From a virus, in IMG/VR virus record IMGVR_UViG_3300047554_000685, positions 15,363-79,362 of that record: DNA of 64,000 nt; one strand, given 5' to 3'. The position numbers and the translations under genes were made by a program. The notes beneath the pieces were generated by a model. That model was given only the letters and a program-made list of their open reading frames with translations. It ran no database searches and had not been told where the DNA came from. Numbering within the stretch: the stretch's first letter is position 1; every line of letters starts with the position of its first letter. Positions 1-64,000 of this stretch are shown here, one piece after another.

Positions 1-901
1 CCATACGAGCTGCAATCATAAGAGCAGACTGAGGGTCAATAATTACGTGAGACTTTTCCTCGAGGTCGTAGACGTCATCGAGCATACGGTCATATGTCCA
101 TATGTCACCATCAACATGTCCTAGGTTGTCCCAGCAACCGTCGTCCCAGACATAAACCGAACCATCAATGTCAATCATGTAGAGTCGGTCAATACCAGAC
201 CCGTCTAAGCAAACCCGAGCCAAGAACTCTGGGCCGTAGTTTGCGTCAAGCTCGTGAGCGTACTTGAATGGGTTTAGTTCTTCGTTCTGCTTAGGGTAGT
301 TGATCTGATCAACGTAGTTAGAGACAGTGTATCCGCCAGCAGTAACTGACTTCTCTTTCTTGTCTTCGCGCTCAACAATGGCACGCGCCCAGCGCCAAGC
401 AGCGTCTCCACCCCAGAGTGCCCATGCGATACGCCCGTTAGATGGAAAATTGTCTTGGCCAGGCTTCCAGCCCTTACCCTTTTTATCAACTTCGTGACGA
501 GGGAAATACTTTGCAATATGGCGGATCTTGCGAATGCCAATTTGACCACCCTTAGCAAGGGTGCGGGCAGTATTCAAGCCAACAGGAGTTCCGCCTCGGC
601 CTTCTTCTTTACGCCATTCCAAAGCTTTCTTTGCCTCGGCTTGGGCGGACTTAGGAATGGTATACATTCTATCGGCAGAGGCAACAATTGCATCTTCTTC
701 TAGAGTGGCTAGAACCTTCTCGGCTAAAAGGGTTTCGGACCTAGTTAAAGGAGTATCCGAGGTCTCCCATTTGTTTTCTGCAAAGAGGTCTAATGCCACA
801 CCGCTGGCAACGACGGCTCCTACGGCAGTGTCAATAACTACACCGTGTGTATTGTTAGCATAGAATGCTAGTTCGCCAGAGCGGCCGATTAGGTGGTTCA
901 T
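1..901 (-). CDS. Phage head-associated protein (partial, runs off window end)
   Basis: Not in ORF track. Translated by hand from ATG at 901 (MNHLIGRSGELAFY...), open to position 1. Contains EAKKALEWRKEEGRGGTPVG...KYFPRHEVDKKGKGW...PSNGRIAWALWGGDA, a motif seen in phage head-morphogenesis proteins. GTAAAAT promoter-like motif about 40 nt upstream. Confidence 0.75.
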   Translation of the reverse strand, partial: MNHLIGRSGELAFYANNTHGVVIDTAVGAVVASGVALDLFAENKWETSDTPLTRSETLLAEKVLATLEEDAIVASADRMYTIPKSAQAEAKKALEWRKEEGRGGTPVGLNTARTLAKGGQIGIRKIRHIAKYFPRHEVDKKGKGWKPGQDNFPSNGRIAWALWGGDAAWRWARAIVEREDKKEKSVTAGGYTVSNYVDQINYPKQNEELNPFKYAHELDANYGPEFLARVCLDGSGIDRLYMIDIDGSVYVWDDGCWDNLGHVDGDIWTYDRMLDDVYDLEEKSHVIIDPQSALMIAARM

Positions 902-962
902 CCATCAATCCTATAAAGTCAGAAACCCTAGACTAATTTTACCCGTTATTTATCAAAGTGAT

Positions 963-1130
963 TTATTTATCGGGTGTGATATCTTTGATAACAACGCCAT
1001 TCTCGTCTACAAATTCGCTGTCATCTTCATAATCTGGTACTGGGTTTCCGATCACTTTTGCTAAAAGGGCCCAATACTCAGGATCATTTTCAGTATATCC
1101 GCCTAGCATGTCAGGCTTTTCTTTACTCAT
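963..1130 (-). CDS. Small acidic hypothetical protein (55 aa)
   Basis: Hand translation MSKEKPDMLGGYTENDPEYWALLAKVIGNPVPDYEDDSEFVDENGVVIKDITPDK; start overlaps the stop of the ArdC ORF (ATGAGTAA). Confidence 0.6.
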   Translation of the reverse strand: MSKEKPDMLGGYTENDPEYWALLAKVIGNPVPDYEDDSEFVDENGVVIKDITPDK

Positions 1131-3303
1131 CTGAGTCTCCATCTGATTTAGATTTGTTTGATGCTCGGTAACCCTCGATAGGGCTCCAGTCTCCCAGATC
1201 CATACCTAGCAAATAGTCTACTACCTTCTGAGCCTCGGAAGATGCTTTCATAACCATATCCGGGTTGTCTTGTAGTGCTTCTAGCCAGCTCTTTACATAC
1301 GCTGCAGTGTTATCAAAGTCACTGTTAACACCAAACATGCTAGCAAGGATTGCTGCAGAGATTTCTGCAATAAGTTCCTCTTCACCTCTAGCCGCATTAT
1401 CAGTTCCGTAGTTCTTGGTTAGTTCGGTACGGTCAAGGCGATCCTTGTGTCCGGTGCTGTGGGCAAGCTCGTGAGTAATAGTGTCAAACATATCTTCTGG
1501 ACTATTGAACTGCTCCTTGGTTGGGAGGGTAATGACGTCAGAAGCTGGGTTCCAGTTTGGAGAAGAAGAGTGGCTACCATACTCACCTACGTAGGTATAA
1601 GAAACTTCAGGGGCTTTCAAACCCTTAGCTTCCATAGACTTGCGGTATCGCTCTAGGATGAAGTCCTGAGACTCTAAAGGAGTTTTAGGTTCGCCAGCTT
1701 CAGCCTTAACCGTAGGCAGGTTTAGGCCGTCAATCTGCTCAACGTTAAATACGGTCTTTACACCAAATGTTACGTAGCTACCAGTTACCTTTTCTTCTCC
1801 GGTTGAAGAGTCTTTCTCTTTCTTAACCCTCTTGTAAGGAACAAGGATTTGTACACCCTTCTCGCCCTTACGAACCTGCCCGCCTAGCTCGGTGGCTTGG
1901 TTGTAAGTCATCCAGCGTGGGTCGCTATATCCAGATAGTTGCTGATAGAGCTTAAGAACAATCGAGTTGATGCCGCTATAGATGTGTTTTGACGCTGGGT
2001 TGCGCGGAACGAATGCACCAGCATAGTTAGCATCATCCTTGAATGGTTTACGCCAAGGAGCCTTACCTTCTTTAATCTTTTCCAGTAAGCCAGACAGAAC
2101 TCGCTCTTTAGCATCCTTGCTGTCAGATACTGATTTAGCACGGTTGAAAGGTTTTTTGCCTGGGGCTTGATTAAACCCTAGAAGGGGAGCATCAACTGAA
2201 TCAGGGTTAGTGTCCGGGTTAAGGCTTGAGTCTTCTGGAGTAGTAGACGCCATTCTTGCTGACTGTAGGGTCGGAGCAACCTTAGTCTTTAGCGGGTTCC
2301 ACTGAGGAAGGACGTCATTACCTAGTAGGTAGTCGGCAGCCAACTGAGCACGGGTCATGGCGTCAGTCACAGCCTTGTCCGCATCAATGCCATCTAGGTT
2401 TCTGATGTGAGTGAGCAGGTAGCTGATCGAGTTCTCTGGGTCAGCATCAAGACCAAACATCTTTGCTAGAAGCATGGAGCCTAACTCAGCGGTTAGCTCT
2501 TCTTCTGCGTAGGCATTACTATTTCCATCCAATGCCTTCTTAACTTCTTCTCGGTTAAGTCGGTTAGTTCTACCCGTGCTGTGGATTAGTTCGTGGGCAA
2601 TAGCGTTGAACCAAGACTCGTCGCTATCAAAGTTTGCTCGGAGTGGTAGTCGTACTTTATCTACATCTCTACCGTAGCTTGGTTGCCAGCGAGGATTCTG
2701 ATCTTTATCTAGTTGAATACCATAGAGCTCTGGTTGCTTGATACCGCGGATCTCGGCCGCCTCGCGCATTCTGTCGAGAACAATGTCTACAGCCTCTTTT
2801 GCGGTGTAAGACTTGTTTTCGTCAGCGTTGTATGGATCGATTCCTTGGATCTGGTCACCATTAAAAACAGTGACTTTTCTAAACTCAAAGTGCTCAACAA
2901 CCTTGCCATCACGACTGGTGACAAAGAAACTAGGTACAAGAATCTGAGTACCCTTGGTTCCAGCCGAGATAGAGCCACCAGCCTGAGCAACCTGAGAAGC
3001 AGTCATCCAGCGAGGATCACTGAACCCATTTTCTGAGGCCGCGGCTTCTAGAGCAATCATGTTAGGGCCGGTGTAGTGGGTGTTGCTTGCAGGGTTGACT
3101 GGAAGAGGGCGATTAGCGTCCCTGCTCCACTTACGTACCCATTCTTTTAGTTTTCTAGGGTTGCGTAGTTTTTCTAGGACATCGCTTAGAACGCTAGACG
3201 CTGCAGCCTTATTTGCCTCTGTTACAGAAGCCAACTTCTCATCTAGCTGTTCTTCAGTCAACTCGAGCGGATTAGTTCTAGACCCCGGCTCGCCTTCAGG
3301 CAC
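1123..3303 (-). CDS. Tandem ArdC-like (DUF1738 ssDNA-binding) + zincin metallopeptidase domains, two copies; probably the C-terminal part of a frameshift fusion
   Basis: Two ArdC-N units (P.NPAS...Y.G.N...DPRWMT..Q....GG....G.KG.QILVP...VFN..QI.G), each followed by HELIH/HELAH and EEL.AE motifs. The frame stays open upstream to about 3432 with no clear RBS before the GTG at 3303. Confidence 0.85.
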   Translation of the reverse strand: MPEGEPGSRTNPLELTEEQLDEKLASVTEANKAAASSVLSDVLEKLRNPRKLKEWVRKWSRDANRPLPVNPASNTHYTGPNMIALEAAASENGFSDPRWMTASQVAQAGGSISAGTKGTQILVPSFFVTSRDGKVVEHFEFRKVTVFNGDQIQGIDPYNADENKSYTAKEAVDIVLDRMREAAEIRGIKQPELYGIQLDKDQNPRWQPSYGRDVDKVRLPLRANFDSDESWFNAIAHELIHSTGRTNRLNREEVKKALDGNSNAYAEEELTAELGSMLLAKMFGLDADPENSISYLLTHIRNLDGIDADKAVTDAMTRAQLAADYLLGNDVLPQWNPLKTKVAPTLQSARMASTTPEDSSLNPDTNPDSVDAPLLGFNQAPGKKPFNRAKSVSDSKDAKERVLSGLLEKIKEGKAPWRKPFKDDANYAGAFVPRNPASKHIYSGINSIVLKLYQQLSGYSDPRWMTYNQATELGGQVRKGEKGVQILVPYKRVKKEKDSSTGEEKVTGSYVTFGVKTVFNVEQIDGLNLPTVKAEAGEPKTPLESQDFILERYRKSMEAKGLKAPEVSYTYVGEYGSHSSSPNWNPASDVITLPTKEQFNSPEDMFDTITHELAHSTGHKDRLDRTELTKNYGTDNAARGEEELIAEISAAILASMFGVNSDFDNTAAYVKSWLEALQDNPDMVMKASSEAQKVVDYLLGMDLGDWSPIEGYRASNKSKSDGDSDE

Positions 3304-3401
3304 TGAAGGGCGAACAGAGTTATCAGCCGCAGACTTGCGGTACTTATCTAGAATGCTCTTGATTCTGTCTAAATCTGGAGCGTCCTGATCTAATCCAGGC
3401 T

Positions 3402-3432
3402 CAGCCCCCTCGCTGGGGGCTAGGCTTTTGGG
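3402..3432 (-). promoter_or_regulatory. Putative -1 programmed ribosomal frameshift signal
   Basis: In-frame heptamer C CCA AAA (3432-3426), 4 nt spacer, then hairpin AGCCCCC-AGCGA-GGGGGCT (3421-3403); the -1 frame is the frame of the ArdC ORF. Confidence 0.7.
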
Positions 3433-6400
3433 TTTTTCTCGATTAGTGCTCGTAAACGATCAGCATAAGCATCTAGCTTGCGCGCTGCGTTCTCGCCAAT
3501 ACCACGGTTAGTTGAGCGTAACCAACTAACAGCTGATTCGATTGCCCTCAGAATGTCTTCAGGATTATTTCCTACCACATCAATAAGGCCAGCCATATCT
3601 CCTTCGGAGTCGTCGTTTAACAATCGAGCGTAGACATCACCTAATGACTCGTTTTCTTTTGATAGGTTGGCGGCGGCCCATGCGGCGGCGTCCTCGCGAT
3701 CATCAAACTCTTTACTGTAGCTGTCAGAATCGCTCTCGGGAGAATCTACATAACCTACCCATTTGCCAGTTTCTTCATCCTGACGAACTCCACCTTCCCA
3801 GCCGCCTCCGCGAACATCTCCGAGAGGGTACTCTTTGTCGTTCATATGGGCTTCAATGTCAGCAACGTCAGTAGGGTAGTAGTAGTCAAAGAAGTCTTTT
3901 AGATCTTCAAATGCCTTACCAAATTCAAAATCGCTACCCGCATCTTCTGGGTCGCGCTTAGCTGCTTCAATAGGTCCTAGATCGGACTCGATCTTGGCAA
4001 GCAAGTCATCAGCTGCCTTCTTAAGACGAGCTTCTAGGTCCTTACCTCCCTCTGAAGTAGGGCGCATTGAATTGTATGCATCCATTAGCTCGGAGTATAG
4101 GTAGTAAGCATCATCAATATCGTTCGGGTCAAGGCCCTCGACGAAGTCTTTGCCTAGGAATGCATAGCCTTTTTCATCGCTGTTCTCGGTTTCCTCGGCC
4201 AAAGAAACTAGCTCTGGTTTCATCTGCTCCCAAGAAGTTCCGTACTGCTTTCCGGCTGCTTGATCAAAACCCTTATCACCAGACTCTAACTTGGCAATTG
4301 CATCATCCATGTCGCTTGACCAGCGGCCATAACGCTCGTCGGCTCGTAGACGCTTTAGTGCATCTAGGTCACCCTTAGAAACTAGCGAGTCAATGTAGTT
4401 ATTGATTCCGCCCTCAACGTCATCCATTTCTTTCAGCATGCTGATGATAGATGAAACATCGCCCTTTGAGCGGTTCTCTAGGTCCTTGAGAATTTCATCG
4501 CGATCAGCGTCAGATAGGCCCTTAGCGTAGACGTCACGCTTTACAGAGTCAATCATCTTCTGAGAAGGCTTGCCGTACTGCCCCAAGTTTTCCTTGTCAC
4601 CAAGGTCGCGGAGCTTACCGATGAATCCACCAGCCTGAGCCTTAGTCAGGTTGTTTCCTTCTAGAGCCTCTTTGATAGCCTGAGCAGTTTCTGAGTCAAT
4701 ACCTGACTTGGTCTCAGAGAGGTTCTTAAGGTAGTTGTATTGGGCTTCGGTTGCTGGCTCCATCATCTTTGGAGATAGAGTTTTGCCTGGAGCTTGGTCG
4801 AAGCCGTCAATATCAACTCCAGCGTTTTCAAGCATGTCTGCAATCAGCTCTGGATCTTCGTTGGCATAGAAGTCAATAAAGTCTTCAGCGTAGTACTGAG
4901 GCTTCTGCATTACACGCTTGCCATCTGGGTGATCTACCGCTACGTCATAGACCATGTCATAGAACTCGTCTGGGTTCGTCCGACGCAATTTAAGGAGGTA
5001 GTCCCTCATTGACTCGGCTACGCTGTCTTTGGTGTCTTGATCTAGTTCGTCCCAAGCATCGGCGATACTTTTACCAGAAGCTTGATCAAATCCAGGCTCT
5101 TCTTCGCCCTTACGTGCGTTGATGTCTGCTAGGGCGTCCTCAATCTGAGACTGGTACTCGCTGTAGCTCGGATCATTTACGATGTCCTCGAGGAAGTCCG
5201 AGTCATCTCCGTCAATCGCAGCCTGAACTTCATCTGCCTTTGCCTGATCAGCGTCCGCAAGATTCTTCTGCTTACGCGAGTCTAGGGCCTCCGCGTTGGT
5301 GCGAATGTCTTCAACAATCTTGTCAAAAATTCCACCAGTAGTGTCGTTAGCAATGTCACGCTCGGCACCAAGTGCATCAGCAACATTAGACGAGTCACGT
5401 AGACGCTCGGCAATCTGGTTTGCCTCGTCCATCTTGTCAGAAACCTCTGCCTCAGATAGTCCGTCAGCTTCCAGTGAGTTTTGGTAGTCCTCTAGGGCTT
5501 GGTCAATTGCAGACTCTACATCAGCGTGAGCTGAGTCGTATTCGCTGTCAAACTCACTGTCAATTCCTGCAGCTTGGTCAAAGCCTTCGGTCTGCTGGCG
5601 GTCTGGACGACGACGTAGCTTAGCGGTGAGCTTCTCAATTGAGTCACGATCTAGTCCTGCGTCAAGCTGAGCAAGAATGTCGTTCATCTCGTCAGGAGTC
5701 AATTCTTTGGTAGTTAGGTAACCCTGAAGCGAGTTGATCTGACGCTCGGTTGGCTTGGTTGGATCAACACCAGGCTTAAAAGGCTTCTTAGTTAGGTCAC
5801 CAAACAGAGAGGCCATCTGGGCCTTTGTTAGGTTCTTGTTAGCTAGAGCATCGTCAATAGCCTTTTGAGTGACAGGGTCAATACCGTCACGCTCTGAGTT
5901 AAGCTCCTCAAGAAGTGCATACTGCTTGTCAGTAGCTGGCTCCATCTGCTTTTCAGATAGTGGCTTAGCTGGTGCATCCGCCTTATCTTCGCCAGTCTTC
6001 TGGTCAAGACCAGCAGGTGGCTCGAGTTCATCTAGCTTCTTGTCTAGGTGCGCGTTGATGCCTTTACGAATATCAGAAGCAATGTCAGTTTCATCATAGG
6101 TCGGGCCAGCAGTGCCAGTAGCGACTTCATCGCCATCTTCGTTGTAGACGCCCCAGTTGCGGTAACCGTCTTCGTCTTCATCGCCAACCCAGATGCTATC
6201 ATCGCTGTCGCCATTGAAGATCTTGTTTGCAAGCTCGTCTACCTTGTTAAGTAGACCTTCCTTATCAACAGCCATGCGAGCCTGCTCCTGAGCTGCATCG
6301 GCTTGCTCCTTCTCCCACTTAGCACGGGCACGCTTCTCTACCTGCTCTGGAGAATTGTAGAAGTCTTCCTGAGCCTTACGGTCAGCTTCACGCTTAGCCT

Positions 6401-8597
6401 TCTTCTCTTCTGCATAGTTAGGGTTCTCTAGACCGTTTTCTGCCATAGCAGCAACACGGTCAAGGAAGTCAGGCCAAGACTCGCGGTTATTACGAAGCAC
6501 AGTCTCAACTGGCTTACCATCTACAGAGACCTGCATTTCGTCCCAAGCGACGTAGCCCTTTTCGTCATCGAACCACGAGCCGTCACGATACTTAACCTCT
6601 ACGCGACCATCTGGAGATGTGTAGGTTTCCTCTCCTCCAGTGAAGTTGCCGTCTGCATCCTCTTCGAGGAAGAACTTGTGATCACCTAGGTCCTTGGCAA
6701 TCTTTTTGCCAGCTGCGCTTAGCTTCGGAGCTTCACCCGGAGCCTGATCAAAACCACCGTCGTCCATACCAGCGCCGAAGTCATCATTGCGCCAAGCTTC
6801 GTAGAGGACATCATAAGCTTTGCTCGGGTCCTGTAGAACTTCAGCAAACTCTTCAGCTGCCTTAAGAGCGTCTTCCTTAGAGTCGTAAGTTTGCTTGTCC
6901 TCGTAGTTATATTCTAGGTTTTCATCAACCAAACCTTGAGGAATAGACTTAGTTACTTCGTACTTGTTGCCCTTACGCTTTACCTCTACAAAGCCTTCGT
7001 CATTACCGTACTCAAAGTCGTCGCCCATGTTGTCAGACTGCTTTAGACGGTTATCTGGGCTGAACCAGCTTTCCTGCTTCAAAAGCTTTTCTAGACCGTC
7101 GCCGGTGTCGCCATCTTCTAGATCTCGGTAGCTTGCACGATACGATCCGATGTATTGACCATCATAGGTAACACTAATTCCAGAAAGGTCGGTGGCTCCA
7201 AAGCCGACGTCACCTTCGCCATCAGCTTCCCAGTTAAGTTCTAGCTTACCATCAGGAGAGGTATACTCGGCCGAGCCGCCCAAGTCTTTCCAGTTCTGAG
7301 GATTTGATAAATGATCCCAGTCAATCGCGCTGTCAAACCAGTTTGAACCCTCTCCGGGCTTCTGATCTAGGCCAGGCTCTTCTGGAGTTTCGTCGCCCTC
7401 TCCATTAAGAGCATCGTAGGTCATACCAATCTTGTTGAGACCAGCCCAGTCCTGACCAACGCCAAGAATCTTGCCGTCTTTGTCGCGGATTTCAAACATC
7501 GGGGTATTTGGATCAATGGCACCGCTCTCGCCTGCGCCTTCGGTCATGTAGTCACCCTCTGGTAGGGTGTCAACAGCCTTTACAGTTTGACCAGTCTTAG
7601 ATGTGAAGGAACCGTCTTCATTCTTGGTCCAACCCTCTGGAGCATCTACACGAGTCTTTAGGAAGTCTTCTAGAGGAATTGCAGAGGCAATATCTGCCTT
7701 GCTCGGGGTCGCAATAGTGCGGTTAGCCTTGAGACCCTTTACCTTAGAAAGTGCGCGCTTAGAGAGAATAGCCTTTACTGGAGCAGTCTTAGCGGCGTCA
7801 ATAGTATAGATACCGTCAGGAATTTCGGGGCTGTCTTTAATCTCAATCTGGAAGTTGTTGGTTCCCTTAGGTGCACCAACAATGCGTGCATCTTCCGAAA
7901 AGATACTTCCGTCTCCGCGACTAAAGAATCCACGTAGACGCCCAAATTCCTCAGCGAATCGGCCATCACGGTGACGACGACGAACCGCTGCCAAAATCTT
8001 TGACATTGCTGAACGCATTGCAAAGCTCATCTTAAAGGCTGCAGTGATAGGAAGTACTACGTCTTCTGGAACATAGCCAGCAGCAACCAATGCGCCAAGC
8101 TTTGCGCTGGCGTAGTCAGCCTCTACAGAACCAGGCTTGGTTGCGTAGGCCGCGTAAACATCAAGACGAGCCTGCTCCGAGGCAATGCGAGGGTCACTAG
8201 CTACCCAAAGGGCGGTGACTCGAGATAGGGCAGAGGCAGTCATAGCACCACGGTTAGTACGTGACGGGTGTCCTAGAGGAAGGAAGTCGGTGTATTCGCC
8301 AAGGCCAGAAGCGATAATACCGTGGTGAGAGTAGTTAAGGACGTTGTCTACAGCATTTGCTGCAAATAGCATCCACTCGCTTGGGTCAGCATCTAGATTG
8401 AAGTGGATTGCGGTTTCGATGATGTTATCAATCGAAGCGTCTGACACCTGACGGGCCGAAGCAACCAGTGCATTCTGAGTCTTCGCGTACTCTACGATCG
8501 CTAGTTTAGAGAGGTGCTCTGCATCCTCGGTTGTGTAGTCGCGATCAGCGTAGAAGTTTTCAATCTTGCTGATGAGATTAGTGAATGCTGAGCTCAC
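3420..8597 (-). CDS. Giant acidic modular (polyvalent-type) virion/head-associated protein
   Basis: ORF track gives 1733 aa from 8621; likely start is GTG at 8597 after AGGAAGG. Contains RRHRDGRF, repeated G[FL]DQ linkers, duplicated YTSPDG modules and duplicated EPAT..Q...NLTKAQ modules. Lies in the head operon downstream of portal. Confidence 0.75.
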   Translation of the reverse strand: MSSAFTNLISKIENFYADRDYTTEDAEHLSKLAIVEYAKTQNALVASARQVSDASIDNIIETAIHFNLDADPSEWMLFAANAVDNVLNYSHHGIIASGLGEYTDFLPLGHPSRTNRGAMTASALSRVTALWVASDPRIASEQARLDVYAAYATKPGSVEADYASAKLGALVAAGYVPEDVVLPITAAFKMSFAMRSAMSKILAAVRRRHRDGRFAEEFGRLRGFFSRGDGSIFSEDARIVGAPKGTNNFQIEIKDSPEIPDGIYTIDAAKTAPVKAILSKRALSKVKGLKANRTIATPSKADIASAIPLEDFLKTRVDAPEGWTKNEDGSFTSKTGQTVKAVDTLPEGDYMTEGAGESGAIDPNTPMFEIRDKDGKILGVGQDWAGLNKIGMTYDALNGEGDETPEEPGLDQKPGEGSNWFDSAIDWDHLSNPQNWKDLGGSAEYTSPDGKLELNWEADGEGDVGFGATDLSGISVTYDGQYIGSYRASYRDLEDGDTGDGLEKLLKQESWFSPDNRLKQSDNMGDDFEYGNDEGFVEVKRKGNKYEVTKSIPQGLVDENLEYNYEDKQTYDSKEDALKAAEEFAEVLQDPSKAYDVLYEAWRNDDFGAGMDDGGFDQAPGEAPKLSAAGKKIAKDLGDHKFFLEEDADGNFTGGEETYTSPDGRVEVKYRDGSWFDDEKGYVAWDEMQVSVDGKPVETVLRNNRESWPDFLDRVAAMAENGLENPNYAEEKKAKREADRKAQEDFYNSPEQVEKRARAKWEKEQADAAQEQARMAVDKEGLLNKVDELANKIFNGDSDDSIWVGDEDEDGYRNWGVYNEDGDEVATGTAGPTYDETDIASDIRKGINAHLDKKLDELEPPAGLDQKTGEDKADAPAKPLSEKQMEPATDKQYALLEELNSERDGIDPVTQKAIDDALANKNLTKAQMASLFGDLTKKPFKPGVDPTKPTERQINSLQGYLTTKELTPDEMNDILAQLDAGLDRDSIEKLTAKLRRRPDRQQTEGFDQAAGIDSEFDSEYDSAHADVESAIDQALEDYQNSLEADGLSEAEVSDKMDEANQIAERLRDSSNVADALGAERDIANDTTGGIFDKIVEDIRTNAEALDSRKQKNLADADQAKADEVQAAIDGDDSDFLEDIVNDPSYSEYQSQIEDALADINARKGEEEPGFDQASGKSIADAWDELDQDTKDSVAESMRDYLLKLRRTNPDEFYDMVYDVAVDHPDGKRVMQKPQYYAEDFIDFYANEDPELIADMLENAGVDIDGFDQAPGKTLSPKMMEPATEAQYNYLKNLSETKSGIDSETAQAIKEALEGNNLTKAQAGGFIGKLRDLGDKENLGQYGKPSQKMIDSVKRDVYAKGLSDADRDEILKDLENRSKGDVSSIISMLKEMDDVEGGINNYIDSLVSKGDLDALKRLRADERYGRWSSDMDDAIAKLESGDKGFDQAAGKQYGTSWEQMKPELVSLAEETENSDEKGYAFLGKDFVEGLDPNDIDDAYYLYSELMDAYNSMRPTSEGGKDLEARLKKAADDLLAKIESDLGPIEAAKRDPEDAGSDFEFGKAFEDLKDFFDYYYPTDVADIEAHMNDKEYPLGDVRGGGWEGGVRQDEETGKWVGYVDSPESDSDSYSKEFDDREDAAAWAAANLSKENESLGDVYARLLNDDSEGDMAGLIDVVGNNPEDILRAIESAVSWLRSTNRGIGENAARKLDAYADRLRALIEKNPKA

Positions 8598-8669
8598 TTT
8601 AGGCCTTCCTGAGCAGGGCAATAATTGCTTAAGCTATGATACTAGAATTTTACCGTATTACCAGACAAT

Positions 8670-9365
8670 TTATTTTCTAGTTGACTTCGGATGTGCTTTT
8701 GGAAGCAGGTCGTTGTCGGTTGTGTATTTTGAGTTTTTAGGTGAACCAGAGCGTAGTAAATGCAGATAAGCATTTACACGAGCCATGGCCCAAGAGTTGC
8801 GGTTTTGATCTGGTCGGTGGGATGTAGAGAATGCACCTGCACCACGACGGTACACAGCTTTAAGGGCTCCCATGGTAGCTTTTCTACCGTCTGGTGCTTT
8901 CTTGTTGTGTGTTTCCATTTTGTTTTTTAGGGCTGTCACAATTTCTTCAGTAAAGTCTACAGACTTACCCGTGGCTGCTGACCCCTTTTTGTTTTTGCTT
9001 GAACCCTTGATTTGATCTTTCTTAGGTGCTGGCTTCGAACCTGCGGTTGCAGTTACTGCACCGTCCGGGAGAACTGCAAAACGGCAAAGTCCTCCGTCCT
9101 CCACTTCAGCTGCAATAATTGAGCAACCATTAGGTGCGTTGAAGAAAACGCAGTTGCCGCATTTTACGCCGATCTTAGCGTTGTCTTCATTTTCTGAGGC
9201 AGGGGTGTATCCGGCCCAGACGCCAGTGTTGTCATCATTAAATTTGCCATACTTATTCGCAATAAGTTGGAGTGCATCTGCAAGTTCTTGCTCTTCGGGG
9301 ACTAGGTTATATCCACCAGCAACTACAGAATCGTCTTTTTTGAATACATCACCAACATAAGACAT
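8670..9365 (-). CDS. Phage head-region protein with Cys-rich (HiPIP-like CxxC..C..C) domain and conserved C-terminal domain
   Basis: KCGNCVFF...CSII...GLCRF and LKAVYRRGAGAFSTSHRP...WAMARVNAYL; ATG at 9365 coupled to dps stop (TAATG). Confidence 0.65.
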   Translation of the reverse strand: MSYVGDVFKKDDSVVAGGYNLVPEEQELADALQLIANKYGKFNDDNTGVWAGYTPASENEDNAKIGVKCGNCVFFNAPNGCSIIAAEVEDGGLCRFAVLPDGAVTATAGSKPAPKKDQIKGSSKNKKGSAATGKSVDFTEEIVTALKNKMETHNKKAPDGRKATMGALKAVYRRGAGAFSTSHRPDQNRNSWAMARVNAYLHLLRSGSPKNSKYTTDNDLLPKAHPKSTRK

Positions 9366-9820
9366 TACTGAACCCCTAAAGTCGATTTCAATTGCCATTG
9401 CCACTTCTTGTGCATGTCAATGCGCCCGGCTAGGAAGTCAGCAATGCCTTGCTCATTGCATGCATCAGCAATGCCGAAAGCCTGCTCATAGCAAAGAAGC
9501 ACTCCCTGATTAACGCGAGCCAAAGATTCAACCATAGAGACCGGATCTCCAAGCTCCCTCTCTTGACGAACAATACAAGTTAGTTCTACGAAGTCGGTGA
9601 CTAGGTACGGGGCGTCATAGCCTAGCTTGCGGATGTTTTCAGCAAGAGGGTCAATGGCGCTATCAACATCAGAATAGATCTCTGCAAAAAAATCATGGAA
9701 CTGATGAAAAGTAAGACCCTTCACATTCCAGTGATATCCCTGAGCTAGAAACCCAAAGGTAGTTACATCAGCTAATAGATGTGCTAGTTGCTCTGCTAGC
9801 CCGTCCTTCTCATGGGTCAT
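9365..9820 (-). CDS. dps: Dps family ferritin-like DNA-protection protein
   Basis: HWNVKG..FHQFHDFF.E.Y....D.LAE.IR.LG ferroxidase signature, C-terminal HKKWQWQL. Confidence 0.92.
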   Translation of the reverse strand: MTHEKDGLAEQLAHLLADVTTFGFLAQGYHWNVKGLTFHQFHDFFAEIYSDVDSAIDPLAENIRKLGYDAPYLVTDFVELTCIVRQERELGDPVSMVESLARVNQGVLLCYEQAFGIADACNEQGIADFLAGRIDMHKKWQWQLKSTLGVQ

Positions 9821-11577
9821 GGTGTAGGTACCTCAGGTTCTTCTTCTGGAGCTGCCGATGTAGGTGGTGCCTCTGGAGCGGGGGTTTCGGCTGAAGGCTC
9901 TGGAGCTGGACTGCCCGGGCCTCCATCAAGAATGTTTTCAATCTCTGGTGTCATCGGGGCAACAGAGCTTGCTTGATGGGCTGCGTTAATAATATCTTTA
10001 AGCTCTGGTGCGACTGCCTCGAGCATCGACTGAGTCAGTTCTGGGGTGATCATACCCTTCTCAACAACTAGACGTAGCGCAAGCTCTTCTGGGCTTGGTG
10101 CGTCTGCATCGGAGAAGCCGTGAGCACGACGCCAAGTGTTGAAGGATACAGCCATCTTTTCAAAACCAGAGTCAGCATCAGCTGCACGGTCATTACGAGT
10201 AGCAACCTGGCTCGGGTCATACCAAACCTGAATACGATCTACTTCATCTTTGTCGTAGCCGTTGGCAATTAGGTATGGACGTAGGTAAACAACAGTCAAG
10301 GCATCGGCAATAAGAAGCATCAGAGGCTCGATGTGCGCCTTGTAGAGGGCTTCATCAATCTGTAGCGCGTTAGAGTACTTAACGTTAGCTAGGCCTGTCA
10401 CAACGTCTTTAGGGACGTCTAGACCCTGCATAATGCGTTCCAGCACACGGTCAGCTCGAGAAACTAGCGATGCGTCGAAAGAACGCTCAAACTTGAACTG
10501 CTTGATCTTGTCGCCAAGTTCTGCTGGACCACGGATGATCAAAGGAACAACGGCACTCGCAGAGTCCTCGTCCTTAATCGGAGTGGTCATTGCATCTATT
10601 AGCTGATCTTCGAAGTCGTCAGCGGCTTCTTCGGTATTGTAAAGCTCGTTGTATTCGCCATCTTCATCGTATGGGTAGTCAGGATCTGGGCTAGCTGCAA
10701 CAGACAAACCATCAGGCAGGTACAAAGCACCAGCGTTGAGGCGAGAACGGGCCGTAGCGCGGAAAGTGCGGTTGAGTAGCAATAGTTCTGCACATAGATC
10801 CAAAAGTCCGCGTAGCGAGCTGTCAGACTCCATCGAGTAACGTGGGTGTGCTTTCCAGATACGTCCGATGAATGCATCGGAAGGTAACCTAATTGCATTC
10901 TTACCCGCTTGACCTGAAGAAGAGCCGCTAGCATCACGAATCGGATTGATTGTGTAGTTTCCACGAGAGTCAAGCTGTAGTTCATCTACAGAACGAATGT
11001 CCCATGATTCTGGGATCTGCGAACCGATGCGCTCTGGTACCTGAACTAGATAACATTCGCCGGTAACTTGAAGATTTAGTGCTGCATCTTTTAGAAGACC
11101 AGCTTGGCCTCCATACGCTGAGTCAAGACGAGCAAGTGCACGCTGGGCAGCTGATGCTAGTTGAGGATCAACAATTTTTGATAGGTCTACAGGTATTGGA
11201 GATTCTGAAGGGTCGTCTACAGCAGCAGCATAAAGGCGGATACGCGATACGACAGACGCCACAAGGTTAAACGCATATTTAACTTCACCAATTGCATCGT
11301 AATACTCCCATGCTTCGGCTTGCCATGCAGTCGCGGCTGACTGACGACGATTTTTAAACATCTCCGCTTCAGTTTTGTCTCCGATTCGAATCTGAGCAGC
11401 GGCAGCGGTCAGTGGGCGAGGAGTGTTGTAAGCTGCAGGCTCTGCATAGACAACACCAAACGAGTCTACAGAGATGCCTGGTGCAATAGGTGTCGCAGTT
11501 CGGGGAGTAGATGCTCGCAAACCGGCGGCCAATGCCCTACCACGAGCATTTTTGTTGTTCTTTTTAAAAATTCCCAA
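9817..11577 (-). CDS. Portal protein
   Basis: 586 aa, two genes downstream of TerL; WQAEAWEYYDAIGEVKYAFN...SRIRLY and LNLQVTGECYL resemble actinophage portals. Confidence 0.8.
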   Translation of the reverse strand: MGIFKKNNKNARGRALAAGLRASTPRTATPIAPGISVDSFGVVYAEPAAYNTPRPLTAAAAQIRIGDKTEAEMFKNRRQSAATAWQAEAWEYYDAIGEVKYAFNLVASVVSRIRLYAAAVDDPSESPIPVDLSKIVDPQLASAAQRALARLDSAYGGQAGLLKDAALNLQVTGECYLVQVPERIGSQIPESWDIRSVDELQLDSRGNYTINPIRDASGSSSGQAGKNAIRLPSDAFIGRIWKAHPRYSMESDSSLRGLLDLCAELLLLNRTFRATARSRLNAGALYLPDGLSVAASPDPDYPYDEDGEYNELYNTEEAADDFEDQLIDAMTTPIKDEDSASAVVPLIIRGPAELGDKIKQFKFERSFDASLVSRADRVLERIMQGLDVPKDVVTGLANVKYSNALQIDEALYKAHIEPLMLLIADALTVVYLRPYLIANGYDKDEVDRIQVWYDPSQVATRNDRAADADSGFEKMAVSFNTWRRAHGFSDADAPSPEELALRLVVEKGMITPELTQSMLEAVAPELKDIINAAHQASSVAPMTPEIENILDGGPGSPAPEPSAETPAPEAPPTSAAPEEEPEVPTP

Positions 11578-11589
11578 GGGTACTCCCTG

Positions 11590-11877
11590 TTATTCAGCCT
11601 TAGAAGAAATAATACCCACTAATGCAGACGTTGATAAGACTAATGATACCACAAAAACAGCATCTGGCACTAAAATATATGCCACAACAAAGACCAATGA
11701 CACCCAAAAACCAGTACACCAGTTGCAAGTGATCAAATATCCAAGTTTTGTGTCTGGTGGAAACCTTTTCCACACTTTTTCTCGCGCAAACTCGAAGATT
11801 GTATCTGTAGTTATTGCTCGAGTAACTCTATACGCAGCTAAAACTAATAGCAAGTACGAAAACCAGTCAATGCTCAT
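11590..11877 (-). CDS. DUF1360-like membrane protein
   Basis: LAAYRVTRAITTDTIF...GYLITCNWCTGFWVS motif with hydrophobic helices. Confidence 0.75.
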   Translation of the reverse strand: MSIDWFSYLLLVLAAYRVTRAITTDTIFEFAREKVWKRFPPDTKLGYLITCNWCTGFWVSLVFVVAYILVPDAVFVVSLVLSTSALVGIISSKAE

Positions 11878-12239
11878 AGTCCGTCTTTCAGTGCAGTAAT
11901 AGTTTTATAGGCATTCCAACTGCGAAGACGTGATCCGCATCCGCAATTGGTGTCTTTTTGGAATGCTAGCATCTTTCTAGAGGTGGTTACAACCCTGTAA
12001 TCACTTTTTTTGTCTGCAGCAGGCAGTAAAAGGTCGTATTTCTCCTGAAAAATGATTTGAGCACCATTAGGAGAGTCTTGGGCAACAAAAATAGCTTCGT
12101 CAGTAACAACAACACGAGTAGTTGCCCTATAAAATGCATCGGGAGTGGCTGGATTTGATTTTAAAGAGTAAACATCGTCAAAGGTTCCAGCCGGAACCAC
12201 TGCCAAGTGAGCCGGAAATACGTCTAGTAGTATTTTCAT
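11874..12239 (-). CDS. Hypothetical phage protein (CGCG motif)
   Basis: Translationally coupled between TerL and DUF1360 gene; NCGCGSRLRSWN. Confidence 0.7.
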   Translation of the reverse strand: MKILLDVFPAHLAVVPAGTFDDVYSLKSNPATPDAFYRATTRVVVTDEAIFVAQDSPNGAQIIFQEKYDLLLPAADKKSDYRVVTTSRKMLAFQKDTNCGCGSRLRSWNAYKTITALKDGL

Positions 12240-13642
12240 CAGCGCACTCGGAAGATTTTTCCGTTGTTCCCTGGTCTAGTGTTTGGAATTCGACGATCAG
12301 ATAGAGATTTAGCTCGAATCTTACCGCCAGAGAAGCCTGCTGGTGGCTTGATCAGCAGAGCGGTGAGTGCGTGGACGAGTGCATCAACTCGGTCAGGTGA
12401 TTTACCTTCTCCAGGCACCCAAGAGATCATTTGCGATTCCAAGTCCGCCAAATAGCCAACGTGATGGACACGATGTTGCTCATATGCAAGGGTGATAGGC
12501 TCTGCTCGGAGCGCTTTTCCTTGCTTGGAGTGGACTTCGAGGACCTTAATAGTTGGGTCGATGGTGTTAATCGCGTTGCGTACAAGTGCACCGCCTTGAT
12601 TAACTTCCGCAACAACAGGGCAACCCCACTTGCGAGCCATTTTAACAACTTGGTTTGCCCAGACGTCTGGCGATCCGTGAACCGACGCGTCTTCGAGTAC
12701 CCACGCTTGCCTTTTGTAAAGGTCATGCTCAGAAGTCGAAGCACAAACCACAATACCGCACTCATCTCTCGGATTTTCCGCAACAGATGGATCAACTCCA
12801 ATCACTCTTAGTGGCGTAGAGAGTGGGTAATACCCTTCTCGCCCAGCTTCAATCATTTCCTCGGTCCATAGAGCACCCTCCATGGCTTCAAGCATTTCAC
12901 CGTAGAGTTCCTGACGAGCAAGGGATGTTCCCTCATAAACACCAAGCATGGTGTCAAGATACGCACCAGAAAGGTTACCCGCATTGTCCATTGTTGAACC
13001 TCGAGTGATCTTTACGATCTCACCTTTCATGGACTCTTCGATAAGTTTGTAAAGAAGCGGTGTTCGCTTCGGGGTAGTAGTAACTAAAATTTTTGGATTA
13101 GCGCCAAGACGGGTACCAACACGTAAGTTATCAAACGCAGTCATACCTGCGGCATCTGGAGTTTGACGCCAAGCTGCAATCTCATCGCCCCAGGCGTGAG
13201 TGAACTGAGGACCACGGAGTGAGTCAGGCTCATCGGCGGTAAAGAGTGTAGCGGTGTTTCCGTTAGGCCAAGTTAGACGGCGCTTCGAAGGCTCGTAGAG
13301 TGGACGCTCGCTCGGAGGGGTTACGTTCAGGATTCCTGACTCACCTTCAACGATAACGTCACGCACGTCAGCTGCGGTACGTGCAACAAGACCAAAGCGA
13401 CGCTGGCCGGTGTTGGTGTATTTAGCTTCTTCGCGTACCCACTCAGAAGCGAGACGAGTCTTACCGAAACCACGTCCAGCTAAGACAAGCCAGATATTCC
13501 AATCACCCGGTGGAGCCTGCTGTTCTGGGCGACCCCAGACGGACCAGTCCCACATTAGTACTTCGGGATCTAGTCCAGCCAACGCCTCGCGTTGCTCGTC
13601 TGGAGGTAGGAGCGCGATCTGCTCCATTATGCTTTTGCCCAT
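12239..13642 (-). CDS. terL: Terminase large subunit
   Basis: Walker A AGRGFGKT, LRGPQF..AWGDE Walker B, TTTP motif, RNase H-like GVDP and SPDRVDA. Confidence 0.95.
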   Translation of the reverse strand: MGKSIMEQIALLPPDEQREALAGLDPEVLMWDWSVWGRPEQQAPPGDWNIWLVLAGRGFGKTRLASEWVREEAKYTNTGQRRFGLVARTAADVRDVIVEGESGILNVTPPSERPLYEPSKRRLTWPNGNTATLFTADEPDSLRGPQFTHAWGDEIAAWRQTPDAAGMTAFDNLRVGTRLGANPKILVTTTPKRTPLLYKLIEESMKGEIVKITRGSTMDNAGNLSGAYLDTMLGVYEGTSLARQELYGEMLEAMEGALWTEEMIEAGREGYYPLSTPLRVIGVDPSVAENPRDECGIVVCASTSEHDLYKRQAWVLEDASVHGSPDVWANQVVKMARKWGCPVVAEVNQGGALVRNAINTIDPTIKVLEVHSKQGKALRAEPITLAYEQHRVHHVGYLADLESQMISWVPGEGKSPDRVDALVHALTALLIKPPAGFSGGKIRAKSLSDRRIPNTRPGNNGKIFRVR

Positions 13643-13651
13643 GCTATTAGT

Positions 13652-14263
13652 CTAGCTTAGCCAGCGTTTTTCTAGGTCAGCAAAAATATACTGGTTAAAC
13701 CTAAAAGCAAGAACTACCTCGTCAATAAAAATTTTTGTGTCGGCAGTAGAAAGATTTAGACTGTCAAGTCCCTCGCGGTAGGTCTCTTTGTATCGGACCT
13801 TATCATCTATTTCGTCAAACTCATAGAAAGACAGAAAGTTTGGCGGAATCATCAGATTGCGCATAACAAGAGTCGCGATCGCCTGACCACCTGAAAGATC
13901 TCCGAGGTAGCGGGTGTAGTGGTGCGCTAGTAGGCGCGTCCAATCTTTATTTTGAACAAGAAAGCTAATGTGGTCGGCGTATTCCGTGGTGCTTCGGCAG
14001 ATTAGTTTTGATCCACCAAGTGACTCTATGTCGCAAACGATTCGCTCGAAACGGTCAAGCCTGCGGTCAAACATTGGCCACGGATTGCTTTGGTCGTCCC
14101 AAGCCTCTAGAGCACCGTAAATTGGAGCTAATTGGGTTAGGTAGTCTCGGTAAGCATCGGCCCCCACTTCACCGCGCATGAGTGCAATCATAAACGGGCT
14201 ACGTTCGGCAGCTGTGTGAGCCTCTTTAGAGGCCTCTTTAACAAGTTGTGAAAGCATAATCAT
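13652..14263 (-). CDS. Heme oxygenase (biliverdin-producing)
   Basis: Proximal His in HTAAERSPF, HHYTRYLGDLSGGQ signature, EVVLAFRFN. Confidence 0.92.
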   Translation of the reverse strand: MIMLSQLVKEASKEAHTAAERSPFMIALMRGEVGADAYRDYLTQLAPIYGALEAWDDQSNPWPMFDRRLDRFERIVCDIESLGGSKLICRSTTEYADHISFLVQNKDWTRLLAHHYTRYLGDLSGGQAIATLVMRNLMIPPNFLSFYEFDEIDDKVRYKETYREGLDSLNLSTADTKIFIDEVVLAFRFNQYIFADLEKRWLS

Positions 14264-14300
14264 CCTAAGTCGTTGGGATATGATTTTAGCATATCAGCTC

Positions 14301-14594
14301 TTACGTCCACTCAAGCGTCTCTGGTTCGAACTCTAGTTTTGCAAACTTGTATAGGTGTTTGGCAAGAATAAACTTGATCTTTTCTAGGGACTCTTCTGAA
14401 TCAGATACCGCCATTAGTCGGATCATGTTGCTGTCTGGGATAACCATCGCTTCAGCCGCGCCTAAGCCTGGAAAAAGAAGGAAGCCCTCGTAGAGGGCCG
14501 CCTTCTTAGACAAATGAGAGTTAAGCTGCTTAACATACCGTTCAGCGCGTTCAATCTCTAGGTAGTGAAAAACCTTGAAGGCAAACCCGGGCAT
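14301..14594 (-). CDS. DUF2218-like protein
   Basis: AERYVKQLNSHL...HLYKFA...LEW pattern. Confidence 0.65.
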   Translation of the reverse strand: MPGFAFKVFHYLEIERAERYVKQLNSHLSKKAALYEGFLLFPGLGAAEAMVIPDSNMIRLMAVSDSEESLEKIKFILAKHLYKFAKLEFEPETLEWT

Positions 14595-14595
14595 T

Positions 14596-15150
14596 TTACT
14601 TAATGCGATTCTCTGCGGAGATCGGAGTATAAACCTTAGAGGTTGCCGTTACTGGCTTCTTGTAGCCGTAGCGTGCAAGACGGAAGCGTAGGGCTCCGTG
14701 AGTAACGCCGAGACGCTTAGCAAGACGGTAAAGGGTAACGCCTTCTACGGTATGCGCGTGATTTAGTAGGCGCGTGTACTCCTCGGCCTCTTCACGGTAC
14801 TTCTTACCGTTAGAGCGGACCTGCTGTGCGTACGGCTGAAGTTCTAGCAGACGCTCAAGCGTAGCTTCAGAAGGCTCTACGTAAACAGGCTTTGGCTTCT
14901 CTGGCTTTAGCGGTGGCTCTGGAAGTTCTAGGCGGGTGTGAAAGCCTGGAATGCTGGTCTTTGCAATCTGGCGGACGCGCTCACGGGTTAGCCCGGACGC
15001 TCCTGAGATCGCCTCGAGAGTCCAGCCCTTATCACGTAGCTCACGGATCAGCTGGTCTCGGAAGTCGGTTGATACAGAATCAGCAAAGATGTCGTAGATA
15101 ACCTTCGGCAGCTTCTGGTTCTTCTTGATGTATTCGTTCATTTTTGTCAT
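14596..15150 (-). CDS. Double HTH DNA-binding protein (sigma-70 region 4-like)
   Basis: WTLEAISGASGLTRERVRQIA and VTLYRLAKRLGVTHGALRFRL. Confidence 0.8.
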   Translation of the reverse strand: MTKMNEYIKKNQKLPKVIYDIFADSVSTDFRDQLIRELRDKGWTLEAISGASGLTRERVRQIAKTSIPGFHTRLELPEPPLKPEKPKPVYVEPSEATLERLLELQPYAQQVRSNGKKYREEAEEYTRLLNHAHTVEGVTLYRLAKRLGVTHGALRFRLARYGYKKPVTATSKVYTPISAENRIK

Positions 15151-15422
15151 TACTTTCGTGGTCGCTTGATTGCTTTCATTACAACAGGGGTTAAAGTTAT
15201 CACGTAATCCTCGCTGTCAACGTGAGACGTAATTCGTACATCAATAACGTTGATCATTGATTCAATCAGTGAAACAATTCGGTGAATGTCCTCTACAGGT
15301 CCAATCGGGCTAGCAACAATCTCTACCGTGCAATCAAGCATGTCAAATAGCTGGGTTAGATGAATGTTGTCGCGAAACTCTTCGTAACTAGTTGTTTCGA
15401 TTACTATCGGTGCGTCTCGCAA
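15150..15422 (-). CDS. Hypothetical protein
   Basis: Coupled to downstream gene, GGAG RBS upstream. Confidence 0.55.
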   Translation of the reverse strand: MRDAPIVIETTSYEEFRDNIHLTQLFDMLDCTVEIVASPIGPVEDIHRIVSLIESMINVIDVRITSHVDSEDYVITLTPVVMKAIKRPRK

Positions 15423-15569
15423 AGTTCTCTCCGTCTCCTAGGTCATGGATTGATCCGTCATCTTCTACTAATGCCCTATATAGAACACTCGCAGTCCAAA
15501 ACAGAACTGATAGAACAATAACTGTAAAAGTGAGAATTGTCAAAATTACAATCAAAGCGTTAATCATTT

Positions 15570-15785
15570 TTAATCCCTACCGCTGAGAATAGCTAGTGCA
15601 ATAGAGGTAAGAGCCAGCGTGATTGCGACAGCGGTGCCGGCAAGAATGCTTGCGGCGGAGGGGGCGGGGTTCGTAGTAGTAGACGCCACTAATCCAATCG
15701 AAACAGCAAACGCGGAGAAAGCTGCAAGGACTGAGAGCGTAGATGGCCATGAGATCTGGCGAAGGAAAAGAATGAAGCGTGTCAT
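15570..15785 (-). CDS. Small membrane protein
   Basis: Two hydrophobic segments; in operon. Confidence 0.6.
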   Translation of the reverse strand: MTRFILFLRQISWPSTLSVLAAFSAFAVSIGLVASTTTNPAPSAASILAGTAVAITLALTSIALAILSGRD

Positions 15786-15998
15786 TTAATGGACGTCCTT
15801 ATGCGGGTAGACGACGCCTAAGAGCGCCGAAGGTTCGTTGTTGTTCTTGTGCTTACGGTAGAGCTTGTAGAAGTGGAATAGACGCACGAGAAAGTAAATG
15901 CCGACCCCAGCAAAGAAAAGAATTGCAAAAGGGTCGGCACTTACTACCGCTACGGTGTCACTTGTTGGGGTCGTATTTGCCATACAACAAGCATACAC
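15786..15998 (-). CDS. Small membrane protein
   Basis: One TM segment; start uncertain. Confidence 0.5.
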   Translation of the reverse strand: MYACCMANTTPTSDTVAVVSADPFAILFFAGVGIYFLVRLFHFYKLYRKHKNNNEPSALLGVVYPHKDVH

Positions 15999-16006
15999 CT
16001 TATGGT

Positions 16007-16606
16007 TTAGTTGTCAAGCAGATTTCTATACGTAATTTTGGAATAGTTTCCTGCGAATTGCTCAACGGACTCGATACGAGTCACCTCACCCTTACGTGGA
16101 GCATGGATCATCAATCCATCGCCAATATAAATTGCAGTGTGGTACGCAGACTTGTATCCCTTGTAGGTGAATACAACGATGTCACCTGGAGTAGGGGCGT
16201 CTGTTACTTTTCCTGCTTTACCTTGGATTGATGCACGGTGCTCAAGGGTGATTCCTACTTGTTCGTAGGCCCAAAGCACGAGACCAGAACAGTCCCAACC
16301 TTGTGGGGTGGTTCCGGAGAAGACGTACCATGTTTTCCCAACTGTCTTATGCAGCTTGGAGATCATGCCGTCTAGTTTTGTTCGGTTTGCCTCAAGCTGG
16401 CGAGCTTGCTCAGCTTGTTCCTCTAGAAGAGTCTTTTCTACTTGCATAGCAAAGACGGTTTCCATTAGATCCTCCGGTTCGTGCTCAAGGACTGAGACGA
16501 TTCCCGTAGGGGCGTTTGTTACTTGTGCTCCCGGAGGCAGTGTCCCAGCTGTCGTAGCTGTGGCTGCCGTAGTGGATGCAGTCAGTAGAAATGTTAACCA
16601 TTTCAT
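16007..16606 (-). CDS. Secreted NlpC/P60 peptidoglycan endopeptidase
   Basis: Signal peptide; WDCSGLV catalytic Cys, HTAIYIGDGLMIHA; promoter TTGCAA-N17-TAGGCT upstream. Confidence 0.9.
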   Translation of the reverse strand: MKWLTFLLTASTTAATATTAGTLPPGAQVTNAPTGIVSVLEHEPEDLMETVFAMQVEKTLLEEQAEQARQLEANRTKLDGMISKLHKTVGKTWYVFSGTTPQGWDCSGLVLWAYEQVGITLEHRASIQGKAGKVTDAPTPGDIVVFTYKGYKSAYHTAIYIGDGLMIHAPRKGEVTRIESVEQFAGNYSKITYRNLLDN

Positions 16607-16698
16607 TTAGCGCCTACCTTTCCTTTGAGAGTAATTTCTCGGCGTTTATTGTCTTGGTGTTTCATCAATATTCAGTTATAAACGGAGAGCCTATCACG

Positions 16699-16912
16699 TA
16701 GGGGCGTCTATTGCAACTCGAAATATCCAGAGATGCAAAAAAGCACACCCTGAGCTTTTATTGCTCGGATGTGCTCTCCGTAGGATCTATTTTACACCCG
16801 TAGGAGCGTCTATTATTTGGATCGGGGCTTGACTTTTTGCTGAAGTATGGTACCCCTGGACGATTTTTTTGAAAATTTGTGGAGCCCGATTTTATAAATA
16901 GGGGCGTCTATT
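16699..16912 (+). repeat. Three copies of TAGGRGCGTCTATT at about 100 bp spacing
   Basis: Copies at 16699, 16801, 16899; a variant at 16192; related GGCGTCTA at 43784, 43878, 44061. Confidence 0.8.
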
Positions 16913-17540
16913 TGACCGAGGAATTTGCAGAAGGGGGGTACTATGCTATATTGATCGCTAGGTGCTTTTGGCGGGTGAGACGGCAGTTGTTGATCTGAGG
17001 CCGCCCCGAAATTGTTTCCTAAAAGTAGGGGGTATCGGGTCTTCGTTCGATGTATGCCTTTTTCTTTTTATTTTCTAATTTTTTCCTTTTTCCAAACTTG
17101 CTAATCAAAAAAAGACTATGTGCCTATGTCTAAGGGGGGGGGTCAAAAGTCTAAAAACTAGGTCATAACTTCTAATCATTTTTTATGTGTTTTTGTGTGT
17201 CTTTGTGTGTTGTTATGTATACGAAACTTCTTACGAAACTTTGGGGGTCATTCTAAGTTTGCCTAGGGGCTAACAACCTATCAACGAAACCAAGGCTAGG
17301 GGTCTAGGGGGTTAGCCTAATCCTGGCGAGCCAAGGCGAACTTCTGTCAAGTTTCCAAGCTTTCATTTCGATCAAAATTGGTCTTGTGTGTTTGTGAATG
17401 TGTGTCTAGTCAAGACTTGCGCCAACAAAATTAAAAACACTTTCCCGGGCGCATAAACCGCGAGCGCGAATCAACCAACAACTAGCCAACAACCAACTAA
17501 CGGTAACGGCAAGCTGCGAGCAACTTTGACGGCAACGGCA
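16913..17540. other. Low-complexity non-coding region, candidate genome end / terminal-repeat boundary
   Basis: No credible ORF; T-tracts, G9 run, TGTG runs; marks the switch between structural operon and cassette array. Confidence 0.4.
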
Positions 17541-17573
17541 AAAGAAAACCCCCTAGGGGGCTAGGGGGCTTTC
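17541..17573 (-). terminator. Intrinsic terminator (example of the cassette family)
   Basis: GC-rich hairpin CCCCCTAG/CTAGGGGG followed on the minus strand by TTTTCTTTT. Confidence 0.8.
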
Positions 17574-17591
17574 GGTTTACCGCTTTGGGGG

Positions 17592-17825
17592 TTAGCGGTA
17601 AGTCTTTGCTAGGCGGTATCCGTATGCCTTCACCGCGAGCGCGGTAATCACCGCAACCGCGCTAACCGCAAGAATAATCGGGTAAGCAACTTCACCGAAT
17701 CGGCTTAGGTCATTAGCCATTGACAACCCGTAATAATCCGCGCTAACAAAAACGGCAACAGCAATCGCGCCATAAATAACCGCGCTAAGGGTTGCTTGCG
17801 CCTTCTCAAACTTTGTAATGTTCAT
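17592..17825 (-). CDS. Small two-TM membrane protein
   Basis: Own promoter, RBS and terminator. Confidence 0.75.
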   Translation of the reverse strand: MNITKFEKAQATLSAVIYGAIAVAVFVSADYYGLSMANDLSRFGEVAYPIILAVSAVAVITALAVKAYGYRLAKTYR

Positions 17826-17981
17826 TTCATTTCCCTTTCGTTTTGCTAGGCGGTATCACCTAACACTTCTAATTTACCAACCCTAAACCATTTGTCAAGG
17901 GTTTCCGCAAACATTTTTTCGAGCGTGTCGCGGTAAAGAAAAACCCCTAGCCACAATCGGCTAGGGGCTTTCCGTAAGTTG

Positions 17982-18221
17982 TTAGAGACTTGTCTCAAAC
18001 TTTTCTTCGGCAACCAAAACATCGTTTCCGTTTTCATCGCGGTAAGCGAATCCACGAACTACAACGCTAACGCCCGCGCGTGGTGTCGAGTAAAAGTCTA
18101 CAATCGAGCGAAACTTTTCTTCGCCGTAAGTCTCATAGACATAGGTCATTGTCTGGCCATCTTCGTAAGTAACTTCGGCTACGGTTGTTACGATGGTCTT
18201 TGTGGTGTCTACTACTAGCAT
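17982..18221 (-). CDS. Hypothetical protein
   Basis: Own promoter, RBS and terminator. Confidence 0.75.
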   Translation of the reverse strand: MLVVDTTKTIVTTVAEVTYEDGQTMTYVYETYGEEKFRSIVDFYSTPRAGVSVVVRGFAYRDENGNDVLVAEEKFETSL

Positions 18222-18425
18222 TTCATTTCCCTTTCGTTTTCATAAACCTTTTGGCTTATGTAATAAGCATACTGTATCTAAGCAACTTGTCAAGTCAATT
18301 CCAAAACTTTTTTCCTGGCGCGTCGTTTCGATCAAAATTGTTTGCCACCGCGAGCGCGTGTCCACCTAATCACCGCAAAAGAAAACCCCCATCCCTTTCG
18401 GGCTAGGGGCTTTCTCGCTTTCCCT

Positions 18426-18728
18426 TTACTTCGTGGTAAGGGTCAAAACATCGGTGAACTTCACCAAGGCTTCGTATGCTTCTGGGTAAGTTGCTTCGAA
18501 CTCTTCCCAATCGTTTACCGAACGGCGAACACTCTCAACAACTTCGGCGATTACTTCGCCAGTCTTTGGGTCTGCGATTACGGTTGCGGTGTTGCCAGTT
18601 TCTGCCAAGACAACTTTACGAATCGCGCTCTCGCGGTTTGCTAGGTCTGCCTTTGCCTTCTTCACATCAACCAATTCGGCGATTAGTGAAACTAGGTCTA
18701 CTGCTACGGTTGCGGTCTTTGCGGTCAT
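18426..18728 (-). CDS. Hypothetical protein, paralog of 24207-24506; resembles a stand-alone YqaJ C-terminal-like coiled-coil domain
   Basis: Shares RRS.NDW..FEATYPEAYEALVKFTDVLTL with the paralog. Confidence 0.75.
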   Translation of the reverse strand: MTAKTATVAVDLVSLIAELVDVKKAKADLANRESAIRKVVLAETGNTATVIADPKTGEVIAEVVESVRRSVNDWEEFEATYPEAYEALVKFTDVLTLTTK

Positions 18729-19264
18729 TTCATTTCCCTTTCGTTTTTTGTATCTAAGCCTTTTGGCTTATGAAATAAGCATAAGCGGTATTTTTTCTTT
18801 TGTCAAGTCAATTCGAGAAAATTTTTATAACAGGTTTATAACGGTAAATTGGCAGTCAACCCGGCAGACTGCTAACCAACTTCCAACCAAGGCCGCGAGC
18901 GCGAGCTGCTTCTAACCCGGGTCTTTCCGGTTGCGAGCTGCTTCTGGTCCGGCAAACTTTCAACGAATAGCCCGGCTAGGTCCGGCAGGTAGCCCGGCGC
19001 GAGCTGCGCCTTTCCGGTATCAGTCCGGCCGATGAGCTGCCAACTTCCAACCAATTAGCCGCGTCAAGCTGCGAACAAACCCGGCTATTCCGGTGAACAA
19101 CCCGGCTAGGTCCGGCGTATGAGCTGCTAACAAACCCGGCGCGAGCTGCCAAAAACTTCGGTCGATCGACCAACAAGCTGCGAGCAATTTCGATCAAAAT
19201 TAGAAACCGCGAGCGCGTAAAAAAGAAAACCCCCGCTTTCGCGAGGGCTTTCCATTTCTTCGGG

Positions 19265-19435
19265 CTAAAAGTTTTCGTTTACCCATTCGAGCATTTCTTC
19301 GTAGGTTGCGCCGTCAACATACATTTTGGCAAGGTCTTCGTTTTCTGCGAGCAACCAAGCGTCTACGGTTGTTTCTGCCGACAAGCGCATTAGCAAGTGT
19401 CGAACAGTGTTTGCGGTCTTTGCGTCTAGTGCCAT
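19265..19435 (-). CDS. Hypothetical protein (56 aa)
   Basis: Start MALDAK follows GAAAGGGAAA RBS. Confidence 0.7.
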   Translation of the reverse strand: MALDAKTANTVRHLLMRLSAETTVDAWLLAENEDLAKMYVDGATYEEMLEWVNENF

Positions 19436-19547
19436 TTTGTTTCCCTTTCGTCTTTCGGCTTTCTGCCGATAAGTCAAGTATGGCAGACTTCCAACGAAAA
19501 CACAACAACCGCCACATTGGGCGGTTGCGTGTCGCGAGCGTGTCGCG

Positions 19548-19973
19548 CTAGAACAAGTCTTCGTCTTCTTCTTCGGCAACTTCAAAAGTAAACTCACCAG
19601 TGCCAACTGGCTCATCGTGAGAGTAGCGAACAGCGGTAAGCGTCTTCGCGCCTTCTGTAATCTTGAACCTTAGTGTCCAATCGCCATTGATAGACAACTT
19701 CTCAACAAGCGTCTTCGGTGTCGCGTAAGCGTATCCGCTCAAGCGTTGCCAAGTCATTCCACTTCCGCGAATGATTAGGTTAGTGTCTTCATCGTAGCCA
19801 TTGGCTTCCATCCAAGGCTTGATAACTTCATACCACAAGTTGCTAACTTCATCGTCATAGCAACCCCAACACTCATTGCTAGGCGATGACGTTTCAGTCT
19901 CTTCATCGTAGTCTTCGCAAATACAAGAATTGGTAATCTCGAATGTTTCGAATTCGGTTGATACAGTTTCCAT
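19548..19973 (-). CDS. Hypothetical acidic protein
   Basis: RBS and promoter upstream; CxC and CxxC motifs. Confidence 0.75.
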   Translation of the reverse strand: METVSTEFETFEITNSCICEDYDEETETSSPSNECWGCYDDEVSNLWYEVIKPWMEANGYDEDTNLIIRGSGMTWQRLSGYAYATPKTLVEKLSINGDWTLRFKITEGAKTLTAVRYSHDEPVGTGEFTFEVAEEEDEDLF

Positions 19974-20219
19974 TTTGTTTCCCTTTCTTTATCGCCTTTC
20001 GGCTAATCCAAGTATCCCGCGTTTCTCATAAAAAGTCAAGCAACTTCCAACGAATGTTTTCGAGTTGCGAGCTGCGCGGATCGATCGACCATTGGCCAGG
20101 GCCGGTGCCGCGAGCGCGTTTTTGATCAAAATCCGCGAGCGCGAGCTTTCCGAATCTAGGCGTGATAAAAGGCCAGTTTAGAGACTTAGCCTAGGTCTTT
20201 TTTCGTAGGGAAACGAAAC

Positions 20220-20591
20220 TTAGTGAGAGTGTTCCATTGCTTTCAGAACAACTTCCATAATCTTATCAGTTTGTTCACTAGTGAGAGTTTCAATCTCACC
20301 ATCGTAGTCTTCGCCACCAGTGATTAGAACATTGCCAACGATGAAATCAGTCTGTCCGTATGAGTCTTCCCAAATAGCCGTAGCCAACTCATTTAGCGGA
20401 AGGTCTGAAAACTTACCTTCTTCGTTTAGCCACATTGACAAGCCACTTAGTGAACCTGCCAACGGAACAACCTGAACCCAACCCCCAACGAATGTTTGTA
20501 AAAATTCGAGCGAGATTACTTCGTGAGTTTCGTCCCCAAAAACAAATCCGCCGTCTTCATTGGTGCGAATTGCGAATACCTTTGTAGTCAT
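20220..20591 (-). CDS. DUF3846-like protein
   Basis: LEFLQTFVGGWVQVV...NEEGK...N.LAT...IVGNVLITG. Confidence 0.8.
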   Translation of the reverse strand: MTTKVFAIRTNEDGGFVFGDETHEVISLEFLQTFVGGWVQVVPLAGSLSGLSMWLNEEGKFSDLPLNELATAIWEDSYGQTDFIVGNVLITGGEDYDGEIETLTSEQTDKIMEVVLKAMEHSH

Positions 20592-20804
20592 TTTGTTTCC
20601 CTTTCGTAAGTGCTAGAACCCCTAGCAATTTCTAGTTTAGCGTTTTGCGATAAAAAGTCAAATCAATTTCTTGACATCCATAGACAACCAACAGCTGCGA
20701 GCAATAGTAGTCCTGGCACGATCGAATTTGGATAACCAATAGCGAAACCCATAATAAAAATAAAACCTAACCCAACGGCAAGGCCACGCCAAATAATCGC
20801 AAAC

Positions 20805-21011
20805 TCAGAATTGCGCCTTGACACTTTGCCACCACTTCCAAATCGCGGTTAGAGGCTTGCGCTCTTGACGACGGCGACCGTGGCGACCACCTTTGACATA
20901 CGACTTATGCGCGAGCGTCTGCGTAACGTGAAAAGTCCGAAACGCTACTGAACCAATTGCGCGCCAAAACTTCTCCATAAAACGGTGATACCTAATCACG
21001 ACTAACTCCAC
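20805..21011 (-). CDS. Hypothetical basic protein
   Basis: Last gene of a three-gene cassette. Confidence 0.5.
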   Translation of the reverse strand: MELVVIRYHRFMEKFWRAIGSVAFRTFHVTQTLAHKSYVKGGRHGRRRQERKPLTAIWKWWQSVKAQF

Positions 21012-21226
21012 TTCCGAATTGTAATTGTGCGACCAACGAACTCAACATCCAACGCGATACCAGTTTCATTCACGACTTCAAATTCCATTCCGTCAAAAAT
21101 TGAAAACAATTCTGGCTTTGCGTCATACTCCGCGAGCGCGCCAAACACTTCAAGCGCGGTCTTGCGTGCGTTCATAATTTCTTTGCGCCTTTGGTAGCGA
21201 CTTACGCTTTCGAGATTACTGCCCAT
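21002..21226 (-). CDS. Hypothetical protein
   Basis: Overlapping operon arrangement. Confidence 0.55.
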   Translation of the reverse strand: MGSNLESVSRYQRRKEIMNARKTALEVFGALAEYDAKPELFSIFDGMEFEVVNETGIALDVEFVGRTITIRKWS

Positions 21227-21351
21227 TTTTTTGCCCTTTCTTCTTTACACTCTACACAAATTTGACGGCTAGTGTAGGTGCCAATCCAAGCGACCCTAAT
21301 CGCTTTACCACATTCCCAACAACCAATCCAAATCGTATCTTGCTTTGACAT
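21202..21351 (-). CDS. Small Zn-ribbon protein
   Basis: CWECG...CVEC; start MSKQD after RBS. Confidence 0.65.
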   Translation of the reverse strand: MSKQDTIWIGCWECGKAIRVAWIGTYTSRQICVECKEERAKKWAVISKA

Positions 21352-21534
21352 TTGGTTTCCCCTTTCTAGGTAATTCCAGATTAGCCTAGTTTGTATAATC
21401 GCGCAACAACCAAACTTCCGCGTGTCAAGCTTGACCGCGAGCGCGGATCGACCATCGATCAAAATCAGCTGCGACCGGCCAGGCTAGATAAAGAAAAAGG
21501 GTGACCACCGGCCACCCTATCTCCACGAATCTGA

Positions 21535-21675
21535 TTACTTGAACATTCGTAATTGTTCAGCAAACCAATCGTCAAAATCTCCATCGCAACTTTCACACAA
21601 CGGATGAACTTGACCAACGAATGCTTCAATCTCGGTTTCGCATTTGTAGCAAGTTGTAGTTTCTTTGGTTTCCAT
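21535..21675 (-). CDS. Small Zn-ribbon protein
   Basis: CYKC...LCESC; RBS upstream. Confidence 0.65.
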   Translation of the reverse strand: METKETTTCYKCETEIEAFVGQVHPLCESCDGDFDDWFAEQLRMFK

Positions 21676-21697
21676 CGTTTCCCTTTCCACTTCCATT

Positions 21698-21907
21698 CTA
21701 CAAGCCCAACTGAACTTTTGTGCCGAACTCTGTGATAATTTCATCGAATCCATCTTGCTCAAGAACTTCAGCGAAATCCATTCCCGTATAGTCTTCGATG
21801 CGCTCAATCAAATCGGGCGACAGGTTATCTGTGTCAAGAACATAGACAGGGTGCTCATTGTGATACTGCCACCAATCACCATTTACATTCGCAACATACT
21901 TAGCCAT
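21698..21907 (-). CDS. Hypothetical acidic protein
   Basis: TAATG coupling with upstream gene. Confidence 0.65.
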   Translation of the reverse strand: MAKYVANVNGDWWQYHNEHPVYVLDTDNLSPDLIERIEDYTGMDFAEVLEQDGFDEIITEFGTKVQLGL

Positions 21908-22122
21908 TATGCGCTCCACGCTCCCCAATCCAAATCACTTGCTTCACGCTGTGAATCTGACCAAGCGGTTTCTCCATAGAAATACTTGACCTTGCCACTT
22001 TCTTTGTTTGTCATACGCCAGTAGTCTTCTGCGAATACTGCTGTGCCAGTTGCCAACTCCACGACTTTGCTATCGTAGATAACTTCCCAACTCTTTACTA
22101 ATGAAACGCTAGGCTTTGCCAT
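21907..22122 (-). CDS. Hypothetical protein
   Basis: AAGGAG RBS; KYFYGETAWSD motif. Confidence 0.7.
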   Translation of the reverse strand: MAKPSVSLVKSWEVIYDSKVVELATGTAVFAEDYWRMTNKESGKVKYFYGETAWSDSQREASDLDWGAWSA

Positions 22123-22411
22123 TGTCGTTTCTCCTTTCCCTATGCTCCAAGATTACACTAGTCCTGCGACAAACGCAAACAACTTCGAATGAATCCGCGA
22201 GCGCGTTTCGATCAAAATTAGCTGCGTCAAGCTCCGGTCCGGCCAGGGCAGCTCTGATCGATCACCGCGAGCGCGGCCATAATCCAGACAAAAGAAAAAC
22301 GGTAGCAATTGGGGGGAATTGCTACCGCTCTCTTTGCGAAAGGTGAAAGGGGGATAACTCCTTTCGCTATTCCTTAGGCGAGTAATCTCGAGCCTAAGCA
22401 ACTCTTCTAGT

Positions 22412-22759
22412 TTACACAGAATTGTCTTTCAGCGCAAATTCTGTATTCACTTCACCTTGATACTCGTATTCGCCATTGTCTGCGTTTACGGTAATTGTGT
22501 CATTGTCCACCCAAGCAGAACCTTCTTCGTATCCATAGGCGTCGATACCGAAAGACAACTTACCTTCGTATCCACCGAGCGCGACCGCGAACTCATAGAA
22601 AATCTGCGCGGTGAGATAGTTCACATCGCCGATTCGGTCTGTGCGTGCGAGCACATTGCGAACTGCCACCAAGTTATCTCCACCCGACCAGTGTCCATAA
22701 AGTGTAATCGGCGCTTTGAAATTCTTGCTATTGATTACGATTAGCGACCTGTCTCCCAT
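22412..22759 (-). CDS. Conserved phage protein (MGxRS...LY.HW.G family)
   Basis: TAATG coupling; related to 24724-25248. Confidence 0.7.
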   Translation of the reverse strand: MGDRSLIVINSKNFKAPITLYGHWSGGDNLVAVRNVLARTDRIGDVNYLTAQIFYEFAVALGGYEGKLSFGIDAYGYEEGSAWVDNDTITVNADNGEYEYQGEVNTEFALKDNSV

Positions 22760-22968
22760 TATGCCACCGCCACCCATTTGACAGCGGTGCGTAGCAAGTT
22801 GTCATAATCGCCACTTGTGCTCTCGGCGTAGTATTCGTCAATTTCTTCTTTTGAAACTCCAGCGTCTTTCAGCGCGCTAGCAACACGACCCATAATCGCG
22901 AAAGCATTTCCATCTTCCCCGACCAACTGAACTTGAACATCTGGATACTTCGGCTCTCCAAAACTCAT
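22759..22968 (-). CDS. Conserved phage protein (GEDGNAFAIMG...SGDYDNLL)
   Basis: Recognisable small phage family motif; RBS and promoter. Confidence 0.8.
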   Translation of the reverse strand: MSFGEPKYPDVQVQLVGEDGNAFAIMGRVASALKDAGVSKEEIDEYYAESTSGDYDNLLRTAVKWVAVA

Positions 22969-23127
22969 TTTTCTTTCCCTACTTTCCTAGGCAATTTGCC
23001 TAATACAAAGATACTGTATTTTGCTTTTTAGCGCAACTTCAAACGAACACTAATTTTGTGTCTTGTGATCGATCGACCAGGGCGACTGGTTTCGATCCGC
23101 GAGCGCGGCCGTAGCCGAGCTCACCCC

Positions 23128-23523
23128 CTAGTCTTCGTCTTCTTCGTCTTCGTCTTCGTAGTCATTACAAACACCAGCGCAACCGCGCTCACCACAATCT
23201 TCGCAATCTTCTTCTTCGAATTGCCCGATTAGAGTTTCGAAACCTTCGTTAGCATCCACACCTTCTGGCATAGTAGAGACCGCGCTCACAAAACGTAGCC
23301 CACAACTTTCTTCATACCAGTGCTTGACTTTCTCCAACATCTTGTCCGCGCTCATTGCGTATTTGGTGATAAGACCTTCTGTATCAGTCCCATCCCCATA
23401 GCCATACTCGCGCATAAGCGAGACTTGCTCATCGTCCATAAGCACGTAAATCTTGTGGCAAGTGTCCCAAGCAATCGCCTTGGCGTCTACCAATCGTTCT
23501 TCAACCAAATCAAAGTTTGTCAT
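23128..23523 (-). CDS. Hypothetical acidic protein
   Basis: WDTCHKIY...WYEESCGLRF; RBS and promoter. Confidence 0.75.
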   Translation of the reverse strand: MTNFDLVEERLVDAKAIAWDTCHKIYVLMDDEQVSLMREYGYGDGTDTEGLITKYAMSADKMLEKVKHWYEESCGLRFVSAVSTMPEGVDANEGFETLIGQFEEEDCEDCGERGCAGVCNDYEDEDEEDED

Positions 23524-23832
23524 TTCATTTCCCTTTCTTTTTAGGCTTTTTGCCTACCTAAAAGATACCGCATTTTAGGACAACACGCAACATCCAACGA
23601 ACATTTTTTTTCGTGTCTTGATCGATCGACCAGCTCCCAAGTCATCTAACTTCCAACGAATTAGTTGCGGCTTGTTAGATCTGGATCACCGGTAATCACC
23701 TGGCTAGATCTCCCTGGTCCGGCCCCGGCGATCAGATCAATCTAAGCTGCGTGATCAGCTGCGCCATAGATCTAGATCAGCTCCGGTCCGGGTAAAAAGA
23801 AACCCTGGCCGAAGCCAGGGCTCTTTGTATGA

Positions 23833-23889
23833 CTACCGGTTTGGGCAGTCTCCATGGTCATGGCCACAGCATGGAAAGTCTTCGCACAT
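23833..23889 (-). CDS. 18-aa Cys/His-rich microprotein MCEDFPCCGHDHGDCPNR
   Basis: Only ORF between a TTGACA-N17-TAAGTT promoter with purine-rich RBS and the terminator at 23794-23825. Confidence 0.6.
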   Translation of the reverse strand: MCEDFPCCGHDHGDCPNR

Positions 23890-24206
23890 CTTGCACCCCC
23901 TATCTCCCTTTCTAACTCCAAACTTACCACCCAACCCAAAACGTGTCAAGTCTATTTTGATAACAGATTGATAACACTCGCGAGCTGCTTCGAGCTGCGA
24001 CTGAGCTGCGCCAGCTCCGGTAAAACTTCCAACGAGCTGCGACTAAGCTGCAATGCCAGCTGCTGCGATTCGCTTCATAACTTCTAACGAACAACCACAC
24101 CCATTCGATCCGGCTCCGGTCCAGGCAAGCCCGGCGGATCGACCAACAACCGAGCAAGACGAAACCCCCCAGTCTTTCGACTGAGGGGGCTTGCGACCTC
24201 CCGACC

Positions 24207-24506
24207 CTACTTCTTTTTGAGAGTGTTGAGGGTTAGAACATCAGTGAACTTGACCAGTGCCTCATAAGCCTCTGGATAGGTTGCCTCAAAGTCGTCCCAA
24301 TCGTTGATTGAGCGACGGGTGCTTTCCACGACCTCGGCGATAATCACGCCAGCCTTGTCAGCAATCTCAACAGCAGTGTTGCCAGTCGCTCCAAGAACCG
24401 ACTTGCGAATTACGCTCTCACGAGCAGATAGTTCAGCCTTTGCTTCACGAACCTCAATGAGTTCGTCAATCAGGGCTACAACATCAACGACAACAGCCTT
24501 AGCCAT
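24207..24506 (-). CDS. Hypothetical protein, paralog of 18426-18728
   Basis: Clear amino-acid similarity; start MAKAVV after GAAAGGA. Confidence 0.75.
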   Translation of the reverse strand: MAKAVVVDVVALIDELIEVREAKAELSARESVIRKSVLGATGNTAVEIADKAGVIIAEVVESTRRSINDWDDFEATYPEAYEALVKFTDVLTLNTLKKK

Positions 24507-24723
24507 TTTCGTCCTTTCCCTAGAAATCAAGCCAACCTTGTGTTCGCTTGTAATACCAAGCCTAGTCTGCTACTTTTCGCAAGTCAAGCCCAAACAGCAT
24601 TATTTTTATAACAGGTTTATAACGGAAATTTTTAATCTGATCGATCAGCTGCAACCAGCGATCGCCAGGATCTCGGGCAAAAGAAAACCCCCACATTTCT
24701 GCGGGGGCAATCTTTTGTAGCGA

Positions 24724-25248
24724 CTAGACGCGAGACTCGCTTGAGTTGTAGCAACCCTTCACAAACTCTTCGTTCGTGCTTGGAAAGTTGTAGAGGTCAA
24801 ACTCGGCACAAGGTTCGGCTGACCCAGCGTAAACCTTGAGAGTGTGAACATCAAGGTCAATCACATAAGCCCACTCGCAAAACAAAGTGTCCTGCAAGAA
24901 TGCCATTTCGTTGACCAATGGCACACGCTCGGTTGCGTTGGCGACTAGTTCCAAAATCTCGGCGCAAGTGTCGCGAGAGAGACTTGGATAGGCTTCGCCA
25001 AATGCTTGACCTTGCTCCATAGTCATCCAACCATCTTCGTTCGAATACTTCGAGTAGATAGCCTTGAGTTCGTTTTCATCTGCCCAGTAAGCCTTGTCCA
25101 AGTTTGCTTCGAGTTTCGCAACTCCAGCGTGCTTGACAAATTCATAGACAGTAGTTCCCTGACCTTCAGGGTATCCATCCCATTGGCCATACTGCGCGAT
25201 TACAGGTTCGCCATTTTTGATAACGGCGGTAAGGTTTCGAGTTCCCAT
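24724..25248 (-). CDS. Conserved phage protein (MGTR...QY.QWDGYPEG family)
   Basis: QWDGYP and EWAYVIDLD motifs; RBS before MGTRN. Confidence 0.8.
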   Translation of the reverse strand: MGTRNLTAVIKNGEPVIAQYGQWDGYPEGQGTTVYEFVKHAGVAKLEANLDKAYWADENELKAIYSKYSNEDGWMTMEQGQAFGEAYPSLSRDTCAEILELVANATERVPLVNEMAFLQDTLFCEWAYVIDLDVHTLKVYAGSAEPCAEFDLYNFPSTNEEFVKGCYNSSESRV

Positions 25249-25431
25249 TGTTTCCCTTTCAGTAGCCACCTTGACTACATCTAAATTATTGCATAGACCT
25301 GCGACATTTTGCAACAACCAACCAAGGTTTTTTTCAGCTGCGTCCGGCACGATCGCGAGCTTGATCGATCAGACCTGGCAGAAGAAAACCCCGCGGGCTG
25401 CGAGAGCTGCGGGGTTGACTTCGAACGAATA

Positions 25432-25662
25432 CTAGTTAGGTGAGCCAGTGAACTTTTCCACGAAAGCATTCACCTGCGGGGCAAAGGTAAAAACCAAAGC
25501 CACGACAATTCCAATCAGAACTCCATTCTGAAAAGTTTCGGTAATGGTTTGATTACTCTCGCCACCAGCCAGCAACATCAACAGATAGAAAAAGCACCAA
25601 GCACCAGCCACGAATGGAATTGAGATAATTCCAACGATTGCTCTGCGAATGTAAAACTTCAT
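25432..25662 (-). CDS. Small two-TM membrane protein
   Basis: Hydrophobic; own promoter, RBS and terminator. Confidence 0.7.
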   Translation of the reverse strand: MKFYIRRAIVGIISIPFVAGAWCFFYLLMLLAGGESNQTITETFQNGVLIGIVVALVFTFAPQVNAFVEKFTGSPN

Positions 25663-25854
25663 TTTTCCCTACTTTCCGTAGCAACTTGCTACATAACTAA
25701 TTTACCATCAACTGATAAAAAAGCAAGAACCAACGAAGAAAACTTTCCACGAACTCGAGATCTTCCGGCCTTGGTGATCGATCTAAGCTGCAGCTCTCAA
25801 CCACCGGCCAAAAGAAAACGCCCACTCTCGCGAGTGAGCGTTCCCTGTTTGCGA

Positions 25855-26091
25855 TTACTCGCTTTGGCTTGGCATTTTCTTAGTTGCCAATTCCATTAGG
25901 TAAGCAATGACTTCCATTACTTGACCCAACTTGTCCCAGTCATGGGCTTTGGCAAGTTGCTCGGCATACTCAGACATAACTGCGCTTGCCCTTACCAAAG
26001 GTTCTACTGCGTCAATGATTTCGTTTGACTTGGTTAGCGTTGCGTCAAGTTCTGCCAACGCGGTGTCTAGCGGTGTGTTCATGTTTCCCAT
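25855..26091 (-). CDS. Hypothetical helical protein
   Basis: Own promoter and terminator. Confidence 0.65.
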   Translation of the reverse strand: MGNMNTPLDTALAELDATLTKSNEIIDAVEPLVRASAVMSEYAEQLAKAHDWDKLGQVMEVIAYLMELATKKMPSQSE

Positions 26092-26213
26092 TCTGTTGGA
26101 TACTTTCCAACTAGTTCAAATGTAGCATAGACGACTGACATTTTGCGACAAGTTTGAAAACTTTTTTCGGGCCGGTGATCGCCAGGCGGATCGATCCGGC
26201 GAGCGCCGCGCCC

Positions 26214-26417
26214 CTAGTCTTTTGCTAGACGCTTCGTGTTCAAAAGGTCTAACGCATCTAGATAGTATTTCCTATCGTCATCTTCAATCCACTCGTTTGC
26301 GTCTGTGTCCCAAACTTGCTCATCTTCACTAAACCGCGCCGAATAAGTATCATCTGCGATAAAAACTTCTTTGTCATCTAAATCAACGCCAATGACAAAA
26401 AATACCTGCTTGCTCAA
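26214..26417 (-). CDS. Hypothetical acidic protein
   Basis: TTG start after GAGG, downstream of HicA-like gene. Confidence 0.6.
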   Translation of the reverse strand: MSKQVFFVIGVDLDDKEVFIADDTYSARFSEDEQVWDTDANEWIEDDDRKYYLDALDLLNTKRLAKD

Positions 26418-26418
26418 T

Positions 26419-26625
26419 CTATTTCCTCTCAATCGTGATTCCGTGTCGGCGAAGTTCCGACACTAGGTTTTTGACGGCACGCCCGTCTGACGGCGTAGAC
26501 GCGGAAAAAACTATTTGCCCACTTGGCGAAGTCCACTTCAAGTGTCCACCACCAGTTAGAGTAACGACCCAGCCCTTAGACTCGGCGACCTTGACTATCT
26601 GCTTGAATTCTTTTCTGTTCGACAT
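26419..26625 (-). CDS. HicA-like protein (dsRBD fold)
   Basis: AESKGWVV.LTGGGHLKW.SP.G...TPSD.R; leaderless start 6 nt after TACATT. Confidence 0.75.
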   Translation of the reverse strand: MSNRKEFKQIVKVAESKGWVVTLTGGGHLKWTSPSGQIVFSASTPSDGRAVKNLVSELRRHGITIERK

Positions 26626-26791
26626 ACTTCAAATGTAGCACCACCCACTGACATTTTCAACGACACGCCTAAAACTTTTTTCGAGCTTCGATCCCTGCAG
26701 CTTACCACCGGCACCACCGCGGATCGACCAACGCCTGGAAATAAGTGGCGAGCAGTTTTACAACTTGCTCAGGTTGGGTGTGGCTTCGAGG

Positions 26792-27181
26792 CTAAACGAG
26801 TTCGTCCTCAGGCTCAGCCTCGCGAACCAAGACCGTACGAGTGAAAACCGAAGTTCCCCAAGTCAAGTCATGCCCCATTGAAGTCGCCTCAACCTCAACC
26901 GAGGTTCCCGAACGCTCACCGTTATCCCAATCGCGAACGCGAAGTGTGCCAGTGACGGTGATACGGTCGCCCTTGTTCACCGAGCCAGCGACATTGATAG
27001 CAAGTTGCTTGAACGCGGTAATGGTGAACCAGTTGGTCTCACCGTCTACCCACTTGTTTTGCTCGCGGTCAAACTTGCGGTATGAACTTGCGAGACGGAA
27101 TGAAGTAATCGGCAGGCCGTCCTGAGTTACGAGGTGGCGAGGTGTTGTGGCAACTAGGCCAGTGACAGATACAGTTTCCAT
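26792..27181 (-). CDS. ssb: Single-stranded DNA-binding protein (actinobacterial type, short C-tail)
   Basis: FRLAS..RKFDRE..KWVDGETNWFT...LA.NV..SV.KGD...V.G.LR.R.W. Confidence 0.9.
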   Translation of the reverse strand: METVSVTGLVATTPRHLVTQDGLPITSFRLASSYRKFDREQNKWVDGETNWFTITAFKQLAINVAGSVNKGDRITVTGTLRVRDWDNGERSGTSVEVEATSMGHDLTWGTSVFTRTVLVREAEPEDELV

Positions 27182-27416
27182 TGTTTCCCTTTGATAGTTT
27201 CCAAGTGAACTTTTGTCCACCCTTGGATTTTAGCATAGCGAGCCGACATTACGCAACTTCCCACGAGAGCCTTTTTTCGTTGGAAGTTCCGACGGTAGCC
27301 CCCGCCTGGATCGACCAAACCGCGAGCGCGAAATCCATTGATCCGGTTCAGCTGCAACCACGCCAAACAAGAAACCCCCGCCCGACGGCGAGGGTTCTTG
27401 CTTTTTAGGGAAACGA

Positions 27417-27890
27417 CTACCAACTGGATTGGTATTCGAAATCGTAATCCTTCAGACTTTCCGAAGTCAAAAGGTGGTTCAGCATTTCGGCGGTGTACTT
27501 CACGCCTTCGTAGTACCACTCATCAAGGTCAGTACTTCCGAAGAAGAAACCACTCTGTGGTGGTAGCAACTCATCAGCCTTCGTGGCATCAGCCAATACA
27601 GTCTGGCACGCCTCAAGAAGTTCAGCCAGTTGCTCACGAGATACCCAAGCCTTCTGGCACTCATCACGACCACCCTGAACATTCTGAACAAACCAGTTGT
27701 GAATGGCGTTCGCCTTGCGCCAGTACCCCACGCTAATTTCAATGGTGGCACTTGGGTTGCCATACTCCAAGTCTGACTTGGTCAAGCCACTAGCAGATAG
27801 CACTTCAGCGTACGCCTGCTTCTCTGGCTCTTTGTTGAAATCGTAGCCACTCACATACTTGCGAGCAGATAGATACATATCTAGTCCCAT
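27417..27890 (-). CDS. Conserved phage protein (MGLDMYL...YWRKANAIHNWF)
   Basis: Family motifs including LP.QSGFFFGS and terminal YQSSW. Confidence 0.85.
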   Translation of the reverse strand: MGLDMYLSARKYVSGYDFNKEPEKQAYAEVLSASGLTKSDLEYGNPSATIEISVGYWRKANAIHNWFVQNVQGGRDECQKAWVSREQLAELLEACQTVLADATKADELLPPQSGFFFGSTDLDEWYYEGVKYTAEMLNHLLTSESLKDYDFEYQSSW

Positions 27891-27965
27891 TGGACTTCCC
27901 TTTCCCTACGCCCTACTCTTTTTCAGGCACGCCACCAGTTTACACTAAGTCAGCAAAAATACAAA

Positions 27966-28268
27966 CTATTTGGCGAAAGTTTTTTGACCTAGATCGACCA
28001 GCAGCTCCTCAACAGTATCTGGAATCTGATACCCACCAACCAAGATCCCGGCACGAATAATCATTTCTCCGGTGCTAAGTGATAGAGCTGCGGCCCAGGA
28101 CGATACAACTTCGGAAGAAGCTTCTTTCTGTCCACGCTCAAGCTCACTAAGGTATCCGAGTGCCATCTTCGCACTAGCTGCAACTTGGCGTAGAGTCAAG
28201 CCTTGATCGATCCGTTCCTCGCGAGCAATGTGTCCAAGGGCTTCGCGGTAAAGAATTTCATTTTTCAT
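27966..28268 (-). CDS. ClgR-like XRE HTH transcriptional regulator
   Basis: REALG...R..R..QG.TLR.VA..A..ALGYLSE.ERG.KEASSE; leaderless behind TTGACG-N17-TACGCT. Confidence 0.8.
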   Translation of the reverse strand: MKNEILYREALGHIAREERIDQGLTLRQVAASAKMALGYLSELERGQKEASSEVVSSWAAALSLSTGEMIIRAGILVGGYQIPDTVEELLVDLGQKTFAK

Positions 28269-28354
28269 ACGATCAGCGTAGTGCACGCACGCCTATCCGT
28301 CAAACAAAAAACACCAGCAGCTCTCTCGCTACTGGTGCTTTCTGTCCGTTAGGG

Positions 28355-29212
28355 CTAGGCAACCTCGGTCAAGGTTGGATAGACACGCACGCCGTCTTCT
28401 TCAACCCACGCCACGCTATCCTCACTAATCCGCACGCCGTTTGGTTGTTCGGCATTAGTGAAGTTTTCCAGCACGCCGTTCGCAATCTCCCACGCCGATT
28501 CAGCCGACTTCGCCGTAATCCGAATTACTTGCCGAACTACAACCTCGAACTCCTTTTCGGGACGAGGGCAGTCGTCATACCAATACTCGTCGTCGTCAGG
28601 GTCGCTCGCACAATTACAGGAATCTTCCCTGTCCCTGTCCACATAATCTTGGTGGCTGTCGGGGATGTCCCATTCCTTAGTCATAATCAAGGAACGCTCG
28701 CCCTCCTCGTCGCCGTCCGAAGAAGTGAACTCCGCACCCCAGCCCTGCTCTTCCTCACTCCAAAAGTCGAAGTCCAGCGTTGGGAACTTCCGAACAATCG
28801 CATTGAAGACTGGCTCGGGAATACTCCACGCCGTATTGAACGAATAGCCCAGCGAGGTTTCGCTGTCGTCATTCAAGTCAGCGTCGCAAGCGTCCCACTT
28901 AGTTCCCCACTCACGAACATTCCAGTCATACCAACCATTCGACGAGAACTTCATTGAGTAAGCGAGTTGTTCCTCTGAAGTCATTTTGTCGTAGCCCTCT
29001 GGCTTGTAGTCGCTTGCCCCGAAGTAGAGTGCCTTGTCCTCTGGCTCAACAAAATTCCAGAACGAGAACACCTCCTCCTTGTCGTCGTAAGTTAGCGAAC
29101 CAGTTTGGCTGTCGAATCCAGTTGGTGCTTTTCGTCCTGCCAGTTCCTTGAACTCAGCAATCTTTTCCTTTGAACCTGAAACGCTCAGGGTGTTGTAAAC
29201 CCAGTTTGGCAT
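28355..29212 (-). CDS. DUF1281/YubB ferredoxin-like domain protein
   Basis: MPNWVYN...WYDWNVREWGTKWD...FNTAWS.P. Confidence 0.8.
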   Translation of the reverse strand: MPNWVYNTLSVSGSKEKIAEFKELAGRKAPTGFDSQTGSLTYDDKEEVFSFWNFVEPEDKALYFGASDYKPEGYDKMTSEEQLAYSMKFSSNGWYDWNVREWGTKWDACDADLNDDSETSLGYSFNTAWSIPEPVFNAIVRKFPTLDFDFWSEEEQGWGAEFTSSDGDEEGERSLIMTKEWDIPDSHQDYVDRDREDSCNCASDPDDDEYWYDDCPRPEKEFEVVVRQVIRITAKSAESAWEIANGVLENFTNAEQPNGVRISEDSVAWVEEDGVRVYPTLTEVA

Positions 29213-29214
29213 TT

Positions 29215-29502
29215 TTAGTTCTCCTCTCCAGTTAGGTTGTGTTCCTCAATCAAGTTGTCAATGGTTAGACCAGCGTGAATCTTCACGCTCTCTAGGTGAA
29301 TGGTTAGTTCTTCGTTTCCAAACTTGCGTGCCAGCATACAAGCAAGTTCCAACGAACGATACATCAGTGGGTCAGCGTATCCTTGCTCGCAGTAGTTCTC
29401 GACAAGAACACCAAGAGCAGTCAAGGCGATACCAGCAATCTGGTGGTCGTCCAAGTCCATACCCTCGATTTGGTTTTCTAGGTTTTCGCAGTTATCGCAC
29501 AT
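29215..29502 (-). CDS. Hypothetical protein
   Basis: Start MCDNC after GAAAGGGAAA. Confidence 0.7.
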   Translation of the reverse strand: MCDNCENLENQIEGMDLDDHQIAGIALTALGVLVENYCEQGYADPLMYRSLELACMLARKFGNEELTIHLESVKIHAGLTIDNLIEEHNLTGEEN

Positions 29503-29625
29503 TGGTCGTTTCCCTTTCTCTAGCGATAATTCGATTGTAGCAGAGTATTGCGACAAAACAAACACATTCATTGGAAGTTTCGTGGCAGCTTTCGCCAGGT
29601 CCGGCGCAGCTTGTGATCGATCGAT

Positions 29626-29865
29626 CTAGTCTTCTTGGTCAAAAGCTTCTCGGCGAACTTGGTTCATCTCGAGATCGTCTTCGATACATAGGCAGGTATC
29701 ACATAGGAAATACCCCAAGTAGTTGTAGTTCCAGTGAGTAACAACGGCCGCGCAATCTACGCACCGGACTGATTCCCCGGGCGCACCGCAGACGTGGATA
29801 GTGTCATCATTTTCGATCCCGTAGAACAACTCAACGAAATCATCTTCATTCAGTTCTTCATTCAT
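29626..29865 (-). CDS. Small Cys-rich hypothetical protein
   Basis: Leaderless-type start after TACGCT; CxxC pairs. Confidence 0.6.
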   Translation of the reverse strand: MNEELNEDDFVELFYGIENDDTIHVCGAPGESVRCVDCAAVVTHWNYNYLGYFLCDTCLCIEDDLEMNQVRREAFDQED

Positions 29866-30078
29866 GATCCCTAGCGTATCCGCTAACCCTGACATTTCCC
29901 GGGCGATCGATCAGCAGCTTTTCTCGCGCACGCCAGCACGCCACCGTCAGTCCGGGCAAAACGAAATCCCTACCAGCGGGGGAACTGATAGGGATTTCTA
30001 ATCCGTTAGCGGAGAGCGATTTTGGAAAGGGGGAAACGAGTTTGCTCAATCCGCTAACGGACTTCTTAGGCACGCCGA

Positions 30079-31869
30079 TTACACGCCACCCCCGATTTTC
30101 GCGAGAGCGTCAGACGCAGACTTGCCGATTGAGAGCGCGATACTTTCGACTTCCATTCCGTCAAGGTGAACCGCGTGAGTTCCGCGCACAATCTCTTGCG
30201 CGCCGATTGAGTGGCACGCCTTTGGCGTAATGAACAGAACAGCCACGCCAGCCAGTTCGCACTCTTTGATAATCCGCTTTGCGTTTTCGGTTTCTTTCGA
30301 AACATAGTTTCCGTCCGATACAACAACCAACAAACGCACGCCGTCCGAGTAAGTCAGACCGAGCGCGCCATTGAGAGCCGAGAACCCCTTGTCAAAAACT
30401 TCGGTGCTATCTGGCGCAGACCAGACCGAAACTTCTTCCAATTTCTGCCCGACTTTGAGTGTCGCGAAAACATCTTCACCGAAATAGACCATAGCGGTTT
30501 TCGCCTGAACCCTACGACCAGCCTCGCTAAGAACCCAAGCAGTTGTCGCCATAGCGTCCATAGCCGAACCCATAGAACCACTAATGTCCACCATTACGCC
30601 AATGGTCAGCGTTGGGTCGTCAGTGTGTTTGCGCGACTTTGACTTCCAAGCAGGGAGTTCGCCACGCAATCCCATTGACTTCATAGCACTATTCTGAACA
30701 GCGTTGCGAGTGTTGAGTTTGCCAAGTGGCGCGTGAGTTTTGCGAATGTGAACTGAACGCTCACGATACTTCGCCTTGTCCAACATCTCAGCAATCTTGA
30801 CAGCACTCGCGCGCTCACCAGATTTTGGCGCACGCTTTTCGCGAAGTGAAGAACGCGACTTAGTTCCAGTAGAACCCTCTTCGCGCTTTTCGAAAACGAC
30901 CTCTGAAACTTTGCGCTCTTCGCTCTTCTTCTTACTCTGGTCAGCGCGACCCTTTGCCTCTTCTGCCCACTCTTCGCCAGTCTGTTGGTCAGTCAAGTCA
31001 ATCGAAACAGCAATCGCAGTTCCACCAGCGTCCTCTTCCAAGTCCTCTTTGGTCGCGAGAACAAAAGCAATTCCAGCACCCTCGCCACTCTCGCCCTCTG
31101 GGTCAGCCTCGCGCAAAATCTCAACCCACTCGCGAGCCAAGTCAAGACCAGCGACAGTCGCGCCATTCGCGAGCGCGTGGAAACGCACCCAGACAGAACG
31201 CAACTTGTCAAACAACTCTTGACCAAGAACATCAAGCGCACGCTCATAAATCTTTTCGACATCTGCCAGACCAAGAACGCCAGCGTCCACGCGAGCGAGA
31301 GCAAGTCCAGCCATTTGCGCCATTACGCGAACCTCGCTCACCTTTGCCAATCCCTCTTCGTCAATCTCACCAAGAGCAAGACCAAGAGCAGACGCACGCA
31401 GGAAGAGCCTATTCTTTGGGTAAATCAAAACGCCAATGCGCTCAATGCGACTTTCTTCTAGCAACCAAAAAGCGTCAAGAACATTTTGGTTTCCAGCCTT
31501 ATGCTCAACTTCGAAGAGCGAGTAATCCCACTTGTCAGAAGAGCGAGCGTGAAGAGCCTCGTGATAAATCACGCCAGTTGGTTCTGCCCAATCGTATTGA
31601 GTTTCGCGAAGTGTGAAGTCGCCAACCATTTCTGGCGTGGTCGCGTTTCCAAACGCACCAGCCAAGTTGATTTCGATTTCAGCAGTAGAGCCAATAAAGC
31701 AAGCAATCGCTTGACCCATACCAGCGTCCTCACCAGCATAGACAGCCAAGTCATTACGACCAGCCCAATCATTCGCGACCTTGCCAATCTGGGCGCAGGT
31801 TGCCAACCATTCCGAGGGAGTGAAACTAGCGCGAGTTGCGAGGCGCGAGTTAGGTGTGAAGTGTGTCAT
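30079..31869 (-). CDS. HExxH + VWA domain protein (CobT-like partner of MoxR AAA+)
   Basis: YHEALH...LEESRIE; MIDAS VDISGSM; VVSDG. Confidence 0.85.
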   Translation of the reverse strand: MTHFTPNSRLATRASFTPSEWLATCAQIGKVANDWAGRNDLAVYAGEDAGMGQAIACFIGSTAEIEINLAGAFGNATTPEMVGDFTLRETQYDWAEPTGVIYHEALHARSSDKWDYSLFEVEHKAGNQNVLDAFWLLEESRIERIGVLIYPKNRLFLRASALGLALGEIDEEGLAKVSEVRVMAQMAGLALARVDAGVLGLADVEKIYERALDVLGQELFDKLRSVWVRFHALANGATVAGLDLAREWVEILREADPEGESGEGAGIAFVLATKEDLEEDAGGTAIAVSIDLTDQQTGEEWAEEAKGRADQSKKKSEERKVSEVVFEKREEGSTGTKSRSSLREKRAPKSGERASAVKIAEMLDKAKYRERSVHIRKTHAPLGKLNTRNAVQNSAMKSMGLRGELPAWKSKSRKHTDDPTLTIGVMVDISGSMGSAMDAMATTAWVLSEAGRRVQAKTAMVYFGEDVFATLKVGQKLEEVSVWSAPDSTEVFDKGFSALNGALGLTYSDGVRLLVVVSDGNYVSKETENAKRIIKECELAGVAVLFITPKACHSIGAQEIVRGTHAVHLDGMEVESIALSIGKSASDALAKIGGGV

Positions 31870-32112
31870 TTCCAGTCCTTTCCAAAACTGATTACCTATC
31901 TAGGATAGCACTTTTCGATTGTCGCGCAACCCCCATTCGCAGAAAAAATCCAGTGATCCTGGCGCAGCTATTTCCGGCCATAAGTTCCCGGGAGCTTTTC
32001 CCGGGCAGTGATCGATCAGTGGCAAAGCTGCAGACGATCGAAACGCACTATCCCCGAAAAAGCAAAAGTGCCAGATTTCTCTGGCACTTCGCTTTTCAGT
32101 TTCGGACGGAAA

Positions 32113-33129
32113 CTAAATCTTCGCAGGACGACATTCTTCACCAAAGACGCGAGTGAAAACATCTGCCACAACTGGGCGGTCAAGTTCTGGCGCACTCGCG
32201 AGCAAGTTTGAGATTGCGAACTTAGTTCCAAACACTTCGCTGATTGACTTGTATGCCAACAGTTCGCGCATTTGTGGCGACCAAGAAGTTTCGCCATTCG
32301 CTTGCTTTTTCGCGAGGTTCTGGGCAACTGAAACAGCAGACGCAGGAACGCCCAACTTCTTTGCCAATGCCCAGTCAGTAGTCATTTCTGCCTGAATGGA
32401 AAAGCGTGAGAGCAACGCCTCGCTTAGGCGAACTCCGGGCGCATTGGGGTTTGTCGCGCCAATCACATAAAAGCCGTCCTTTGCTTTTACAGTTCCGCGC
32501 TCTGGGTTCGCAGTGATTACGATTTCTTTGCGTCCGTCCATAAGACCATAGACAGCCGAAAGAACCTTTGGGTCAATCAGACCAATCTCGTCAATCAAAA
32601 GAACTTTGCCCTCTTCGGCAGACTTGACCAAAACGCCGTCCACCCATTCGAAAGCACCACTTGGAGTTTGGACATAGCCACCAATGAAGTCCGAAAGTTC
32701 GGTGTCGCCTGAACCCAAGATTGTGTAAAGTTCATCTGGGAACGCGCCCTCAACGAGAGCAGTTTTGCCAGTTCCGGGCGCACCATACAAAAGGACATAC
32801 TGATTGTTTGAGCGTGCTTTGCGAAGAACCTCGACATCTGAATGGTCGCCCCAAGAGCGAGAGAAATAAAAGTCGCCATTCGGACGCTGATACTTCTCAG
32901 CACCCTCAATAGTTTCTACGCTCACAGTTGCCTTTGCCTTTGGTTTTGGAGTTCCAGTTCCAATCTTAGCGCGAAGATTTGCGCGTCCACTTTTCGGCAT
33001 TAGCGAAGATAGACCAGCAGGAACTTTGGTTTCATCTTCACCCTGAACAGCAACGCCGAAAATTAGCGAGGTGAGTTCTGGGTAAATTGCGTCCACGACT
33101 TCTTCGTGGGTTTTGGTTTCGATAGTCAT
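32113..33129 (-). CDS. MoxR/CobS/NirQ-type AAA+ ATPase
   Basis: GAPGTGKT, LLIDEI, GATNP, LSEALLSRF. Confidence 0.9.
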   Translation of the reverse strand: MTIETKTHEEVVDAIYPELTSLIFGVAVQGEDETKVPAGLSSLMPKSGRANLRAKIGTGTPKPKAKATVSVETIEGAEKYQRPNGDFYFSRSWGDHSDVEVLRKARSNNQYVLLYGAPGTGKTALVEGAFPDELYTILGSGDTELSDFIGGYVQTPSGAFEWVDGVLVKSAEEGKVLLIDEIGLIDPKVLSAVYGLMDGRKEIVITANPERGTVKAKDGFYVIGATNPNAPGVRLSEALLSRFSIQAEMTTDWALAKKLGVPASAVSVAQNLAKKQANGETSWSPQMRELLAYKSISEVFGTKFAISNLLASAPELDRPVVADVFTRVFGEECRPAKI

Positions 33130-33156
33130 TTTAGTTTTCCGTCCTTTTCGATTTCC

Positions 33157-33663
33157 CTAGTAAAGGTTTTCTGGGTAGCCAACTTCGGCGCGCGCTTTGG
33201 TAATTCGGCGCAACGCAGACGCAGGTGCTTTCCAAGCACTAATGTCAGTGAAATCAACATCAGTTAGTTCGAACACGATTGGTCGTGGTCGTGGTGTAAA
33301 TCCCTCTGGGAACATACGCGCAGTGATTTCGCTCGCACGCGAACCAAGTTCGACAGCCTTGTCAATAGGCGACATAGCGTCAAACTCTTTCGGAGTGCGA
33401 ACAAAGTTAGTGCGCCATTGAGCGCGAGGTGTGAAACTACTAATGGTGCGATAGATAACAGCCATACTTACGACTTCGCCCTTTTCGTTTTTACCACTTG
33501 GGGTAATCAGAACTTGGGTGGTTCGTGCGTATGAGTTAGTTGCGTGCGCCTCTAAATAAATGCCCATTCCCATTAGGCGAGGCTTGTTGCTTACCTCTTC
33601 GTGCGAAGTGGCAAGTGCGTCAGCAATTTCGGAAGATACTTCCCCGAATGTTGTTGGGTTCAC
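33157..33663 (-). CDS. Hypothetical protein
   Basis: GTG start after GAAAGG; first gene of the AAA cassette. Confidence 0.7.
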   Translation of the reverse strand: MNPTTFGEVSSEIADALATSHEEVSNKPRLMGMGIYLEAHATNSYARTTQVLITPSGKNEKGEVVSMAVIYRTISSFTPRAQWRTNFVRTPKEFDAMSPIDKAVELGSRASEITARMFPEGFTPRPRPIVFELTDVDFTDISAWKAPASALRRITKARAEVGYPENLY

Positions 33664-33791
33664 TTTCGTGCCTTTCCAATTAGTTGAGTGTCGTTTTCCC
33701 GACAAGAGCAACTTTACACGAAGTCGCGACAAAAGCGCAACTCTTCCAACAAAGATTTTTTATTTATTTTTCCCGGGCGATCGATCAGCAG

Positions 33792-34082
33792 CTAGTCGTC
33801 GTCGAGATCGTCGAAAGTTAGGGGATCAAGATCTTCGTCTAAGAAGGGGTTAGCAGGGGTCGAGCTAATCGCATCTTGGGCACAGTCCAAGCAAACTATC
33901 CACTGAGTACTTTCATCGAGTCCTATTAGATATGCATAGAAGGTGCCATTAGATTGGCCCACGTCTTCAGTGCAGCTGATGCATGCAATGTCAGCTAAAT
34001 CCTCGGGGGTAACTAGTCCAGCCACTATGGCCATACCAGCATCGACTTCGTCTTCTATTAAGTGGAGTTCAATTGCTCTCAT
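33792..34082 (-). CDS. Hypothetical Cys-containing acidic protein
   Basis: Short leader after TACGAT. Confidence 0.6.
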   Translation of the reverse strand: MRAIELHLIEDEVDAGMAIVAGLVTPEDLADIACISCTEDVGQSNGTFYAYLIGLDESTQWIVCLDCAQDAISSTPANPFLDEDLDPLTFDDLDDD

Positions 34083-34217
34083 GAAATCTAATCGTACTGC
34101 AGTTAATAAATAGTGATTCGTGAGAAGTTCGTTGATGCCAAGCCGGCGATCGATCCGCTTAAAAGAAAACTTCCCACGAACGAATTCGTAGAAAGTTTCA
34201 GTGGATCCGTTAGCTAG

Positions 34218-34451
34218 TTACTTCCAACGCTCCACAAACACGTGACCAGCACCGTTACCTTCTGGGTCCATCGACGGGATGAGTGCTTGCCCGTTATCAA
34301 GAAGAATGACGAATCCGACATCGTACGAGTCTTCCCATCCCATGTCCGCGAGTTCGCTTGCCGTCAACGGACGCACGCCGACAATCTTGGCACCAACGAT
34401 GGAACCGTATTCCGTCGCGATGTACTTCTTTGCATCAAATTTAGTTTCCAT
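34218..34451 (-). CDS. Conserved phage protein (PSMDPEGNGAG motif)
   Basis: Family motif; coupled to upstream gene. Confidence 0.75.
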   Translation of the reverse strand: METKFDAKKYIATEYGSIVGAKIVGVRPLTASELADMGWEDSYDVGFVILLDNGQALIPSMDPEGNGAGHVFVERWK

Positions 34452-34651
34452 TAGCTAATCACTTCCGTCATGGTTTCTGATTCTTCGACGTCATTGTCAA
34501 GGTCCGTGAAGTCAAACGGCTCGCCGTCATAATCACTCTCGTCTACATGCCCTTGGGACACGAAGTATTTGGCTAGCGCTTCATCGGCGCTAGTGGCGTA
34601 GACCGTAAAGGACTCGCCTGATAACACAGTGAATGGTTGTTTAGTAGTCAT
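34451..34651 (-). CDS. Hypothetical acidic protein
   Basis: Leaderless behind TTGACA-N17-TACGTT. Confidence 0.65.
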   Translation of the reverse strand: MTTKQPFTVLSGESFTVYATSADEALAKYFVSQGHVDESDYDGEPFDFTDLDNDVEESETMTEVIS

Positions 34652-34686
34652 ATCTATAACGTAGCATGCGCTTGCCGTTTTGTCAA

Positions 34687-34986
34687 CTACCGAGATGACC
34701 CGTTATCATTAAGCTTCTTACGAGGAGGCAAGATCTTCGTTAGAAGTTGGACCGGCGTGAGCTTCTCATCTCCAGGGATTGACCCGTATTTGTGAAGCAG
34801 CTTTAGAAGCAGGCCCGCAACAAACAAGTCATCACTGAATGCCATCCATGGGAAGATGAGATCAAAAGGATCCACCGGCATCACAAGATATGCAATACAT
34901 AAAGTCGCAATGACTTTAACCCACCAAGGTGTCCGTTTGAACTGCGCGACGTACTGACGCAGGCCGTCTTTAATTCTTTGTCGCAA
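34687..34986 (-). CDS. DUF1232/YkvA-like membrane protein
   Basis: TPWWVK....IAYLVMPVD...DDL. Confidence 0.75.
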   Translation of the reverse strand: MRQRIKDGLRQYVAQFKRTPWWVKVIATLCIAYLVMPVDPFDLIFPWMAFSDDLFVAGLLLKLLHKYGSIPGDEKLTPVQLLTKILPPRKKLNDNGSSR

Positions 34987-35152
34987 GTAGAGAGCTCTTC
35001 TCTTTGAAGGTCCAAGCCGCTAAACGCTCTCCGTTTAAAGTTACTGCTGCAAGCTGCTTCTCGGCATCCGTGAGATCCTCCGCGAAGACAATAACTCGTT
35101 CGAAGTTAGAGCTCGCCGCTGAAGGTTTTACCTGGTATTCAAATCCGTACAT
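34970..35152 (-). CDS. Hypothetical protein
   Basis: In operon. Confidence 0.5.
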   Translation of the reverse strand: MYGFEYQVKPSAASSNFERVIVFAEDLTDAEKQLAAVTLNGERLAAWTFKEKSSLLATKN

Positions 35153-35174
35153 GATTCTTTCTTTCGTTAATAGT

Positions 35175-35447
35175 TTAGCTCATCCGTCTTGAGGCAAGCC
35201 GCGTTGAAAAAGTTGGGAAGTAGTTCAGAGGGACATCCGCGAAGTCCGCGGGCACCAACTTCCTACCAAGCCGTTCCTCGACACATCCGATGCAGAGCAT
35301 TCCACGCCGTTTCTTGTAGATCGAGTCCCAGACCGTGTCCGTGAGCATGTAGTACTCATCGATGTGAAGTGTATTCTCACCGCAGTCCCTGCAGACAAAC
35401 GGCTCACAGTCTACCTCACAGAAAGGCTCGCCGCAACTACCAATCAT
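35175..35447 (-). CDS. Conserved Zn-binding phage protein
   Basis: CRDCG...EYYML.D.VW...LCIGCVEERLGR.L...DF. Confidence 0.75.
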   Translation of the reverse strand: MIGSCGEPFCEVDCEPFVCRDCGENTLHIDEYYMLTDTVWDSIYKKRRGMLCIGCVEERLGRKLVPADFADVPLNYFPTFSTRLASRRMS

Positions 35448-35661
35448 TATTGGCGTCCGCGCCGAGTTCAGCGAGGATGTCCTTGATTTCGTTCTCGACC
35501 GATTCGGGCACGCCCGCTCCGTAGACAACCAAGGAGTCCAGCTCTGGACCTTCGTCATCGGACAGGTACCCAACAGGTACCGTACGCCCATCATTCAAAG
35601 TGACAACCGCCTGGTTAACCCAGCGCATAGCTTCCGAAGAAGTAACTTTTAATTTTCCCAT
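35437..35661 (-). CDS. Hypothetical protein
   Basis: Leaderless behind TTGACA-N17-TACAGT. Confidence 0.6.
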   Translation of the reverse strand: MGKLKVTSSEAMRWVNQAVVTLNDGRTVPVGYLSDDEGPELDSLVVYGAGVPESVENEIKDILAELGADANNDW

Positions 35662-35701
35662 GCAGTAACTGTAACACGGCGCTCGCCGAATGTCAAGTTA
35701 A

Positions 35702-35803
35702 CTACTCAGGGTTTTCTCCACAGCCCCAGCAATGCCTGCAGATCTCTGCGTCTTCCTTGTTCCAACCAGTTCCATTGCACTGGCCACATGTCAAGCTGGC
35801 CAT
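35702..35803 (-). CDS. Tiny DnaJ-type zinc-finger peptide
   Basis: CGQCNGTG...CRHCWGCG; TAATG coupling. Confidence 0.5.
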   Translation of the reverse strand: MASLTCGQCNGTGWNKEDAEICRHCWGCGENPE

Positions 35804-36501
35804 TAGTACTTCTTCGTCGTTTGGTACTTCAGATGCATTGGGCTTGGTTGGTGGACAAAGCCCTCGGGCAGCTCGTGCTGCTTGATGAAACAAGGAAGAA
35901 CATAGCGCAAAGGACCGGGCCCTGGAGGGTTGACGCCATGGGGGTGAGTCTCTCCAGATGAGAACATCAACATCGAACCAGGCTTTGGTTTTAGCTCGAG
36001 GCCTTGCTCAGGGAAGATGACCTCGCCATACGTGTAGTCGTCGTTCAAGTAAACAACAGCTGCATATGCCACATGTGGGTCTACGTGGTTATCAACGTGG
36101 ACCTTGAGGTCAGAGCCCTCGTATTGGCGCTGGATGGTGCCAGCTCCTGTGAAGTACAAATTTGGGTCATACGCGATGATGTTGTTGATTCCCTGGTTGA
36201 CGCGACCAATAACTTCCGAATTAGGAAACATGATGTTCTTATCAGCCCAGTCGAAAGTGATCTCCATCTTGCCCTCCTTCTGAAGAGTTTCGATGTCGCG
36301 AGTTCCGAATTCCGCCTCTGCCTTATCGCGGAGGTGGTCCATGTAGTGGCCGAGCCAGTCTTCCTCCGTCAAAGTTTCAACGAACGCAAAGATTAATTCG
36401 ATGTCCGCTGAGCTGAGGAAGTTCTTAACCTCCCACACTTCAGAGGCTAGCTCCTCAACTTCGTACCCGGCTTGTTTAAAAGCTTCGACGTTAATTGGCA
36501 T
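35803..36501 (-). CDS. 2OG-Fe(II) oxygenase (prolyl-4-hydroxylase-like)
   Basis: HVD...YLNDDY.GE..FP...HGV...RY. Confidence 0.88.
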   Translation of the reverse strand: MPINVEAFKQAGYEVEELASEVWEVKNFLSSADIELIFAFVETLTEEDWLGHYMDHLRDKAEAEFGTRDIETLQKEGKMEITFDWADKNIMFPNSEVIGRVNQGINNIIAYDPNLYFTGAGTIQRQYEGSDLKVHVDNHVDPHVAYAAVVYLNDDYTYGEVIFPEQGLELKPKPGSMLMFSSGETHPHGVNPPGPGPLRYVLPCFIKQHELPEGFVHQPSPMHLKYQTTKKY

Positions 36502-37153
36502 CCGTGTTCTCCTCGGTTGTTCGTTTGTTGATGAATGCGGGAAGTGCATATCGGGTGGGTCCAGCTTCTACTGGAAGCACGCCGTGCAAATAGTCATCCG
36601 CTGATGGAAAGATTATAAGATCCTTCGCAGCCGGCTTTATCTTCACATCAATTCGTGGGAAGTGTAGCTCGCCGCCTTCGAAGTCCCCGTTCACGTACAT
36701 GACAGCTGCATAAACAACTAACGGATTTGACTCACTGTCGATGTGATAGTTCAGTTGCACGCCTTCGTACTGTCTTTGGATGGAACCCGCGCCGCAAAGC
36801 TCGAGCTCCGGGAACTGAACAAAGATCGAAGCAAGCCGTTCGTTGATTGTTCCCATCAGATCCGGATCCTGGATAATCGCATTCTTGTCAACCCACTCGC
36901 CGTCGATGTTAATCCGGTGACCTAGGGCCTGAGCCTCTTCAAAAGTTTTAACCCCGTACTGATCCTCGATGAATCGGTACAAGCTTTCAGTGTAAGAGAC
37001 TCGCCAGTCTTCTTCGTTCATTGTTGAGAACTGTAGCTTCAGCTTGCTGACTTCATCCTCTGTGAGGAAGTTACGTACAACAAAGATCCCTGGGTAAATC
37101 TCTTCTGCATGCAGGCCTGCAGTTTCAAAATGATTAAGCGCTAGATCGGTCAT
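36491..37153 (-). CDS. 2OG-Fe(II) oxygenase, tandem paralog
   Basis: HID...YVNGDFEGGEL.FP...HGV...RY; shares GAG.IQRQYEG with neighbour. Confidence 0.88.
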   Translation of the reverse strand: MTDLALNHFETAGLHAEEIYPGIFVVRNFLTEDEVSKLKLQFSTMNEEDWRVSYTESLYRFIEDQYGVKTFEEAQALGHRINIDGEWVDKNAIIQDPDLMGTINERLASIFVQFPELELCGAGSIQRQYEGVQLNYHIDSESNPLVVYAAVMYVNGDFEGGELHFPRIDVKIKPAAKDLIIFPSADDYLHGVLPVEAGPTRYALPAFINKRTTEENTDAN

Positions 37154-37171
37154 GAGTGAATTATATCTCAT

Positions 37172-38005
37172 TTACTCGGAGACCGTGAACAATCCGGTTT
37201 CTTTTGATAGACGTTGCAACGTTGGAAGATCTGGCATTCCGGATGCATCTGATCCAACTCGGCCGATCGTCCGTTGGAAGTTAGCGAAGGCGGAAGCTGT
37301 AGCTGCATCCCACTTCCCGCGGTCAGCTCCTTTGAGGTCCGTTACAAGTGAGAGCGCTAGCTGAACCCGTTCGATATCCGTGTTCTTGGTACGGGCAGCT
37401 AATAACTTAGGAAGACGGATCTCCTTAGGTGAGCTCGCCGCTTCGTTAATTGTTTGAAGCTCGACTCGATCCGGAGCTCCCCCAGTTAACTTCTGAACAA
37501 GCTTCGTGAGAAGATGCAGGCCGCTCATCCCTGGTGTAACCGGCCGGCAAAACAAAACAACTTCGTTTAAAGATCGGATCCGTTGATGCACGCCGTTCTT
37601 GTTTTGGTAGACGCCCGTCCCGGTGGTGTCCCCCTCGATCGCGAGGAACTCACCAGTTCGTTTGAAGTTACGCGTGTCAGCTACGATCCCGCAGTGTGGG
37701 GAAGAGAACGCGCTCGCCGTGTTACTGGAGAATGCATATACCGCGATGTCACCGGCTCGAGGTGTTCGTGAGATGTTCCCCGTACGTACGCAGGCCGCTA
37801 GTCCCGCGGGCACATAAGTGAAAGATGGTAGATGCAGGCCGGACTCGCGGGCAACAACATCAATGAAGGCACCCGCCCAAGGCTGAGCGTCGTAGCCAAC
37901 CCGCTGGCCAAAGACGTTACGTCCGAGGAGCTCGGAGGTGTACCCGTTGTACTTCCTCGCCGTCGCAATGAACGCGCTTATTAAAGCTTTATTAGATCTG
38001 GTCAC
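37172..38005 (-). CDS. CHAP-like domain + peptidoglycan-binding domain protein, catalytic Cys replaced
   Basis: QPWAGAF where PWCAxF is expected; PRAGDI, HCGIV, IEGDT; C-terminal VQLAL...G.WD..T..AF..FQ. Confidence 0.7.
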   Translation of the reverse strand: MTRSNKALISAFIATARKYNGYTSELLGRNVFGQRVGYDAQPWAGAFIDVVARESGLHLPSFTYVPAGLAACVRTGNISRTPRAGDIAVYAFSSNTASAFSSPHCGIVADTRNFKRTGEFLAIEGDTTGTGVYQNKNGVHQRIRSLNEVVLFCRPVTPGMSGLHLLTKLVQKLTGGAPDRVELQTINEAASSPKEIRLPKLLAARTKNTDIERVQLALSLVTDLKGADRGKWDAATASAFANFQRTIGRVGSDASGMPDLPTLQRLSKETGLFTVSE

Positions 38006-38189
38006 CCGTTGAGTCTAACACAGTAGACGCGTCGAAGAAAGATTCAAGATCCGTTAGAAGGTTCGCAGCTTCTTGAGTCAACGTTGTGATCCGTATGTGC
38101 TCGATCCGTGTATGTGCGTTTGCAATGTCCGCTTTAAGGTTCCCGTACAGAGCGCGTGCCGCTTCGAGGATCTCTCCCTGAGTCTTCAT
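37992..38189 (-). CDS. Hypothetical protein
   Basis: Coupled in operon. Confidence 0.6.
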   Translation of the reverse strand: MKTQGEILEAARALYGNLKADIANAHTRIEHIRITTLTQEAANLLTDLESFFDASTVLDSTGDQI

Positions 38190-39130
38190 TATTTCTTTTC
38201 TTCCTCCGAAGTAAGCGCAGGCCGCTCTTCCGTTTTCTCATCCGTGACTATATCAGCATCAATGATCTCTTTATCCGGAGACACGTGAATTCCTGCATCC
38301 GCTAACTTCGCAGCAGTCGCGATCGCACCTTGAGCTAGGCGGTCCAACCTCTCCGCAATGACACTAGCTGCTGGCCGTACATCAATGTTGACGTTCGTGT
38401 CTATCTCCACGCCGCCTCTTACACCAGCGCGATCTAGGATCTCCGTTGCAGCTTTGAGTCTTACCGGCTCGCTCTCAGCATACTCCATGAGTTCTTCCAG
38501 CTTATCAACTGCGTACGGTGCAGCCTGCATCAACTTCGCACGAGCTCGTTCGATGTCATCCGTCGTTTTATGTTGGATGGATCTCAGGTGTACTCTGCAC
38601 AGGCCGTCATCGTTTGGACGCCCGCTGGACCATAGCATACATCTGATTCCGTCATCCTTTATGTGACGACAACGAGCTGGCATGGCAAGCGGTTTCCGTT
38701 TCGGAGACATAGGTCCCCCGGCTTCTTGCTCCTTGAGGTACATACGGGTGGCATTAACTACCCACGGAGGAACCAAGTAGTCGCTCGCCGTTTCCGCTAA
38801 GAGGTCCAGGCCTGTGATGAAGTCGGAGTTCTTGTTGTCCGGTTCAGCAAGGATCGGTTTCTTTTCGGCTAAAGATAGTAGACGCTTCTCGGCGATTGAT
38901 TCCTTCGAACGAACGCGGATTAGTCCCGTTGGAACTCCGTTGAGGGAGTAGACGCTGTCCCAGATGAGACGCGCTCGCCGAATAATAGCACGGTTTTCAA
39001 ATGTATCTTGGCAGACGCCCTTGTCCACTTCCTCGATGCCGTATTGGCTGAGGTCAACGCGCATGTCGATGGGGTCATCAATCATGTATTCAGGTGCTAA
39101 GTTTTTGCTGTCTATCTCGTCATCAAACAT
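38189..39130 (-). CDS. Zn-finger + helical protein, possibly terminase small subunit-like
   Basis: RCRHIKDDGIRC...LCRVH; AESEPVRLKAATEILDRAG. Confidence 0.5.
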   Translation of the reverse strand: MFDDEIDSKNLAPEYMIDDPIDMRVDLSQYGIEEVDKGVCQDTFENRAIIRRARLIWDSVYSLNGVPTGLIRVRSKESIAEKRLLSLAEKKPILAEPDNKNSDFITGLDLLAETASDYLVPPWVVNATRMYLKEQEAGGPMSPKRKPLAMPARCRHIKDDGIRCMLWSSGRPNDDGLCRVHLRSIQHKTTDDIERARAKLMQAAPYAVDKLEELMEYAESEPVRLKAATEILDRAGVRGGVEIDTNVNIDVRPAASVIAERLDRLAQGAIATAAKLADAGIHVSPDKEIIDADIVTDEKTEERPALTSEEEKK

Positions 39131-39340
39131 CTCATGAACTTTCGTTCGAAGTTAGGGCGACGGCTAGCTTAACTGGGGAGAGGACTTGTAAACTAGCCGC
39201 CGCTGTATTAATTTTACGGGACGCCGTTAATGTTGATTTATCTTCGGACGAAGTCGGACGAAAAAATTGCGCGTGGAGAGGGAGACGGCTGCCTTTTCCC
39301 TCTTTTATTAACAAATCTTTGGGGGTATCTAGCCACCCTG

Positions 39341-39613
39341 CTATAGTAATCCGCTTACGTTCTTGCCGTTCAGGTCACCAGATAGTAGTCGGAATTTACC
39401 GCTTTTGTCCCGTTCAAACTTCTGGCTTCGGAGCTGGGCTTGTTCTGTTTTGCGATTACGGACTGAGATGATTGCTCGCCGAAGATCGGCTTCGAAGACA
39501 AATCCTGGGTGGGCTAACTTTAGATGGCCGTGCTCGATCCAACTGTAGATTGTCTTCTCGGTAACCTGAGCCATCTCTGCAGCTAACTTAATCTTTATCA
39601 TTTTGTCGTCCAT
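39341..39613 (-). CDS. Excisionase/MerR-like HTH protein
   Basis: IKLAAEMAQVTEKTIYSWIEHGHL. Confidence 0.75.
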   Translation of the reverse strand: MDDKMIKIKLAAEMAQVTEKTIYSWIEHGHLKLAHPGFVFEADLRRAIISVRNRKTEQAQLRSQKFERDKSGKFRLLSGDLNGKNVSGLL

Positions 39614-39622
39614 CGGATAATC

Positions 39623-40060
39623 CTATACATAGTCGGCGCAGACGGCATAGACTTCATCCTCGCCGTAGTTGTGGTCGGGGGTTAGGTCAACAACAATTGA
39701 ATCCTTTGTAAAAGGTTTACCTGGATAGACCCAGATGTGGCCGTGGCTGGTGAGGGCATAGTCATCAGACTGGTGCCAGAAGAACTTGTATCCTTGGTCT
39801 TTCTTTGAGAAATAATCTAGGGCTTCCAAATTCTTGCAGTGGAACCAAGCATCACGATGGATGAGCTCAACAAATGTCGAACCAACTTCGTGTTGGGGTT
39901 TATCGTGTCCGAAGAAAATCTTTCCGTCAACCACCCAGACATCGACTTCAACATCGACACCCACATTCAAAGCTTCTACTAGATAAGAAGGGGTGTTCTC
40001 CCGTTCGGGGTTGGGGCCGTCAATATTACCACGATGTGAGATTAACTTAGCCGTTGACAT
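39623..40060 (-). CDS. GDPD/PI-PLC-like phosphodiesterase
   Basis: ISHRGN...EN.P.Y...AL..G.DVEVDVW...GHD...WFHCKN. Confidence 0.8.
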   Translation of the reverse strand: MSTAKLISHRGNIDGPNPERENTPSYLVEALNVGVDVEVDVWVVDGKIFFGHDKPQHEVGSTFVELIHRDAWFHCKNLEALDYFSKKDQGYKFFWHQSDDYALTSHGHIWVYPGKPFTKDSIVVDLTPDHNYGEDEVYAVCADYV

Positions 40061-41396
40061 ATGCCTCCAAATCTTCTGGTGTTCCTAGGCTAATCATACG
40101 ATGTACTTCGTAAGTTCCGATCTTCAACCCGCTGGCGATTGCTTCATTGTAAGCTGGGCAAATATAGAACTCTCCGTTGGTTCGGATATCCTTCTCGATC
40201 ATCTGCTCGGCAAACTTTACATAGTCTGAGCCATGCTTCCAGTAGTAGATTCCTACCGTGGCGGTGTCGCTGATGACCTGCTTCTCGGCAACCTCTGTTA
40301 CAAATCCGCCGTCTTCGACTTTGGCATATGACCATTTAGGGTCTTGGCTCTCGAAGATTGCAATAGATCCGTCAAGATTTCTATCTCCGGCATCTTGAAG
40401 AAATGCCCTTGCATCCCATTCAACTAGTTGATCGGAGTTACAGATGATTAGTGGGTTCTCGTTATTGATAAGTTCTTTGGCCAGCAAGGAAGTTGAAGCT
40501 GCTCCTTCGGTCAAGGCATCAACGCCGATGACCGTGACCTCGGGGGCAAATGGACAGATGCTTCGTAAGAAGTTTTTGAGATCATACTTCTCGACAATCG
40601 GCTCTTGGGCTAGGTAGATGAAGTGCCCGTTCATGTCAAGGCTATAGATGACCTTTTGAATCATGGGCATACCTTTGACTTCAATCATAGGCTTAGGGTT
40701 TTCGTAGCCCTTCTCTACAAATCTACTTCCAGCCCCCGCCATCGGAATTAGGATGTTAAAAGTTGGGGCTTCTGGTTCTTTAAGTTCTTCCATAGTTTTC
40801 AATACCAATCTATGAGTCAAGTCAATTCTGTTATTTACTGGGACTAACTTCGCACCAGATTGTTCAGCTGCAAGTCTACCTACAACACTGTCTTCAAAGA
40901 TAGCCGTTGTAGACGCATCCGCTCCCAGAGTTTTCATAGCTAGAAGATATCCTTCAGGGGATGGCTTTGGGGCTGGGGTCTCCTCGTTACTGATTGAGAT
41001 ATCTACCAAGCCCTCGATGCCTAGTCGTCGGAGACAAGTGTCTAGAGTTTCTCGAACGCTATTGCTTACAACGCCAATCTTGAATCCGTTTTGCCTCACC
41101 ATGTTTAGGGTGTTCACGATCTCTAGATCTTTGGGAATCCAATCAAATAACCTAGCCGTGTGCTTCTGCTTGGATTGCCAGACCTCTTCAAGTTTTTCCT
41201 TTGGAAGACCTTTGTCCTTGCTCAGGATCTCGAGCTTTGTTCTGGTTGTTAGACCTTCGTAAATTGTTTCTTGTTCAGCTTCGGTTATGACGAACTTCTC
41301 ATCGACCTCGGCCAATGCCGAGTTAAGTGCTTTGAAGTGAAGTTCTCGGCTATCAACCAAGACCCCGTCAAGATCAAATAAGAGTGCGTATGTCAT
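40047..41396 (-). CDS. HAD phosphatase fused to sugar nucleotidyltransferase-like (GT-A) domain
   Basis: FDLDGVL, KPSPE, FEDS; IPMAGAGSRF...PKP...NSDQ...NGEFY...LGTPEDL. Confidence 0.88.
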   Translation of the reverse strand: MTYALLFDLDGVLVDSRELHFKALNSALAEVDEKFVITEAEQETIYEGLTTRTKLEILSKDKGLPKEKLEEVWQSKQKHTARLFDWIPKDLEIVNTLNMVRQNGFKIGVVSNSVRETLDTCLRRLGIEGLVDISISNEETPAPKPSPEGYLLAMKTLGADASTTAIFEDSVVGRLAAEQSGAKLVPVNNRIDLTHRLVLKTMEELKEPEAPTFNILIPMAGAGSRFVEKGYENPKPMIEVKGMPMIQKVIYSLDMNGHFIYLAQEPIVEKYDLKNFLRSICPFAPEVTVIGVDALTEGAASTSLLAKELINNENPLIICNSDQLVEWDARAFLQDAGDRNLDGSIAIFESQDPKWSYAKVEDGGFVTEVAEKQVISDTATVGIYYWKHGSDYVKFAEQMIEKDIRTNGEFYICPAYNEAIASGLKIGTYEVHRMISLGTPEDLEAYVNG

Positions 41397-41405
41397 GTTT
41401 AAACC

Positions 41406-42416
41406 TTAGCTCATCAGAAACTTTTTAAGCTCTGTATTATTTTCAATTTGCCCGATTATTTCTGATGCTTTTTTGTCATGTGAGATCGAGATGTAGGTGT
41501 GTCTAAGTTCATGCGCCAGATGATAGTAGTGCGGGTGAATACGGGTCATGGTTTGTTGGTCTGGAGCAGGGGTTGTTAGTGGTGTCGAAAGCTCTACCAC
41601 GACTCCGCCAGGTTTCATGGCAAGCATTGTTGTTAACCCTGCACTGGTGATTGAAGCTAGTGTTCTGGTTTCAGCTACAAACCTAAGCTGATGTTCAAAC
41701 GAATCAATATCTTCTGGCGAGAAAATCTCGAACCCTAGTTCCCTGAAATACTCCTCGACTAAGGCTTCGTCATCAAGTCGATCATTGGTTTTGTATTTGT
41801 ATTTCTCGCGGATCTCGGCGAGTGTTAGGTTTGCGTATTCTTCATCCGTTGCCCTGAAAACACTGTTGGATAGAGTCTTGCTTCGACTGAGGTAGACTTT
41901 ACGGAATGGGGTAATAGAATCCAAATCAACAAGACCATTTAGTAAAAATTTAGAAATGTCTTTAGCTACTGATAAATTGGTTGTGTAATTCTCATAAATT
42001 ACGAAGTTATTTATTCGGCATGGGTTACGTCTATCGAAGGGAAGCCGAGAGGTTTTGTGACCCCCGCTCTCAAGTAGTTTCACAATGTGCTCGTATATCG
42101 AGTTGATGTGTGAACTACTAAACTCTTGCTCTGCACCAGTCATGGTCAGAACAATGTGAATCTTATATCCGCCTTGTTCGGCTTGTTTTAGCTCTTGGAT
42201 AATTATTGGAATAATCTCGGTGATTACGTGAAAGTATGCTGTTTGGATTGGCAGAATAATTTTTCTATCCTCTGACACCAAATCCTTTGAAGTCCCTTGG
42301 TCAAAATCAATATGGCTATCTTCCACCGAGTAATTGCCATATTCATTGCGGAATACATACTTCGGCTCCAAGTAGTGATTGAAGTTGTAATTGATTTTTT
42401 CCCAAGAAGGTAGCAT
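41406..42416 (-). CDS. Glycosyltransferase family 61 (DUF563-like)
   Basis: YFH...E, KVYLSR, E.YF...GF.I..PE....Q......SAGLT....GGVVVEL. Confidence 0.75.
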   Translation of the reverse strand: MLPSWEKINYNFNHYLEPKYVFRNEYGNYSVEDSHIDFDQGTSKDLVSEDRKIILPIQTAYFHVITEIIPIIIQELKQAEQGGYKIHIVLTMTGAEQEFSSSHINSIYEHIVKLLESGGHKTSRLPFDRRNPCRINNFVIYENYTTNLSVAKDISKFLLNGLVDLDSITPFRKVYLSRSKTLSNSVFRATDEEYANLTLAEIREKYKYKTNDRLDDEALVEEYFRELGFEIFSPEDIDSFEHQLRFVAETRTLASITSAGLTTMLAMKPGGVVVELSTPLTTPAPDQQTMTRIHPHYYHLAHELRHTYISISHDKKASEIIGQIENNTELKKFLMS

Positions 42417-42440
42417 ACCGACATCCTATCACTCTTCCCC

Positions 42441-42474
42441 AAAAAAGAAAACGGGCCACCCGAAGGTGACCCGT
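42441..42474 (-). terminator. Intrinsic terminator
   Basis: Hairpin ACGGGcCACC-CGAA-GGTGaCCCGT with T-tract on the minus strand. Confidence 0.7.
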
Positions 42475-42514
42475 AAAGACCTAAGCTCTCCCGCTTAGTT
42501 CTTATATCTCCATC

Positions 42515-42838
42515 CTACTTCTTTTTCGGAGTGGTCTTTGGTTTAGCCTTTGGCTTTGGCTTAGCCTTAGCAACTGGAGTGTCGGCGATATCTTTCTTGA
42601 TCGCTTCCTTCTTCTCAGAAGATTTCGCAGCTGGCTTCTTTGCGGGAGCTTTCGCGGGAGCTTTCTTAGCAGGTGTAGGTACAACCTCAATCTTTGGAAT
42701 TGAATCTGCCTTACCTGAGACAGTCGCTGGTACTACCTTGATCTCAACCCAACGGCCTTTGTCATCACGCTCTACGGCCACAATCTCAGGATTGATAGCT
42801 TTCTTCTTGTCCTTGCGGAACCAATTAAACAGACCCAT
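42515..42838 (-). CDS. Lys/Ala/Pro-rich histone-like protein
   Basis: PAKKAPAKAPAKKPAAK repeats. Confidence 0.65.
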   Translation of the reverse strand: MGLFNWFRKDKKKAINPEIVAVERDDKGRWVEIKVVPATVSGKADSIPKIEVVPTPAKKAPAKAPAKKPAAKSSEKKEAIKKDIADTPVAKAKPKPKAKPKTTPKKK

Positions 42839-43037
42839 GGTCTCGTCCTTCTTCCTCTTCTCCAAACTTTTTCCAAATTTGGTTTAGTGAGTCAACATCA
42901 ACCACCGGATCAATATCGCCGATAGCTTTCCAGATGTACTCGGTTAGCGTCTCTGCTACTCCTGAATCAATCAGGTCATAGTCTACCAATACCTGGATGT
43001 GTTCTTCCAGATATCGGGCAGCTTGTTCTTTCATCAT
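42825..43037 (-). CDS. Hypothetical protein
   Basis: In operon. Confidence 0.55.
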   Translation of the reverse strand: MMKEQAARYLEEHIQVLVDYDLIDSGVAETLTEYIWKAIGDIDPVVDVDSLNQIWKKFGEEEEGRDHGSV

Positions 43038-43050
43038 TTCAAATCACATC

Positions 43051-43515
43051 CTACAACAAAAGACAGTCTTGGCACAAGAAGACATTCAAACGACTTGCTT
43101 TATCCAAGATCTCACCGTTTGGACTTACTGGTGCTGGAATAACTTTAACGCCACTTGCGCCACACTTGTCGCAGTTGGGTGGTACATCGCCAATCCAATT
43201 CAGCTCGACTCCAGCCTTCTTAGCTGCAATCATCCCCTGGGTCAAAGCATGCGATGAACCCATTCCCTTGGTACTACGCAGGAACTTACGCAGATCTCCA
43301 GTTTCCAGTACAGCCCTAGGAGTGTTGCACTTACATCCAGCAGCGTTTGGTTCACAGACGAACCATCCAAGATCCGCCTTAAACTTGTGACGAACTATCG
43401 GATGTCCACAAATACAAACTCGTCGATCCTGAATGTGTTTACCATTCTCAATCTCGTCCAGAACTTCCTGAACTTCGTTCTCGTCTACACCTAGGAAGTC
43501 GAAAACATCACCCAT
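43051..43515 (-). CDS. Cys-rich hypothetical protein
   Basis: CICGH, CKC, CDKC, CQDC; GGAG RBS. Confidence 0.7.
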   Translation of the reverse strand: MGDVFDFLGVDENEVQEVLDEIENGKHIQDRRVCICGHPIVRHKFKADLGWFVCEPNAAGCKCNTPRAVLETGDLRKFLRSTKGMGSSHALTQGMIAAKKAGVELNWIGDVPPNCDKCGASGVKVIPAPVSPNGEILDKASRLNVFLCQDCLLL

Positions 43516-44224
43516 AACATTTCTCCAATCTCAAAAGTCAAATGTCAAATTACAAGTACTCTTATACTATCACTCTTTTATAAATCTATTAACGACTATG
43601 GTTTACATTCAGCGCTAGAAAAAATTCCTCGCGCGTGAATAGGAAATATAATCACTAATAAATTTATAGTATATAGATATCATAGTTTCATTAGCAAAAT
43701 TTTCCACTTCTTTTTTCTTTCTTCTTGCTAATAACCTACCCTACCTTAGCTCCGATCCTTCGGATATTAGCAAAATAAATAACGGCGTCTACCATTTGCC
43801 TTAAATCCCACACCCTAATACACTCCAACCTACCCTGCTATACTTCACGGCCCTTCTTCTGCCTCTATCCGTATATCGGCGTCTATCATTTTTGCCCCTT
43901 TCAACTCATTTCAACTCAAAACAAAATAAGATAACAAATATATAACGCCAACTTCCAACGAAGCTTCGTTTAAAGATTTCGCGCGAAAGCACGAATTAAC
44001 CAAACTTAACAACACTTCCAACGAACCTTCATTCGAAGTTGCAGCAACTTAAGTAATACCGGCGTCTATTATTTTTAGCCCACCCTTACCTTCATTCGAA
44101 GTTATTTTGCCCATATACCTACCACGACTTCCCGCCCCCGCCACCCCCTCAGTTTTAAGACCGTCGTCGGCGAGGGCTCACACAGCTAGTTGACATATCT
44201 ATATGTAGGGTGTAAGGTCAGAGC
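43516..44224. other. Divergent non-coding region with repeats (candidate origin or repeat boundary)
   Basis: AT-rich; GGCGTCTA x3, ACTTCCAACGAA x2, CCTTCATTCGAAGTT x2, tandem TTTCAACTCA. Confidence 0.5.
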
Positions 44225-45238
44225 ATGATTAATGCACGAGACACATTAGAGCTACTTGCGGACCTGGCTAGGGTAAGTAAGAATGACCAGTTCATCGAAG
44301 CGGGTTCTTTTAGGATCTACGCAACTACTGTTGTGAACAACTCGGTTGTTGAAGGGATTGACCCACAATCTCGAACTGACCTTAGGGAACTGAAGGAAGG
44401 GGCTGACTACCTGGCATTTGGCGTAGCTGCTATTACTAATAGTAATCCAAAGGTCTTCTACTGCGACCCAGAGATGTCTGCGGTTATTCAGGCTTCTGCC
44501 GGAGCAATGGACAATACCGACCTAACTGACCTAAGCCTACTGCCTAGCAAGTACGGCTTCTGTTACTTTGCACAGGGAATCAAGCTATCTAAGGGCATGA
44601 TTATTCACGCGCTTTTGTGGTGCGTACAGCCAAAGGATCCAGGCAATATCCTTGTTTACGGGTTGAACGATAAGTTCAACGAGGAAGACGGCTCGAAAGA
44701 ATCGTGGGCAGAGTATCTGGAGCACCACGGCTTTGACCAGATTAAATACGAACGCTGGGTATTTAGGTTCAACCTTTCATATCGCGAAGGCACCCAACTA
44801 TCTCCTGTTACCCCCGAAGAGCGCGAAGATTTTACTGCTAAGAGCCGTGAGATGTATAGGATGCACGCAATTGATCTTGACCCTAGGCAGGTATTTCACG
44901 CTCTAATGCTCATGCTTAATCAAGAACCAGATGTTATTCACATCTCAAAAGCGGAAGCAACCAAGAAAAAAGCAGCTCGACTTACAAAAAAGAAGATGCC
45001 AACCGAAGTTACGGTCATTGACATTCGCCGTAAATATGCAACAGTTGCGAGTTCTGGAGGGTCTAGCGACCGTGAGTACTCACACCGCTGGGTTGTAAAC
45101 GGATTCTGGCGGTGGCAACCATATAAAGATGCCAACAAAGAATGGAAGCGCAAGCGCATCTGGATTGATTCATATGTAAAAGGTCCAGCGGATAAGCCAC
45201 TGCATATCACTGAAAAGGTTTACGCACTTCTTAAATAG
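44225..45238 (+). CDS. Conserved actinophage-type protein
   Basis: HRWVVNGFWRWQPY...RIWIDSYVKGP.DKPL; leaderless behind TTGACA-N17-TAAGGT. Confidence 0.8.
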   Translation: MINARDTLELLADLARVSKNDQFIEAGSFRIYATTVVNNSVVEGIDPQSRTDLRELKEGADYLAFGVAAITNSNPKVFYCDPEMSAVIQASAGAMDNTDLTDLSLLPSKYGFCYFAQGIKLSKGMIIHALLWCVQPKDPGNILVYGLNDKFNEEDGSKESWAEYLEHHGFDQIKYERWVFRFNLSYREGTQLSPVTPEEREDFTAKSREMYRMHAIDLDPRQVFHALMLMLNQEPDVIHISKAEATKKKAARLTKKKMPTEVTVIDIRRKYATVASSGGSSDREYSHRWVVNGFWRWQPYKDANKEWKRKRIWIDSYVKGPADKPLHITEKVYALLK

Positions 45239-45267
45239 GACAAAACATCCCAAGCTAAAATAGTTTC

Positions 45268-45492
45268 ATGGAAACCAGGGATCCACTGCGCCGAGCTCTA
45301 GAACGTATAGAGTTATGTACTTATGCCATACAAGAGGCGCATTACGAGGTAGAAGAACCTACGGATCCAGAGAAAAAGGCAGACCTACTACTTGCGGTAG
45401 AAGCCCTAGCTTATGAAGCTATAGACCTTCTTAGTACTGCGAAGTTGTATGCGTGGGGGCCGGACCAAGAAGAGTTCGAAGGCGAGCAATAG
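45268..45492 (+). CDS. Hypothetical protein
   Basis: TAAAAT motif just upstream. Confidence 0.6.
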   Translation: METRDPLRRALERIELCTYAIQEAHYEVEEPTDPEKKADLLLAVEALAYEAIDLLSTAKLYAWGPDQEEFEGEQ

Positions 45493-46441
45493 CTACTTCT
45501 GCTTCTTTTTCTTTATTAGATACAGAAATATGCGAGTGACCGCAAATATACGATAGATCTTGATAAGTTCCAATTAGACGCTGGTCCGTAGGATCTTTTG
45601 ATAGAAGCTCGCACCTTAGCTCAACAACAATCTGATTGTCTTTTAATAGACCTGCATTTACTAATCCAGATCCAGTAGGGGCAACCAATACTGACGTCTG
45701 CGCCATTAAGTCAACTTGATCCTGAAACGAGTTCATATCCTCAGGCTTGATAATACTAAACCCCACAGACTTCAGAAACTCTTCTAAACGTTCCTCATTA
45801 TGTACTCGGATATCGTCACGATAGCCAGGATGATTATCATCTTCCCACAAAGTAAAGCCAGCACCGCCCCTGCTTATATATACCCATTTATCTGGCACAT
45901 AAGAAGGATCAACCAAAGACATACTCTTAATTAGGTCAAACGCAGCTTTTATGTCAATTAGCGACCCGTTCATACCTAGGTCATACTCAACCAAGTAACT
46001 AAAGTTTGTCATCCTAGATACCGACAGCAACGGATCTAGCCCATTAATAGAGCCCTTAGGGTCATCAATGACCAAGTAATCAATCCCAGCTTTATCTAAA
46101 GCTCGGAGAATAGGCTCATACAAAGAGTACGAGTTAGTGTAGCGAGTATCCGCATAGATGATGAATAGGGTTTCTGGCCTGACCCTTTGGACCCTAAGTA
46201 TTGTAGACAGGGTGTCCATTATTGTGTGATAGAACTCATATCTGAAGGAGATTAAGAACTTAAACCGATCAGATGTAAATCTTTCATCTTCTACGAGCTG
46301 ATAGTTGTTATGAAGGCTAGAAACAACTTCATCCATTGAACCAACGACAAACCTGCGGTTCATTAAAGAAAACGCTACATAAGCATCTTCCTGCGTTGTT
46401 TTAGATATATCTAATTCGCCAGGAAGGGTAGAACTTGTCAT
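45431..46441 (-). CDS. Glycosyltransferase family 61, second copy
   Basis: FYH...D, VYISR, NEE.LEEFL...GF.II.PE...Q......GSGL.N...VVEL. Confidence 0.75.
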   Translation of the reverse strand: MTSSTLPGELDISKTTQEDAYVAFSLMNRRFVVGSMDEVVSSLHNNYQLVEDERFTSDRFKFLISFRYEFYHTIMDTLSTILRVQRVRPETLFIIYADTRYTNSYSLYEPILRALDKAGIDYLVIDDPKGSINGLDPLLSVSRMTNFSYLVEYDLGMNGSLIDIKAAFDLIKSMSLVDPSYVPDKWVYISRGGAGFTLWEDDNHPGYRDDIRVHNEERLEEFLKSVGFSIIKPEDMNSFQDQVDLMAQTSVLVAPTGSGLVNAGLLKDNQIVVELRCELLSKDPTDQRLIGTYQDLSYICGHSHISVSNKEKEAEVAIARLRTLLGPAPTHTTSQY

Positions 46442-46886
46442 TTATGGAACCTAGGTGGAAACAACACCTTTGCTAGCTGGGCATGACCGTCAGGTTGCTT
46501 TTGTATTTGCCTAATAATAGGCATGACCTTCACCCAAAAATAGATGCTAAAACTTAGTATTGATAGCAACCATACAGCAACGATTACCAACAATACTAAG
46601 TTCCAGCTATTATTCATGATCTAAGTATAACTTAGATACGGCCTCGACGTCCGGTTCCACGAGACTGCTTGCGATATTGAACAGCAGCAATAATGAACAA
46701 ACTAATGAAGCCAACCAACAAGGTTGTAACTACACCAGCAGCAAACGAAGCCCAATCTAAAACAAATGAAATTACCACAGTAACCTCCTTAAGGTCCCCT
46801 AAATACTAACACTTAGACCGATTCAGCGCAAGCTAGACATGATAAAATAGGTATCGGGGAGAGGCCACCTAACGGGAGCCTCCATT

Positions 46887-47192
46887 TTGTCTACGAAAAA
46901 TAAGAACAGCAAAGCTGGTCTAACCCTCGACATCACGTACAGGGTTATAGCCACATTCATTGCCAGCGCGCTCGGCGTAATCGGAGCTGGCTCAATTATT
47001 GGTTTAGATGTGTGGATGTCCGCCGCGCTTGGTGGTCTGCTAGCAGTTGCAAAGGTTGTCGAGAAGCTAGCTCTCGCTTTCTTAGAGGACGGAAAGATCA
47101 GCCGAAGTGAAGTCAACATGATTTTCTCTCAAGTTGTCCGCCTCAAAGAAGCTGGAGAAGACTCCTCAAATGCGTCTAAACCTAAGAAATAG
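46887..47192 (+). CDS. Small membrane protein (holin-like)
   Basis: Two TM segments, [13 protein letters not shown]. Confidence 0.65.
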
Positions 47193-50100
47193 ACCCCTAC
47201 TAAACGCATATTTAGCCGTAAGCCTAGCTTTTCTTTTCCCCCTAGCAGCAGGCTCTACTATTTCATATGCCTCGGTTGACCCTGCCCAGCAGGTTGCCGA
47301 TCTCCAGCAGGATCTACAGACATACACTCAGCAATACTCAACCTATACAGGGCACTACCAGACCTATGCCCCCGAAAGAATAAACGAACTAAATGACTTT
47401 GCATCAGCATTAACCCCATTCTCTTCGGCCGTATCCAGCGCAAGTTCAGCACTACAGAACCACTACACTGCTTTATCAGCCCTTCAGGTTGCACAGGCAA
47501 ATGTAGATGCAGTACCAGGGCAGATCGCTACAGCTCAGGCTTCGTTAGAAGTTGCACAAACAAACTATGACACAGCGTCTGCCTCTTTAGCTGCTTTACA
47601 ACCGAGTTACTCAGAAGCTTTGTCAGCTAGAGACACTGCCTACACTAACTACCTATCAACCGTTGTCAACTCAAGCATTATTGAAAACTTTGACGGAAAC
47701 CAAATTACCTCAGGAATTCAGTTTCTACTAAACGGAACTACCGGATTAGTTTCAAATACTGGCAACCCGATGATCACCAGTCAGCGAATTTATGTAAATG
47801 GGAATGGTGCAAATCTACACATTATTCCGCCAGTCAATTCTTCTCCAACAGCTCTCGGCTTCGAGACATATGCACGCAATGGCGATCAAACCATCACTGT
47901 TACTTTCACCGACAACACCACTGCTACTTTTATCAACCCTAATGGTGTTGGTAACTCCAACTGCCCAAATTACTACTGCAATGTTTCCTATACTGCACCA
48001 ACAGGCAAAATAATTAAGTCCTATATCATTCCAGGCGACTTTGACATTCTCTACCTAGACAAGTTTACATTCACTAGTAACTCTTACGATGTAACCGCAC
48101 AGCAAACTTATCTAGATGCGCAAGCAGCTTTAGATGCTTTGACCCCAAACTACACTGCAGCAACCAATGCAGTAAGTTCAACAAGTGCTACACTCGCGAG
48201 TTCTCAGCAAAATTATGACAATTTATCTGCTCCAAGCTACCTCCAGAATCTAGAAACGATCCGTGACAACGCACAGCAAGCTTCATCCGATGCTTCAACA
48301 ACCCTCATAGAAGCAATAAACACTGCTACAGTTGTAAAACAAGCAGTAGTAGCTGCTATTTCCGCCATTACTTTACCGCCTACCAGCCTAGAAGTTACCT
48401 CTACAGCCGATACCACCGACACAGGTACCCTCCGCTGGGCAATTACACAGGCTAACGCACAGGCTGGTGGCATCTACGATCTCATCACTATTAAGACAAC
48501 AGAGCCAATCGTTCTGACCGCAAACCTCCCGTTAATTACCCAGAACGTCACAATCACTTCTGCCAACCGAGCAACCTCGATTATTGATGGTAATGCTCTT
48601 TATACCGCATTTGATATGAGAGGCAGCTCCCTCACACTGAACCTATCTAATGTCACCATTCAGAACACCTTTGCATCCGACTGGCAACGCGGATCAGCTT
48701 TGTGGATTGTTCGTGGAACTGCCAATGTTAATAACGTTCACTTCCGCAACATTGCACAAGGAACTGCCGTAACAACTAAGGAAGGTGGTTCGTATATTAA
48801 TATTTCGAACTCACTTTTCACGAACAACAATCAAGGTGTTTTTTCTAACTATGGTGGAACACCAAGCGTAACCTCTGCCTTAGACACCGCTTACGACAAC
48901 CGCATCACTATTACAGGCACAACCTTCAGCAACAACTCAACCGCCATCTACGGCGAGCGTACGGTTCTAGTTGATAACTCAACCTTCAACTCAAACGGTT
49001 ATGCATTCCGCATGCAGGGCATTAACAAACATCGAGTAACTAACTCAATCTTCAACGCTAACCAATACGCTATTTATACCAACTCATGGATCCCAACTAG
49101 CTGGACCTCCTTCTTTGCAGATCCACCACAGGGTCGTGTAATCCACAACAACACTTTCACCAACAACGTAAACAAGGTAATCACCCTAGATGACCGCAAT
49201 AACGATGGTAAGTCCAACCAAAGAGGTGCGTCTATTCAAGGCAACACTTGGGACGGCAAGGGTGGCACGTTTGTTGAGTACAACCACTTTGACACCACAA
49301 ACAATGTAAATAACTACTATGCAATTAACCTTACAAACTTTAACGAACAGATTACCCATCCATTTGCGTATGCTAATAATTTAGAAGTTTCGCCAAAGAT
49401 TGCAGCCCCAACTAATGTACAAGCAACCACCCACCAAGATGGTTCCGTAACCCTAACTTGGAACGCATCAGTAACTCAGAACACTCAAGTAGAGCGATAC
49501 GCAGTATTCTTCACCACTGGTGATCACACGGGATGGGCAGTAGCTGCCACTTCTACTTCAATTAATCTTCCGGCTCAGATTTTTGCATCAACCGGAGGAA
49601 GAGGTTTAACCTATACCTTCAAGATCCGCGGTGACATTGACAGCATCGCGCTCTATTCAGAGTTCTCTACTACAGTTACTGCAAACATCTCATCCCCTGC
49701 TCCAACAGGGTTGTATTCAATCACTGAGGGCCAGTCTCTCCTAATTAATGCAATTCAAGGCCACACATTTCAATCGGTAACCGCTTGGTATGGAAACCCA
49801 GAAGATGCTTCCTGCGGTCTAGATGTTTCTCAGCAGATAACTCAGATCTTCGCAGGAACTACATCAGTAATTGCCCTATCTGATAACAGCATTGCTGGGG
49901 ATACCTGCCCTGGCGTAGTCAAGGTTTTAGTTATTCAGAATTTTACTTATGCCCCGATTCCAGTAGTAGTTCCACCAACCCCAGAACCAACGCCTGAACC
50001 AACCCCAACCCCAACGCCACAGCCAACGCCTGAACCAAGTCCAGCCCCATCACCGGAGCCAACCCCATCACCGGAACCGACACCAACCCCAAGCCCAACG

Positions 50101-50820
50101 CCAACTCCCGAACCTGAACCAACCCCGACACCAACACCAACCCCGACACCAACACCAACCCCAGAACCAACACCTGAACCTACTCCCGTACCTGAGCCAG
50201 AGCCCACACCAGTAGACCCAGAACCAACACCAGAGCCGGAACCAACCCCAGAACCAGAGCCGTCACCAGAACCGGAAGAAACAGCAAAGCCAGAAGAACC
50301 TGTAGTAGAGCCTGAAGAAGAACCTTCACCTGAACCAACTCCTTCCGAGGAGCCTGAAGCGCCTACAGAAGAAGATCCTATCACTTCTGTTGGAGACTTG
50401 CCAGAAAAGATTACAGCTGAAGTTATTTTGTCTATTGCACTAGACAAAATTGTCCCAACTGATCTAACAGCAGCTCAGGCAGAAGAGATTAAGGAAGCAG
50501 CTTTAGAAATCTTCAAGACTGCTAAAGCTGGCTCACCAGAGTACGAGCAAGCACTTGATGCTCTTATGGTTGCCGCTCAAGCTGACGACATTGTTGTGCC
50601 AGAAGATCTTGCAAGTATCCCAGGTATTGGTGCTGCCGCGGTTGCAGTTGCCGAAATTCTAAACCTTTTGTCTAACGTCGGTGCTGACATGAGCCCTCAG
50701 GTTCGTGAAGATGCACAGAAGGCAACCGTAGCCGCGGTTATCGTTGGTCAAATCGCTGGAGCAGCAATCGCTGCAACCGCATCAGCCGCTCCTGCCGGAG
50801 CTTCACGAAGGATCAAATAA
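47170..50820 (+). CDS. Large exported protein: coiled coil, right-handed beta-helix, FN3-like and lectin-like domains, Pro/Thr/Glu repeat stalk, C-terminal hydrophobic segment
   Basis: Signal peptide from ATG 47170; GTLRWAI..AN beta-helix lead-in; APTNV...VTLTW FN3; YGNP...GDTCPG..K.L lectin-like; (PT/PE)n at about 49970-50350. Confidence 0.75.
49970..50350 (+). repeat. Coding low-complexity repeat (PT/PE/PS)n
   Basis: ccaacc/ccagaa-type hexamer repeats. Confidence 0.9.
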
Positions 50821-51233
50821 TGTACGAATACAGAGTCAAGTCTGTCCTCGGCGTTGTTGACGGGGATACTATCGACGTTGACATTGACTTAGGCTTTGAC
50901 ATTTCAATCACCAAGCGCGTCCGCCTTGCGGGCATCGACACCCCAGAGTCACGCACTTCTAACAAAGCAGAAAAAGCGCTCGGGCTTGAAGTTAAGGATC
51001 TTCTTAAGAAGAAACTTAAAGAAGCAACAACCGTTGTGATCAGAACAGAAAAACCAGACTCATCCGAGAAATACGGACGAGTTCTTGGTTGGTTGTTTAT
51101 TGACGGTGCAGAGAAGTCTTTCAACGAAACCATGATTGCCTCAGGCTACGCGTGGGAGTACATGGGAGAAACCAAGATCAAGGACTTTGATCTTTTGAAA
51201 CAACGCCGAGCAGTAGCTCAAACAAACAAGTAA
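50820..51233 (+). CDS. Thermonuclease (SNase-like)
   Basis: VVDGDTID, RVRLAGIDTPE, KYGRVL. Confidence 0.92.
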   Translation: MYEYRVKSVLGVVDGDTIDVDIDLGFDISITKRVRLAGIDTPESRTSNKAEKALGLEVKDLLKKKLKEATTVVIRTEKPDSSEKYGRVLGWLFIDGAEKSFNETMIASGYAWEYMGETKIKDFDLLKQRRAVAQTNK

Positions 51234-51236
51234 GGA

Positions 51237-51503
51237 ATGGAAATGAAGCACTTTATCAAGGCTCTCTTTCAGGACCTAGTTGACCAAGCTTGGACTCTTC
51301 TCGGTCTTGGTACTGCATGGGTTCTTCTCGAGGGTTCAGCCCGCGAACTAGTAGGAAACATGATTCTAATTACCCTCAGCATCTGGGTTATTACTTTTCC
51401 TATCTTCCGCTACGAAAAGCCAGAAAAGGAACCACGCGATGGCGATAAAGACGGGAACGTTTATGACGGAACCGCAGCCGAACGTAAGGCTAAAAAGGGT
51501 TAA
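51237..51503 (+). CDS. Small membrane protein
   Basis: Two hydrophobic segments; WTLLG motif. Confidence 0.65.
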   Translation: MEMKHFIKALFQDLVDQAWTLLGLGTAWVLLEGSARELVGNMILITLSIWVITFPIFRYEKPEKEPRDGDKDGNVYDGTAAERKAKKG

Positions 51504-51678
51504 CAGTGTTCCCCTGCGGATGCTCCGAGCCTCATAGCCACGAATCTTGGATCGCAGCGCATTACGAATTAGGTCGCGTCGAAAGCGTCGAAGGTCTCAA
51601 AGACTGGCGCTCTCGGCGCGATTTTATTTGCAATTTCATGCACAAATGGGATATAGCTAAAGCTGATAAAATTAAGCC

Positions 51679-51942
51679 ATGAAGAGGCTTTTCTCGTACA
51701 TTCGGTTCTATTTCGAGCCTAATGAGAAAGAGCTAGGTAGGGAGGCCTATCTAGCAGCTAAGACCTACTACGCCCTCAGACCGCTACGCAATCCTTCAAA
51801 TATGTTCCCGAGGGTTGCAGAGTACAACCGAAGACGGGAAGACTTCGTAGCTTTCCAAAGAGGATACAAAAACAACTACCGCCACAGCTACGCTATGGCA
51901 AAACTAAAGGATATGACATGGCAAAAGCACAGTTCCCACTAG
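51679..51942 (+). CDS. Hypothetical basic protein
   Basis: TAAAAT motif 7 nt upstream of ATG. Confidence 0.55.
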   Translation: MKRLFSYIRFYFEPNEKELGREAYLAAKTYYALRPLRNPSNMFPRVAEYNRRREDFVAFQRGYKNNYRHSYAMAKLKDMTWQKHSSH

Positions 51943-52793
51943 ACGGGAAGCTTGGAAAAGACTGGAAGATCACCAGCGAAATGGGCTGGAGAATTCACCC
52001 AGTTCAGAAGACAAAGAAGCACCACAATGGTGCAGACATCATCGGCCTAGGCAAGGGCCCGTTTTACATCGAAGCACCTTACGCAGGTAAGGTTCTCAAG
52101 GCTACTAAGTCGACCGCACCAGGTGGAGGCTTCGGAAACTACGTAGTTGTGTACCACAAGATCAATGGTAAGCACTACACAACTCTTTATGCACACATGA
52201 AGGATGGCTCGATCAAGGTTAAGCCAGGTCAGAAGATTGAAGCCGGAACAGTCCTAGGAATTATGGGCACTACTGGTATGTCTACTGGTGTCCACCTCCA
52301 CTGGGAGATGTGGGCTGGAAAGACTCACGGTTGGTCAGCAGACGGCAAGGGCTTCGTCAACGCAGTTAAGTTTTTCAAGGCACTTATCGCACAAGAAGCA
52401 GAGATTGCTGCAGCACCAGCTTCTACCCCAGAAGATGCTCCCACCGCAGATGCGCCAGAGCATACTGAACAGTTTGCAGCTAAGGTGCAGGAAAAGTATG
52501 AAGCAGAAAAGGCAGCTAATAAGACTCCAGCTCCAGTAACTCCTGCCCCAGTCGCAACACCTGTTGTAAAGAAAGCACCGCTAGCTCCAGCAAAGCCAGC
52601 ACTAACCGGAGAACTCAAGAAGGGTTCTAAGGGAGCAGCGGTCAAATACCTACAAACGAAGTTAGCCGTACAGGGAGATCAGCTAGGCGTATTTGGTGAA
52701 AATACCCATAAAGCAGTAGCGGCACTCCAGAAGAAGAGCGGACTCAAGTCAGACGGAATTGTTGGTCCACTGACTTGGAAAGCTCTAGGCTAA
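51918..52793 (+). CDS. Endolysin: M23 peptidase + PG-binding domain
   Basis: HNGAD, YAHM, GVHLHWE; LKKGSKG..VKYLQ...DGIVGPLTWKAL. Confidence 0.9.
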   Translation: MAKAQFPLDGKLGKDWKITSEMGWRIHPVQKTKKHHNGADIIGLGKGPFYIEAPYAGKVLKATKSTAPGGGFGNYVVVYHKINGKHYTTLYAHMKDGSIKVKPGQKIEAGTVLGIMGTTGMSTGVHLHWEMWAGKTHGWSADGKGFVNAVKFFKALIAQEAEIAAAPASTPEDAPTADAPEHTEQFAAKVQEKYEAEKAANKTPAPVTPAPVATPVVKKAPLAPAKPALTGELKKGSKGAAVKYLQTKLAVQGDQLGVFGENTHKAVAALQKKSGLKSDGIVGPLTWKALG

Positions 52794-52805
52794 CTACCCC
52801 CAACA

Positions 52806-52846
52806 AGAAATCCCCCTCGGTTTACGTAGCCGGGGGGATTTTCTTT
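52806..52846. terminator. Bidirectional intrinsic terminator
   Basis: AAATCCCCCTCGG...CCGGGGGGATTT hairpin flanked by A/T tracts between convergent genes. Confidence 0.8.
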
Positions 52847-53145
52847 TAGAACTTATTGTCCTCGTCATCACCAAAATCATCTTCATCATCTAACAACCCA
52901 CGCTCGTCCATCTGCTCAAGATTAATACGGATCGCGTCTACGATGTTTTGGAAAGAAGTGTTGAGCCTAACAATATCTTTATCTCGAGCATGCATCTCAA
53001 TCATCTCAGCCTTGTAAATAAGGCGAGCCATTTTCTTTTGGTCAGACTCATCTAGGTTTTTGAAGATTGGATTGTTTAGAATCATGATAATAATGTTTGA
53101 CATATGGCGCTGTTTTTGAATTTTCCTCAGCTGTCGTTCTCGCAT
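52846..53145 (-). CDS. Hypothetical protein
   Basis: ORF with purine-rich upstream sequence. Confidence 0.6.
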   Translation of the reverse strand: MRERQLRKIQKQRHMSNIIIMILNNPIFKNLDESDQKKMARLIYKAEMIEMHARDKDIVRLNTSFQNIVDAIRINLEQMDERGLLDDEDDFGDDEDNKF

Positions 53146-53615
53146 TATTATCTCTTTCTCTAGGCCTAAAAACTATTATTAGTATAGTCTTTAAACCTTG
53201 AATTTAACTAATCAAGTTTGAAGTTTAACACCATCAGATTTCCGTCTTTCCAATAAAAATAGACATTATCTGGCTTGCTATAGTTTATTTGCCCAGCTTT
53301 TACCAAGAAATCAAGCACCTCTCTTGCAGTAGTTACAGGGGTGTTTTCATTATTATCTTGTACTGACATTACCTACAATTATAGCAAATCCTCGGAATCT
53401 AAATAAGCCATATCATTAGCCAGCATTAGAAAGGTAAACTCAATCTTTGTTGTCAGATCTTCAATTTCTTGCTTTCCCCTGATTAACTTGCTATCAATGT
53501 TTTTTAGTCGATACAAAAAGTCGTCCATTTCGTTGTTTTCCTCCATTTAAGCCTCCCTTATTGACTTGATTTTGATTAGATTATAATCATAGTACCCAAA
53601 AGAAAGAAAATCAAA

Positions 53616-54173
53616 TTGGCTCAAGAGCGAACATTTCACATAATTGAAGATTTCATGTCTCCCGAAGAGTGTGAATATTTTTTAAAAATTACGTTAGATA
53701 ATGCAGGAGATGACCCAAAACCCAACTTTAGGGGATTAGGACTATTTGATAAGCCAACCTTAGATAAAGACCACTATCCATACCATTTAGATCCAGACAA
53801 GAGATTAATTAAATTAGTAGATAAGGTCCGCGAGTACTACGAAACAACTCACGAAATGTATGGAGAGTTTGTTTTTAGTCGCATCTTTGGAAATGTCATG
53901 GAGACCGGAGCCATCTTACATTCACACAAGGATGAAGACCCAGGGCCTACCGGAGAGTTTGACGGAAAGAAAAGATCTCACGTATGTAGCATTCTTTTGA
54001 ATGACGACTACGAGGGCGGGGAGTTGCTTTTTGACGACCAAGGAGCTCAAGTTAAACCCAAACCCGGCAGCTTAGTTCTTTTCCCCGGTTACTACGTTTC
54101 TCACGGAGTAAATGAAATCACAAAAGGATCGCGCGTAAATCTCCTTATTTTTTTCTACGATATGCTTTCATAA
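53616..54173 (+). CDS. 2OG-Fe(II) oxygenase, third copy
   Basis: HKD...LNDDYEGGEL.F...HGV..I..G.R. Confidence 0.88.
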   Translation: MAQERTFHIIEDFMSPEECEYFLKITLDNAGDDPKPNFRGLGLFDKPTLDKDHYPYHLDPDKRLIKLVDKVREYYETTHEMYGEFVFSRIFGNVMETGAILHSHKDEDPGPTGEFDGKKRSHVCSILLNDDYEGGELLFDDQGAQVKPKPGSLVLFPGYYVSHGVNEITKGSRVNLLIFFYDMLS

Positions 54174-54174
54174 T

Positions 54175-54897
54175 ATGCAAAGAATAATATGGCAAACTCA
54201 CGAATGGGAGTATTCTGACCTGCCTAAAAATTTTTTAGCCACCTCTCTAACTTGGAAAAACATAAACCAAGAATGGGAATACCGCTATGTAAGTGCTGCC
54301 AACAGATCCTTGGACATTAAAAATTTTGATACTGAACTCTATAGACTCTACAGTTTTTGCTCGCCAATAACCCAAGCGGATATTTGGAGATACGTATGCC
54401 TATATAAAAACGGGGGCGTCTATGCTGATATGGATTCAATTTGTAATATGCCACTCGAATACCTTCTAGAGAAAGAGTATCAAGGAGAAGAGTTTATGGC
54501 AACGGAGAGGGATTCTAATGGTTATATAAATAATGCAAACTTTATGGTAGTAAAAAACAGCAAAATACTTAGCTCATTAATAGAGATTATCAAAGACAAA
54601 TATAGAAATACCAAGTACTATCCTCTTTTCAATGAAGCTACATCAAAGGATCATTTCTGGGATCTACTAAAAACCAGTCTAGCAATTTCACCCGTTGAAT
54701 ATACCCAAGCCCTTGATCTATATCCCAACTCTATAAACCTCAATTTTAAAGCTGCAATTCATGACGAAATGTTTAAAAAGTCTTTTAATATGGACTATCT
54801 GATTAATTATTACGGTACAAACACGTATTATTCAGAGTTAGTGAAAATTAATAATTGGACTACACATATCCCAAGATTTGAAAAATTTCCAAGATAG
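54175..54897 (+). CDS. Glycosyltransferase family 32 (DxD)
   Basis: IIWQT, ADIWRY..LY..GGVYADMD. Confidence 0.88.
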   Translation: MQRIIWQTHEWEYSDLPKNFLATSLTWKNINQEWEYRYVSAANRSLDIKNFDTELYRLYSFCSPITQADIWRYVCLYKNGGVYADMDSICNMPLEYLLEKEYQGEEFMATERDSNGYINNANFMVVKNSKILSSLIEIIKDKYRNTKYYPLFNEATSKDHFWDLLKTSLAISPVEYTQALDLYPNSINLNFKAAIHDEMFKKSFNMDYLINYYGTNTYYSELVKINNWTTHIPRFEKFPR

Positions 54898-54919
54898 TAA
54901 TTTATTACTAAAGTCTTTG

Positions 54920-55000
54920 TCTCGGCGGCGGGACTCGAACCCGCAAGCCTTGCGACGGCTGATTTTAAGTCAGCTGCGTATACCATTCCGCCACGCCGAG
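54920..55000 (-). tRNA. tRNA-Leu(TAA)
   Basis: Cloverleaf: acceptor CTCGGCG/CGCCGAG, anticodon arm GCTGA-CTTAAAA-TCAGC, long variable arm, GGTTCGAGTCC; no encoded CCA. Confidence 0.93.
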
Positions 55001-55077
55001 TGGTCGAGACTGTGGGACTTGAACCCACGACGACCGAATTATGAGTTCGGGGCTCTAACCAGCTGAGCTAAGTCTCG
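55001..55077 (-). tRNA. tRNA with CAT anticodon (Ile2 or elongator Met)
   Basis: Acceptor CGAGACT/AGTCTCG, arm CCGAA-CTCATAA-TTCGG, GGTTCAAGTCC, encoded CCA; abuts tRNA-Leu with no spacer. Confidence 0.92.
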
Positions 55078-55083
55078 TATATA

Positions 55084-55488
55084 TTATTTAGATTTCCTCA
55101 TGGAGATTCCAGCACGTTGCATTCTAACCCGCTCCGCATTTGCAGCTCGGCACAAATCGCAACGACAACCACGAGCTTTATACATTCCATACTCACCATG
55201 CTGAAGATTACGTTTTTCCATACGCTCTCTAATTGTTTTTTCTTTATGACAATCGTGACAGAGGAGCTGCATGTTTACAATTTCAGCCAAAATAATTTCT
55301 TCTTTTCTAGACCATAACCTAGTTGGATTCATTGTTTTTTTACTTGGATCAATGTGATCAAACTCTAATCGGTCCACTGACTCGCAGACCACACACTTAC
55401 CACCAAGATGAATAATATATTTGTCTCGAATTCCAGTAACCCATTTAAGCTGAGAAGCGCGTTGTTTGTCTTTATCTTTGTATCCCAT
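55084..55488 (-). CDS. HNH endonuclease
   Basis: CVVC...LEFDHIDP...LLCHDCH; C-terminal HG...Y...CRC..CR.AN. Confidence 0.88.
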   Translation of the reverse strand: MGYKDKDKQRASQLKWVTGIRDKYIIHLGGKCVVCESVDRLEFDHIDPSKKTMNPTRLWSRKEEIILAEIVNMQLLCHDCHKEKTIRERMEKRNLQHGEYGMYKARGCRCDLCRAANAERVRMQRAGISMRKSK

Positions 55489-56450
55489 TAGTCAAGCTCC
55501 AAATCCTGAGTAAGCAAGGTCAAAGCCAAAACGGCCTGTTGCGGGCAAACCCCGTTTCCAGCGAGTTTCAATTCTGCAGTGCGTGACAAACCATGACCCG
55601 TAATAAATCCGTCTGGGAGCCCCATCATCCATTCCGTCAGCTTCGAGCTGAGCCTATGTGTACCATTTTTACCACTAGCTTCAGTGGGTGCAGGCGCTGG
55701 GCGTCCAGTAACTCGCTCCCAACGGCGAATAGCAGGCTCGAACTTACCCCACGAAATGTCGGTAACTTCACCACTATTAATTACAGCACGGGCAACAGTG
55801 TCAACTTGAACAATACCGTCGCGCTCATGTGGAACAGTTCCATCCTTGTGATCACGAGTAGTTGGAGTTGGTAGGTTGTTAATTACTTCAGCTTGGTCTT
55901 CTAGACGAGATTTGGGTGCACCACTTGCAACTTGTACAGAGCTAGATCCATTGGCAGAGCTAGTCCTAGGTGTTCCCAAAAGATAAGGGATATCACGAAG
56001 TGCAGGGCCGTATCCAGCACCACTCTTCTTACGATCATCTGGGTGCATAGCTCCAGCACGATCCATCACCATCGGAGTAGGCAGCTTAGCAATAGCATCT
56101 GGAACAGGTAGCCCATTTTCATAAGCCAACTGAGCCATCTGGTCACGAACCATAAGCATACGATTCTTAGCGCGTGCTACATCTTCACGAATAGCACCGC
56201 CCTCTCCCTCAATTGCTGAAGGAGTACGAAGCATTGATTCTTCAGGAATTTCGTCTAATTGCGAGGATGAATACTCGGAACCGTTCATGAGGAGCGCCCG
56301 CGGCGGAAGCTGGTACGCCTTGCCATCTTGCGTCATACCCGAGCTCGGCCAAGTCGCCGAGTACAGCACCCATGGCCCTAAGAGCTGGTTCTCCTGATTT
56401 CGCAACCATATACTCTTCTCCGAGTTCCACGTCGCTATATGCTTTTCCAC
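55488..56450 (-). CDS. C5 cytosine methyltransferase, C-terminal part (variable region + motifs IX-X)
   Basis: Four L.TP repeats; RLS....EWMMGLP.G and LKLAGNGV.PQ.A; true start uncertain. Confidence 0.8.
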   Translation of the reverse strand: MEKHIATWNSEKSIWLRNQENQLLGPWVLYSATWPSSGMTQDGKAYQLPPRALLMNGSEYSSSQLDEIPEESMLRTPSAIEGEGGAIREDVARAKNRMLMVRDQMAQLAYENGLPVPDAIAKLPTPMVMDRAGAMHPDDRKKSGAGYGPALRDIPYLLGTPRTSSANGSSSVQVASGAPKSRLEDQAEVINNLPTPTTRDHKDGTVPHERDGIVQVDTVARAVINSGEVTDISWGKFEPAIRRWERVTGRPAPAPTEASGKNGTHRLSSKLTEWMMGLPDGFITGHGLSRTAELKLAGNGVCPQQAVLALTLLTQDLELD

Positions 56451-56808
56451 TCAACAACCCTCTTACGTTTTCAATTACTACATATTTAGGAGACAAAATT
56501 CGAATCGCCTCAGCGAACTCTGACCATAGTCCTGATCGAGTTCCATCTTTTAATCCAGCGCGACCACCAGCCAGGCTGAGGTCCTGACACGGAAATCCAC
56601 CACAAAGAACATCCACTGGTTCGACGGACTTCCAGTCCACCTTGGATACATCTCGATAGTTAGGGACTCCAGGGAAGTTAGCTGCTAAAACCTTTGATGG
56701 AGCATCTTCCCATTCACAGTGCCAGACAACATCTCCGTTGAATACCTGAGATACTGCCATGTCTAGGCCACCATAGCCACTAAACAAGGAACCGATTTTT
56801 AAAGTCAT
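56242..56808 (-). CDS. C5 cytosine methyltransferase, N-terminal catalytic part (motifs I-VIII)
   Basis: SLFSGYGG, GGFPCQDLS, IENV, GAPH.R.RVF. Confidence 0.92.
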   Translation of the reverse strand: MTLKIGSLFSGYGGLDMAVSQVFNGDVVWHCEWEDAPSKVLAANFPGVPNYRDVSKVDWKSVEPVDVLCGGFPCQDLSLAGGRAGLKDGTRSGLWSEFAEAIRILSPKYVVIENVRGLLSGKAYSDVELGEEYMVAKSGEPALRAMGAVLGDLAELGYDARWQGVPASAAGAPHERFRVFILAIRRNS

Positions 56809-56826
56809 AAGCTATACCCTAGCAGA

Positions 56827-57150
56827 CTACTGAAGAATAAATCCAGCAGGGTTGCGAGAGTGCTTCTTTGCCAACTTATACAAAGCAACACTTTGCTCAT
56901 CTGCCGTGTCATCGTGTACTGCAAGTAACCCAATCGAACTCCACGGGACAAAGTAAAACTCCGGGTCAGCCGGAATAATCATTAGACCAAGACCACTTGC
57001 ATTTTCATAAAGAACTAGCCCTTCTTTAATGTATCCGGTATAGCCTTCTTTATATTCAAACTCAACATTACGACCAACCAGACTCTCGCTCGAGATCTGG
57101 GCAGAGACTGCCTTGATGATTTCTAAGGCACGTTCATTTACGCTTTCCAT
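56827..57150 (-). CDS. Hypothetical protein
   Basis: GAAAGGA RBS; divergent promoter region. Confidence 0.65.
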   Translation of the reverse strand: MESVNERALEIIKAVSAQISSESLVGRNVEFEYKEGYTGYIKEGLVLYENASGLGLMIIPADPEFYFVPWSSIGLLAVHDDTADEQSVALYKLAKKHSRNPAGFILQ

Positions 57151-57224
57151 GTAGATCCTTTCATTAGGTTTTCATACTACTGAATTAGTTTGCATTTTGC
57201 AACATAGTCCTATAGAGTACTTGT

Positions 57225-57743
57225 ATGACTACAAATGACGATATCCGAGAAGCTCACTACAAAGAGCAGCTCGAAGGGGCCCAGGCTCAGGCTAAAGACA
57301 TCAGTGACACTATTGCCGAAGTCTTCATCGAAAATGGTGAAATGCAGGCAGCGTTTGTCAATGACGACGCTACCTACAGCGTTGCTGACACGTATCTAGG
57401 TAAGCGGATGCCTTGGTTTAAAACAGGCGATGCCTTCTGGAACTACGTAGAAAAAGGTATGATTTTTGCAGATGAACATCTAGATTTTGATCATCCTTCA
57501 CTATGGATGGTTTCCCTTTCAAAACCAAACACTCTAATGTGCCCAGCTTGTGCGTATACATATGGAATGCAACACGCTAAAGACCACCCCGGGCTATGCG
57601 ATAACTGTGAAACCGATGGGCATCAAGAGTTTCAAGAGGTGCTAATTCGCGCAAATAACACTATTATTGTTGGTAATGTATGTAATGACTGTTCAGATAA
57701 GCATATTGCTTCTTTGAAGAAATTGGAGAATCAAAATGATTAA
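57225..57743 (+). CDS. Cys-rich hypothetical protein
   Basis: Three CxxC pairs. Confidence 0.65.
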   Translation: MTTNDDIREAHYKEQLEGAQAQAKDISDTIAEVFIENGEMQAAFVNDDATYSVADTYLGKRMPWFKTGDAFWNYVEKGMIFADEHLDFDHPSLWMVSLSKPNTLMCPACAYTYGMQHAKDHPGLCDNCETDGHQEFQEVLIRANNTIIVGNVCNDCSDKHIASLKKLENQND

Positions 57744-58044
57744 CATCAACCCTCGTGCAGGAATTATGCGCGGTGCCCGCTTGTGGCCAGATCCAGACCA
57801 AATCCTTTACAGTCCATTCGAAGAGGGTGGTCAGATCTTAGGGTACGTTTTAGTTTATGGCGAAGAAGCCCCTGCAGTGTTTGACGGAACAACTTGGCAT
57901 CCAATTATTGATAATGCAGATCAGTGGCAAGAAATGATGCCACTAATCGCTGAACAATATTACAAGATCGTGGAGCACGCAGAAACTAACGATGCTTATA
58001 AGCAGCTAGCAGGTTTTGTTACCGGAGCCAATTACGCAAGTTAG
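57736..58044 (+). CDS. Hypothetical protein
   Basis: Overlaps upstream gene, GGAG RBS. Confidence 0.6.
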   Translation: MININPRAGIMRGARLWPDPDQILYSPFEEGGQILGYVLVYGEEAPAVFDGTTWHPIIDNADQWQEMMPLIAEQYYKIVEHAETNDAYKQLAGFVTGANYAS

Positions 58045-58379
58045 TTGCTTTCTTCCTCTGCTTTTATAGCTTTACGCTTTTCTTTATACTCAGCTGCAAG
58101 ATTTTCTACGGTCTGGTTTTTGTAGTGCACTCGTTTAATACGATCTGGTCGAAAGCTACGGCAGTTTTCTGCACCCTTAGGCCCACCCCACACATCAACC
58201 CACTGCACACCATTGTGATTAGTTACATGGTGAATAAAGCGAAAGCGTCCACGCTCTCCAGTAATTTTTAATTCGGTACCAGGTGACACATTACGTCCAT
58301 TGATCTGAATTTCTTTTAAGTAAATCCAAGAATCATTGGGCTTCGGTCCAGTACTGACTGACTTCTTTTTACGCCCCAC
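58041..58379 (-). CDS. Conserved actinophage-type SH3-like protein
   Basis: PGTELKITGERGRFRF...WVDVWGG...RSFRPDRI. Confidence 0.7.
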   Translation of the reverse strand: MGRKKKSVSTGPKPNDSWIYLKEIQINGRNVSPGTELKITGERGRFRFIHHVTNHNGVQWVDVWGGPKGAENCRSFRPDRIKRVHYKNQTVENLAAEYKEKRKAIKAEEESN

Positions 58380-58381
58380 TG

Positions 58382-58726
58382 CTACTCTTCCTTAGTTAAC
58401 CACTCTACAACCTCAGGGTTGTCCTTGAGAAATGCTAACATACCGGCTTCGAATACACCAATAAAATGATGCTCCCAAGTTTCATAGTCATCTTTTTTAT
58501 TTGGCTTTTTAATCCCATCAAAGACCATACGGATTGAGTGCATAACTTCATGTAAAAGCGTCTGTTGCTTTTTACTCACAGACATGCTTTTATCAAGAAC
58601 AATCAAATTACCTTGATCTAGGGTATAGCCGTAGTTTTCCTCATTGAGCGTTCCATCTTCTTTAGGGTCGCGCTCAACTACGGTATATAGCTGTCCAGCT
58701 ATCTTGATTTTCTTCGGAGTTGCCAT
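58382..58726 (-). CDS. Small HExxH zincin-like phage protein
   Basis: QTLLHEVMH...FLKDNP. Confidence 0.75.
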   Translation of the reverse strand: MATPKKIKIAGQLYTVVERDPKEDGTLNEENYGYTLDQGNLIVLDKSMSVSKKQQTLLHEVMHSIRMVFDGIKKPNKKDDYETWEHHFIGVFEAGMLAFLKDNPEVVEWLTKEE

Positions 58727-58758
58727 ACCAGTAAAATACCACACTTAAAACATAGTGT

Positions 58759-59040
58759 TTAGATACCAGTATTTATACAACACCCGTCACAACCGTGCAC
58801 TGCGCGGCCACCCAAGCCCAGATTGATCTCATCTGGATCAGGGTGCCCAACACCATGCTCACAGAGTCGCTCCATAAGACCACGATCACTCCTCCAAAGC
58901 TGAGGCATATGGCGCATGTTATGGTCACTACGGTTATGCAGTGTGCAGTACTTACCACGGCAGCTTAGTTCGTCGTGGCAATAAATATATGCCTCTGTGT
59001 GCTCTAGTAGCATGCGAGTAGAACGCAAGTGCTCACTCAT
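58759..59040 (-). CDS. Conserved phage Cys/His protein
   Basis: WRSDRGLMERLCEHGVGHPDPD...HGCDGCC. Confidence 0.75.
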   Translation of the reverse strand: MSEHLRSTRMLLEHTEAYIYCHDELSCRGKYCTLHNRSDHNMRHMPQLWRSDRGLMERLCEHGVGHPDPDEINLGLGGRAVHGCDGCCINTGI

Positions 59041-59227
59041 TATGCCACACTTCCACACCCATATACCAGTGAATAATGTCTAAAGTAAAAGCTCGTTCGT
59101 AATGGTTGTATTCAAAACCAAGCCCCCAGTGATCAGTAGTCCCTAAATAAAAATGAACCTTGTTCCCAATTGTCATTGTTAGGGTTCCAGTCCACATTTT
59201 TTCAAATTTAATAAACTTATTTTTCAT
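59033..59227 (-). CDS. Hypothetical protein
   Basis: In operon. Confidence 0.5.
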   Translation of the reverse strand: MKNKFIKFEKMWTGTLTMTIGNKVHFYLGTTDHWGLGFEYNHYERAFTLDIIHWYMGVEVWHNE

Positions 59228-59228
59228 T

Positions 59229-59423
59229 TTAGTCCTGCTTATTCTCAAACTTACATAAATGATACCCGCCCCAAACTTCGCACTTATACCAAGCTAGTTT
59301 TATACCAAATCGCTCCTGAGTCTTAAGTACCACACTAATTACAGTCATTGGATCACCGTAAATCATTTTATTTTTGTGTGCACTACACCGATTGGTGTAG
59401 CTGCCGTCTAGTTTAAATGGCAC
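59229..59423 (-). CDS. Hypothetical protein
   Basis: AWYKCE....HL motif; in operon. Confidence 0.5.
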   Translation of the reverse strand: MPFKLDGSYTNRCSAHKNKMIYGDPMTVISVVLKTQERFGIKLAWYKCEVWGGYHLCKFENKQD

Positions 59424-59425
59424 AG

Positions 59426-59896
59426 CTACTCTCCATTAGAATCATCCCTGAAGCGCTTTGGTGGCCAAACTTGAGTAGTTTCACCATTTTTTAATTCATA
59501 AATAGTTGTTTTGTCTTTGACAATTTCCCAAATATCACTGGCCATTTCGTTAGCCTCGGCAATATCTTCTTCTGACGGGTTGTATGCCATAGCTTCGGAG
59601 TGCCACCCCCTCATTGCATCAAGTGCTTGATCTACTGATTCGAAGTAGTGGCTGCGTTGTCCAAAGTTAGGGTAAGAAGGAGTATCACTTGCAACTACAT
59701 ATGAGTAGATATTTACACTAATTGTCGGCTCTACCGGACCATCTTGCCTATCCCAGACAGTGCCTAATCCAAGTTCGATGGAGACATTACCGTCGCCACT
59801 TTTAGCATGACCATCAAATTTGTGTAAATGCCAAAAAGCTTCGTCATGCAGTCGAGCAATTTCTTTTGCTTTATCAAGATCATCCTGAGAGATCAT
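59426..59896 (-). CDS. Hypothetical protein
   Basis: AAGGAG RBS. Confidence 0.65.
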   Translation of the reverse strand: MISQDDLDKAKEIARLHDEAFWHLHKFDGHAKSGDGNVSIELGLGTVWDRQDGPVEPTISVNIYSYVVASDTPSYPNFGQRSHYFESVDQALDAMRGWHSEAMAYNPSEEDIAEANEMASDIWEIVKDKTTIYELKNGETTQVWPPKRFRDDSNGE

Positions 59897-60152
59897 TCGG
59901 GCTCCTTTTCTTTAGAGTGGCACTCACAGCTACAAAAAATATCAGCTGAAGGTAGTTTAAGAATACATTGCTTATGATGACCAGTTAGGCACCAACCAAA
60001 CTTAGACAAATTAAGAACTACCTTTTTTTAGAATCTCTAAAGCAATTAGCTCCGCGGTTCCCTCACTAAAACCAGCGTCTGTAGCTTGCTTTTTTACACC
60101 AGCTAACATCGATATAATATCTTTAGACATTTCCAGGGCATGTAGTAAGTCG

Positions 60153-60689
60153 TTATTCATTGTCTTTTCCTGTCAGATATTTGATAAGGCCTTCAGGGAC
60201 TTCAAGATTTTTACTTTTATAAAAATCTTTAAGGTCCGTAAGGCAATCATCATACGCACTTTCATATGTATCTTTAGGCGAAGCATATCCCATAGGGAAT
60301 CCACAATCGTCACAGAGGGTCTTGTACCATCCGCCACGCACGCGAGTCCCAACGGACGGTTCGTAGACCCAACCATTACCGCCACGCATAGAGGACTTGC
60401 CGCAGATTTCGCAAGTTTTAGCGGATAGGCGCGAAGCTTCTGCAATAGCGTCATCCATCAGCTCTCCGACAACACCAACAGGCACTCCTTGAATATAGAA
60501 CCGAAGAGTGCCAAACTTTTCCTTCACTTGGGCAATCTTGTAGTCAGAACATAGGTATTCCAACTTTGCATCCAGTTCTTCCAGAATTCGATACCAGCCC
60601 TTGTCGCAGCTAATCCATTTGCCATAGCTAGGGTCAATACGATCAAGTAGCTTTTTTTCTACTGGAAGCACTTCAATTTCGTCTTTCAT
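60153..60689 (-). CDS. Conserved phage protein (QVKEKFGTLRFY family)
   Basis: GWY..L...QVKEKFGTLRFY...S..TCE.CG...W..TLC..C. Confidence 0.8.
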   Translation of the reverse strand: MKDEIEVLPVEKKLLDRIDPSYGKWISCDKGWYRILEELDAKLEYLCSDYKIAQVKEKFGTLRFYIQGVPVGVVGELMDDAIAEASRLSAKTCEICGKSSMRGGNGWVYEPSVGTRVRGGWYKTLCDDCGFPMGYASPKDTYESAYDDCLTDLKDFYKSKNLEVPEGLIKYLTGKDNE

Positions 60690-60739
60690 TTTTCTCCTTA
60701 GTAGAGCTAAAGACTACAACATAAAATTAAATTACGCAA

Positions 60740-60991
60740 CTAGTCTTCAATTGAAACAACCTTAGTGCTAAGCCACCAGCCATCTTTGCCACCAATGTAA
60801 AGTAGCTTGCCTACTTCTGGCTCACCGTTCGGGTGATCCCAGATATCCCCCATCTGAGATACCGTATCTGGAATAGCTTTCATGAAGAACACCTTGAATG
60901 AGTCTACGCCGGTACCTTCACTATTAAATTTACGACAAATTCCGTGGTCATCAATTTCATAGCGGGACCCGCTTTCAGTTTTAATTATCAC
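60740..60991 (-). CDS. Hypothetical protein
   Basis: TESGSRYEID...STKVVSI. Confidence 0.6.
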   Translation of the reverse strand: MIIKTESGSRYEIDDHGICRKFNSEGTGVDSFKVFFMKAIPDTVSQMGDIWDHPNGEPEVGKLLYIGGKDGWWLSTKVVSIED

Positions 60992-61187
60992 TAGATTTCC
61001 TATACTGCTTTAGATCTACCCATTGACGAATACCATCGCCAACTTTAAAAATGTCGGTGTCCGTTTCATAACCAATTTCATCAGCCTCTAATACAGGATT
61101 AACTTCTTCCCAGCGATCAGACGTGTCTCGACGGACTAGGGCATCAATATGCCCTGACCTAATACGAGGGATTTTTGGTAACATCAT
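60981..61187 (-). CDS. Stand-alone Mtd/hyaluronidase N-terminal-like domain
   Basis: RRDT...W...NPVL...EIGYETDT..FKVGDG...W..L. Confidence 0.75.
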   Translation of the reverse strand: MMLPKIPRIRSGHIDALVRRDTSDRWEEVNPVLEADEIGYETDTDIFKVGDGIRQWVDLKQYRKSSDN

Positions 61188-61192
61188 TCTCC

Positions 61193-62296
61193 TCAATCTG
61201 CATCTGAACTTACAACACGGAAAGTCTCCCCACCGCTAGGCCGGAGTTCCTTCCAAACACTCGGGATACAAGTTTTCTCGTCGTACATCATAAAGAAGTA
61301 CGCCTTATCCTTCTCATCCTTAACCGCCATAGCGAAGTTCTTTTTAGCTTCACGTTCTTCAACATGAGGGTAAGTAAAGGTCTTTTCTAATGGACCAAAC
61401 ATAATTGCACGATAGTCCTTGATTAGCTGCACATGTCTTGCCTCAAACTCAGCGTTTAGCCGGCTAGCAACTTCTTTTACCCAACTGTGGAACTCGTCAG
61501 GTGCTCCAGCAAACTCGGCCTCAAGAGAGCGCTCCTCCACAAGACATTCCCAGACGTGGCGTTCAGTGACACGAGTCATGTACTTGTGTAGACGCTTGTA
61601 GTCCTCATATTTAATTTTGACCATTGCACCATCAGAGACGCGGGTAACAACAAAACCTTCTGCATTCTCGCGTGCAGGCGCAGCTAACACCTCACCCCAA
61701 GTCTTGTAACTGTAGCGAGGTGCCGAATCGATAGGCAGACTCCATCCTGGCTCAAACCTACCAGTTTCGTTGTCAACAGTGCCTAGCCAGACCAACCCTT
61801 CTTTACCGCCGTAGTCAACGACGATTCGGTTCTCAGGATAGATAATTTCAAACAAATAAGTCTTGCCAGCCTCTAGAGCAATGTCTGGACGATTCTCACG
61901 CCACCAATTAGTTGCCCACAATGCTTGCTCCGAAGCAAACGACCCGCGAGTCGCAATAGCCTCAGAGAAGTCTGGCGGATAGTAGAGAATGCCTAGAGAG
62001 CCATCCATCTTGTCCGAAACAATAACTTCATCGTCCAAAGCAAATACAGGTGCCTGCTCTTGGTCAGAGTTAAAGAACTTAGGCATACCACGAGCGACAA
62101 CGTTTCCATCGTCGTTTGTAATCATTCCACGACAGTTTAGAGTTGCCTCATCCCAAGCTTGATCCCAAGTACAAGCATCCGTGTAGTTATGGATAGCGTA
62201 GCCCTGAATCTCAGGGTGAGACTGAACTTTAATGTAGCCAGCCTCTACAGCTTTTTTGTAGGTTGCTCGTTCTACAACACTAAATAGATGGACCAC
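61193..62296 (-). CDS. RNA ligase (T4 Rnl1-like)
   Basis: CRG, KFFN, motif I KMDGSLG, FEII.PENRIVV.Y, EGFVV, KIK...Y. Confidence 0.9.
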   Translation of the reverse strand: MVHLFSVVERATYKKAVEAGYIKVQSHPEIQGYAIHNYTDACTWDQAWDEATLNCRGMITNDDGNVVARGMPKFFNSDQEQAPVFALDDEVIVSDKMDGSLGILYYPPDFSEAIATRGSFASEQALWATNWWRENRPDIALEAGKTYLFEIIYPENRIVVDYGGKEGLVWLGTVDNETGRFEPGWSLPIDSAPRYSYKTWGEVLAAPARENAEGFVVTRVSDGAMVKIKYEDYKRLHKYMTRVTERHVWECLVEERSLEAEFAGAPDEFHSWVKEVASRLNAEFEARHVQLIKDYRAIMFGPLEKTFTYPHVEEREAKKNFAMAVKDEKDKAYFFMMYDEKTCIPSVWKELRPSGGETFRVVSSDAD

Positions 62297-62486
62297 TTGT
62301 TCTCTCCCTCGATAAATTTAACGCAGTCTTGCCACGAGTGCCAAAATCCACTACAAAAGTCGCACTTCTGAGGGCTTATTGGAGCTTGCATCATTACTTT
62401 TTTCCCCTACCCAGTAGGACGATATTGACTGCTAGTAGCACTAGCAAACTACTTTGAATGATGTCTATAATATTTTGTCCACTCAT

Positions 62487-63404
62487 CTAAAAATCACCAT
62501 CCGCAACCTGGAAAGTTGGAAGACCCAGCTTGCGACGCCAAAGGTCAACAACCTGGTCACGATCATCTAATACAAACCAAACGTGATACTTACCAGCAAT
62601 GTGTTCCTGGAATAGCTCATACTTGACAATCCAGTCAGGACGTACGTCCCCAGCTGCACGCATATAGAGCTCCGGCTCAAAGCCAAGCTCATTCCACAGC
62701 CAGTTAGTTGTCTCAGTGCGAGACTCCTCACCGCGACCAGACATGAAAATCACCTTCGTGCCAATTGAATAGAGTGAGTTCACTAGACCAGCAACCGGAA
62801 AGTTAGGCAGATCAGTGTGAACCTTATCAAACTCATAAGGACCACGACCATTCATCAATGCAATGGTTCCATCGATATCACAAAGCACGACTGATTCCAT
62901 ATCCTCGTGGAACTTATTTGGGTATGGTTTGATAGAGGGGGTTTCTGGTACAACCCAAGGCCTAATACCCTTTAGCTGACCAGCCATCTTGCGGATAACG
63001 TCTCCGCCAACAACTCGATCACGCTTAGAGTCACGCTCAATGCACTCTTCAATAGGGACGTTCAAAAACTCGTCTACAACAATAAACTCAGCACCAGCTA
63101 ACAAAGTGACATCCTGCAGAGCCTTTACCGTTGCGCGCGCAAGATTGGTATTGTCAACGTAGATGTGAGTGATGTAGTCCTGCGCAAGAAAGGTCTTAAG
63201 CATTGCCAAGCGCAAGTGGTGTAGCAACTCCTTGCTCGCGTTGTTATACATGTTGCCCCACATCTCGTTGTAGAGCATCATAGAAAGATCATCGTTGTTC
63301 AAGCGAACAGCAGTGCCAGCAGGGTGCGTAGCCAACTGCTCTTTAACCCAAGTGCTCTTACCAGAACCTGGCAACCCACGCGGGATAACTACCTTCTTCT
63401 TCAC
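62487..63404 (-). CDS. Polynucleotide 5'-kinase/3'-phosphatase (T4 PseT-like Pnkp)
   Basis: GLPGSGKST kinase; DIDGT, SGR, DDRDQVV..WR HAD phosphatase. Confidence 0.92.
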   Translation of the reverse strand: MKKKVVIPRGLPGSGKSTWVKEQLATHPAGTAVRLNNDDLSMMLYNEMWGNMYNNASKELLHHLRLAMLKTFLAQDYITHIYVDNTNLARATVKALQDVTLLAGAEFIVVDEFLNVPIEECIERDSKRDRVVGGDVIRKMAGQLKGIRPWVVPETPSIKPYPNKFHEDMESVVLCDIDGTIALMNGRGPYEFDKVHTDLPNFPVAGLVNSLYSIGTKVIFMSGRGEESRTETTNWLWNELGFEPELYMRAAGDVRPDWIVKYELFQEHIAGKYHVWFVLDDRDQVVDLWRRKLGLPTFQVADGDF

Positions 63405-63521
63405 TTTGCCTTCATCTCTTTCTTAGCTAAGTACTCTCCATACTGCATGCCCGCCATAAAACCACGCCACTCTGCTTCAGTCTCACGACGCTTGATACGC
63501 CCGAGAATCTTACGCTTAAGT

Positions 63522-63866
63522 TTAGTAAGCATCTGGATCAAAACCTAGCTGCTTTTCAAGTGGCTTGTTAGGGTCAGCAAGCATCACACGACCCAACTTC
63601 TCTGCGTCCTTCAACTTACGGAATGTCTTCTCTAGACGGCGCAGGTCTTCCTTGCGGTGAGCAATCTGGTCTAGGTTTACCTTCTTCAGGAAAGTTGCAG
63701 TAAAAGCTTTTGGTGCCTTCTCTGCAGCAACAAGAATACCCTCACGGAGAATGTCATTCTCGTGAGTTAGCTTGTCTGCAATCTTTTTCCACTTCTCGGC
63801 TTCAGCATTAGCCGAGCGAGCGCGGTCCCAGCCCTTATCTTCGTACGTCTCTACCTGACATGGCAT
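63522..63866 (-). CDS. Hypothetical protein
   Basis: GGAGG RBS and TTGACA promoter upstream. Confidence 0.7.
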   Translation of the reverse strand: MPCQVETYEDKGWDRARSANAEAEKWKKIADKLTHENDILREGILVAAEKAPKAFTATFLKKVNLDQIAHRKEDLRRLEKTFRKLKDAEKLGRVMLADPNKPLEKQLGFDPDAY

Positions 63867-64000
63867 TTAATACCTCCTTCCAAAGATAATCACAAGTATA
63901 CGCTTTCCTAGATAAATGTCAAGTGTCCACCTATATGGACCATTAATGCCATTAGCTTTGTGGCCCCAAAGCTGCCACCCCCACTGAGTATCCCAAGCGC

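Follow-up and report, generated by a model that had tools for sequence, protein, structure and literature searches.

Phages and plasmids are believed to deliver polyvalent proteins as a payload that disarms host defences, and the locus described here raises the question of how one giant chain of this type becomes many working proteins. The source is an uncultured lake phage of Actinobacteria (IMG/VR record IMGVR_UViG_3300047554_000685), from which a 64-kb window, i.e., the whole stretch of DNA analysed, was taken. The contig is approximately 47% complete and carries terminase, portal and capsid genes, which mark it as a phage genome (profile searches), and no near-identical DNA was found in the phage collection. 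The polyprotein gene sits between the portal gene and the genes for a protease/scaffold protein and for the capsid protein, the shell protein having the HK97 fold; its product is a polyvalent polyprotein, presumably associated with the capsid, and its reading frames show the following features:

8604-8610, minus strand: Shine-Dalgarno sequence AGGAAGG, preceding the GTG of ORF1
3420..8597, minus strand: ORF1, 1,725 aa, GTG start at 8597, TAG stop at 3420-3422
3426-3432, minus strand: slippery heptamer C_CCA_AAA in the ORF1 frame
3403..3421, minus strand: hairpin AGCCCCC-AGCGA-GGGGGCT, 4 nt past the heptamer and overlapping the TAG stop
1123..3426, minus strand: -1 frame extension, 767 aa, stop at 1123-1125

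ORF1 starts at the GTG at 8597, which AGGAAGG precedes, and not at a TTG at 8621; the 99% identical homologue P0003 starts at the equivalent GTG. The hairpin past the heptamer has a GC stem of 7–8 bp (fold energy -27.6 kcal/mol, z = -2.6), which is invariant at 11 related loci while the loop varies. Among related loci, 8 have the identical heptamer and two (L033 and L036) have A_AAA_AAA in its place, followed by the same hairpin, and a 31-nt island at the shift site is invariant among seven sequences that average only 70% identity. The combination of C_CCA_AAA and hairpin also occurs in L020, L021 and L023, and in one relative (P0041) the whole protein is encoded in a single frame. From this conservation we infer that a programmed -1 frameshift joins ORF1 to the ArdC frame in a fused product of 2,491 aa that contains no cysteine. 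A sequencing error at the junction was rejected, as the arrangement recurs at 11 independent metagenomic loci with two canonical heptamers, and so was an intrinsic terminator, as no T-run follows the hairpin and it lies inside the reading frame.

An earlier note on this DNA had pointed to nine G[FL][DN]Q peptides as candidate cleavage sites punctuating the giant protein at the boundaries of its modules. All nine are present on the minus strand at the places it gave, seven in ORF1 and two in the -1 frame together with the two ArdC-N/zincin units, and they occupy 9/9 of the borders between ten pieces:

7374..8597, minus strand: N-terminal domain, ~408 aa
7362-7373, minus strand: motif 1, GLDQ (EPGLDQKPG), in AF2 low-confidence segment 407-424
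7361..6744, minus strand: YTSPDG module, beta-rich, 206 aa, ends with motif 2
6744-6755, minus strand: motif 2, GFDQ (GGFDQAPG), in AF2 low-confidence segment 614-634
6743..6000, minus strand: second YTSPDG module, 248 aa, ends with motif 3
6000-6011, minus strand: motif 3, GLDQ (AGLDQKTG), in AF2 low-confidence segment 867-889
5999..5574, minus strand: EPAT...NLTKAQ helical module, 142 aa, ends with motif 4
5574-5585, minus strand: motif 4, GFDQ (EGFDQAAG), in AF2 low-confidence segment 1009-1024
5573..5082, minus strand: very acidic helical-bundle module, 164 aa, net charge -35, ends with motif 5
5082-5093, minus strand: motif 5, GFDQ (EPGFDQASG), in AF2 low-confidence segment 1171-1186 (second model 1-13)
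5081..4794, minus strand: helical module, 96 aa, ends with motif 6
4794-4805, minus strand: motif 6, GFDQ (DGFDQAPG), second model residues 103-106, at the edge of low-confidence segment 104-112
4793..4260, minus strand: second EPAT...NLTKAQ module, 178 aa, ends with motif 7
4260-4271, minus strand: motif 7, GFDQ (KGFDQAAG), in second model low-confidence segment 278-291
4259..3385, minus strand: ORF1 C-terminal module, 292 aa, ends with motif 8
3385-3396, minus strand: motif 8, GLDQ (EPGLDQDAP), -1 frame, 11 residues past the shift site
2167..3384, minus strand: ArdC unit 1 (ArdC-N + zincin), HELIH at 2581-2595, EELTAE
2167-2178, minus strand: motif 9, GFNQ (LGFNQAPG), -1 frame, between the two ArdC units
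1126..2166, minus strand: ArdC unit 2 (ArdC-N + zincin), HELAH at 1459-1473, EELIAE

The module description in the earlier note, i.e., two YTSPDG modules, two EPAT...NLTKAQ modules, acidic helical modules and two units of ArdC-N plus MPTase-PolyVal, was likewise borne out. Its proposal would have been undermined by motifs within folded domains; in the AlphaFold models all seven ORF1 motifs fall in predicted low-confidence coil and none in a confident fold, and after residue 400 each long low-confidence linker contains exactly one motif. In the -1 frame, which opens at 3459, the earliest possible start is a GTG at 3303; since motif 8 lies upstream of this first start of the ArdC ORF, it would be translated only via the -1 shift from ORF1.

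When the 2,503-residue fused reading was shuffled 20,000 times with its composition kept, the motif turned up 0.098 times on average and at most 3 times, against the nine occurrences observed. Translated in all six frames, the whole 64-kb window contains only four further matches, three in ORFs of 13–63 codons and one (44729-44740) in an unrelated 340-codon ORF, and the other 15 kb of the contig hold one, in a 41-codon ORF. The genome-wide search that the earlier note had proposed thus finds the motif confined to the polyprotein gene, both in the contig and in a complete 136-kb relative in which 12/14 matches to the DNA pattern lie inside the giant gene. Codons vary synonymously at every motif position across the nine sites, which argues that selection acts on the peptide rather than the DNA and supports the view that the junction motif is under protein-level selection. 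A DNA-level repeat or recombination signal was rejected on account of the same differing codons.

The ten pieces, of 96–412 residues and all with a pI of 4.05–5.6, form at least six unrelated families. No match to the ORF1 modules was found in Pfam or PHROGs. With multi-domain models as queries, Foldseek against the PDB returned nothing at E ≤ 0.001, its weak rows (E 0.07–0.16) naming PprA and Whirly/PUR-type ssDNA-binding folds, and VIA-align in its wide search gave generic helical bundles only (Z ≤ 8.3); the ESM Atlas queried with the homologue P0005 yielded no usable match. From their acidity, the acidic modules may be DNA mimics, as the earlier note suggested.

The hub domains of the polyvalent protein named in that note, ArdC-N and the zincin, were detected with Pfam, each in two stretches: PF08401 (ArdC-N) with 168.6 bits against a cut-off of 22.6, and PF18818 (MPTase-PolyVal) with 163.2 bits against a cut-off of 27.5. 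The units also match phrog_7245 (E = 3e-120), follow the ArdC domain order and have both HExxH and the Glu helix intact. All relatives with readable downstream DNA or a full protein carry ArdC-MPTase units, again with intact HExxH and Glu helix; L033, for which the stored DNA ends before the units, lies outside this tally.

Among homologues the modules have been inserted, deleted and reordered with the motif as the exact border, and the pieces form discrete families. In three lineages G, F/L and Q admit no exception (70/70, 81/81 and 38/38 sites) while the flanking residues vary, and each lineage has its own variant throughout its copies (GFDQAxG, GLDQDAP, GLGQExP, GFxQxPG or DLDQD), GFxQxPG reaching 23 copies in one protein of ~5,100 residues. 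The position of motif 8 holds the lineage's own motif in L004, L005, L006, L009, L011, L021 and L033, and relatives occasionally have tandem copies 6–7 residues apart. In the nearest relatives without MPTase, which are also the nearest catalogued phages (the DSL-LC01 giant and Pumpernickel gp82), a recurrent linker motif is absent. By protein, the N-terminal domain is shared within the phage collection with the DSL-LC01 giant only, and searches for related loci with P0034, P0035 and P0089 singly found nothing.

The N-terminal domain is conserved, standing at the N-terminus in 236 clusters of giant proteins, and is presumed to serve in head incorporation. It had no match in Pfam or PHROG, and fold searches bearing on a MuF or SPP1 gp7-type likeness, which used a multi-domain model, were dominated by parts other than this domain. 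Within its first 190 residues it holds four copies of a different motif, [LIVM][VTI]A[SAG][AG]. This motif is common to the capsid, scaffold/protease and portal proteins and is missing from the cargo modules; the protease/scaffold protein has 10 copies against 0.28 expected, and the capsid protein has one, at the border of propeptide and shell. Conversely, G[FL]xQ was found in none of the capsid, protease/scaffold and portal proteins of the window's contig and of L005, L009, L011 and L013.

We consider it somewhat better than an even chance (roughly 0.6) that the G[FL][DN]Q peptides are protease-recognition junctions, the protease being most plausibly the polyprotein's own frameshift-dosed zincins. 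This reading is favoured by the enrichment of the motif, its place in linkers, module swapping at the motif, the synonymous codons and the lineage-wide shifts; by the attachment of ArdC-MPTase units wherever the sequence is readable and the lack of the linker motif in the nearest relatives without MPTase; and by the head proteins being free of the motif, the proposal of MPTase autoprocessing for polyvalent proteins (Iyer, Burroughs, Anand, de Souza, Aravind 2017; PMC5512222) and the ArdC protease having no known substrate (PMC7213743). Several observations count against the zincins as the protease. MPTase occurs without the motif in P0042 and P0043, whose ArdC units are 55–58% identical, in the L036 lineage, which has the frameshift and two ArdC units and no Q motif, and in more distant giants with the same N-terminal domain as well as in plasmid polyvalent proteins. 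The motif also bounds the ArdC units, just as it would cargo, and in R388 ArdC the catalytic Glu is dispensable for the known function and no proteolysis was detected (PMC7213743).

The peptide need not be cut at all. It could be a multivalent short linear docking peptide for the inner capsid, the portal or a chaperone that organises or paces packaging and ejection, an unlikely though tenable alternative; the motif might also be a packaging signal, as the earlier note had it. Cargo-loading peptides of encapsulins provide the model for docking, and the shell here has the HK97 fold. The motif lies in accessible disordered linkers, and any specific partner would account for residues that are invariant and change jointly within a lineage. 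As cited in PMC5512222, some giant virion proteins are delivered uncut, the virion RNAP of phage N4 being packaged unprocessed, so that very large proteins can be ejected whole, which speaks against the junction reading. Docking, however, requires no motif per border, yet the motif is found at 9/9 borders here and 23 times in the ~5,100-residue relative; tandem copies 6–7 residues apart would add little to it, and the motif is found nowhere else in the virion proteins. Slightly less probable is that the prohead maturation protease of the neighbouring 1,500-residue protease/scaffold protein cuts the motif inside the procapsid, in the manner of the T4 internal proteins and of the inner-body and ejection proteins of phiKZ and SPN3US. 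The polyprotein gene does belong to the head module, with the portal gene on one side and the protease gene on the other, the N-terminal domain and the head proteins have a recurrent motif in common, and cleavage of packaged head and ejection proteins at short motifs is established for prohead proteases (PMC10052503). A cleavage motif of such a protease should be common to the capsid, scaffold, portal and protease proteins, but the expected co-substrates (the portal and protease/scaffold proteins and the capsid protein, whose N-terminal region is acidic) lack G[FL]xQ here and in four relatives. They share [LIVM][VTI]A[SAG][AG] instead, which the cargo modules lack, and the concentration of 12/14 pattern matches within the giant gene of the complete relative also argues against this protease.

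That a host protease acts on the motif after injection, or a phage protease encoded outside the known part of the genome, is improbable, even though with a contig ~47% complete there would be room for the latter, and a difference in hosts could lie behind the way the motif has changed in concert from lineage to lineage. Neither Trypsin_2 nor Proteasome families, which were the peptidase families searched, were found on the contig or in the complete 136-kb relative, in which MPTase matches are confined to the two ArdC units. Least credible is that the motif has no function of its own and is a leftover of linkers that spread as the modules duplicated and recombined. Shuffling of the modules is clear, and there are paralogues among them (two YTSPDG, two EPAT...NLTKAQ, two ArdC), but the motif is common to unrelated modules, its G, F/L and Q stay invariant while linker residues drift, the codons differ at every site with no DNA microhomology beyond a few bases, and entire lineages have switched all copies together; this explanation is disfavoured.

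Most ribosomes would stop at the TAG and produce a 1,725-residue chain of the N-terminal domain and seven acidic modules, while a minority, as the conservation of the signal across the family suggests, would slip -1 at C_CCA_AAA and add the two ArdC-N/zincin units, giving 2,491 residues. If the peptides are protease junctions, a sequence-specific protease would then separate the chain at the motifs into ten proteins of 96–412 residues, which would be delivered with the DNA. The presumably scarce zincin domains could act in trans on the abundant short form, as does the retroviral protease in Gag-Pol on Gag. With Gln as the last residue before the cut, the new N-termini (A, K, S, D) would be stabilising ones, whereas a cut before Phe or Leu would suit the hydrophobic S1' preference usual for zincins. 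Taken as a whole, the picture of a Gag/Gag-Pol-like tailed dsDNA phage, in which a conserved -1 frameshift yields a little ArdC-type zincin that cuts a capsid-loaded polyprotein at G-[FL]-x-Q and frees at least 10 (up to ~24) swappable injected effectors, is put forward tentatively, as a possibility with the odds still against it.

The family offers a testable answer to how one giant chain becomes many working proteins. Should the peptide be the site cut by the zincins, it would be the first defined substrate of an ArdC/MPTase peptidase. As a cleavage site it would provide a simple assay for MPTase activity, a rule by which hundreds of metagenomic giant proteins could be divided into functional units, and a natural set of cassettes in which new anti-defence modules could be sought. 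Uncut, it would still be a conserved linker of unusual strictness, in need of a binding partner.

Among known systems, the polyvalent proteins (PMC5512222) are similar in joining unrelated domains in one chain of a mobile element, in their ArdC-N and MPTase hubs and in their presumed delivery with DNA. However, no conserved junction peptide or frameshift is described in PMC5512222 (the words 'linker' and 'frameshift' occur 0 times), whereas a strict, lineage-variant motif stands at each border here and the MPTase part appears to be added by the -1 frameshift; in the plasmid-type polyvalent proteins retrieved the junction motif is absent. ArdC of the plasmids R388 and pSa (PMC7213743), a member of the anti-restriction proteins, likewise combines an ArdC-N ssDNA-binding domain with a gluzincin that has HExxH and a Glu helix, but it is a free-standing protein of ~300 residues, unlike the two tandem units fused to a giant head protein here, each bounded by the motif. 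With the substrates of T4 gp21, phiKZ gp175 and SPN3US gp245 (PMC10052503), which are packaged, cut at short motifs and ejected, the polyprotein has in common that it is encoded in the head module. Processing in those phages relies on a single motif for all substrates, whether capsid, portal, scaffold or cargo, and mainly takes off N-terminal propeptides. In the phage described here, by contrast, the motif of the cargo does not occur in the capsid, scaffold and portal proteins, and these have another, different one.

A parallel in expression is provided by retroviral Gag/Gag-Pol and other viral polyproteins, with an abundant short and a rare long product, a -1 shift at X_XXY_YYZ followed by a stem-loop, a peptidase-bearing enzyme part past the shift and a short recurring peptide at each domain border. 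The differences are that the system here belongs to a dsDNA tailed phage, that its peptidase is a zincin and not an aspartic protease, and that its modules are swappable accessory cargo rather than core virion and replication proteins.

The window takes up most of a linear viral contig of 79.4 kb (about 47% complete), in which the giant protein is encoded within a minus-strand gene series that runs heme oxygenase, large terminase, a 121-codon ORF, portal, Dps/ferritin-like, DUF5824 and the two large ORFs of the giant. Just beyond the window the series continues with genes for a protein of 1,500 residues that contains a head-maturation-protease region, a major capsid protein of 677 residues whose N-terminal part is long and acidic, a major tail protein and a head-tail adaptor. 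The portal shares 74% identity with its counterpart in the metagenome-assembled Actinomycetia phage DSL-LC01 and 60–64% with those of large Microbacterium phages; judged from sequence, the locus therefore belongs to an uncultured actinophage and is its head module. DUF5824 is also found fused to an ArdC unit in another phage protein (P0043).

Features of the locus (window positions unless given as L003)
13652-14263, minus strand, heme oxygenase gene, ahead of the terminase
12239-13642, minus strand, large terminase
9817-11577, minus strand, portal
8670-9820, minus strand, Dps/ferritin-like and DUF5824 genes, between portal and giant gene
8597-3420, minus strand, ORF1 of the giant
2-901, N-terminus of the 1,500-residue protease/scaffold protein; rest at L003:11767-16266
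L003:9632-11662, capsid protein

ORF1 starts at the GTG at 8597, behind AGGAAGG, rather than at the listed TTG at 8621, and ends at 3420 with ...AAC CCA AAA GCC TAG. This end contains the canonical -1 slippery heptamer C_CCA_AAA, followed after 4 nt by a GC hairpin (AGCCCCC, 5-nt loop, GGGGGCT); the next ORF lies in the -1 frame, is open back to 3459 and would extend the product to 2,491 residues. The related loci L004, L005, L006, L009, L011 and L013, drawn from IMG/VR and a JGI metagenome, are arranged as in the window, with an invariant 31-nt island (heptamer, GCN, stop, stem, variable loop, stem) in surroundings averaging 70% identity. In each of them the downstream ORF occupies the -1 frame, lacks its own start and reads PKS[LV]AP.... 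This recurrence rules out a sequencing error at the ORF junction. The heptamer and stem are kept with a TAA stop in a more distant lineage (L020, L021, L023), while in L033 (12374-12420) and L036 (12644-12690) A_AAA_AAA replaces the heptamer with unchanged spacing and hairpin (CCCCC-GATGA-GGGGG). The whole arrangement also exists in a single frame, in the relative P0041 and the cluster representatives P0083 and P0087. The two ORFs are thus predicted to encode one protein via a -1 frameshift. One in-frame stop in the giant gene of L011 (12112-12114), away from any motif, and the splitting of the -1 ORF of L020 in two (8364-8379) relative to L021 could reflect either faulty assembly or genuine breaks.

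The nine junction motifs listed in the earlier note were recovered in full: seven G[FL]DQ in ORF1, a GLDQ at 3385-3396, upstream of the first possible start codon of the -1 ORF, and a GFNQ between the ArdC units (motifs 1–9 from the N-terminus). Six-frame translation of the window gave only four further matches, three of them in tiny ORFs, and the search beyond the window that the earlier note had proposed, which covered the remainder of the contig, added a single match, in a 41-codon ORF. Shuffling of the fused sequence yielded 0.098 sites on average and at most 3 in 20,000 trials. The codons at the nine sites differ at every position (GGC/GGT/GGA/GGG, TTT/TTC/CTA/CTT/TTA, GAT/GAC, CAG/CAA), which indicates that the constraint acts on the peptide. 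GVGQDW in the N-domain (7424-7447, minus strand) resembles the GLGQ variant and was rejected as a junction, since it falls within a conserved region modelled as confidently folded (consensus GVAQDWAG).

AlphaFold2 models of two multi-domain parts of the TTG-numbered protein, built from a 32-33-sequence alignment, reached a mean pLDDT of 68 (residues 1-1200) and 82 (residues 1171-1733). Past the N-terminal domain, the long low-confidence coils of the first model (407-424, 614-634, 867-889, 1009-1024 and 1171-1186) hold one motif each, at 417, 623, 871, 1013 and 1177, and segments 1-13, 104-112 and 278-291 of the second contain or adjoin motifs 5, 6 and 7; the remaining dips in pLDDT are short internal loops. 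Between the end of the first zincin and the start of the second ArdC-N, motif 9 is embedded in sequence rich in S, T, P and D. The motif is therefore modelled in disordered linkers that join folded units, and its proposed position at module boundaries held, no motif falling inside a folded domain. The only other low-confidence loop of the second model (residues 174-179) is ...KENLGQYGKP... (4560-4600, minus strand), inside the 178-residue EPAT...NLTKAQ module and faintly like the junction peptide.

When 27 family members were cut at the motif and the pieces clustered, discrete module families of characteristic length emerged: EPAT...NLTKAQ-type (142 and 178-180 residues), YTSPDG-type (198-207) and others of 164, 96-103, 92, 208 and 363-380 residues. 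Homologues gain, drop, duplicate or exchange these families, and every border among the 27 members carries the motif. In an unbiased 4-mer count, the junction peptide is the top-ranked repeat of each lineage.

Junction peptides by lineage
Lineage of the window phage: [ED][ED]xG[FL]DQ[AKS][AP]G, 70 sites; G, F/L and Q invariant
Second lineage: [DE]APG[LF]DQDAP, 81 sites
Third lineage: AxE[QE]GLGQ[DE][AV]P, 38 sites
L021, L023: GFxQxPG, 16 copies in the 3,341-residue ORF1 and 7 in the 1,779-residue -1 ORF
P0035, P0075, P0089, L033: DLDQD

Within each lineage all copies have changed together, in ORF1 and the -1 ORF alike, and this concerted change suggests that the peptide has a single, specific reader. 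An ADP-ribosyltransferase (ADPrib_exo_Tox) module stands among the motif-bounded modules after the frameshift in P0040 and in the 1,779-residue -1 ORF of the GFxQxPG lineage (L021:15743-21079), and the Pfam-recognisable enzyme domains of L021 are located past the shift site.

The N-terminal domain heads 236 clusters (50% identity), mostly giants of 1,500-5,300 residues, and G[FL]xQ punctuation is confined to roughly the nearest 15. Matches to the back-translated pattern fall largely inside the giant gene, both in the contig of the window (10 of 12) and in a relative whose 136-kb genome is complete and has terminal repeats (12 of 14). Different repeated 4-mers (QEMA/EMAT x6, DKMA x4, EDLP x7, PSPK x7), possibly further junction codes, occur in distant giants that share the N-domain (P0092, P0097, P0098, P0114, P0121, P0213).

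Each of the ten pieces is acidic (pI 4.05-5.6), and the frameshift product (1126-8597, minus strand) has 0 cysteines against about 24 expected from the other ORFs. Such features are in keeping with transport in an unfolded state; they do not demonstrate DNA mimicry. Relatives of the giant are likewise cysteine-free, and most of 150 giants sharing the N-domain (1,500-5,300 residues) have 0-2 Cys.

In five phages G[FL]xQ is absent from the capsid, the protease/scaffold protein and the portal, and the head proteins have a recurrent peptide of their own, [LIVM][VTI]A[SAG][AG], with 10 copies in the protease/scaffold protein (0.28 expected) and two in the capsid protein, one of them at PVAITAG/ADIPG on the border between the acidic N-terminal part and the shell domain. 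As a candidate prohead-protease code, this peptide is preferable to G[FL]xQ. It occurs four times in the N-domain of the giant, all within residues 1-190 (8030-8597), but not in the cargo modules or ArdC units, which suggests that the N-domain is handled along with the head proteins, and that a different agent deals with the cargo. In the homologues from Pumpernickel (gp84) and L021, VASG and VAAG rank first among the 4-mers.

Apart from these, the peptidase domains found are limited to the two ArdC-unit zincins, which are intact in every member examined and are attached wherever downstream DNA or full protein can be read, except in L033, whose stored DNA stops short of any ArdC unit. No recurrent linker peptide was found in the closest giants without the zincin (MPTase) domain. 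The association is one-way: P0042, P0043 and L036 have MPTase but not the motif, as do more distant giants that share the N-domain and polyvalent proteins of plasmids. L036 combines the frameshift with two ArdC units and has no Q-type junction motif. Autoprocessing of polyvalent proteins by MPTase has been proposed, with no site named (Iyer et al. 2017), and no substrate of an ArdC protease is reported in the literature.

The analysis establishes the architecture, the placement of the motif in linkers, selection at the protein level, lineage variants that changed in concert, confinement to a single gene and a conserved frameshift signal. We propose that both products would enter the procapsid via the N-domain, that the junctions would be cut by zincins supplied through frameshifting, and that the pieces would be ejected with the DNA. 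Cleavage of the junctions by some protease is probable (about 0.6); that the zincin performs it is a tentative and rather doubtful assignment.

No description of the junction motif or the frameshift was found in the literature searched. Compared with ordinary prohead-protease substrates, the giant departs from them on the sole point open to test. It is one of the polyvalent proteins described by Iyer et al. (2017), to which it adds a strict junction peptide at each border and a conserved -1 frameshift before the enzyme-bearing part. Its proposed mode of action resembles that of a viral polyprotein of the Gag/Gag-Pol kind.

Follow-up and report, generated by a model that had tools for sequence, protein, structure and literature searches.

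A probable programmed -1 ribosomal frameshift joins tandem ArdC units to a giant head-module protein in an uncultured lake phage of actinobacteria

In an uncultured lake phage of actinobacteria, a giant modular gene of the head module ends at what is very likely a programmed -1 ribosomal frameshift site, where a share of the ribosomes very probably continues in another frame and so extends the protein by two ArdC units that lack their own start codon. The phage is represented by a window of 64,000 nucleotides (the whole stretch of DNA that was analyzed), which is part of one contig assembled from a metagenome and put by CheckV at 47% completeness. All features of the recoding locus lie on the minus strand and are listed here in the direction of transcription:

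8604-8610, minus strand: Shine-Dalgarno-like AGGAAGG, 6 nt before the GTG at 8597
8597-3420, minus strand: giant modular head-module gene in the 0 frame, starting at GTG 8597 and ending at TAG 3422-3420 (1725 aa)
3432-3426, minus strand: slippery heptamer C_CCA_AAA, whose X_XXY_YYZ phase matches the giant ORF (AA-C CCA AAA)
3422-3420, minus strand: 0-frame stop TAG, one codon past the heptamer and the first three nt of the hairpin 5' arm
3422-3402, minus strand: putative stimulatory hairpin, 8-bp stem UAGCCCCC/GGGGGCUG with a 5-nt loop
3432-1123, minus strand: extension in the -1 frame, 769 codons, starting at the heptamer and closed by the stop at 1125-1123
3402-3385, minus strand: linker EPGLDQ of the bridge (-1 frame), an instance of the G[FL][DN]Q motif that recurs between the 0-frame modules
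3180-2233 (borders approximate), minus strand: first unit of ArdC-N plus zincin-like metallopeptidase (MPTase-PolyVal), by Pfam, PHROG and HExxH
2178-2167, minus strand: linker GFNQ between the two ArdC units
2118-1201, minus strand: second ArdC-N plus MPTase unit, extension residues 439-744

The giant gene and its neighborhood

The giant gene is flanked on one side by portal, Dps and DUF5824 genes and on the other by genes for a protease-containing protein and the major head protein. This is not the position of the tail assembly chaperone frameshift G/GT, which is found between the major tail and tape-measure genes; the site described here sits in the head module, and the major tail and tape-measure genes are located more than 8 kb further along. 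The overlap that corresponds to the tail chaperone (L027, 4688-4739) contains no obvious heptamer. The 1725-aa protein consists of a conserved N-terminal domain of ~400 aa, a series of variable modules and a conserved C-terminal domain that ends in ...NPKA. Seven G[FL]DQ linkers separate the variable modules, and the broader motif G[FL][DN]Q occurs in 9 copies within 2494 residues, as compared to 0.10 expected from composition. No Pfam or PHROG family matches the 1725-aa part, and an AlphaFold2 model of the conserved N-terminal domain, built from a 5-sequence alignment, has a mean pLDDT of 45.6, too low for use.

Searches for relatives by megablast and tblastn returned no match to the locus among GenBank phages, and a profile scan with the C-terminal domain detected no prophage relative among genome contigs and one new locus only (L017) among metagenome contigs. 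When looser DNA patterns were run against viral contigs, the same six contigs were returned and a variant lacking the CCC was not found. The 28 homologous proteins that were detected (the window's own protein excluded) range from 953 to 3033 aa; every one of them has the C-terminal ...PKA (for P0005 and P0006 the ends were taken from their own loci, L003 and L004) and none continues past the frameshift site.

Anatomy of the frameshift signal

The 3' end of the 0 frame reads ...GAG AAA AAC CCA AAA GCC TAG. The original prediction had placed an in-frame slippery heptamer one codon ahead of this stop codon, and it is present there, followed after 3-4 nt by a GC-rich hairpin that had been described as a 7-bp stem 4 nt downstream and that comprises 7 Watson-Crick pairs and a closing U.G pair. 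Its 5' arm (3422-3415, UAGCCCCC) and 3' arm (3409-3402, GGGGGCUG) pair as U.G, A-U, G-C and five C-G around the loop AGCGA (3414-3410). A 71-nt fold around the hairpin has a predicted energy of -26.9 kcal/mol (z = -3.1 versus shuffles). Characterized -1 sites usually have a spacer of 5-9 nt, and the 3-4 nt seen here is shorter, at the low end of what is known. No upstream Shine-Dalgarno-like stimulator is conserved in the eight-locus comparison described below. The heptamer by itself is not unusual, with 9 copies in the window versus 10.2 expected, so its significance rests on the combination of features at this site and on their conservation. No Rfam family accounts for the hairpin, for which only sub-threshold chance matches were returned. 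A terminator-like match on the plus strand (3413-3431) is antisense to the gene and needs an A5 run that is absent from L002 and L007; it was judged to be due to chance.

Some of what is known about such heptamers comes from E. coli, in which C_CCA_AAA belongs to a set of 18 heptamers found to be under-represented in genes and to shift at more than 0.1% without a stimulator (PMC4066793). Its close relative C_CCA_AAG was the most efficient heptamer tested in that organism, reaching 54% with a pseudoknot (PMC4066793; PMC5009743). In the E. coli A site A_AAA is much less shifty than A_AAG (PMC4066793), a point against the frameshift reading.

Conservation of the signal at the nucleotide level

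The signal was compared at the DNA level in eight independently assembled phage contigs, the window included. The adjoining 400 aa are only 46-68% identical among these loci, and the signal takes the common form CCCAAAAGC-N-TAGCCCCC-N5-GGGGGCTGA, in which 26 of the 32 nt are invariant; elsewhere in the 630 aligned nt, invariant runs do not exceed 3 nt. The only positions of the signal that vary are the wobble base of the Ala codon and the loop. The original prediction had looked to homologues for conservation of heptamer, hairpin and stop, and all three are kept in 8/8 loci. The codon before CCA always has C as its third base although its amino acid differs (N, S or A), the A-site codon is AAA in all eight loci and never AAG, and the 0-frame stop is always TAG, never TAA or TGA. 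The Ala codon before TAG varies synonymously (GCC, GCG or GCT) with its first two bases invariant. All eight pairs of the stem are invariant, and the loop occurs in six variants. A variable Ala wobble base and a free loop fit the roles that a spacer and a loop would have.

Part of this conservation could reflect protein coding. In the flanking gene the nucleotide is invariant at 2 of 32 4-fold degenerate sites whose amino acid is invariant (6%), as compared to every such site inside the signal, that of CCA included. As the stem is the same in all eight loci, it offers no compensatory covariation, and its conservation is partly confounded with coding in the -1 frame; the 4-fold sites nonetheless speak for a constraint on the RNA. 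RNAalifold extends the hairpin by outer pairs, which L006 and L007 do not preserve.

The same comparison bears on two other ways in which the frames could be joined. In a +5 bypass, the peptidyl-tRNA-Ala would leave the GCN codon that precedes UAG and re-pair with a -1-frame GCC made up of the last base of TAG and two C's. Such a GCC does lie 5 nt downstream of the Ala codon, the first two bases of the Ala codon are invariant, and the candidate take-off codon is immediately followed by a stop within a hairpin, for which the take-off site of T4 gene 60, with its hairpin and embedded stop, is a parallel. The take-off codon is nevertheless GCG in three of the eight loci and GCT in one, and the landing codon is always GCC, so the wobble match expected for re-pairing is not kept. 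A hop also leaves unexplained the invariant C before CCA, the constraint on the 4-fold site of CCA and the choice of AAA, never AAG, and we regard it as very improbable. Its junction would read ...NPKA-PSEG..., which differs from the peptide that a -1 slip predicts, ...NPKSLAPSEGAEPGLDQ... (...NPKSLAPSEG...).

Alternatively, RNA polymerase or replication might alter the A or C runs at the site, such that a subpopulation of templates carries the fused frame. Short homopolymer runs are indeed present (A5 C3 A4 in the window), and assembled contigs drop rare variants, so minority templates may exist. Transcriptional slippage is known to need runs of about 7-9 or more, and those at the site are only 3-5 nt long, with the A5 absent from L002 and L007. 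Moreover, slippage of this kind, which has been reviewed elsewhere (PMC5009743), needs neither a downstream hairpin nor an exact heptamer phase, yet both are invariant, and the fused state is found in 0/8 loci and in no other detected homologue. We consider this explanation very unlikely.

The -1 frame extension and its ArdC units

From the signal the -1 frame reads PKSLAPSEGAEPGLDQDAPDLDRIKSILDK... and, as had been proposed, stays open into the ArdC ORF, without a stop for 769 codons, to 1123. In the window a stop closes this frame 9 codons ahead of the heptamer. Across the loci such closure lies 1-17 codons before the heptamer in every case, and past it the frame runs on without a stop for at least 770 codons or until the contig ends. 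The predicted transframe product has 1722 + 769 = 2491 aa and the short product 1725 aa, which agrees with the earlier estimates of about 2490 and 1725 aa. The EPGLDQ linker noted in the bridge is present, and the linker motif follows the signal in 8/8 loci.

Both ArdC units retain their metallopeptidase motifs on the minus strand, HELIH at 2595-2581 in the first and HELAH at 1473-1459 in the second. Each of the two domains is matched in two stretches, PF08401 at 9.2e-50 (168.4 bits, cut-off 22.6) and PF18818 at 4.5e-48 (162.9 bits, cut-off 27.5). Membership in ArdC thus follows from scores above the Pfam gathering thresholds for both domains and from intact HExxH motifs. The extension also matches the anti-restriction protein family phrog_7245 (3.9e-120), and the units may have anti-restriction activity, a function suggested by family annotation (phrog_7245; PMC7213743).

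The dN/dS ratio is 0.07-0.12 for the ArdC part of the extension and 0.10-0.17 for the 100 codons right after the hairpin, with dS of 0.8 to >2. By this measure the -1 frame extension is under purifying selection. These values also speak to the concern that the split frame is an artefact or a sign of decay, that is, an assembly indel or an inactivating mutation that has left a dead ArdC remnant. The window does come from a single metagenome-assembled contig, estimated by CheckV at 47% completeness. The original frameshift reading nonetheless survives a check for indels: Logan contigs from three runs of three studies match the window over 2900-3950 with 0 differences and 0 gaps, and a fourth, deeply covered run supplies overlapping identical pieces across the same interval. 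As Logan contigs drop rare variants, this identity describes the dominant sequence, beside which minority DNA variants may exist. Among the public runs listed for the locus none is an RNA run. The same frame arrangement is found in the seven other independently assembled contigs, hence in eight loci, and in all other detected homologues, and decay is at odds with a -1 ORF that is open for at least 770 codons and under strong purifying selection despite saturated synonymous sites. Artefact and decay are already effectively refuted.

A further possibility is that two separate genes abut here, with the hairpin serving as a regulatory, RNA-processing or recombination-anchor element and ArdC being initiated or reinitiated at GTG 3303 or at a non-canonical codon. 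The GTG at 3303 heads a downstream ORF of 726 aa, as gene callers annotate it, and the module content of the gene changes directly 3' of the hairpin in some relatives. L006 and L017 each carry an additional module, with G[LF][DN]Q linkers on its borders, between the signal and ArdC, and a minor variant contig of run X9 likewise changes its modules at this point. Against independent initiation, the GTG is not conserved, being GTA in L003-L005, and no start codon is conserved in the -1 frame; L003 lacks any ATG, GTG or TTG in the first 130 codons. The absence of a clear ribosome binding site, remarked upon earlier, holds true in that no purine-rich element occurs in the 18 nt that precede GTG 3303, in contrast to the Shine-Dalgarno-like element ahead of the giant gene. 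The 43 codons between the heptamer and the GTG are conserved as protein (dN/dS 0.10-0.17) and carry the linker motif of the family. No U-tract follows the hairpin, and there is no terminator on the gene strand. That the -1 frame is closed shortly before the heptamer (1-17 codons) in all loci also argues against two genes, as does the existence of a distant relative, P0036 (2848 aa), that has all of the parts in one frame. The N-domain of P0036 is 36% identical (E 1e-60) and its C-domain 28% (E 3e-26, the match ending at residue 1729 of P0001), past which an in-frame GGFNQEAG linker leads into a double ArdC-N/MPTase. Homologues that combine an independent start with the loss of the slippery site, which would have spoken against the frameshift, were not found among the 8 DNA loci or the 28 PKA-ending proteins. 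The likelihood that we attach to separate genes is accordingly very low. The 32-nt block of the signal may also serve as a recombination anchor, as the module changes in L017, L006 and X9 would suggest.

Proposed mechanism

The locus brings together the features of a frameshift site, namely a heptamer in the proper phase, a downstream structure, a coding -1 ORF without a start and conservation beyond coding need, and we infer that the slippage is ribosomal. A ribosome positioned at AA-C CCA AAA would have its P site occupied by tRNA-Pro and its A site by tRNA-Lys, with the 8-bp GC hairpin then at the mRNA entry channel. Most ribosomes would read GCC and stop at the stem-buried TAG, which yields the 1725-aa form ending in ...NPKA. 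A fraction would slip back by one base, re-pairing from CCA to CCC and from AAA to AAA, and would continue as ...NPK-SLAPSEGAEPGLDQ... through 769 codons to give the 2491-aa form with two C-terminal ArdC-N/zincin-peptidase units. No translation start is associated with the ArdC tandem itself, so that it has no evident route of expression other than frameshifting, which would fix how much ArdC is made relative to the short form.

The position of the gene between portal and protease/capsid genes, together with the concept of polyvalent proteins (PMC5512222), suggests that the giant protein is head-internal cargo that is delivered with the DNA. ArdC would then act against host restriction early in infection, the frameshift would "meter" this cargo, and the G[FL][DN]Q linkers would be candidate cleavage sites. 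A more elaborate version, which we offer as a speculation with rather long odds against it, is a dosing scheme like that of Gag/Gag-Pol. The 1725-aa form would be an abundant head-internal cargo polyprotein, the zincin of the rare transframe form would cut the linkers in the capsid or after ejection and so free modules and ArdC, and new cargo modules would be swapped in behind a fixed 32-nt cassette acting as recombination anchor, as in L006, L017 and the run X9 variant.

Relationship to known systems

Lactobacillus phage A2 reportedly uses the same heptamer, C_CCA_AAA. The -1 frameshifts of A2 (gp5A/gp5B), T7 (10A/10B) and the T3 capsid gene have been reviewed (PMC5009743) and are cited in PMC10885494. 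As in these capsid genes, the shift proposed here lies at the end of a putative virion gene, just before the stop and upstream of a stem-loop, and would lead to a minor, C-terminally extended isoform. Their extensions are short structural or Ig-like capsid decorations, whereas here 769 aa of enzymatic and DNA-binding anti-defense cargo (as judged by family) would be placed on a 1725-aa modular protein that is not a capsid protein. The site shares with dnaX and with IS3/IS911 an X_XXA_AAZ heptamer followed by a hairpin or pseudoknot, and heptamers of the C_CCA_AAG/A class are known to be prone to shifting in E. coli (PMC4066793). It departs from them in the lack of a conserved upstream Shine-Dalgarno-like stimulator, in the 3-4 nt spacer and in a stop within the stem, and from dnaX also in that the shift would lengthen the product instead of shortening it. 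Like lambda G/GT it would be a conserved phage -1 frameshift that sets a fixed ratio of short to long product, in another genomic position and in a protein of another family and function. The proposed logic, an excess of structural polyprotein with a fixed minority bearing a peptidase in a transframe extension and with short recurring linkers between modules as candidate cleavage sites, resembles that of retroviral Gag/Gag-Pro-Pol, to which this gene of a dsDNA tailed phage has no homology.

The giant protein is also reminiscent of the "polyvalent" proteins, such as P1 DdrB and the N4 vRNAP-MPTase fusions, in being a giant multidomain protein of a phage structural module with ArdC-N and a zincin MPTase. 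ArdC-N plus MPTase is the commonest pairing in these proteins, and the MPTase has been proposed to process the polypeptide (PMC5512222). Polyvalent proteins are defined by several disparate activities, of which only ArdC-N and MPTase are identified here, most of the other modules matching no known domain. Unlike the proteins treated in that paper, which mentions frameshifting nowhere, this one would have its ArdC/MPTase part reached only by recoding. Plasmid ArdC (R388, pSa) is reported to help incoming DNA escape type I restriction (PMC7213743). It shares with the phage units the ssDNA-binding ArdC-N and the HExxH metallopeptidase; the plasmid form stands alone at ~300 aa with its own start, whereas the phage units form a tandem at the C-terminus of a polyprotein. 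Literature searches that paired frameshifting with polyvalent proteins, ArdC or MuF yielded nothing relevant. The mechanism itself is textbook, and no publication was found that describes it for this class of genes; the study of recoding and that of the injected "polyvalent" phage proteins, not connected in the literature searched, would be linked here.

Implications

As gene callers annotate it, the locus consists of a "hypothetical protein" and an "ArdC" that lacks a start. Recognition of the probable recoding site would mend this annotation, and would do so for an entire clade of actinophages that abound in fresh water. As a signal it is short, invariant and portable. The linker motif and the presence of a peptidase in the transframe part raise a processing model for the giant protein, and the arrangement suggests that phages can set the per-virion copy number of an anti-restriction cargo at the level of translation.

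A recoding signal at the end of a giant head-module gene

At the 3' end of a minus-strand gene for a giant head-module protein we find a recoding site that is real and strongly conserved, and that very probably directs programmed -1 ribosomal frameshifting.

Features of the giant gene and its signal in the window
8597 (GTG) to 3422-3420 (stop), minus strand: giant ORF of 1725 aa, by ORF reading
6 nt upstream of GTG 8597, minus strand: AGGAAGG, a Shine-Dalgarno-like element in the sequence
3432-3426, minus strand: slippery heptamer C_CCA_AAA (X_XXY_YYZ), in phase with the giant ORF
3422-3402, minus strand: 8-bp hairpin UAGCCCCC-AGCGA-GGGGGCUG by RNA folding, its stem starting from the T of TAG

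The ORF ends with ...GAG AAA AAC CCA AAA GCC TAG (TAG at 3422-3420), and the in-frame heptamer and downstream GC hairpin of the original prediction are both present, separated by a spacer of 3-4 nt. The 71-nt fold around the hairpin comes to -26.9 kcal/mol (z = -3.1 against dinucleotide shuffles); there is no U-tract 3' of the hairpin, and a terminator scan of the minus strand gave no match. The -1 frame, closed 9 codons ahead of the heptamer, is open from the heptamer for 769 codons to 1123, running into the ArdC units as had been claimed, and the two products read from the ORFs would be of 1725 aa (short) and 2491 aa (transframe), close to the 1725 and 2490 aa foreseen. The heptamer by itself is not rare (9 in the window vs 10.2 expected); what carries the case is the features in combination and the comparison with relatives.

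Conservation of the signal among relatives

The signal was compared across eight independently assembled loci (the window, six IMG/VR contigs and one GenBank metagenome contig), whose giant proteins are 46-68% identical over their C-terminal 400 aa and whose synonymous sites are saturated or nearly so (dS 0.8 to >2). Heptamer, hairpin and TAG are kept in all eight as CCCAAAAGC-N-TAGCCCCC-N5-GGGGGCTGA, with 26 of 32 positions invariant; other invariant runs in the surrounding 630-nt alignment are at most 3 nt long. Variation is confined to the Ala codon's wobble base (C, G or T, located in the spacer and synonymous in the 0 frame) and the hairpin loop, for which there are six different sequences, and all eight stem pairs are unchanged in every locus, a strong invariance without covariation. 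Among 32 fourfold-degenerate sites at invariant amino acids in the giant gene flank, 2 are also invariant in nucleotide; those of the stem (-1 frame GCC, CCC, GGG and GCT) are invariant in 4/4 cases, as is that of the 0-frame CCA. The heptamer opens with a C that stands third in the codon AAC, TCC or GCC, specifying three residues, and its retention in every locus under three different codons is a sign of tandem slippage over the whole heptamer. The -1 frame would also be reached by a +5 hop, in which tRNA-Ala leaves GCN, crosses UAG and lands on the GCC 5 nt downstream, but we regard this as very improbable: half of the loci have GCG or GCT at the point of take-off, against a landing codon that never changes, and the synonymous-site invariance of the heptamer would be left unexplained. 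Transcriptional or replicative slippage at the site is unlikely, the runs being just 3-5 nt long and two loci having no A5 run.

A word-indexed search of 5.8 billion proteins gave 23 clusters of homologues (44-100% identity, 1640-2200 aa), and the 20 sequences fetched from them all have a ...PKA C-terminus; the loci that encode P0005 and P0006 (L003 and L004) show this ending as well. When 1.84 billion representatives were searched exhaustively by phmmer with the giant protein's final 279 residues as query, six clusters came up, in each of which the domain is C-terminal and ends in PKA. Among proteins of 953-3033 aa, no homologue was found to run past the signal. Several homologues of the giant protein (P0016, P0019, P0021, P0024 and P0031) are named 'predicted RNA-binding protein Jag' by JGI; Pfam finds no Jag domain in the window's giant protein, and the name probably stems from one variable module or is spurious.

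An assembly indel at the site, for which a check had been proposed, is contradicted by contigs (from which rare variants could escape): Logan contigs from three runs, each of a different study, cross 2900-3950 without a single difference or gap, and identical overlapping pieces from a fourth run (~300-400x depth) cover the same region. The seven other loci have the same frame arrangement, which is not an error.

The extension and its in-frame relatives

The -1 frame sequence begins PKSLAPSEGAEPGLDQDAPDLDRIKSILDKYR... and continues into two ArdC-N + MPTase-PolyVal units (Pfam, 9.2e-50 and 4.5e-48, two stretches each), both with an intact HExxH motif; the extension matches phrog_7245, 'anti-restriction protein', at 3.9e-120. 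Independent initiation of this frame is contradicted by the absence of a conserved start and of a Shine-Dalgarno sequence: as had been noted of the ArdC ORF, none is seen ahead of any candidate start, the GTG at 3303 is ATG in L002 and GTA in L003-L005, and the first 130 extension codons of L003 hold no ATG, GTG or TTG. Purifying selection on the -1 frame (dN/dS 0.10-0.17 over the first 100 codons after the hairpin, 0.07-0.12 in the ArdC part) likewise contradicts a pseudogene.

P0036, a distant relative of 2848 aa (ENA, on an 88-kb contig), aligns with the N-terminal domain over 411 aa at 36% identity (E 1e-60) and with the C-terminal domain at 28% (E 3e-26), the latter match ending opposite residue 1729 of P0001. 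Past this point it stays in frame across a GGFNQEAG linker, then more modules, up to a double ArdC-N/MPTase, and this fusion shows that the ArdC tandem belongs to the giant protein; the junction bridged in a single frame in P0036 carries a recoding signal in the studied clade. Together with P0036, P0037 (3832 aa) and P0035 (1399 aa) represent more distant lineages with the ArdC tandem in frame at the end of a giant ORF, and the precomputed Pfam list for P0035 includes an ADP-ribosyl-exotoxin-like and a ParB-like domain.

Linkers and module exchange

Nine copies of the motif G[FL][DN]Q (0.10 expected from composition), usually followed by A/K/D and then P/A/S/T-G, divide the two products into domain-sized modules.

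G[FL][DN]Q linkers, by motif, minus strand
7373-7362, 6755-6744, 6011-6000, 5585-5574: linkers 1-4
5093-5082, 4805-4794, 4271-4260: linkers 5-7
3396-3385, 2178-2167: linkers 8-9, in the extension

The linker at 3396-3385 bears out the proposal that the bridge carries a linker of the upstream protein. The absence of a conserved start, purifying selection, this shared motif and P0036 together argue that the downstream frame is translated as a continuation of the giant protein. Homologues of 1640-2200 aa have the same motif and differ in the number and kind of modules, and G[FL][DN]Q is a candidate protease cleavage code. Between signal and ArdC, L006 has an added module of ~165 aa (region L006:7179-9968) and L017 one of ~330 aa (region L017:6088-7380; EGNHR motif, no Pfam match), each with the linker motif at its bounds, and a minor variant contig of run X9 departs from the window precisely at the 3' side of the hairpin (window 3386) into an L017-type module. 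The extension thus acts as one more part of the same modular polyprotein, and, with insertion directly 3' of the invariant cassette, the latter may also serve to anchor recombination when cargo is exchanged. Window-type and L017-type junctions co-occur in one lake sample. In L024 (IMGVR_UViG_3300037346_000402), a single in-frame TGA (L024:12112-12114), sitting in a short remnant flanked by two EGLDQ linkers, splits the giant gene into ORFs of 888 and 566 aa in the same frame; it could be a true nonsense mutation, the scar left by a deletion, or a chimera from assembly.

Genomic context

The source is a 79-kb IMG/VR contig of 47% estimated completeness. Its minus-strand order is heme oxygenase, large terminase, portal, Dps/ferritin-like, DUF5824, giant gene and ArdC extension, followed by a 1499-aa protease-region protein, major head protein, major tail protein, adaptor and tape measure.

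Neighboring genes
Window 13652-14263, minus strand: heme oxygenase, directly before the large terminase gene
Window 9365-9820, minus strand: Dps/ferritin-like, between portal and giant gene
Window 8670-9404, minus strand: DUF5824 gene, between portal and giant gene
L027:11764-16263, minus strand: 1499-aa protein after the ArdC extension, its start being window 1-901
Window 54919-55077, minus strand: adjacent phage genes for tRNA-Leu(TAA) and tRNA-Met(CAT)

Heme oxygenase, Dps/ferritin-like and DUF5824 form an iron-handling set within the packaging/head operon. Residues ~940-1164 of the 1499-aa protein match head-maturation-protease PHROGs, and with long flanks around this region it is a second giant head-module protein. 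The portal shares 74% identity with that of the Actinomycetia phage DSL-LC01, a lake isolate, and 60-64% with its counterparts in large Microbacterium phages; giant unannotated ORFs (3289 aa, 2235 aa) follow the portal in those phages too, and that of DSL-LC01 has an N-terminal domain motif in common with the window's giant protein. Public runs with the locus are freshwater or aquatic metagenomes. Gene order, portal relatives and these runs place the site in the head module, as predicted from sequence, and the phage among freshwater actinophages. From this position and the polyvalent-protein concept (PMC5512222), the giant protein may be a packaged, ejected cargo.

Mechanism and meaning

In the proposed frameshift, tRNA-Pro and tRNA-Lys would slip -1 in tandem on C_CCA_AAA, promoted by the hairpin, and the short form would end at the 0-frame stop one codon past the heptamer. 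With so short a spacer (3-4 nt), the base of the stem lies at the mRNA entrance when the heptamer fills the P and A sites. No conserved upstream Shine-Dalgarno-like stimulator was seen across the eight loci, and no tRNA-Lys or tRNA-Pro bearing on the slippery site was found among the window's phage tRNA genes. C_CCA_AAA belongs to a set of heptamers that are selected against in E. coli genes and that shift at >0.1% unaided, and C_CCA_AAG is the most efficient heptamer measured in that bacterium (PMC4066793; PMC5009743). The signal conforms to the canonical bacterial type of -1 site, as in dnaX and IS3/IS911; the closest phage parallels are the end-of-gene -1 shifts by which Lactobacillus phage A2, T7 and T3 make a longer capsid protein, and the G/GT chaperone shift (PMC5009743; PMC10885494). 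The extension here has the ArdC-N/MPTase pairing typical of polyvalent proteins, in the description of which frameshifting is nowhere mentioned (PMC5512222); we found no literature linking recoding with ArdC or polyvalent proteins, and no Rfam model for the frameshift element. The mechanism is of a known kind, and it is the gene class and the cargo dosed by the shift that appear undescribed in the literature searched. In logic only, an abundant polyprotein with a rarer, peptidase-bearing transframe form and recurring linkers recalls retroviral Gag/Gag-Pol; the zincins may have a processing role, with putative cleavage at the linkers.

Follow-up and report, generated by a model that had tools for sequence, protein, structure and literature searches.

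In phage T5, loss of EcoRI sites is limited to the leading region of the genome, where introduced sites are cut, whereas a pre-early function shields those in the rest of the genome (10.1101/866236). For Autographiviridae facing Type I restriction-modification (R-M), the abstract of PMC12455610 states that only motifs in the first-entering DNA set sensitivity, and that of 10.1101/2025.04.03.647016 describes a test of short-palindrome depletion in plasmid leading regions. As summarized there, these T7-like and plasmid cases involve either a single Type I motif or a depletion that is statistical and mild, and neither abstract mentions enrichment of the purged words between genes. The locus considered here carries a purge that follows the logic of T5 first-step-transfer and T7-type leading regions. 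It extends to 11 four-base words, compared with a few six-base sites in T5.

The window that we analyzed, 64,000 nucleotides of IMG/VR virus record IMGVR_UViG_3300047554_000685, comes from a freshwater phage of Actinobacteria. Per-kb profiles place a palindrome-purged early arm at approximately 17,400 to 33,800 (window positions, used throughout), with about 20 transcription units and 31 genes on the minus strand. It is the only compositional island, with sharp edges resolved to a few hundred bases, at ~17.2-17.4 kb and 33.8-33.9 kb as judged from the positions of TTAA, ATAT, TATA, ACGT, GTAC, CATG and TGCA (class-A words). The island genes are small, mostly without assigned function, and are served by strong ribosome-binding sites (RBSs), host-type promoters and terminators; among those with Pfam matches is a single-stranded DNA-binding protein (SSB) gene at 26792..27181 (PF00436, 2e-18). 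A preliminary description of this DNA had given each unit its own promoter, RBS and terminator, which holds for the transcription units; several of the cassettes are operons of two to four genes.

The island resembles the first-step-transfer (pre-early) block of T5 and BF23 in being a minority of the genome (8% in T5, 13% here) with small host-takeover genes and use of the host polymerase, in lacking restriction sites that the remaining genome has, and in having non-coding segments with many repeats and palindromes. In contrast to T5 and BF23, it has no mapped end, no PHROG match among its genes names a T5 pre-early function, and its repeats lie between every unit rather than at one injection-stop locus. 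Contig depth shows the island to be single-copy, not at double depth, and public contigs bridge both edges; it is therefore not a T5-like terminal repeat. The island is carried by three independent IMG/VR relatives and by metagenome runs from six studies. In one 136-kb relative, G001, the same single island occupies 46-64 kb, or 13% of the genome.

Eleven of the 16 four-base palindromes are purged from the island coding sequence (a curated set of 31 CDS totaling 11,556 bp). Measured against base composition, the class-B words GATC, AGCT, CCGG, GGCC, CCWGG and GCWGC (the first four being the class-B 4-mers) occur 8, 7, 6, 7, 2 and 4 times where 45, 45, 41, 41, 21 and 21 are expected. The class-A words fare similarly: TGCA, GTAC, CATG and ACGT are found 2, 6, 4 and 5 times (45 expected for each), and TTAA, ATAT and TATA 0, 1 and 1 times (50 expected for each). 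Thus GATC and AGCT, at first thought to be wholly missing from these genes, are strongly depleted without being absent. When the 136 strand-symmetrized 4-mers are ranked by island versus remaining genome, the bottom 11 are all palindromes and are the very words purged, an outcome with a chance of ~1e-12 by our own arithmetic. Synonymous-codon shuffles that keep the island codon usage give z scores of -3.3 to -7.8 for the purged words, and in 500 shuffles CCGG alone among the 11 was ever matched or undercut. CGCG, GCGC, TCGA, AATT and CTAG are not purged, and CGCG and GCGC are enriched ~3-fold. The structural region uses all of these words at ordinary rates, as the preliminary description had reported.

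The CobT/VWA-like gene at 30079..31869 (596 aa; no match in a Pfam search, and a 69% nucleotide match to a DSL-LC01 'cobalamin biosynthesis protein') contains none of the 11 purged words, nor CCWGG or GCWGC, and 52 copies of CGCG plus GCGC; here the count agrees with what had been read by eye. The AAA_5 (CobS/MoxR-like) ATPase gene at 32113..33129 (PF07728, 4e-21) is free of class-A words and carries just two class-B sites. Most of the class-B leftovers (28 of 34) are concentrated in three atypical genes, 28268-27966 (16 sites), 29895-29626 (7) and 20824-20663 (5). The first of these encodes an XRE-type helix-turn-helix protein (HTH_3, 5e-08) and occupies a spacer position, past one terminator and ahead of the next promoter, as does 20824-20663. 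Because both genes carry the words inside coding DNA, the requirement tracks position, not coding status.

In relatives diverged by 10.7%, 17-18 purged words are present where 133-144 (sd 10-12) would be expected from substitutions at random, and by this comparison the purge is kept up by ongoing selection in the diverged lineages. Since only palindromes are singled out for depletion, and selection maintains it in this way, restriction avoidance is well supported as the cause of the gene purge. We consider it highly probable that the purge represents Type II restriction-target avoidance limited to the early arm. On this account the arm would be transcribed by host polymerase, and its coding DNA would be kept nearly free of the 11 words by continuing selection, with avoidance limited to DNA that must work before phage counter-defences exist. 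We infer that the island DNA enters, or is exposed, first. Tandem ArdC-N and zincin anti-restriction modules are encoded in the structural region (1123..3303, minus strand; PF08401, 8e-50; PF18818, 4e-48). Palindromic 4-mers are also depleted beyond codon usage in phages that avoid them genome-wide; among relatives, for example, TTAA and ATAT are absent across 42 kb of DSL-LC01 and TTAA across 30 kb of Microbacterium phage Big4. Unlike those genomes, the present one confines avoidance to one sharp-edged island and reverses the trend for three words in the spacers.

Those three words are GATC (54 in non-coding DNA versus 14 expected from dinucleotide shuffles, z +11.9), AGCT (45 versus 21, z +5.3) and CCGG (44 versus 21, z +5.7), an enrichment of 2- to 4-fold. 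The earlier claim that the spacers are packed with the same words that the genes lack is borne out for these, and fails for GGCC, for which we found no spacer enrichment (z -1.1). TTAA, ATAT, ACGT and GTAC are purged from spacers as well as genes. CATG and TGCA are weakly low in spacers, and TATA is not depleted there. All 12 clusters previously listed are present, and four more can be added (18861-19195, 23620-24140, 27309-27353 and 31955-32039). Our list of spacer cores holds 155 class-B 4-mers in 1,645 bp. The core at 20070..20174, for example, has two copies of GCGCTCGCGG together with GATCGATC, GCAGCT and CCGGCCCTGGCC, and the AAA/VWA inter-unit core at 31955..32039 has CGATCG, GCAGCT, GATCGATC, two CCCGGG, GGCCGG, AGCTGC and CCAGG. 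Further cores lie at 21428-21513, 22210-22278, 23067-23121, 24639-24672, 25336-25408, 25759-25809, 26170-26199, 26684-26725, 27309-27353, 29587-29622, 29899-29955 and 33773-33793. There are also two large non-coding arrays. The one at 23620..24140 has 36 class-B 4-mers, including a ten-GATC cluster, and six GCAGCT 10-12 or 31 bp apart; the other, at 18861..19195, is a decayed tandem array with 14 CCGG, and with 8 GCAGCT whose spacing is 22-33 bp (or 55-66 bp).

Within the spacers, the four-base sites belong to a limited repertoire of extended words: TGATCGATCA, TGGTCGATCC, GCAGCT, GCCGGA/CCCGGG, CCWGG and GCGCTCGCGG. Approximately three-quarters of spacer GATC and AGCT fall inside such island-specific words (TCGATC/GATCGATC and GCAGCT); the context is CGATC for 41 of 55 GATC, compared with 19% elsewhere in the genome, and GCAGCT/AGCTGC for 35 of 45 AGCT. 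The words sit between a terminator and the next promoter, one or a few per gap and mostly in a single orientation, and most spacers hold several site types. About one GATCGATC occurs per spacer, and all 15 copies here, like all 12 in G001 (where the reversed control gave 0), lie in or at the island, with copies kept at orthologous places in relatives. The 13 copies of GCGCTCGCGG (17458..27329) are likewise all inside the island and on the coding strand, as are the 7 of 7 in G001. Spacings between GCAGCT copies are multiples of ~10.7 bp, and every one of 45 bp or less is 10-12, 22 or 31-33 bp; decayed tandem duplication of a ~32-bp unit could lie behind part of this phasing. In alignments of 31955..32039 with relatives, the terminator and promoter are conserved and the core between them is variable, yet still site-rich. 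More generally, relatives keep the site density of cores at a core identity of just 66-80%, and class-B 4-mers within cores are conserved at 0.57-0.71, compared with 0.42-0.55 for their neighbors.

These properties bear on the preliminary suggestion that the spacers are sacrificial or decoy sites, where host enzymes would cut, or be held, between units only, leaving the units expressible or titrating the enzymes. The promoter, RBS and terminator of each unit and the mixture of site types in most spacers would suit such a role. However, the sites lie in specific longer words (of which GCAGCT is phased) and not in varied contexts, the spacers are purged of other restriction-type words, and GGCC is not enriched. 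Titration by sites would fail in any case, given that Type II enzymes turn over, and because the island is single-copy a cut in a spacer would still break the sole copy of the genome. We therefore set generic decoys aside as quite improbable. The rest of the preliminary account fared better: the partition is real and natural, exceeds what composition, codon usage or a single duplicated repeat would give, and recurs in relatives.

Our preferred reading, with a probability of roughly 0.45, treats the island as a restriction-proofed early arm with spacers of binding or methylation boxes. Its second part, that the spacer words are putative boxes for proteins that bind specific DNA sequences and regulate or insulate the early units, is put forward tentatively from the word patterns, at slightly less than even odds. 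The island's own XRE protein would be the candidate reader of GATCGATC, one copy of which lies within the XRE gene and is conserved in three relatives. On this view the words would escape the purge by virtue of their function, and possibly also through masking by bound protein or methylation. An analogy is provided by the stoperators of Cluster A mycobacteriophages, asymmetric 13-bp sites read by the immunity repressor, in that a short word recurs across numerous small intergenic gaps within one genome region, with a regulator gene nearby. The present locus differs in having several, mostly palindromic words, 11-85 bp upstream of promoters for GATCGATC (the register is not fixed), and their binding is putative. 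Two considerations run against the box interpretation as a separate matter: boxes of 6-10 bp alone do not explain the purge of 4-bp GATC, AGCT, CCGG and GGCC from genes, and restriction pressure on 4-bp cores should hit the spacer copies too, unless these are masked or the enzymes are rare.

We also considered how the spacer words might serve as targets of a phage C5 methylase or of host methylases, with methylated inter-unit patches as epigenetic punctuation (distinguishing parental from newly replicated DNA, for example, or blocking a silencer) and genes kept free of the same words. The only proteins known to read palindromes of 4-5 bp are of the R-M kind, and each class-B word holds a cytosine modified by known C5 methylases (M.AluI, M.HpaII, M.HaeIII, Dcm and the multispecific SPR/phi3T enzymes). 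This phage, G001 and the relative G002 share a C5 methylase split over two frames (55488..56808, minus strand; PF00145, 7.5e-36), for which three-frame translation gives motifs I-VIII in the N half and two 'LPTP' modules plus motifs IX-X in the second ORF; an HNH endonuclease gene (55084..55488, minus strand; PF01844, 5e-06) lies directly downstream. In Bacillus phages SPR, phi3T and rho11s, multispecific C5 methylases jointly target GGCC, CCGG, CCWGG, GCNGC and GAGCTC, close to the class-B set, and the enzyme of the present phage has repeated modules. In contrast to the layout here, those enzymes protect whole genomes that lack site-free gene blocks. Among solved structures the N half is closest to M.HhaI, which targets GCGC; one two-module enzyme cannot span GATC, AGCT, CCGG, CCWGG and GCWGC together, and our search of the phage found no N6/N4 methylase. 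Moreover, DSL-LC01 has a C5 methylase without the island or packed spacers, and the same words occur at ordinary density in the remaining genome, so methylation would not be limited to spacers. We regard methylase targeting as unlikely, though the strongest of the alternatives.

Cassette gain, loss and replacement break in or beside spacers, both between the window and its relatives and among strains of one metagenome, as had been anticipated. One replacement stops exactly at CCGGATC|GATC, one strain variant picks up again at T+GATCGATC (22255), and a 25-nt word string at 33795 recurs at 29925 beside an inserted gene. Shared words could accordingly be recombination joints, offering microhomology or compatible restriction ends for cassette loss, gain and swaps between co-infecting relatives that spare the genes. 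However, other breakpoints fall within promoters that are homologous, or in the stretch from promoter to RBS, alignments would resume at conserved words anyway, and mosaicism needs neither the gene purge, the helical phasing nor the one-per-spacer pattern, which leaves this explanation improbable. Still less credible is a relic or artefact: a module recently imported from a phage that avoids the words throughout its genome (other viral contigs, such as L012, purge many palindromes genome-wide), an engineered or misassembled sequence (the layout is like a refactored synthetic cluster), or end-joining scars (a GATC cut filled in and rejoined would yield GATCGATC). These are largely refuted by the purge actively maintained in situ, by the independent contigs and six studies, and by the lack of GATC/GATCGATC 4-bp indel polymorphism among relatives; other fill-in products are also rare (CCGCGG 2, GCAGCAGC 1).

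Eight promoters of the form TGTCR-N3-N8-TAnnnT without a -35 box lie within 22150..33731, each upstream of one unit (33731, 29894, 29555, 27248, 26653, 26140, 25306 and 22171), and account for 8 of the 15 window matches to the pattern, on the island coding strand. They fit the RecA-NDp consensus tTGTCRgtg-8nt-TAnnnT (PMC5656591), at which PafBC, as outlined in PMC11804915 and PMC8635444, is activated by single-stranded DNA and acts by sigma adaptation. Spacer nicks or cuts could in principle be resected to single-stranded DNA that fires these early promoters through host PafBC, and we found no WYL regulator in the phage. This proposal is very improbable: it is wholly inferential, and a cut genome would be lost regardless. 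In addition, the lowest units have word-rich spacers but ordinary TTGACA-N16/17-TAnnnT promoters, at 18806-18778, 18293-18266 and 17898-17871, with 10 of 12 matches each in a consensus scan.

Per-kilobase counts of restriction-type words shift sharply at ~17.4 and ~33.8 kb of the window, and between these positions lies the block of minus-strand early genes, in about 20 units, that we refer to as the island. For counting, it was divided into 31 curated minus-strand genes (11,556 bp) and a non-coding remainder of 4,845 bp. The class A palindromes (ACGT, ATAT, CATG, GTAC, TATA, TGCA and TTAA) are nearly absent from the genes, with 0-6 copies against 45-50 expected, as is class B (GATC, AGCT, CCGG and GGCC, plus CCWGG and GCWGC); class C (CGCG, GCGC, TCGA, AATT and CTAG) is tolerated in genes and spacers alike. 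The 11 lowest of the 136 strand-symmetrised 4-mers in the island genes are exactly the palindromes of classes A and B, with a gap separating them from the first non-palindrome, and a strand-specific ranking leaves the top depleted words unchanged, again palindromes. Other strand-specific losses are clearest for the Shine-Dalgarno-like words AGGA, GGAG and GAGG, and a few further non-palindromic words are mildly depleted in the same analysis; there is no strand-specific avoidance of ATC in the mRNA (101 copies against 130 expected).

Codon use in the island differs from that of the late genes (less TTA, ATA and AGA; more CGC, GCG, TCG and TTG), and the preliminary description, which held that the cassette genes are free of such sites and the spacers loaded with them, had proposed a codon-shuffled null as a check. 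A pooled synonymous-codon shuffle (500 runs), in which protein sequences and the codon usage of the island were preserved, still predicts 12-43 copies per purged word; the purge persists with z scores of -3.3 to -7.8, and CCGG is the only one of the 11 words whose observed count was reached by any shuffle. The codon shift does explain part of the excess of CGCG and GCGC, which are ~3 times as frequent in the island genes as elsewhere in the genome (82-86 observed against 62-66 by synonymous shuffle). The TTA share of leucine codons is 0.03 in the island against 0.09 in the late genes, three times less, and the phage encodes tRNA-Leu(UAA) and tRNA-Met (54919-55077, minus strand), as if the late genes alone relied on phage tRNA. 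These two tRNAs are the only Rfam matches, and the island has none.

Selection keeps the purge in place in diverged lineages. In 7-8 kb of genes aligned without gaps between the window and its IMG/VR relatives L002 and L003, 10.7% of positions differ, and each member of the pairs holds 15-18 purged words against the 133-144 (sd 10-12) expected when the same substitutions are put at random matching sites. A fading relic of foreign origin is excluded, since the purge is upheld at this divergence. The same partitioning, which the preliminary description had suggested looking for in related genomes, is kept in three IMG/VR relatives; in G001, a 136,298-bp assembly that a 127-bp end overlap marks as circular, there is one island only, a single block at 46-64 kb that makes up 13% of the genome. 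The region is found in three IMG/VR contigs of other samples at 82-91% nucleotide identity, and freshwater or aquatic metagenome runs from six studies contain 70-97% of the words sampled from a 9.9-kb stretch. The island layout resembles a refactored synthetic cluster in appearance; because of these independent occurrences we regard the sequence as natural, and an engineered, recoded or refactored cluster is ruled out. An IMG/VR pattern scan for the early ribosome-binding site gave multiple hits solely in the same three relatives.

The 79,362-bp IMG/VR record of which the window is part has a CheckV completeness of 47%. Its terminase shares 74% identity with that of Actinomycetia phage DSL-LC01 and 62-65% with the terminases of Microbacterium phages of 186-195 kb, and from these terminase (TerL) relatives and the promoter type the host would be an actinobacterium, probably one of the Microbacteriaceae. 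In the more distant phages, the island was not found in the stretches examined of DSL-LC01 (42 kb) or of Microbacterium phage Big4 (30 kb). The former is without TTAA and ATAT throughout and TTAA is absent or nearly so from the latter, a hint that restriction directed at TTAA and ATAT may be common in the host group. In a set of 186 windows of 5 kb from unrelated viral contigs, a few show purges of many words, one example being the 14-kb contig IMGVR_UViG_3300032312_000854, which over most of its extent lacks ACGT, AGCT, CATG, CCGG, GATC, GGCC and GTAC. Multi-word avoidance is thus not unique; what is unusual here is that it is limited to one block with sharp edges.

We consider it likely, with a probability of roughly 0.8, that the gene purge is restriction avoidance. 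Any cut kills a single-copy genome, so a purge in one block implies that only that block meets restriction enzymes unprotected. Known block-limited purges are those of first-entering DNA, and for this reason we read the island as a probable early, first-exposed arm. The first-step-transfer DNA of T5 is without EcoRI sites and the remainder is protected by a pre-early function (10.1101/866236); in T7-like phages, motifs are reported to matter in the leading region only (PMC12455610), and plasmid leading regions have been studied for the same effect (10.1101/2025.04.03.647016). As in T5, the island is site-free and the rest of the genome carries sites. Unlike the T5 first-step-transfer segment, however, the island does not lie in a long direct terminal repeat and its depth is single: Logan contig depths in and out of the island are equal (X3, 10.2 versus 10.5; X9, 21.1 versus 21.9), and give no support for a collapsed long terminal repeat. 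The PHROG hits of 20 island proteins include no annotation for the T5 pre-early proteins A1, A2 or dmp, and almost all lack a known function, apart from weak RecE-like and HicA-like toxin matches.

On the restriction-avoidance reading, selection would have removed eleven four-base words from 11.6 kb and kept them out over 11% divergence, in one bounded block, a measure of how strongly restriction enzymes can remodel part of a phage genome. The island boundary would then serve as a sequence-only marker for DNA that meets the host undefended, and could locate early or leading regions and anti-defence genes in uncultured phages.

The weak RecE-like matches belong to a duplicated cassette (18426-18850 and 24207-24631, minus strand) whose 99-100-aa genes share 73% DNA identity and weakly resemble the C-terminus of a RecE-like exonuclease; the upstream promoter regions of the two copies are related, with a paired GTTATAAA box in each. 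The toxin match falls at 26214-26625 (minus strand), where a leaderless 68-aa gene with a weak PHROG toxin (HicA-like) hit is followed by a 67-aa gene that starts with TTG; the two could be a small toxin-antitoxin-like pair within the early arm.

Outside the island, the structural region contains ArdC anti-restriction modules in tandem. The phage has a single C5-cytosine methylase (55488-56808, minus strand) with an HNH gene downstream, the two together spanning 55084-56808, and no N6 or N4 methylase was found. The methylase is split over two frames, with motifs I-VIII in one and two LPTP modules and motifs IX-X in the other; only the N half has a Pfam match, and its closest solved structure is M.HhaI. 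The break falls at the same place in three genomes (the window and two relatives), and could reflect an enzyme of two subunits, programmed frameshifting or a break that has been conserved. A heme oxygenase gene adjoins the terminase, and there are three 2OG-Fe(II) oxygenase genes (13652-14263, 35803-37171 and 53616-54173 for the heme oxygenase and 2OG set). TET-type hypermodification was considered and rejected, as the 2OG oxygenase beside a glycosyltransferase is PiuC/prolyl-hydroxylase-like.

Eight sites in the island match TGTCR-N3-N8-TAnnnT without a -35 box, all on the coding strand and each ahead of a unit (22150-33731, minus strand); one is a perfect TGTCAGTG-N8-TACATT. They fit the RecA-NDp consensus of actinobacteria, tTGTCRgtg-8nt-TAnnnT, which lacks a -35 hexamer at 17 bp (PMC5656591). 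The lowest units have TTGACA-N16/17-TAnnnT promoters instead. RecA-NDp promoters are served by PafBC once it is activated by ssDNA, through sigma adaptation (PMC11804915, PMC8635444). No gene for a WYL-domain protein was found in the phage, and the promoter matches suggest that immediate-early transcription would run through the host's own ssDNA-activated DNA-damage activator, PafBC. Such phages would be borrowing this activator for their immediate-early genes.

The spacers, the gaps between the terminator of one unit and the promoter of the next, have a regular order on the coding strand: a stem-loop terminator that carries a run of Ts; a GC-rich core, 20-105 bp long except in two large arrays of 335 and 521 bp; in many spacers, an A tract with a TTCGTTGGAAGTT-like element; the promoter; and GAAAGGGAAA followed by the start codon. 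Sixteen cores hold 155 class B 4-mers in 1,645 bp. Three of these words are 2-4 fold enriched in spacers (GATC, 54 against 14, z +11.9; AGCT, 45 against 21; CCGG, 44 against 21). The contrast that the preliminary description drew between genes and spacers therefore stands for the purge, which goes beyond codon usage, and for these three words; it was overstated in that GGCC is not enriched in spacers and the genes keep 34 class B sites.

Of the 34 sites, 28 lie within three genes. The XRE-type HTH gene (28268-27966) has 16; it comes after a terminator and leads directly into the next promoter, without a spacer of its own; a small membrane-protein gene (20824-20663) has five, all 3'-terminal, and adjoins the next promoter; and gene 29895-29626 stands where L002 has a 131-bp site-rich spacer. 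It is thus the position ahead of a promoter that calls for the words, in coding and non-coding DNA alike.

The sites also sit in specific longer words. GATC occurs as CGATC in 41 of 55 cases, against 19% elsewhere in the genome, and 35 of 45 AGCT sites lie within GCAGCT or AGCTGC. All 15 copies of GATCGATC in the 79-kb record fall between 20,079 and 34,148, about one per spacer, and in G001 12 of 12 fall inside 16 kb of the 136 kb (reversed control word, 0); copies are kept at orthologous positions with point changes only. The recurrence of GATCGATC in the gaps, together with the XRE gene, may be compared with a stoperator-like arrangement. All GCAGCT spacings of up to 45 bp are 10-12, 22 or 31-33 bp, whole helical turns, part of which may be a decayed repeat of ~32 bp. 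In relatives the terminators and promoters are conserved, and the cores are 66-80% identical with many indels; within them, class B 4-mers are conserved at 0.57-0.71 versus 0.42-0.55 for neighbouring 4-mers, and site density is retained (87-118 versus 99-127 per kb). The spacers share only words of up to 28 nt, and the sole long repeat is the paralogous gene pair, so that one duplicated repeat, which the preliminary description had named as a possible source of the enrichment, is excluded. Scars of fill-in end joining (GATC to GATCGATC) are likewise rejected, as relatives show no 4-bp indel polymorphism and other fill-in products are rare, and DNA folding of 12 cores (z -2.65 to +1.26) gave no consistent signal of hairpins or cruciforms. 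Downstream of the VWA gene (29950-30078, minus strand), a second hairpin before the terminator is enclosed by a long-range stem (TCCGTTAGCGGA ... TCCGCTAACGGA), with no Rfam match.

What the spacers do is a second layer that the purge leaves unexplained. The proposal that they are decoy or sacrificial sites fails on three counts: the sites sit in specific longer words, the island is single-copy, and most of class A is depleted from the spacers too (clearly so for TTAA, ACGT, GTAC and ATAT; CATG and TGCA are weakly low and TATA is not depleted). We tentatively put forward, at somewhat less than even odds, that the spacer words are candidate cis-acting boxes for sequence-specific proteins, because the specificity of the words, their recurrence once per spacer, their orientation, helical phasing and conservation, and their dependence on position fit together. 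Their reader might be a regulator, for example the XRE protein of the island, or the methylase of the phage; boxes of this kind would amount to a new grammar of regulation for the early genes of actinophages. That the words are instead methylase-target islands seems improbable to us; a C5 methylase is present, but it does not discriminate, as DSL-LC01 has one without packed spacers. Variant contigs in one deeply sequenced sample swap whole cores or drop cassettes, and we give a role of the words as recombination joints a lower place still, at long odds; other readings share the rest of the probability. Beyond protein-binding boxes, we can imagine, as a doubtful proposition, a two-layer code in which gene bodies are stripped of R-M-readable words and the same words stand in ordered, phased arrays in untranscribed gaps, where methylases, methyl-sensitive or break-sensing factors (possibly PafBC-linked) or phage proteins would read them, punctuating, timing or insulating the ~20 early units. 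Restriction-type words would then serve as regulatory signals and not merely be avoided; such a code is not described in the literature searched.

Three further features deserve mention. The 10-mer GCGCTCGCGG has 13 copies, in the island only and on the coding (minus) strand (17458-27329), and in G001 7 of 7 copies lie in the island on the coding strand (52597-63281), a polarity that would suit a Chi-like or nick-site role. At 61193-63404 (minus strand), genes for a T4 Rnl1-type RNA ligase and a polynucleotide kinase-phosphatase are neighbours, the classic combination for repairing tRNAs cut by anticodon nucleases. Finally, an ~800-bp non-coding stretch between the island and the lysis and structural genes (16610-17400) carries CA-rich runs (CACACAAAGACACACAAAAACACA), CCCCTAG words in several copies and a C8 run, and is a candidate for an end, a packaging region or an origin.
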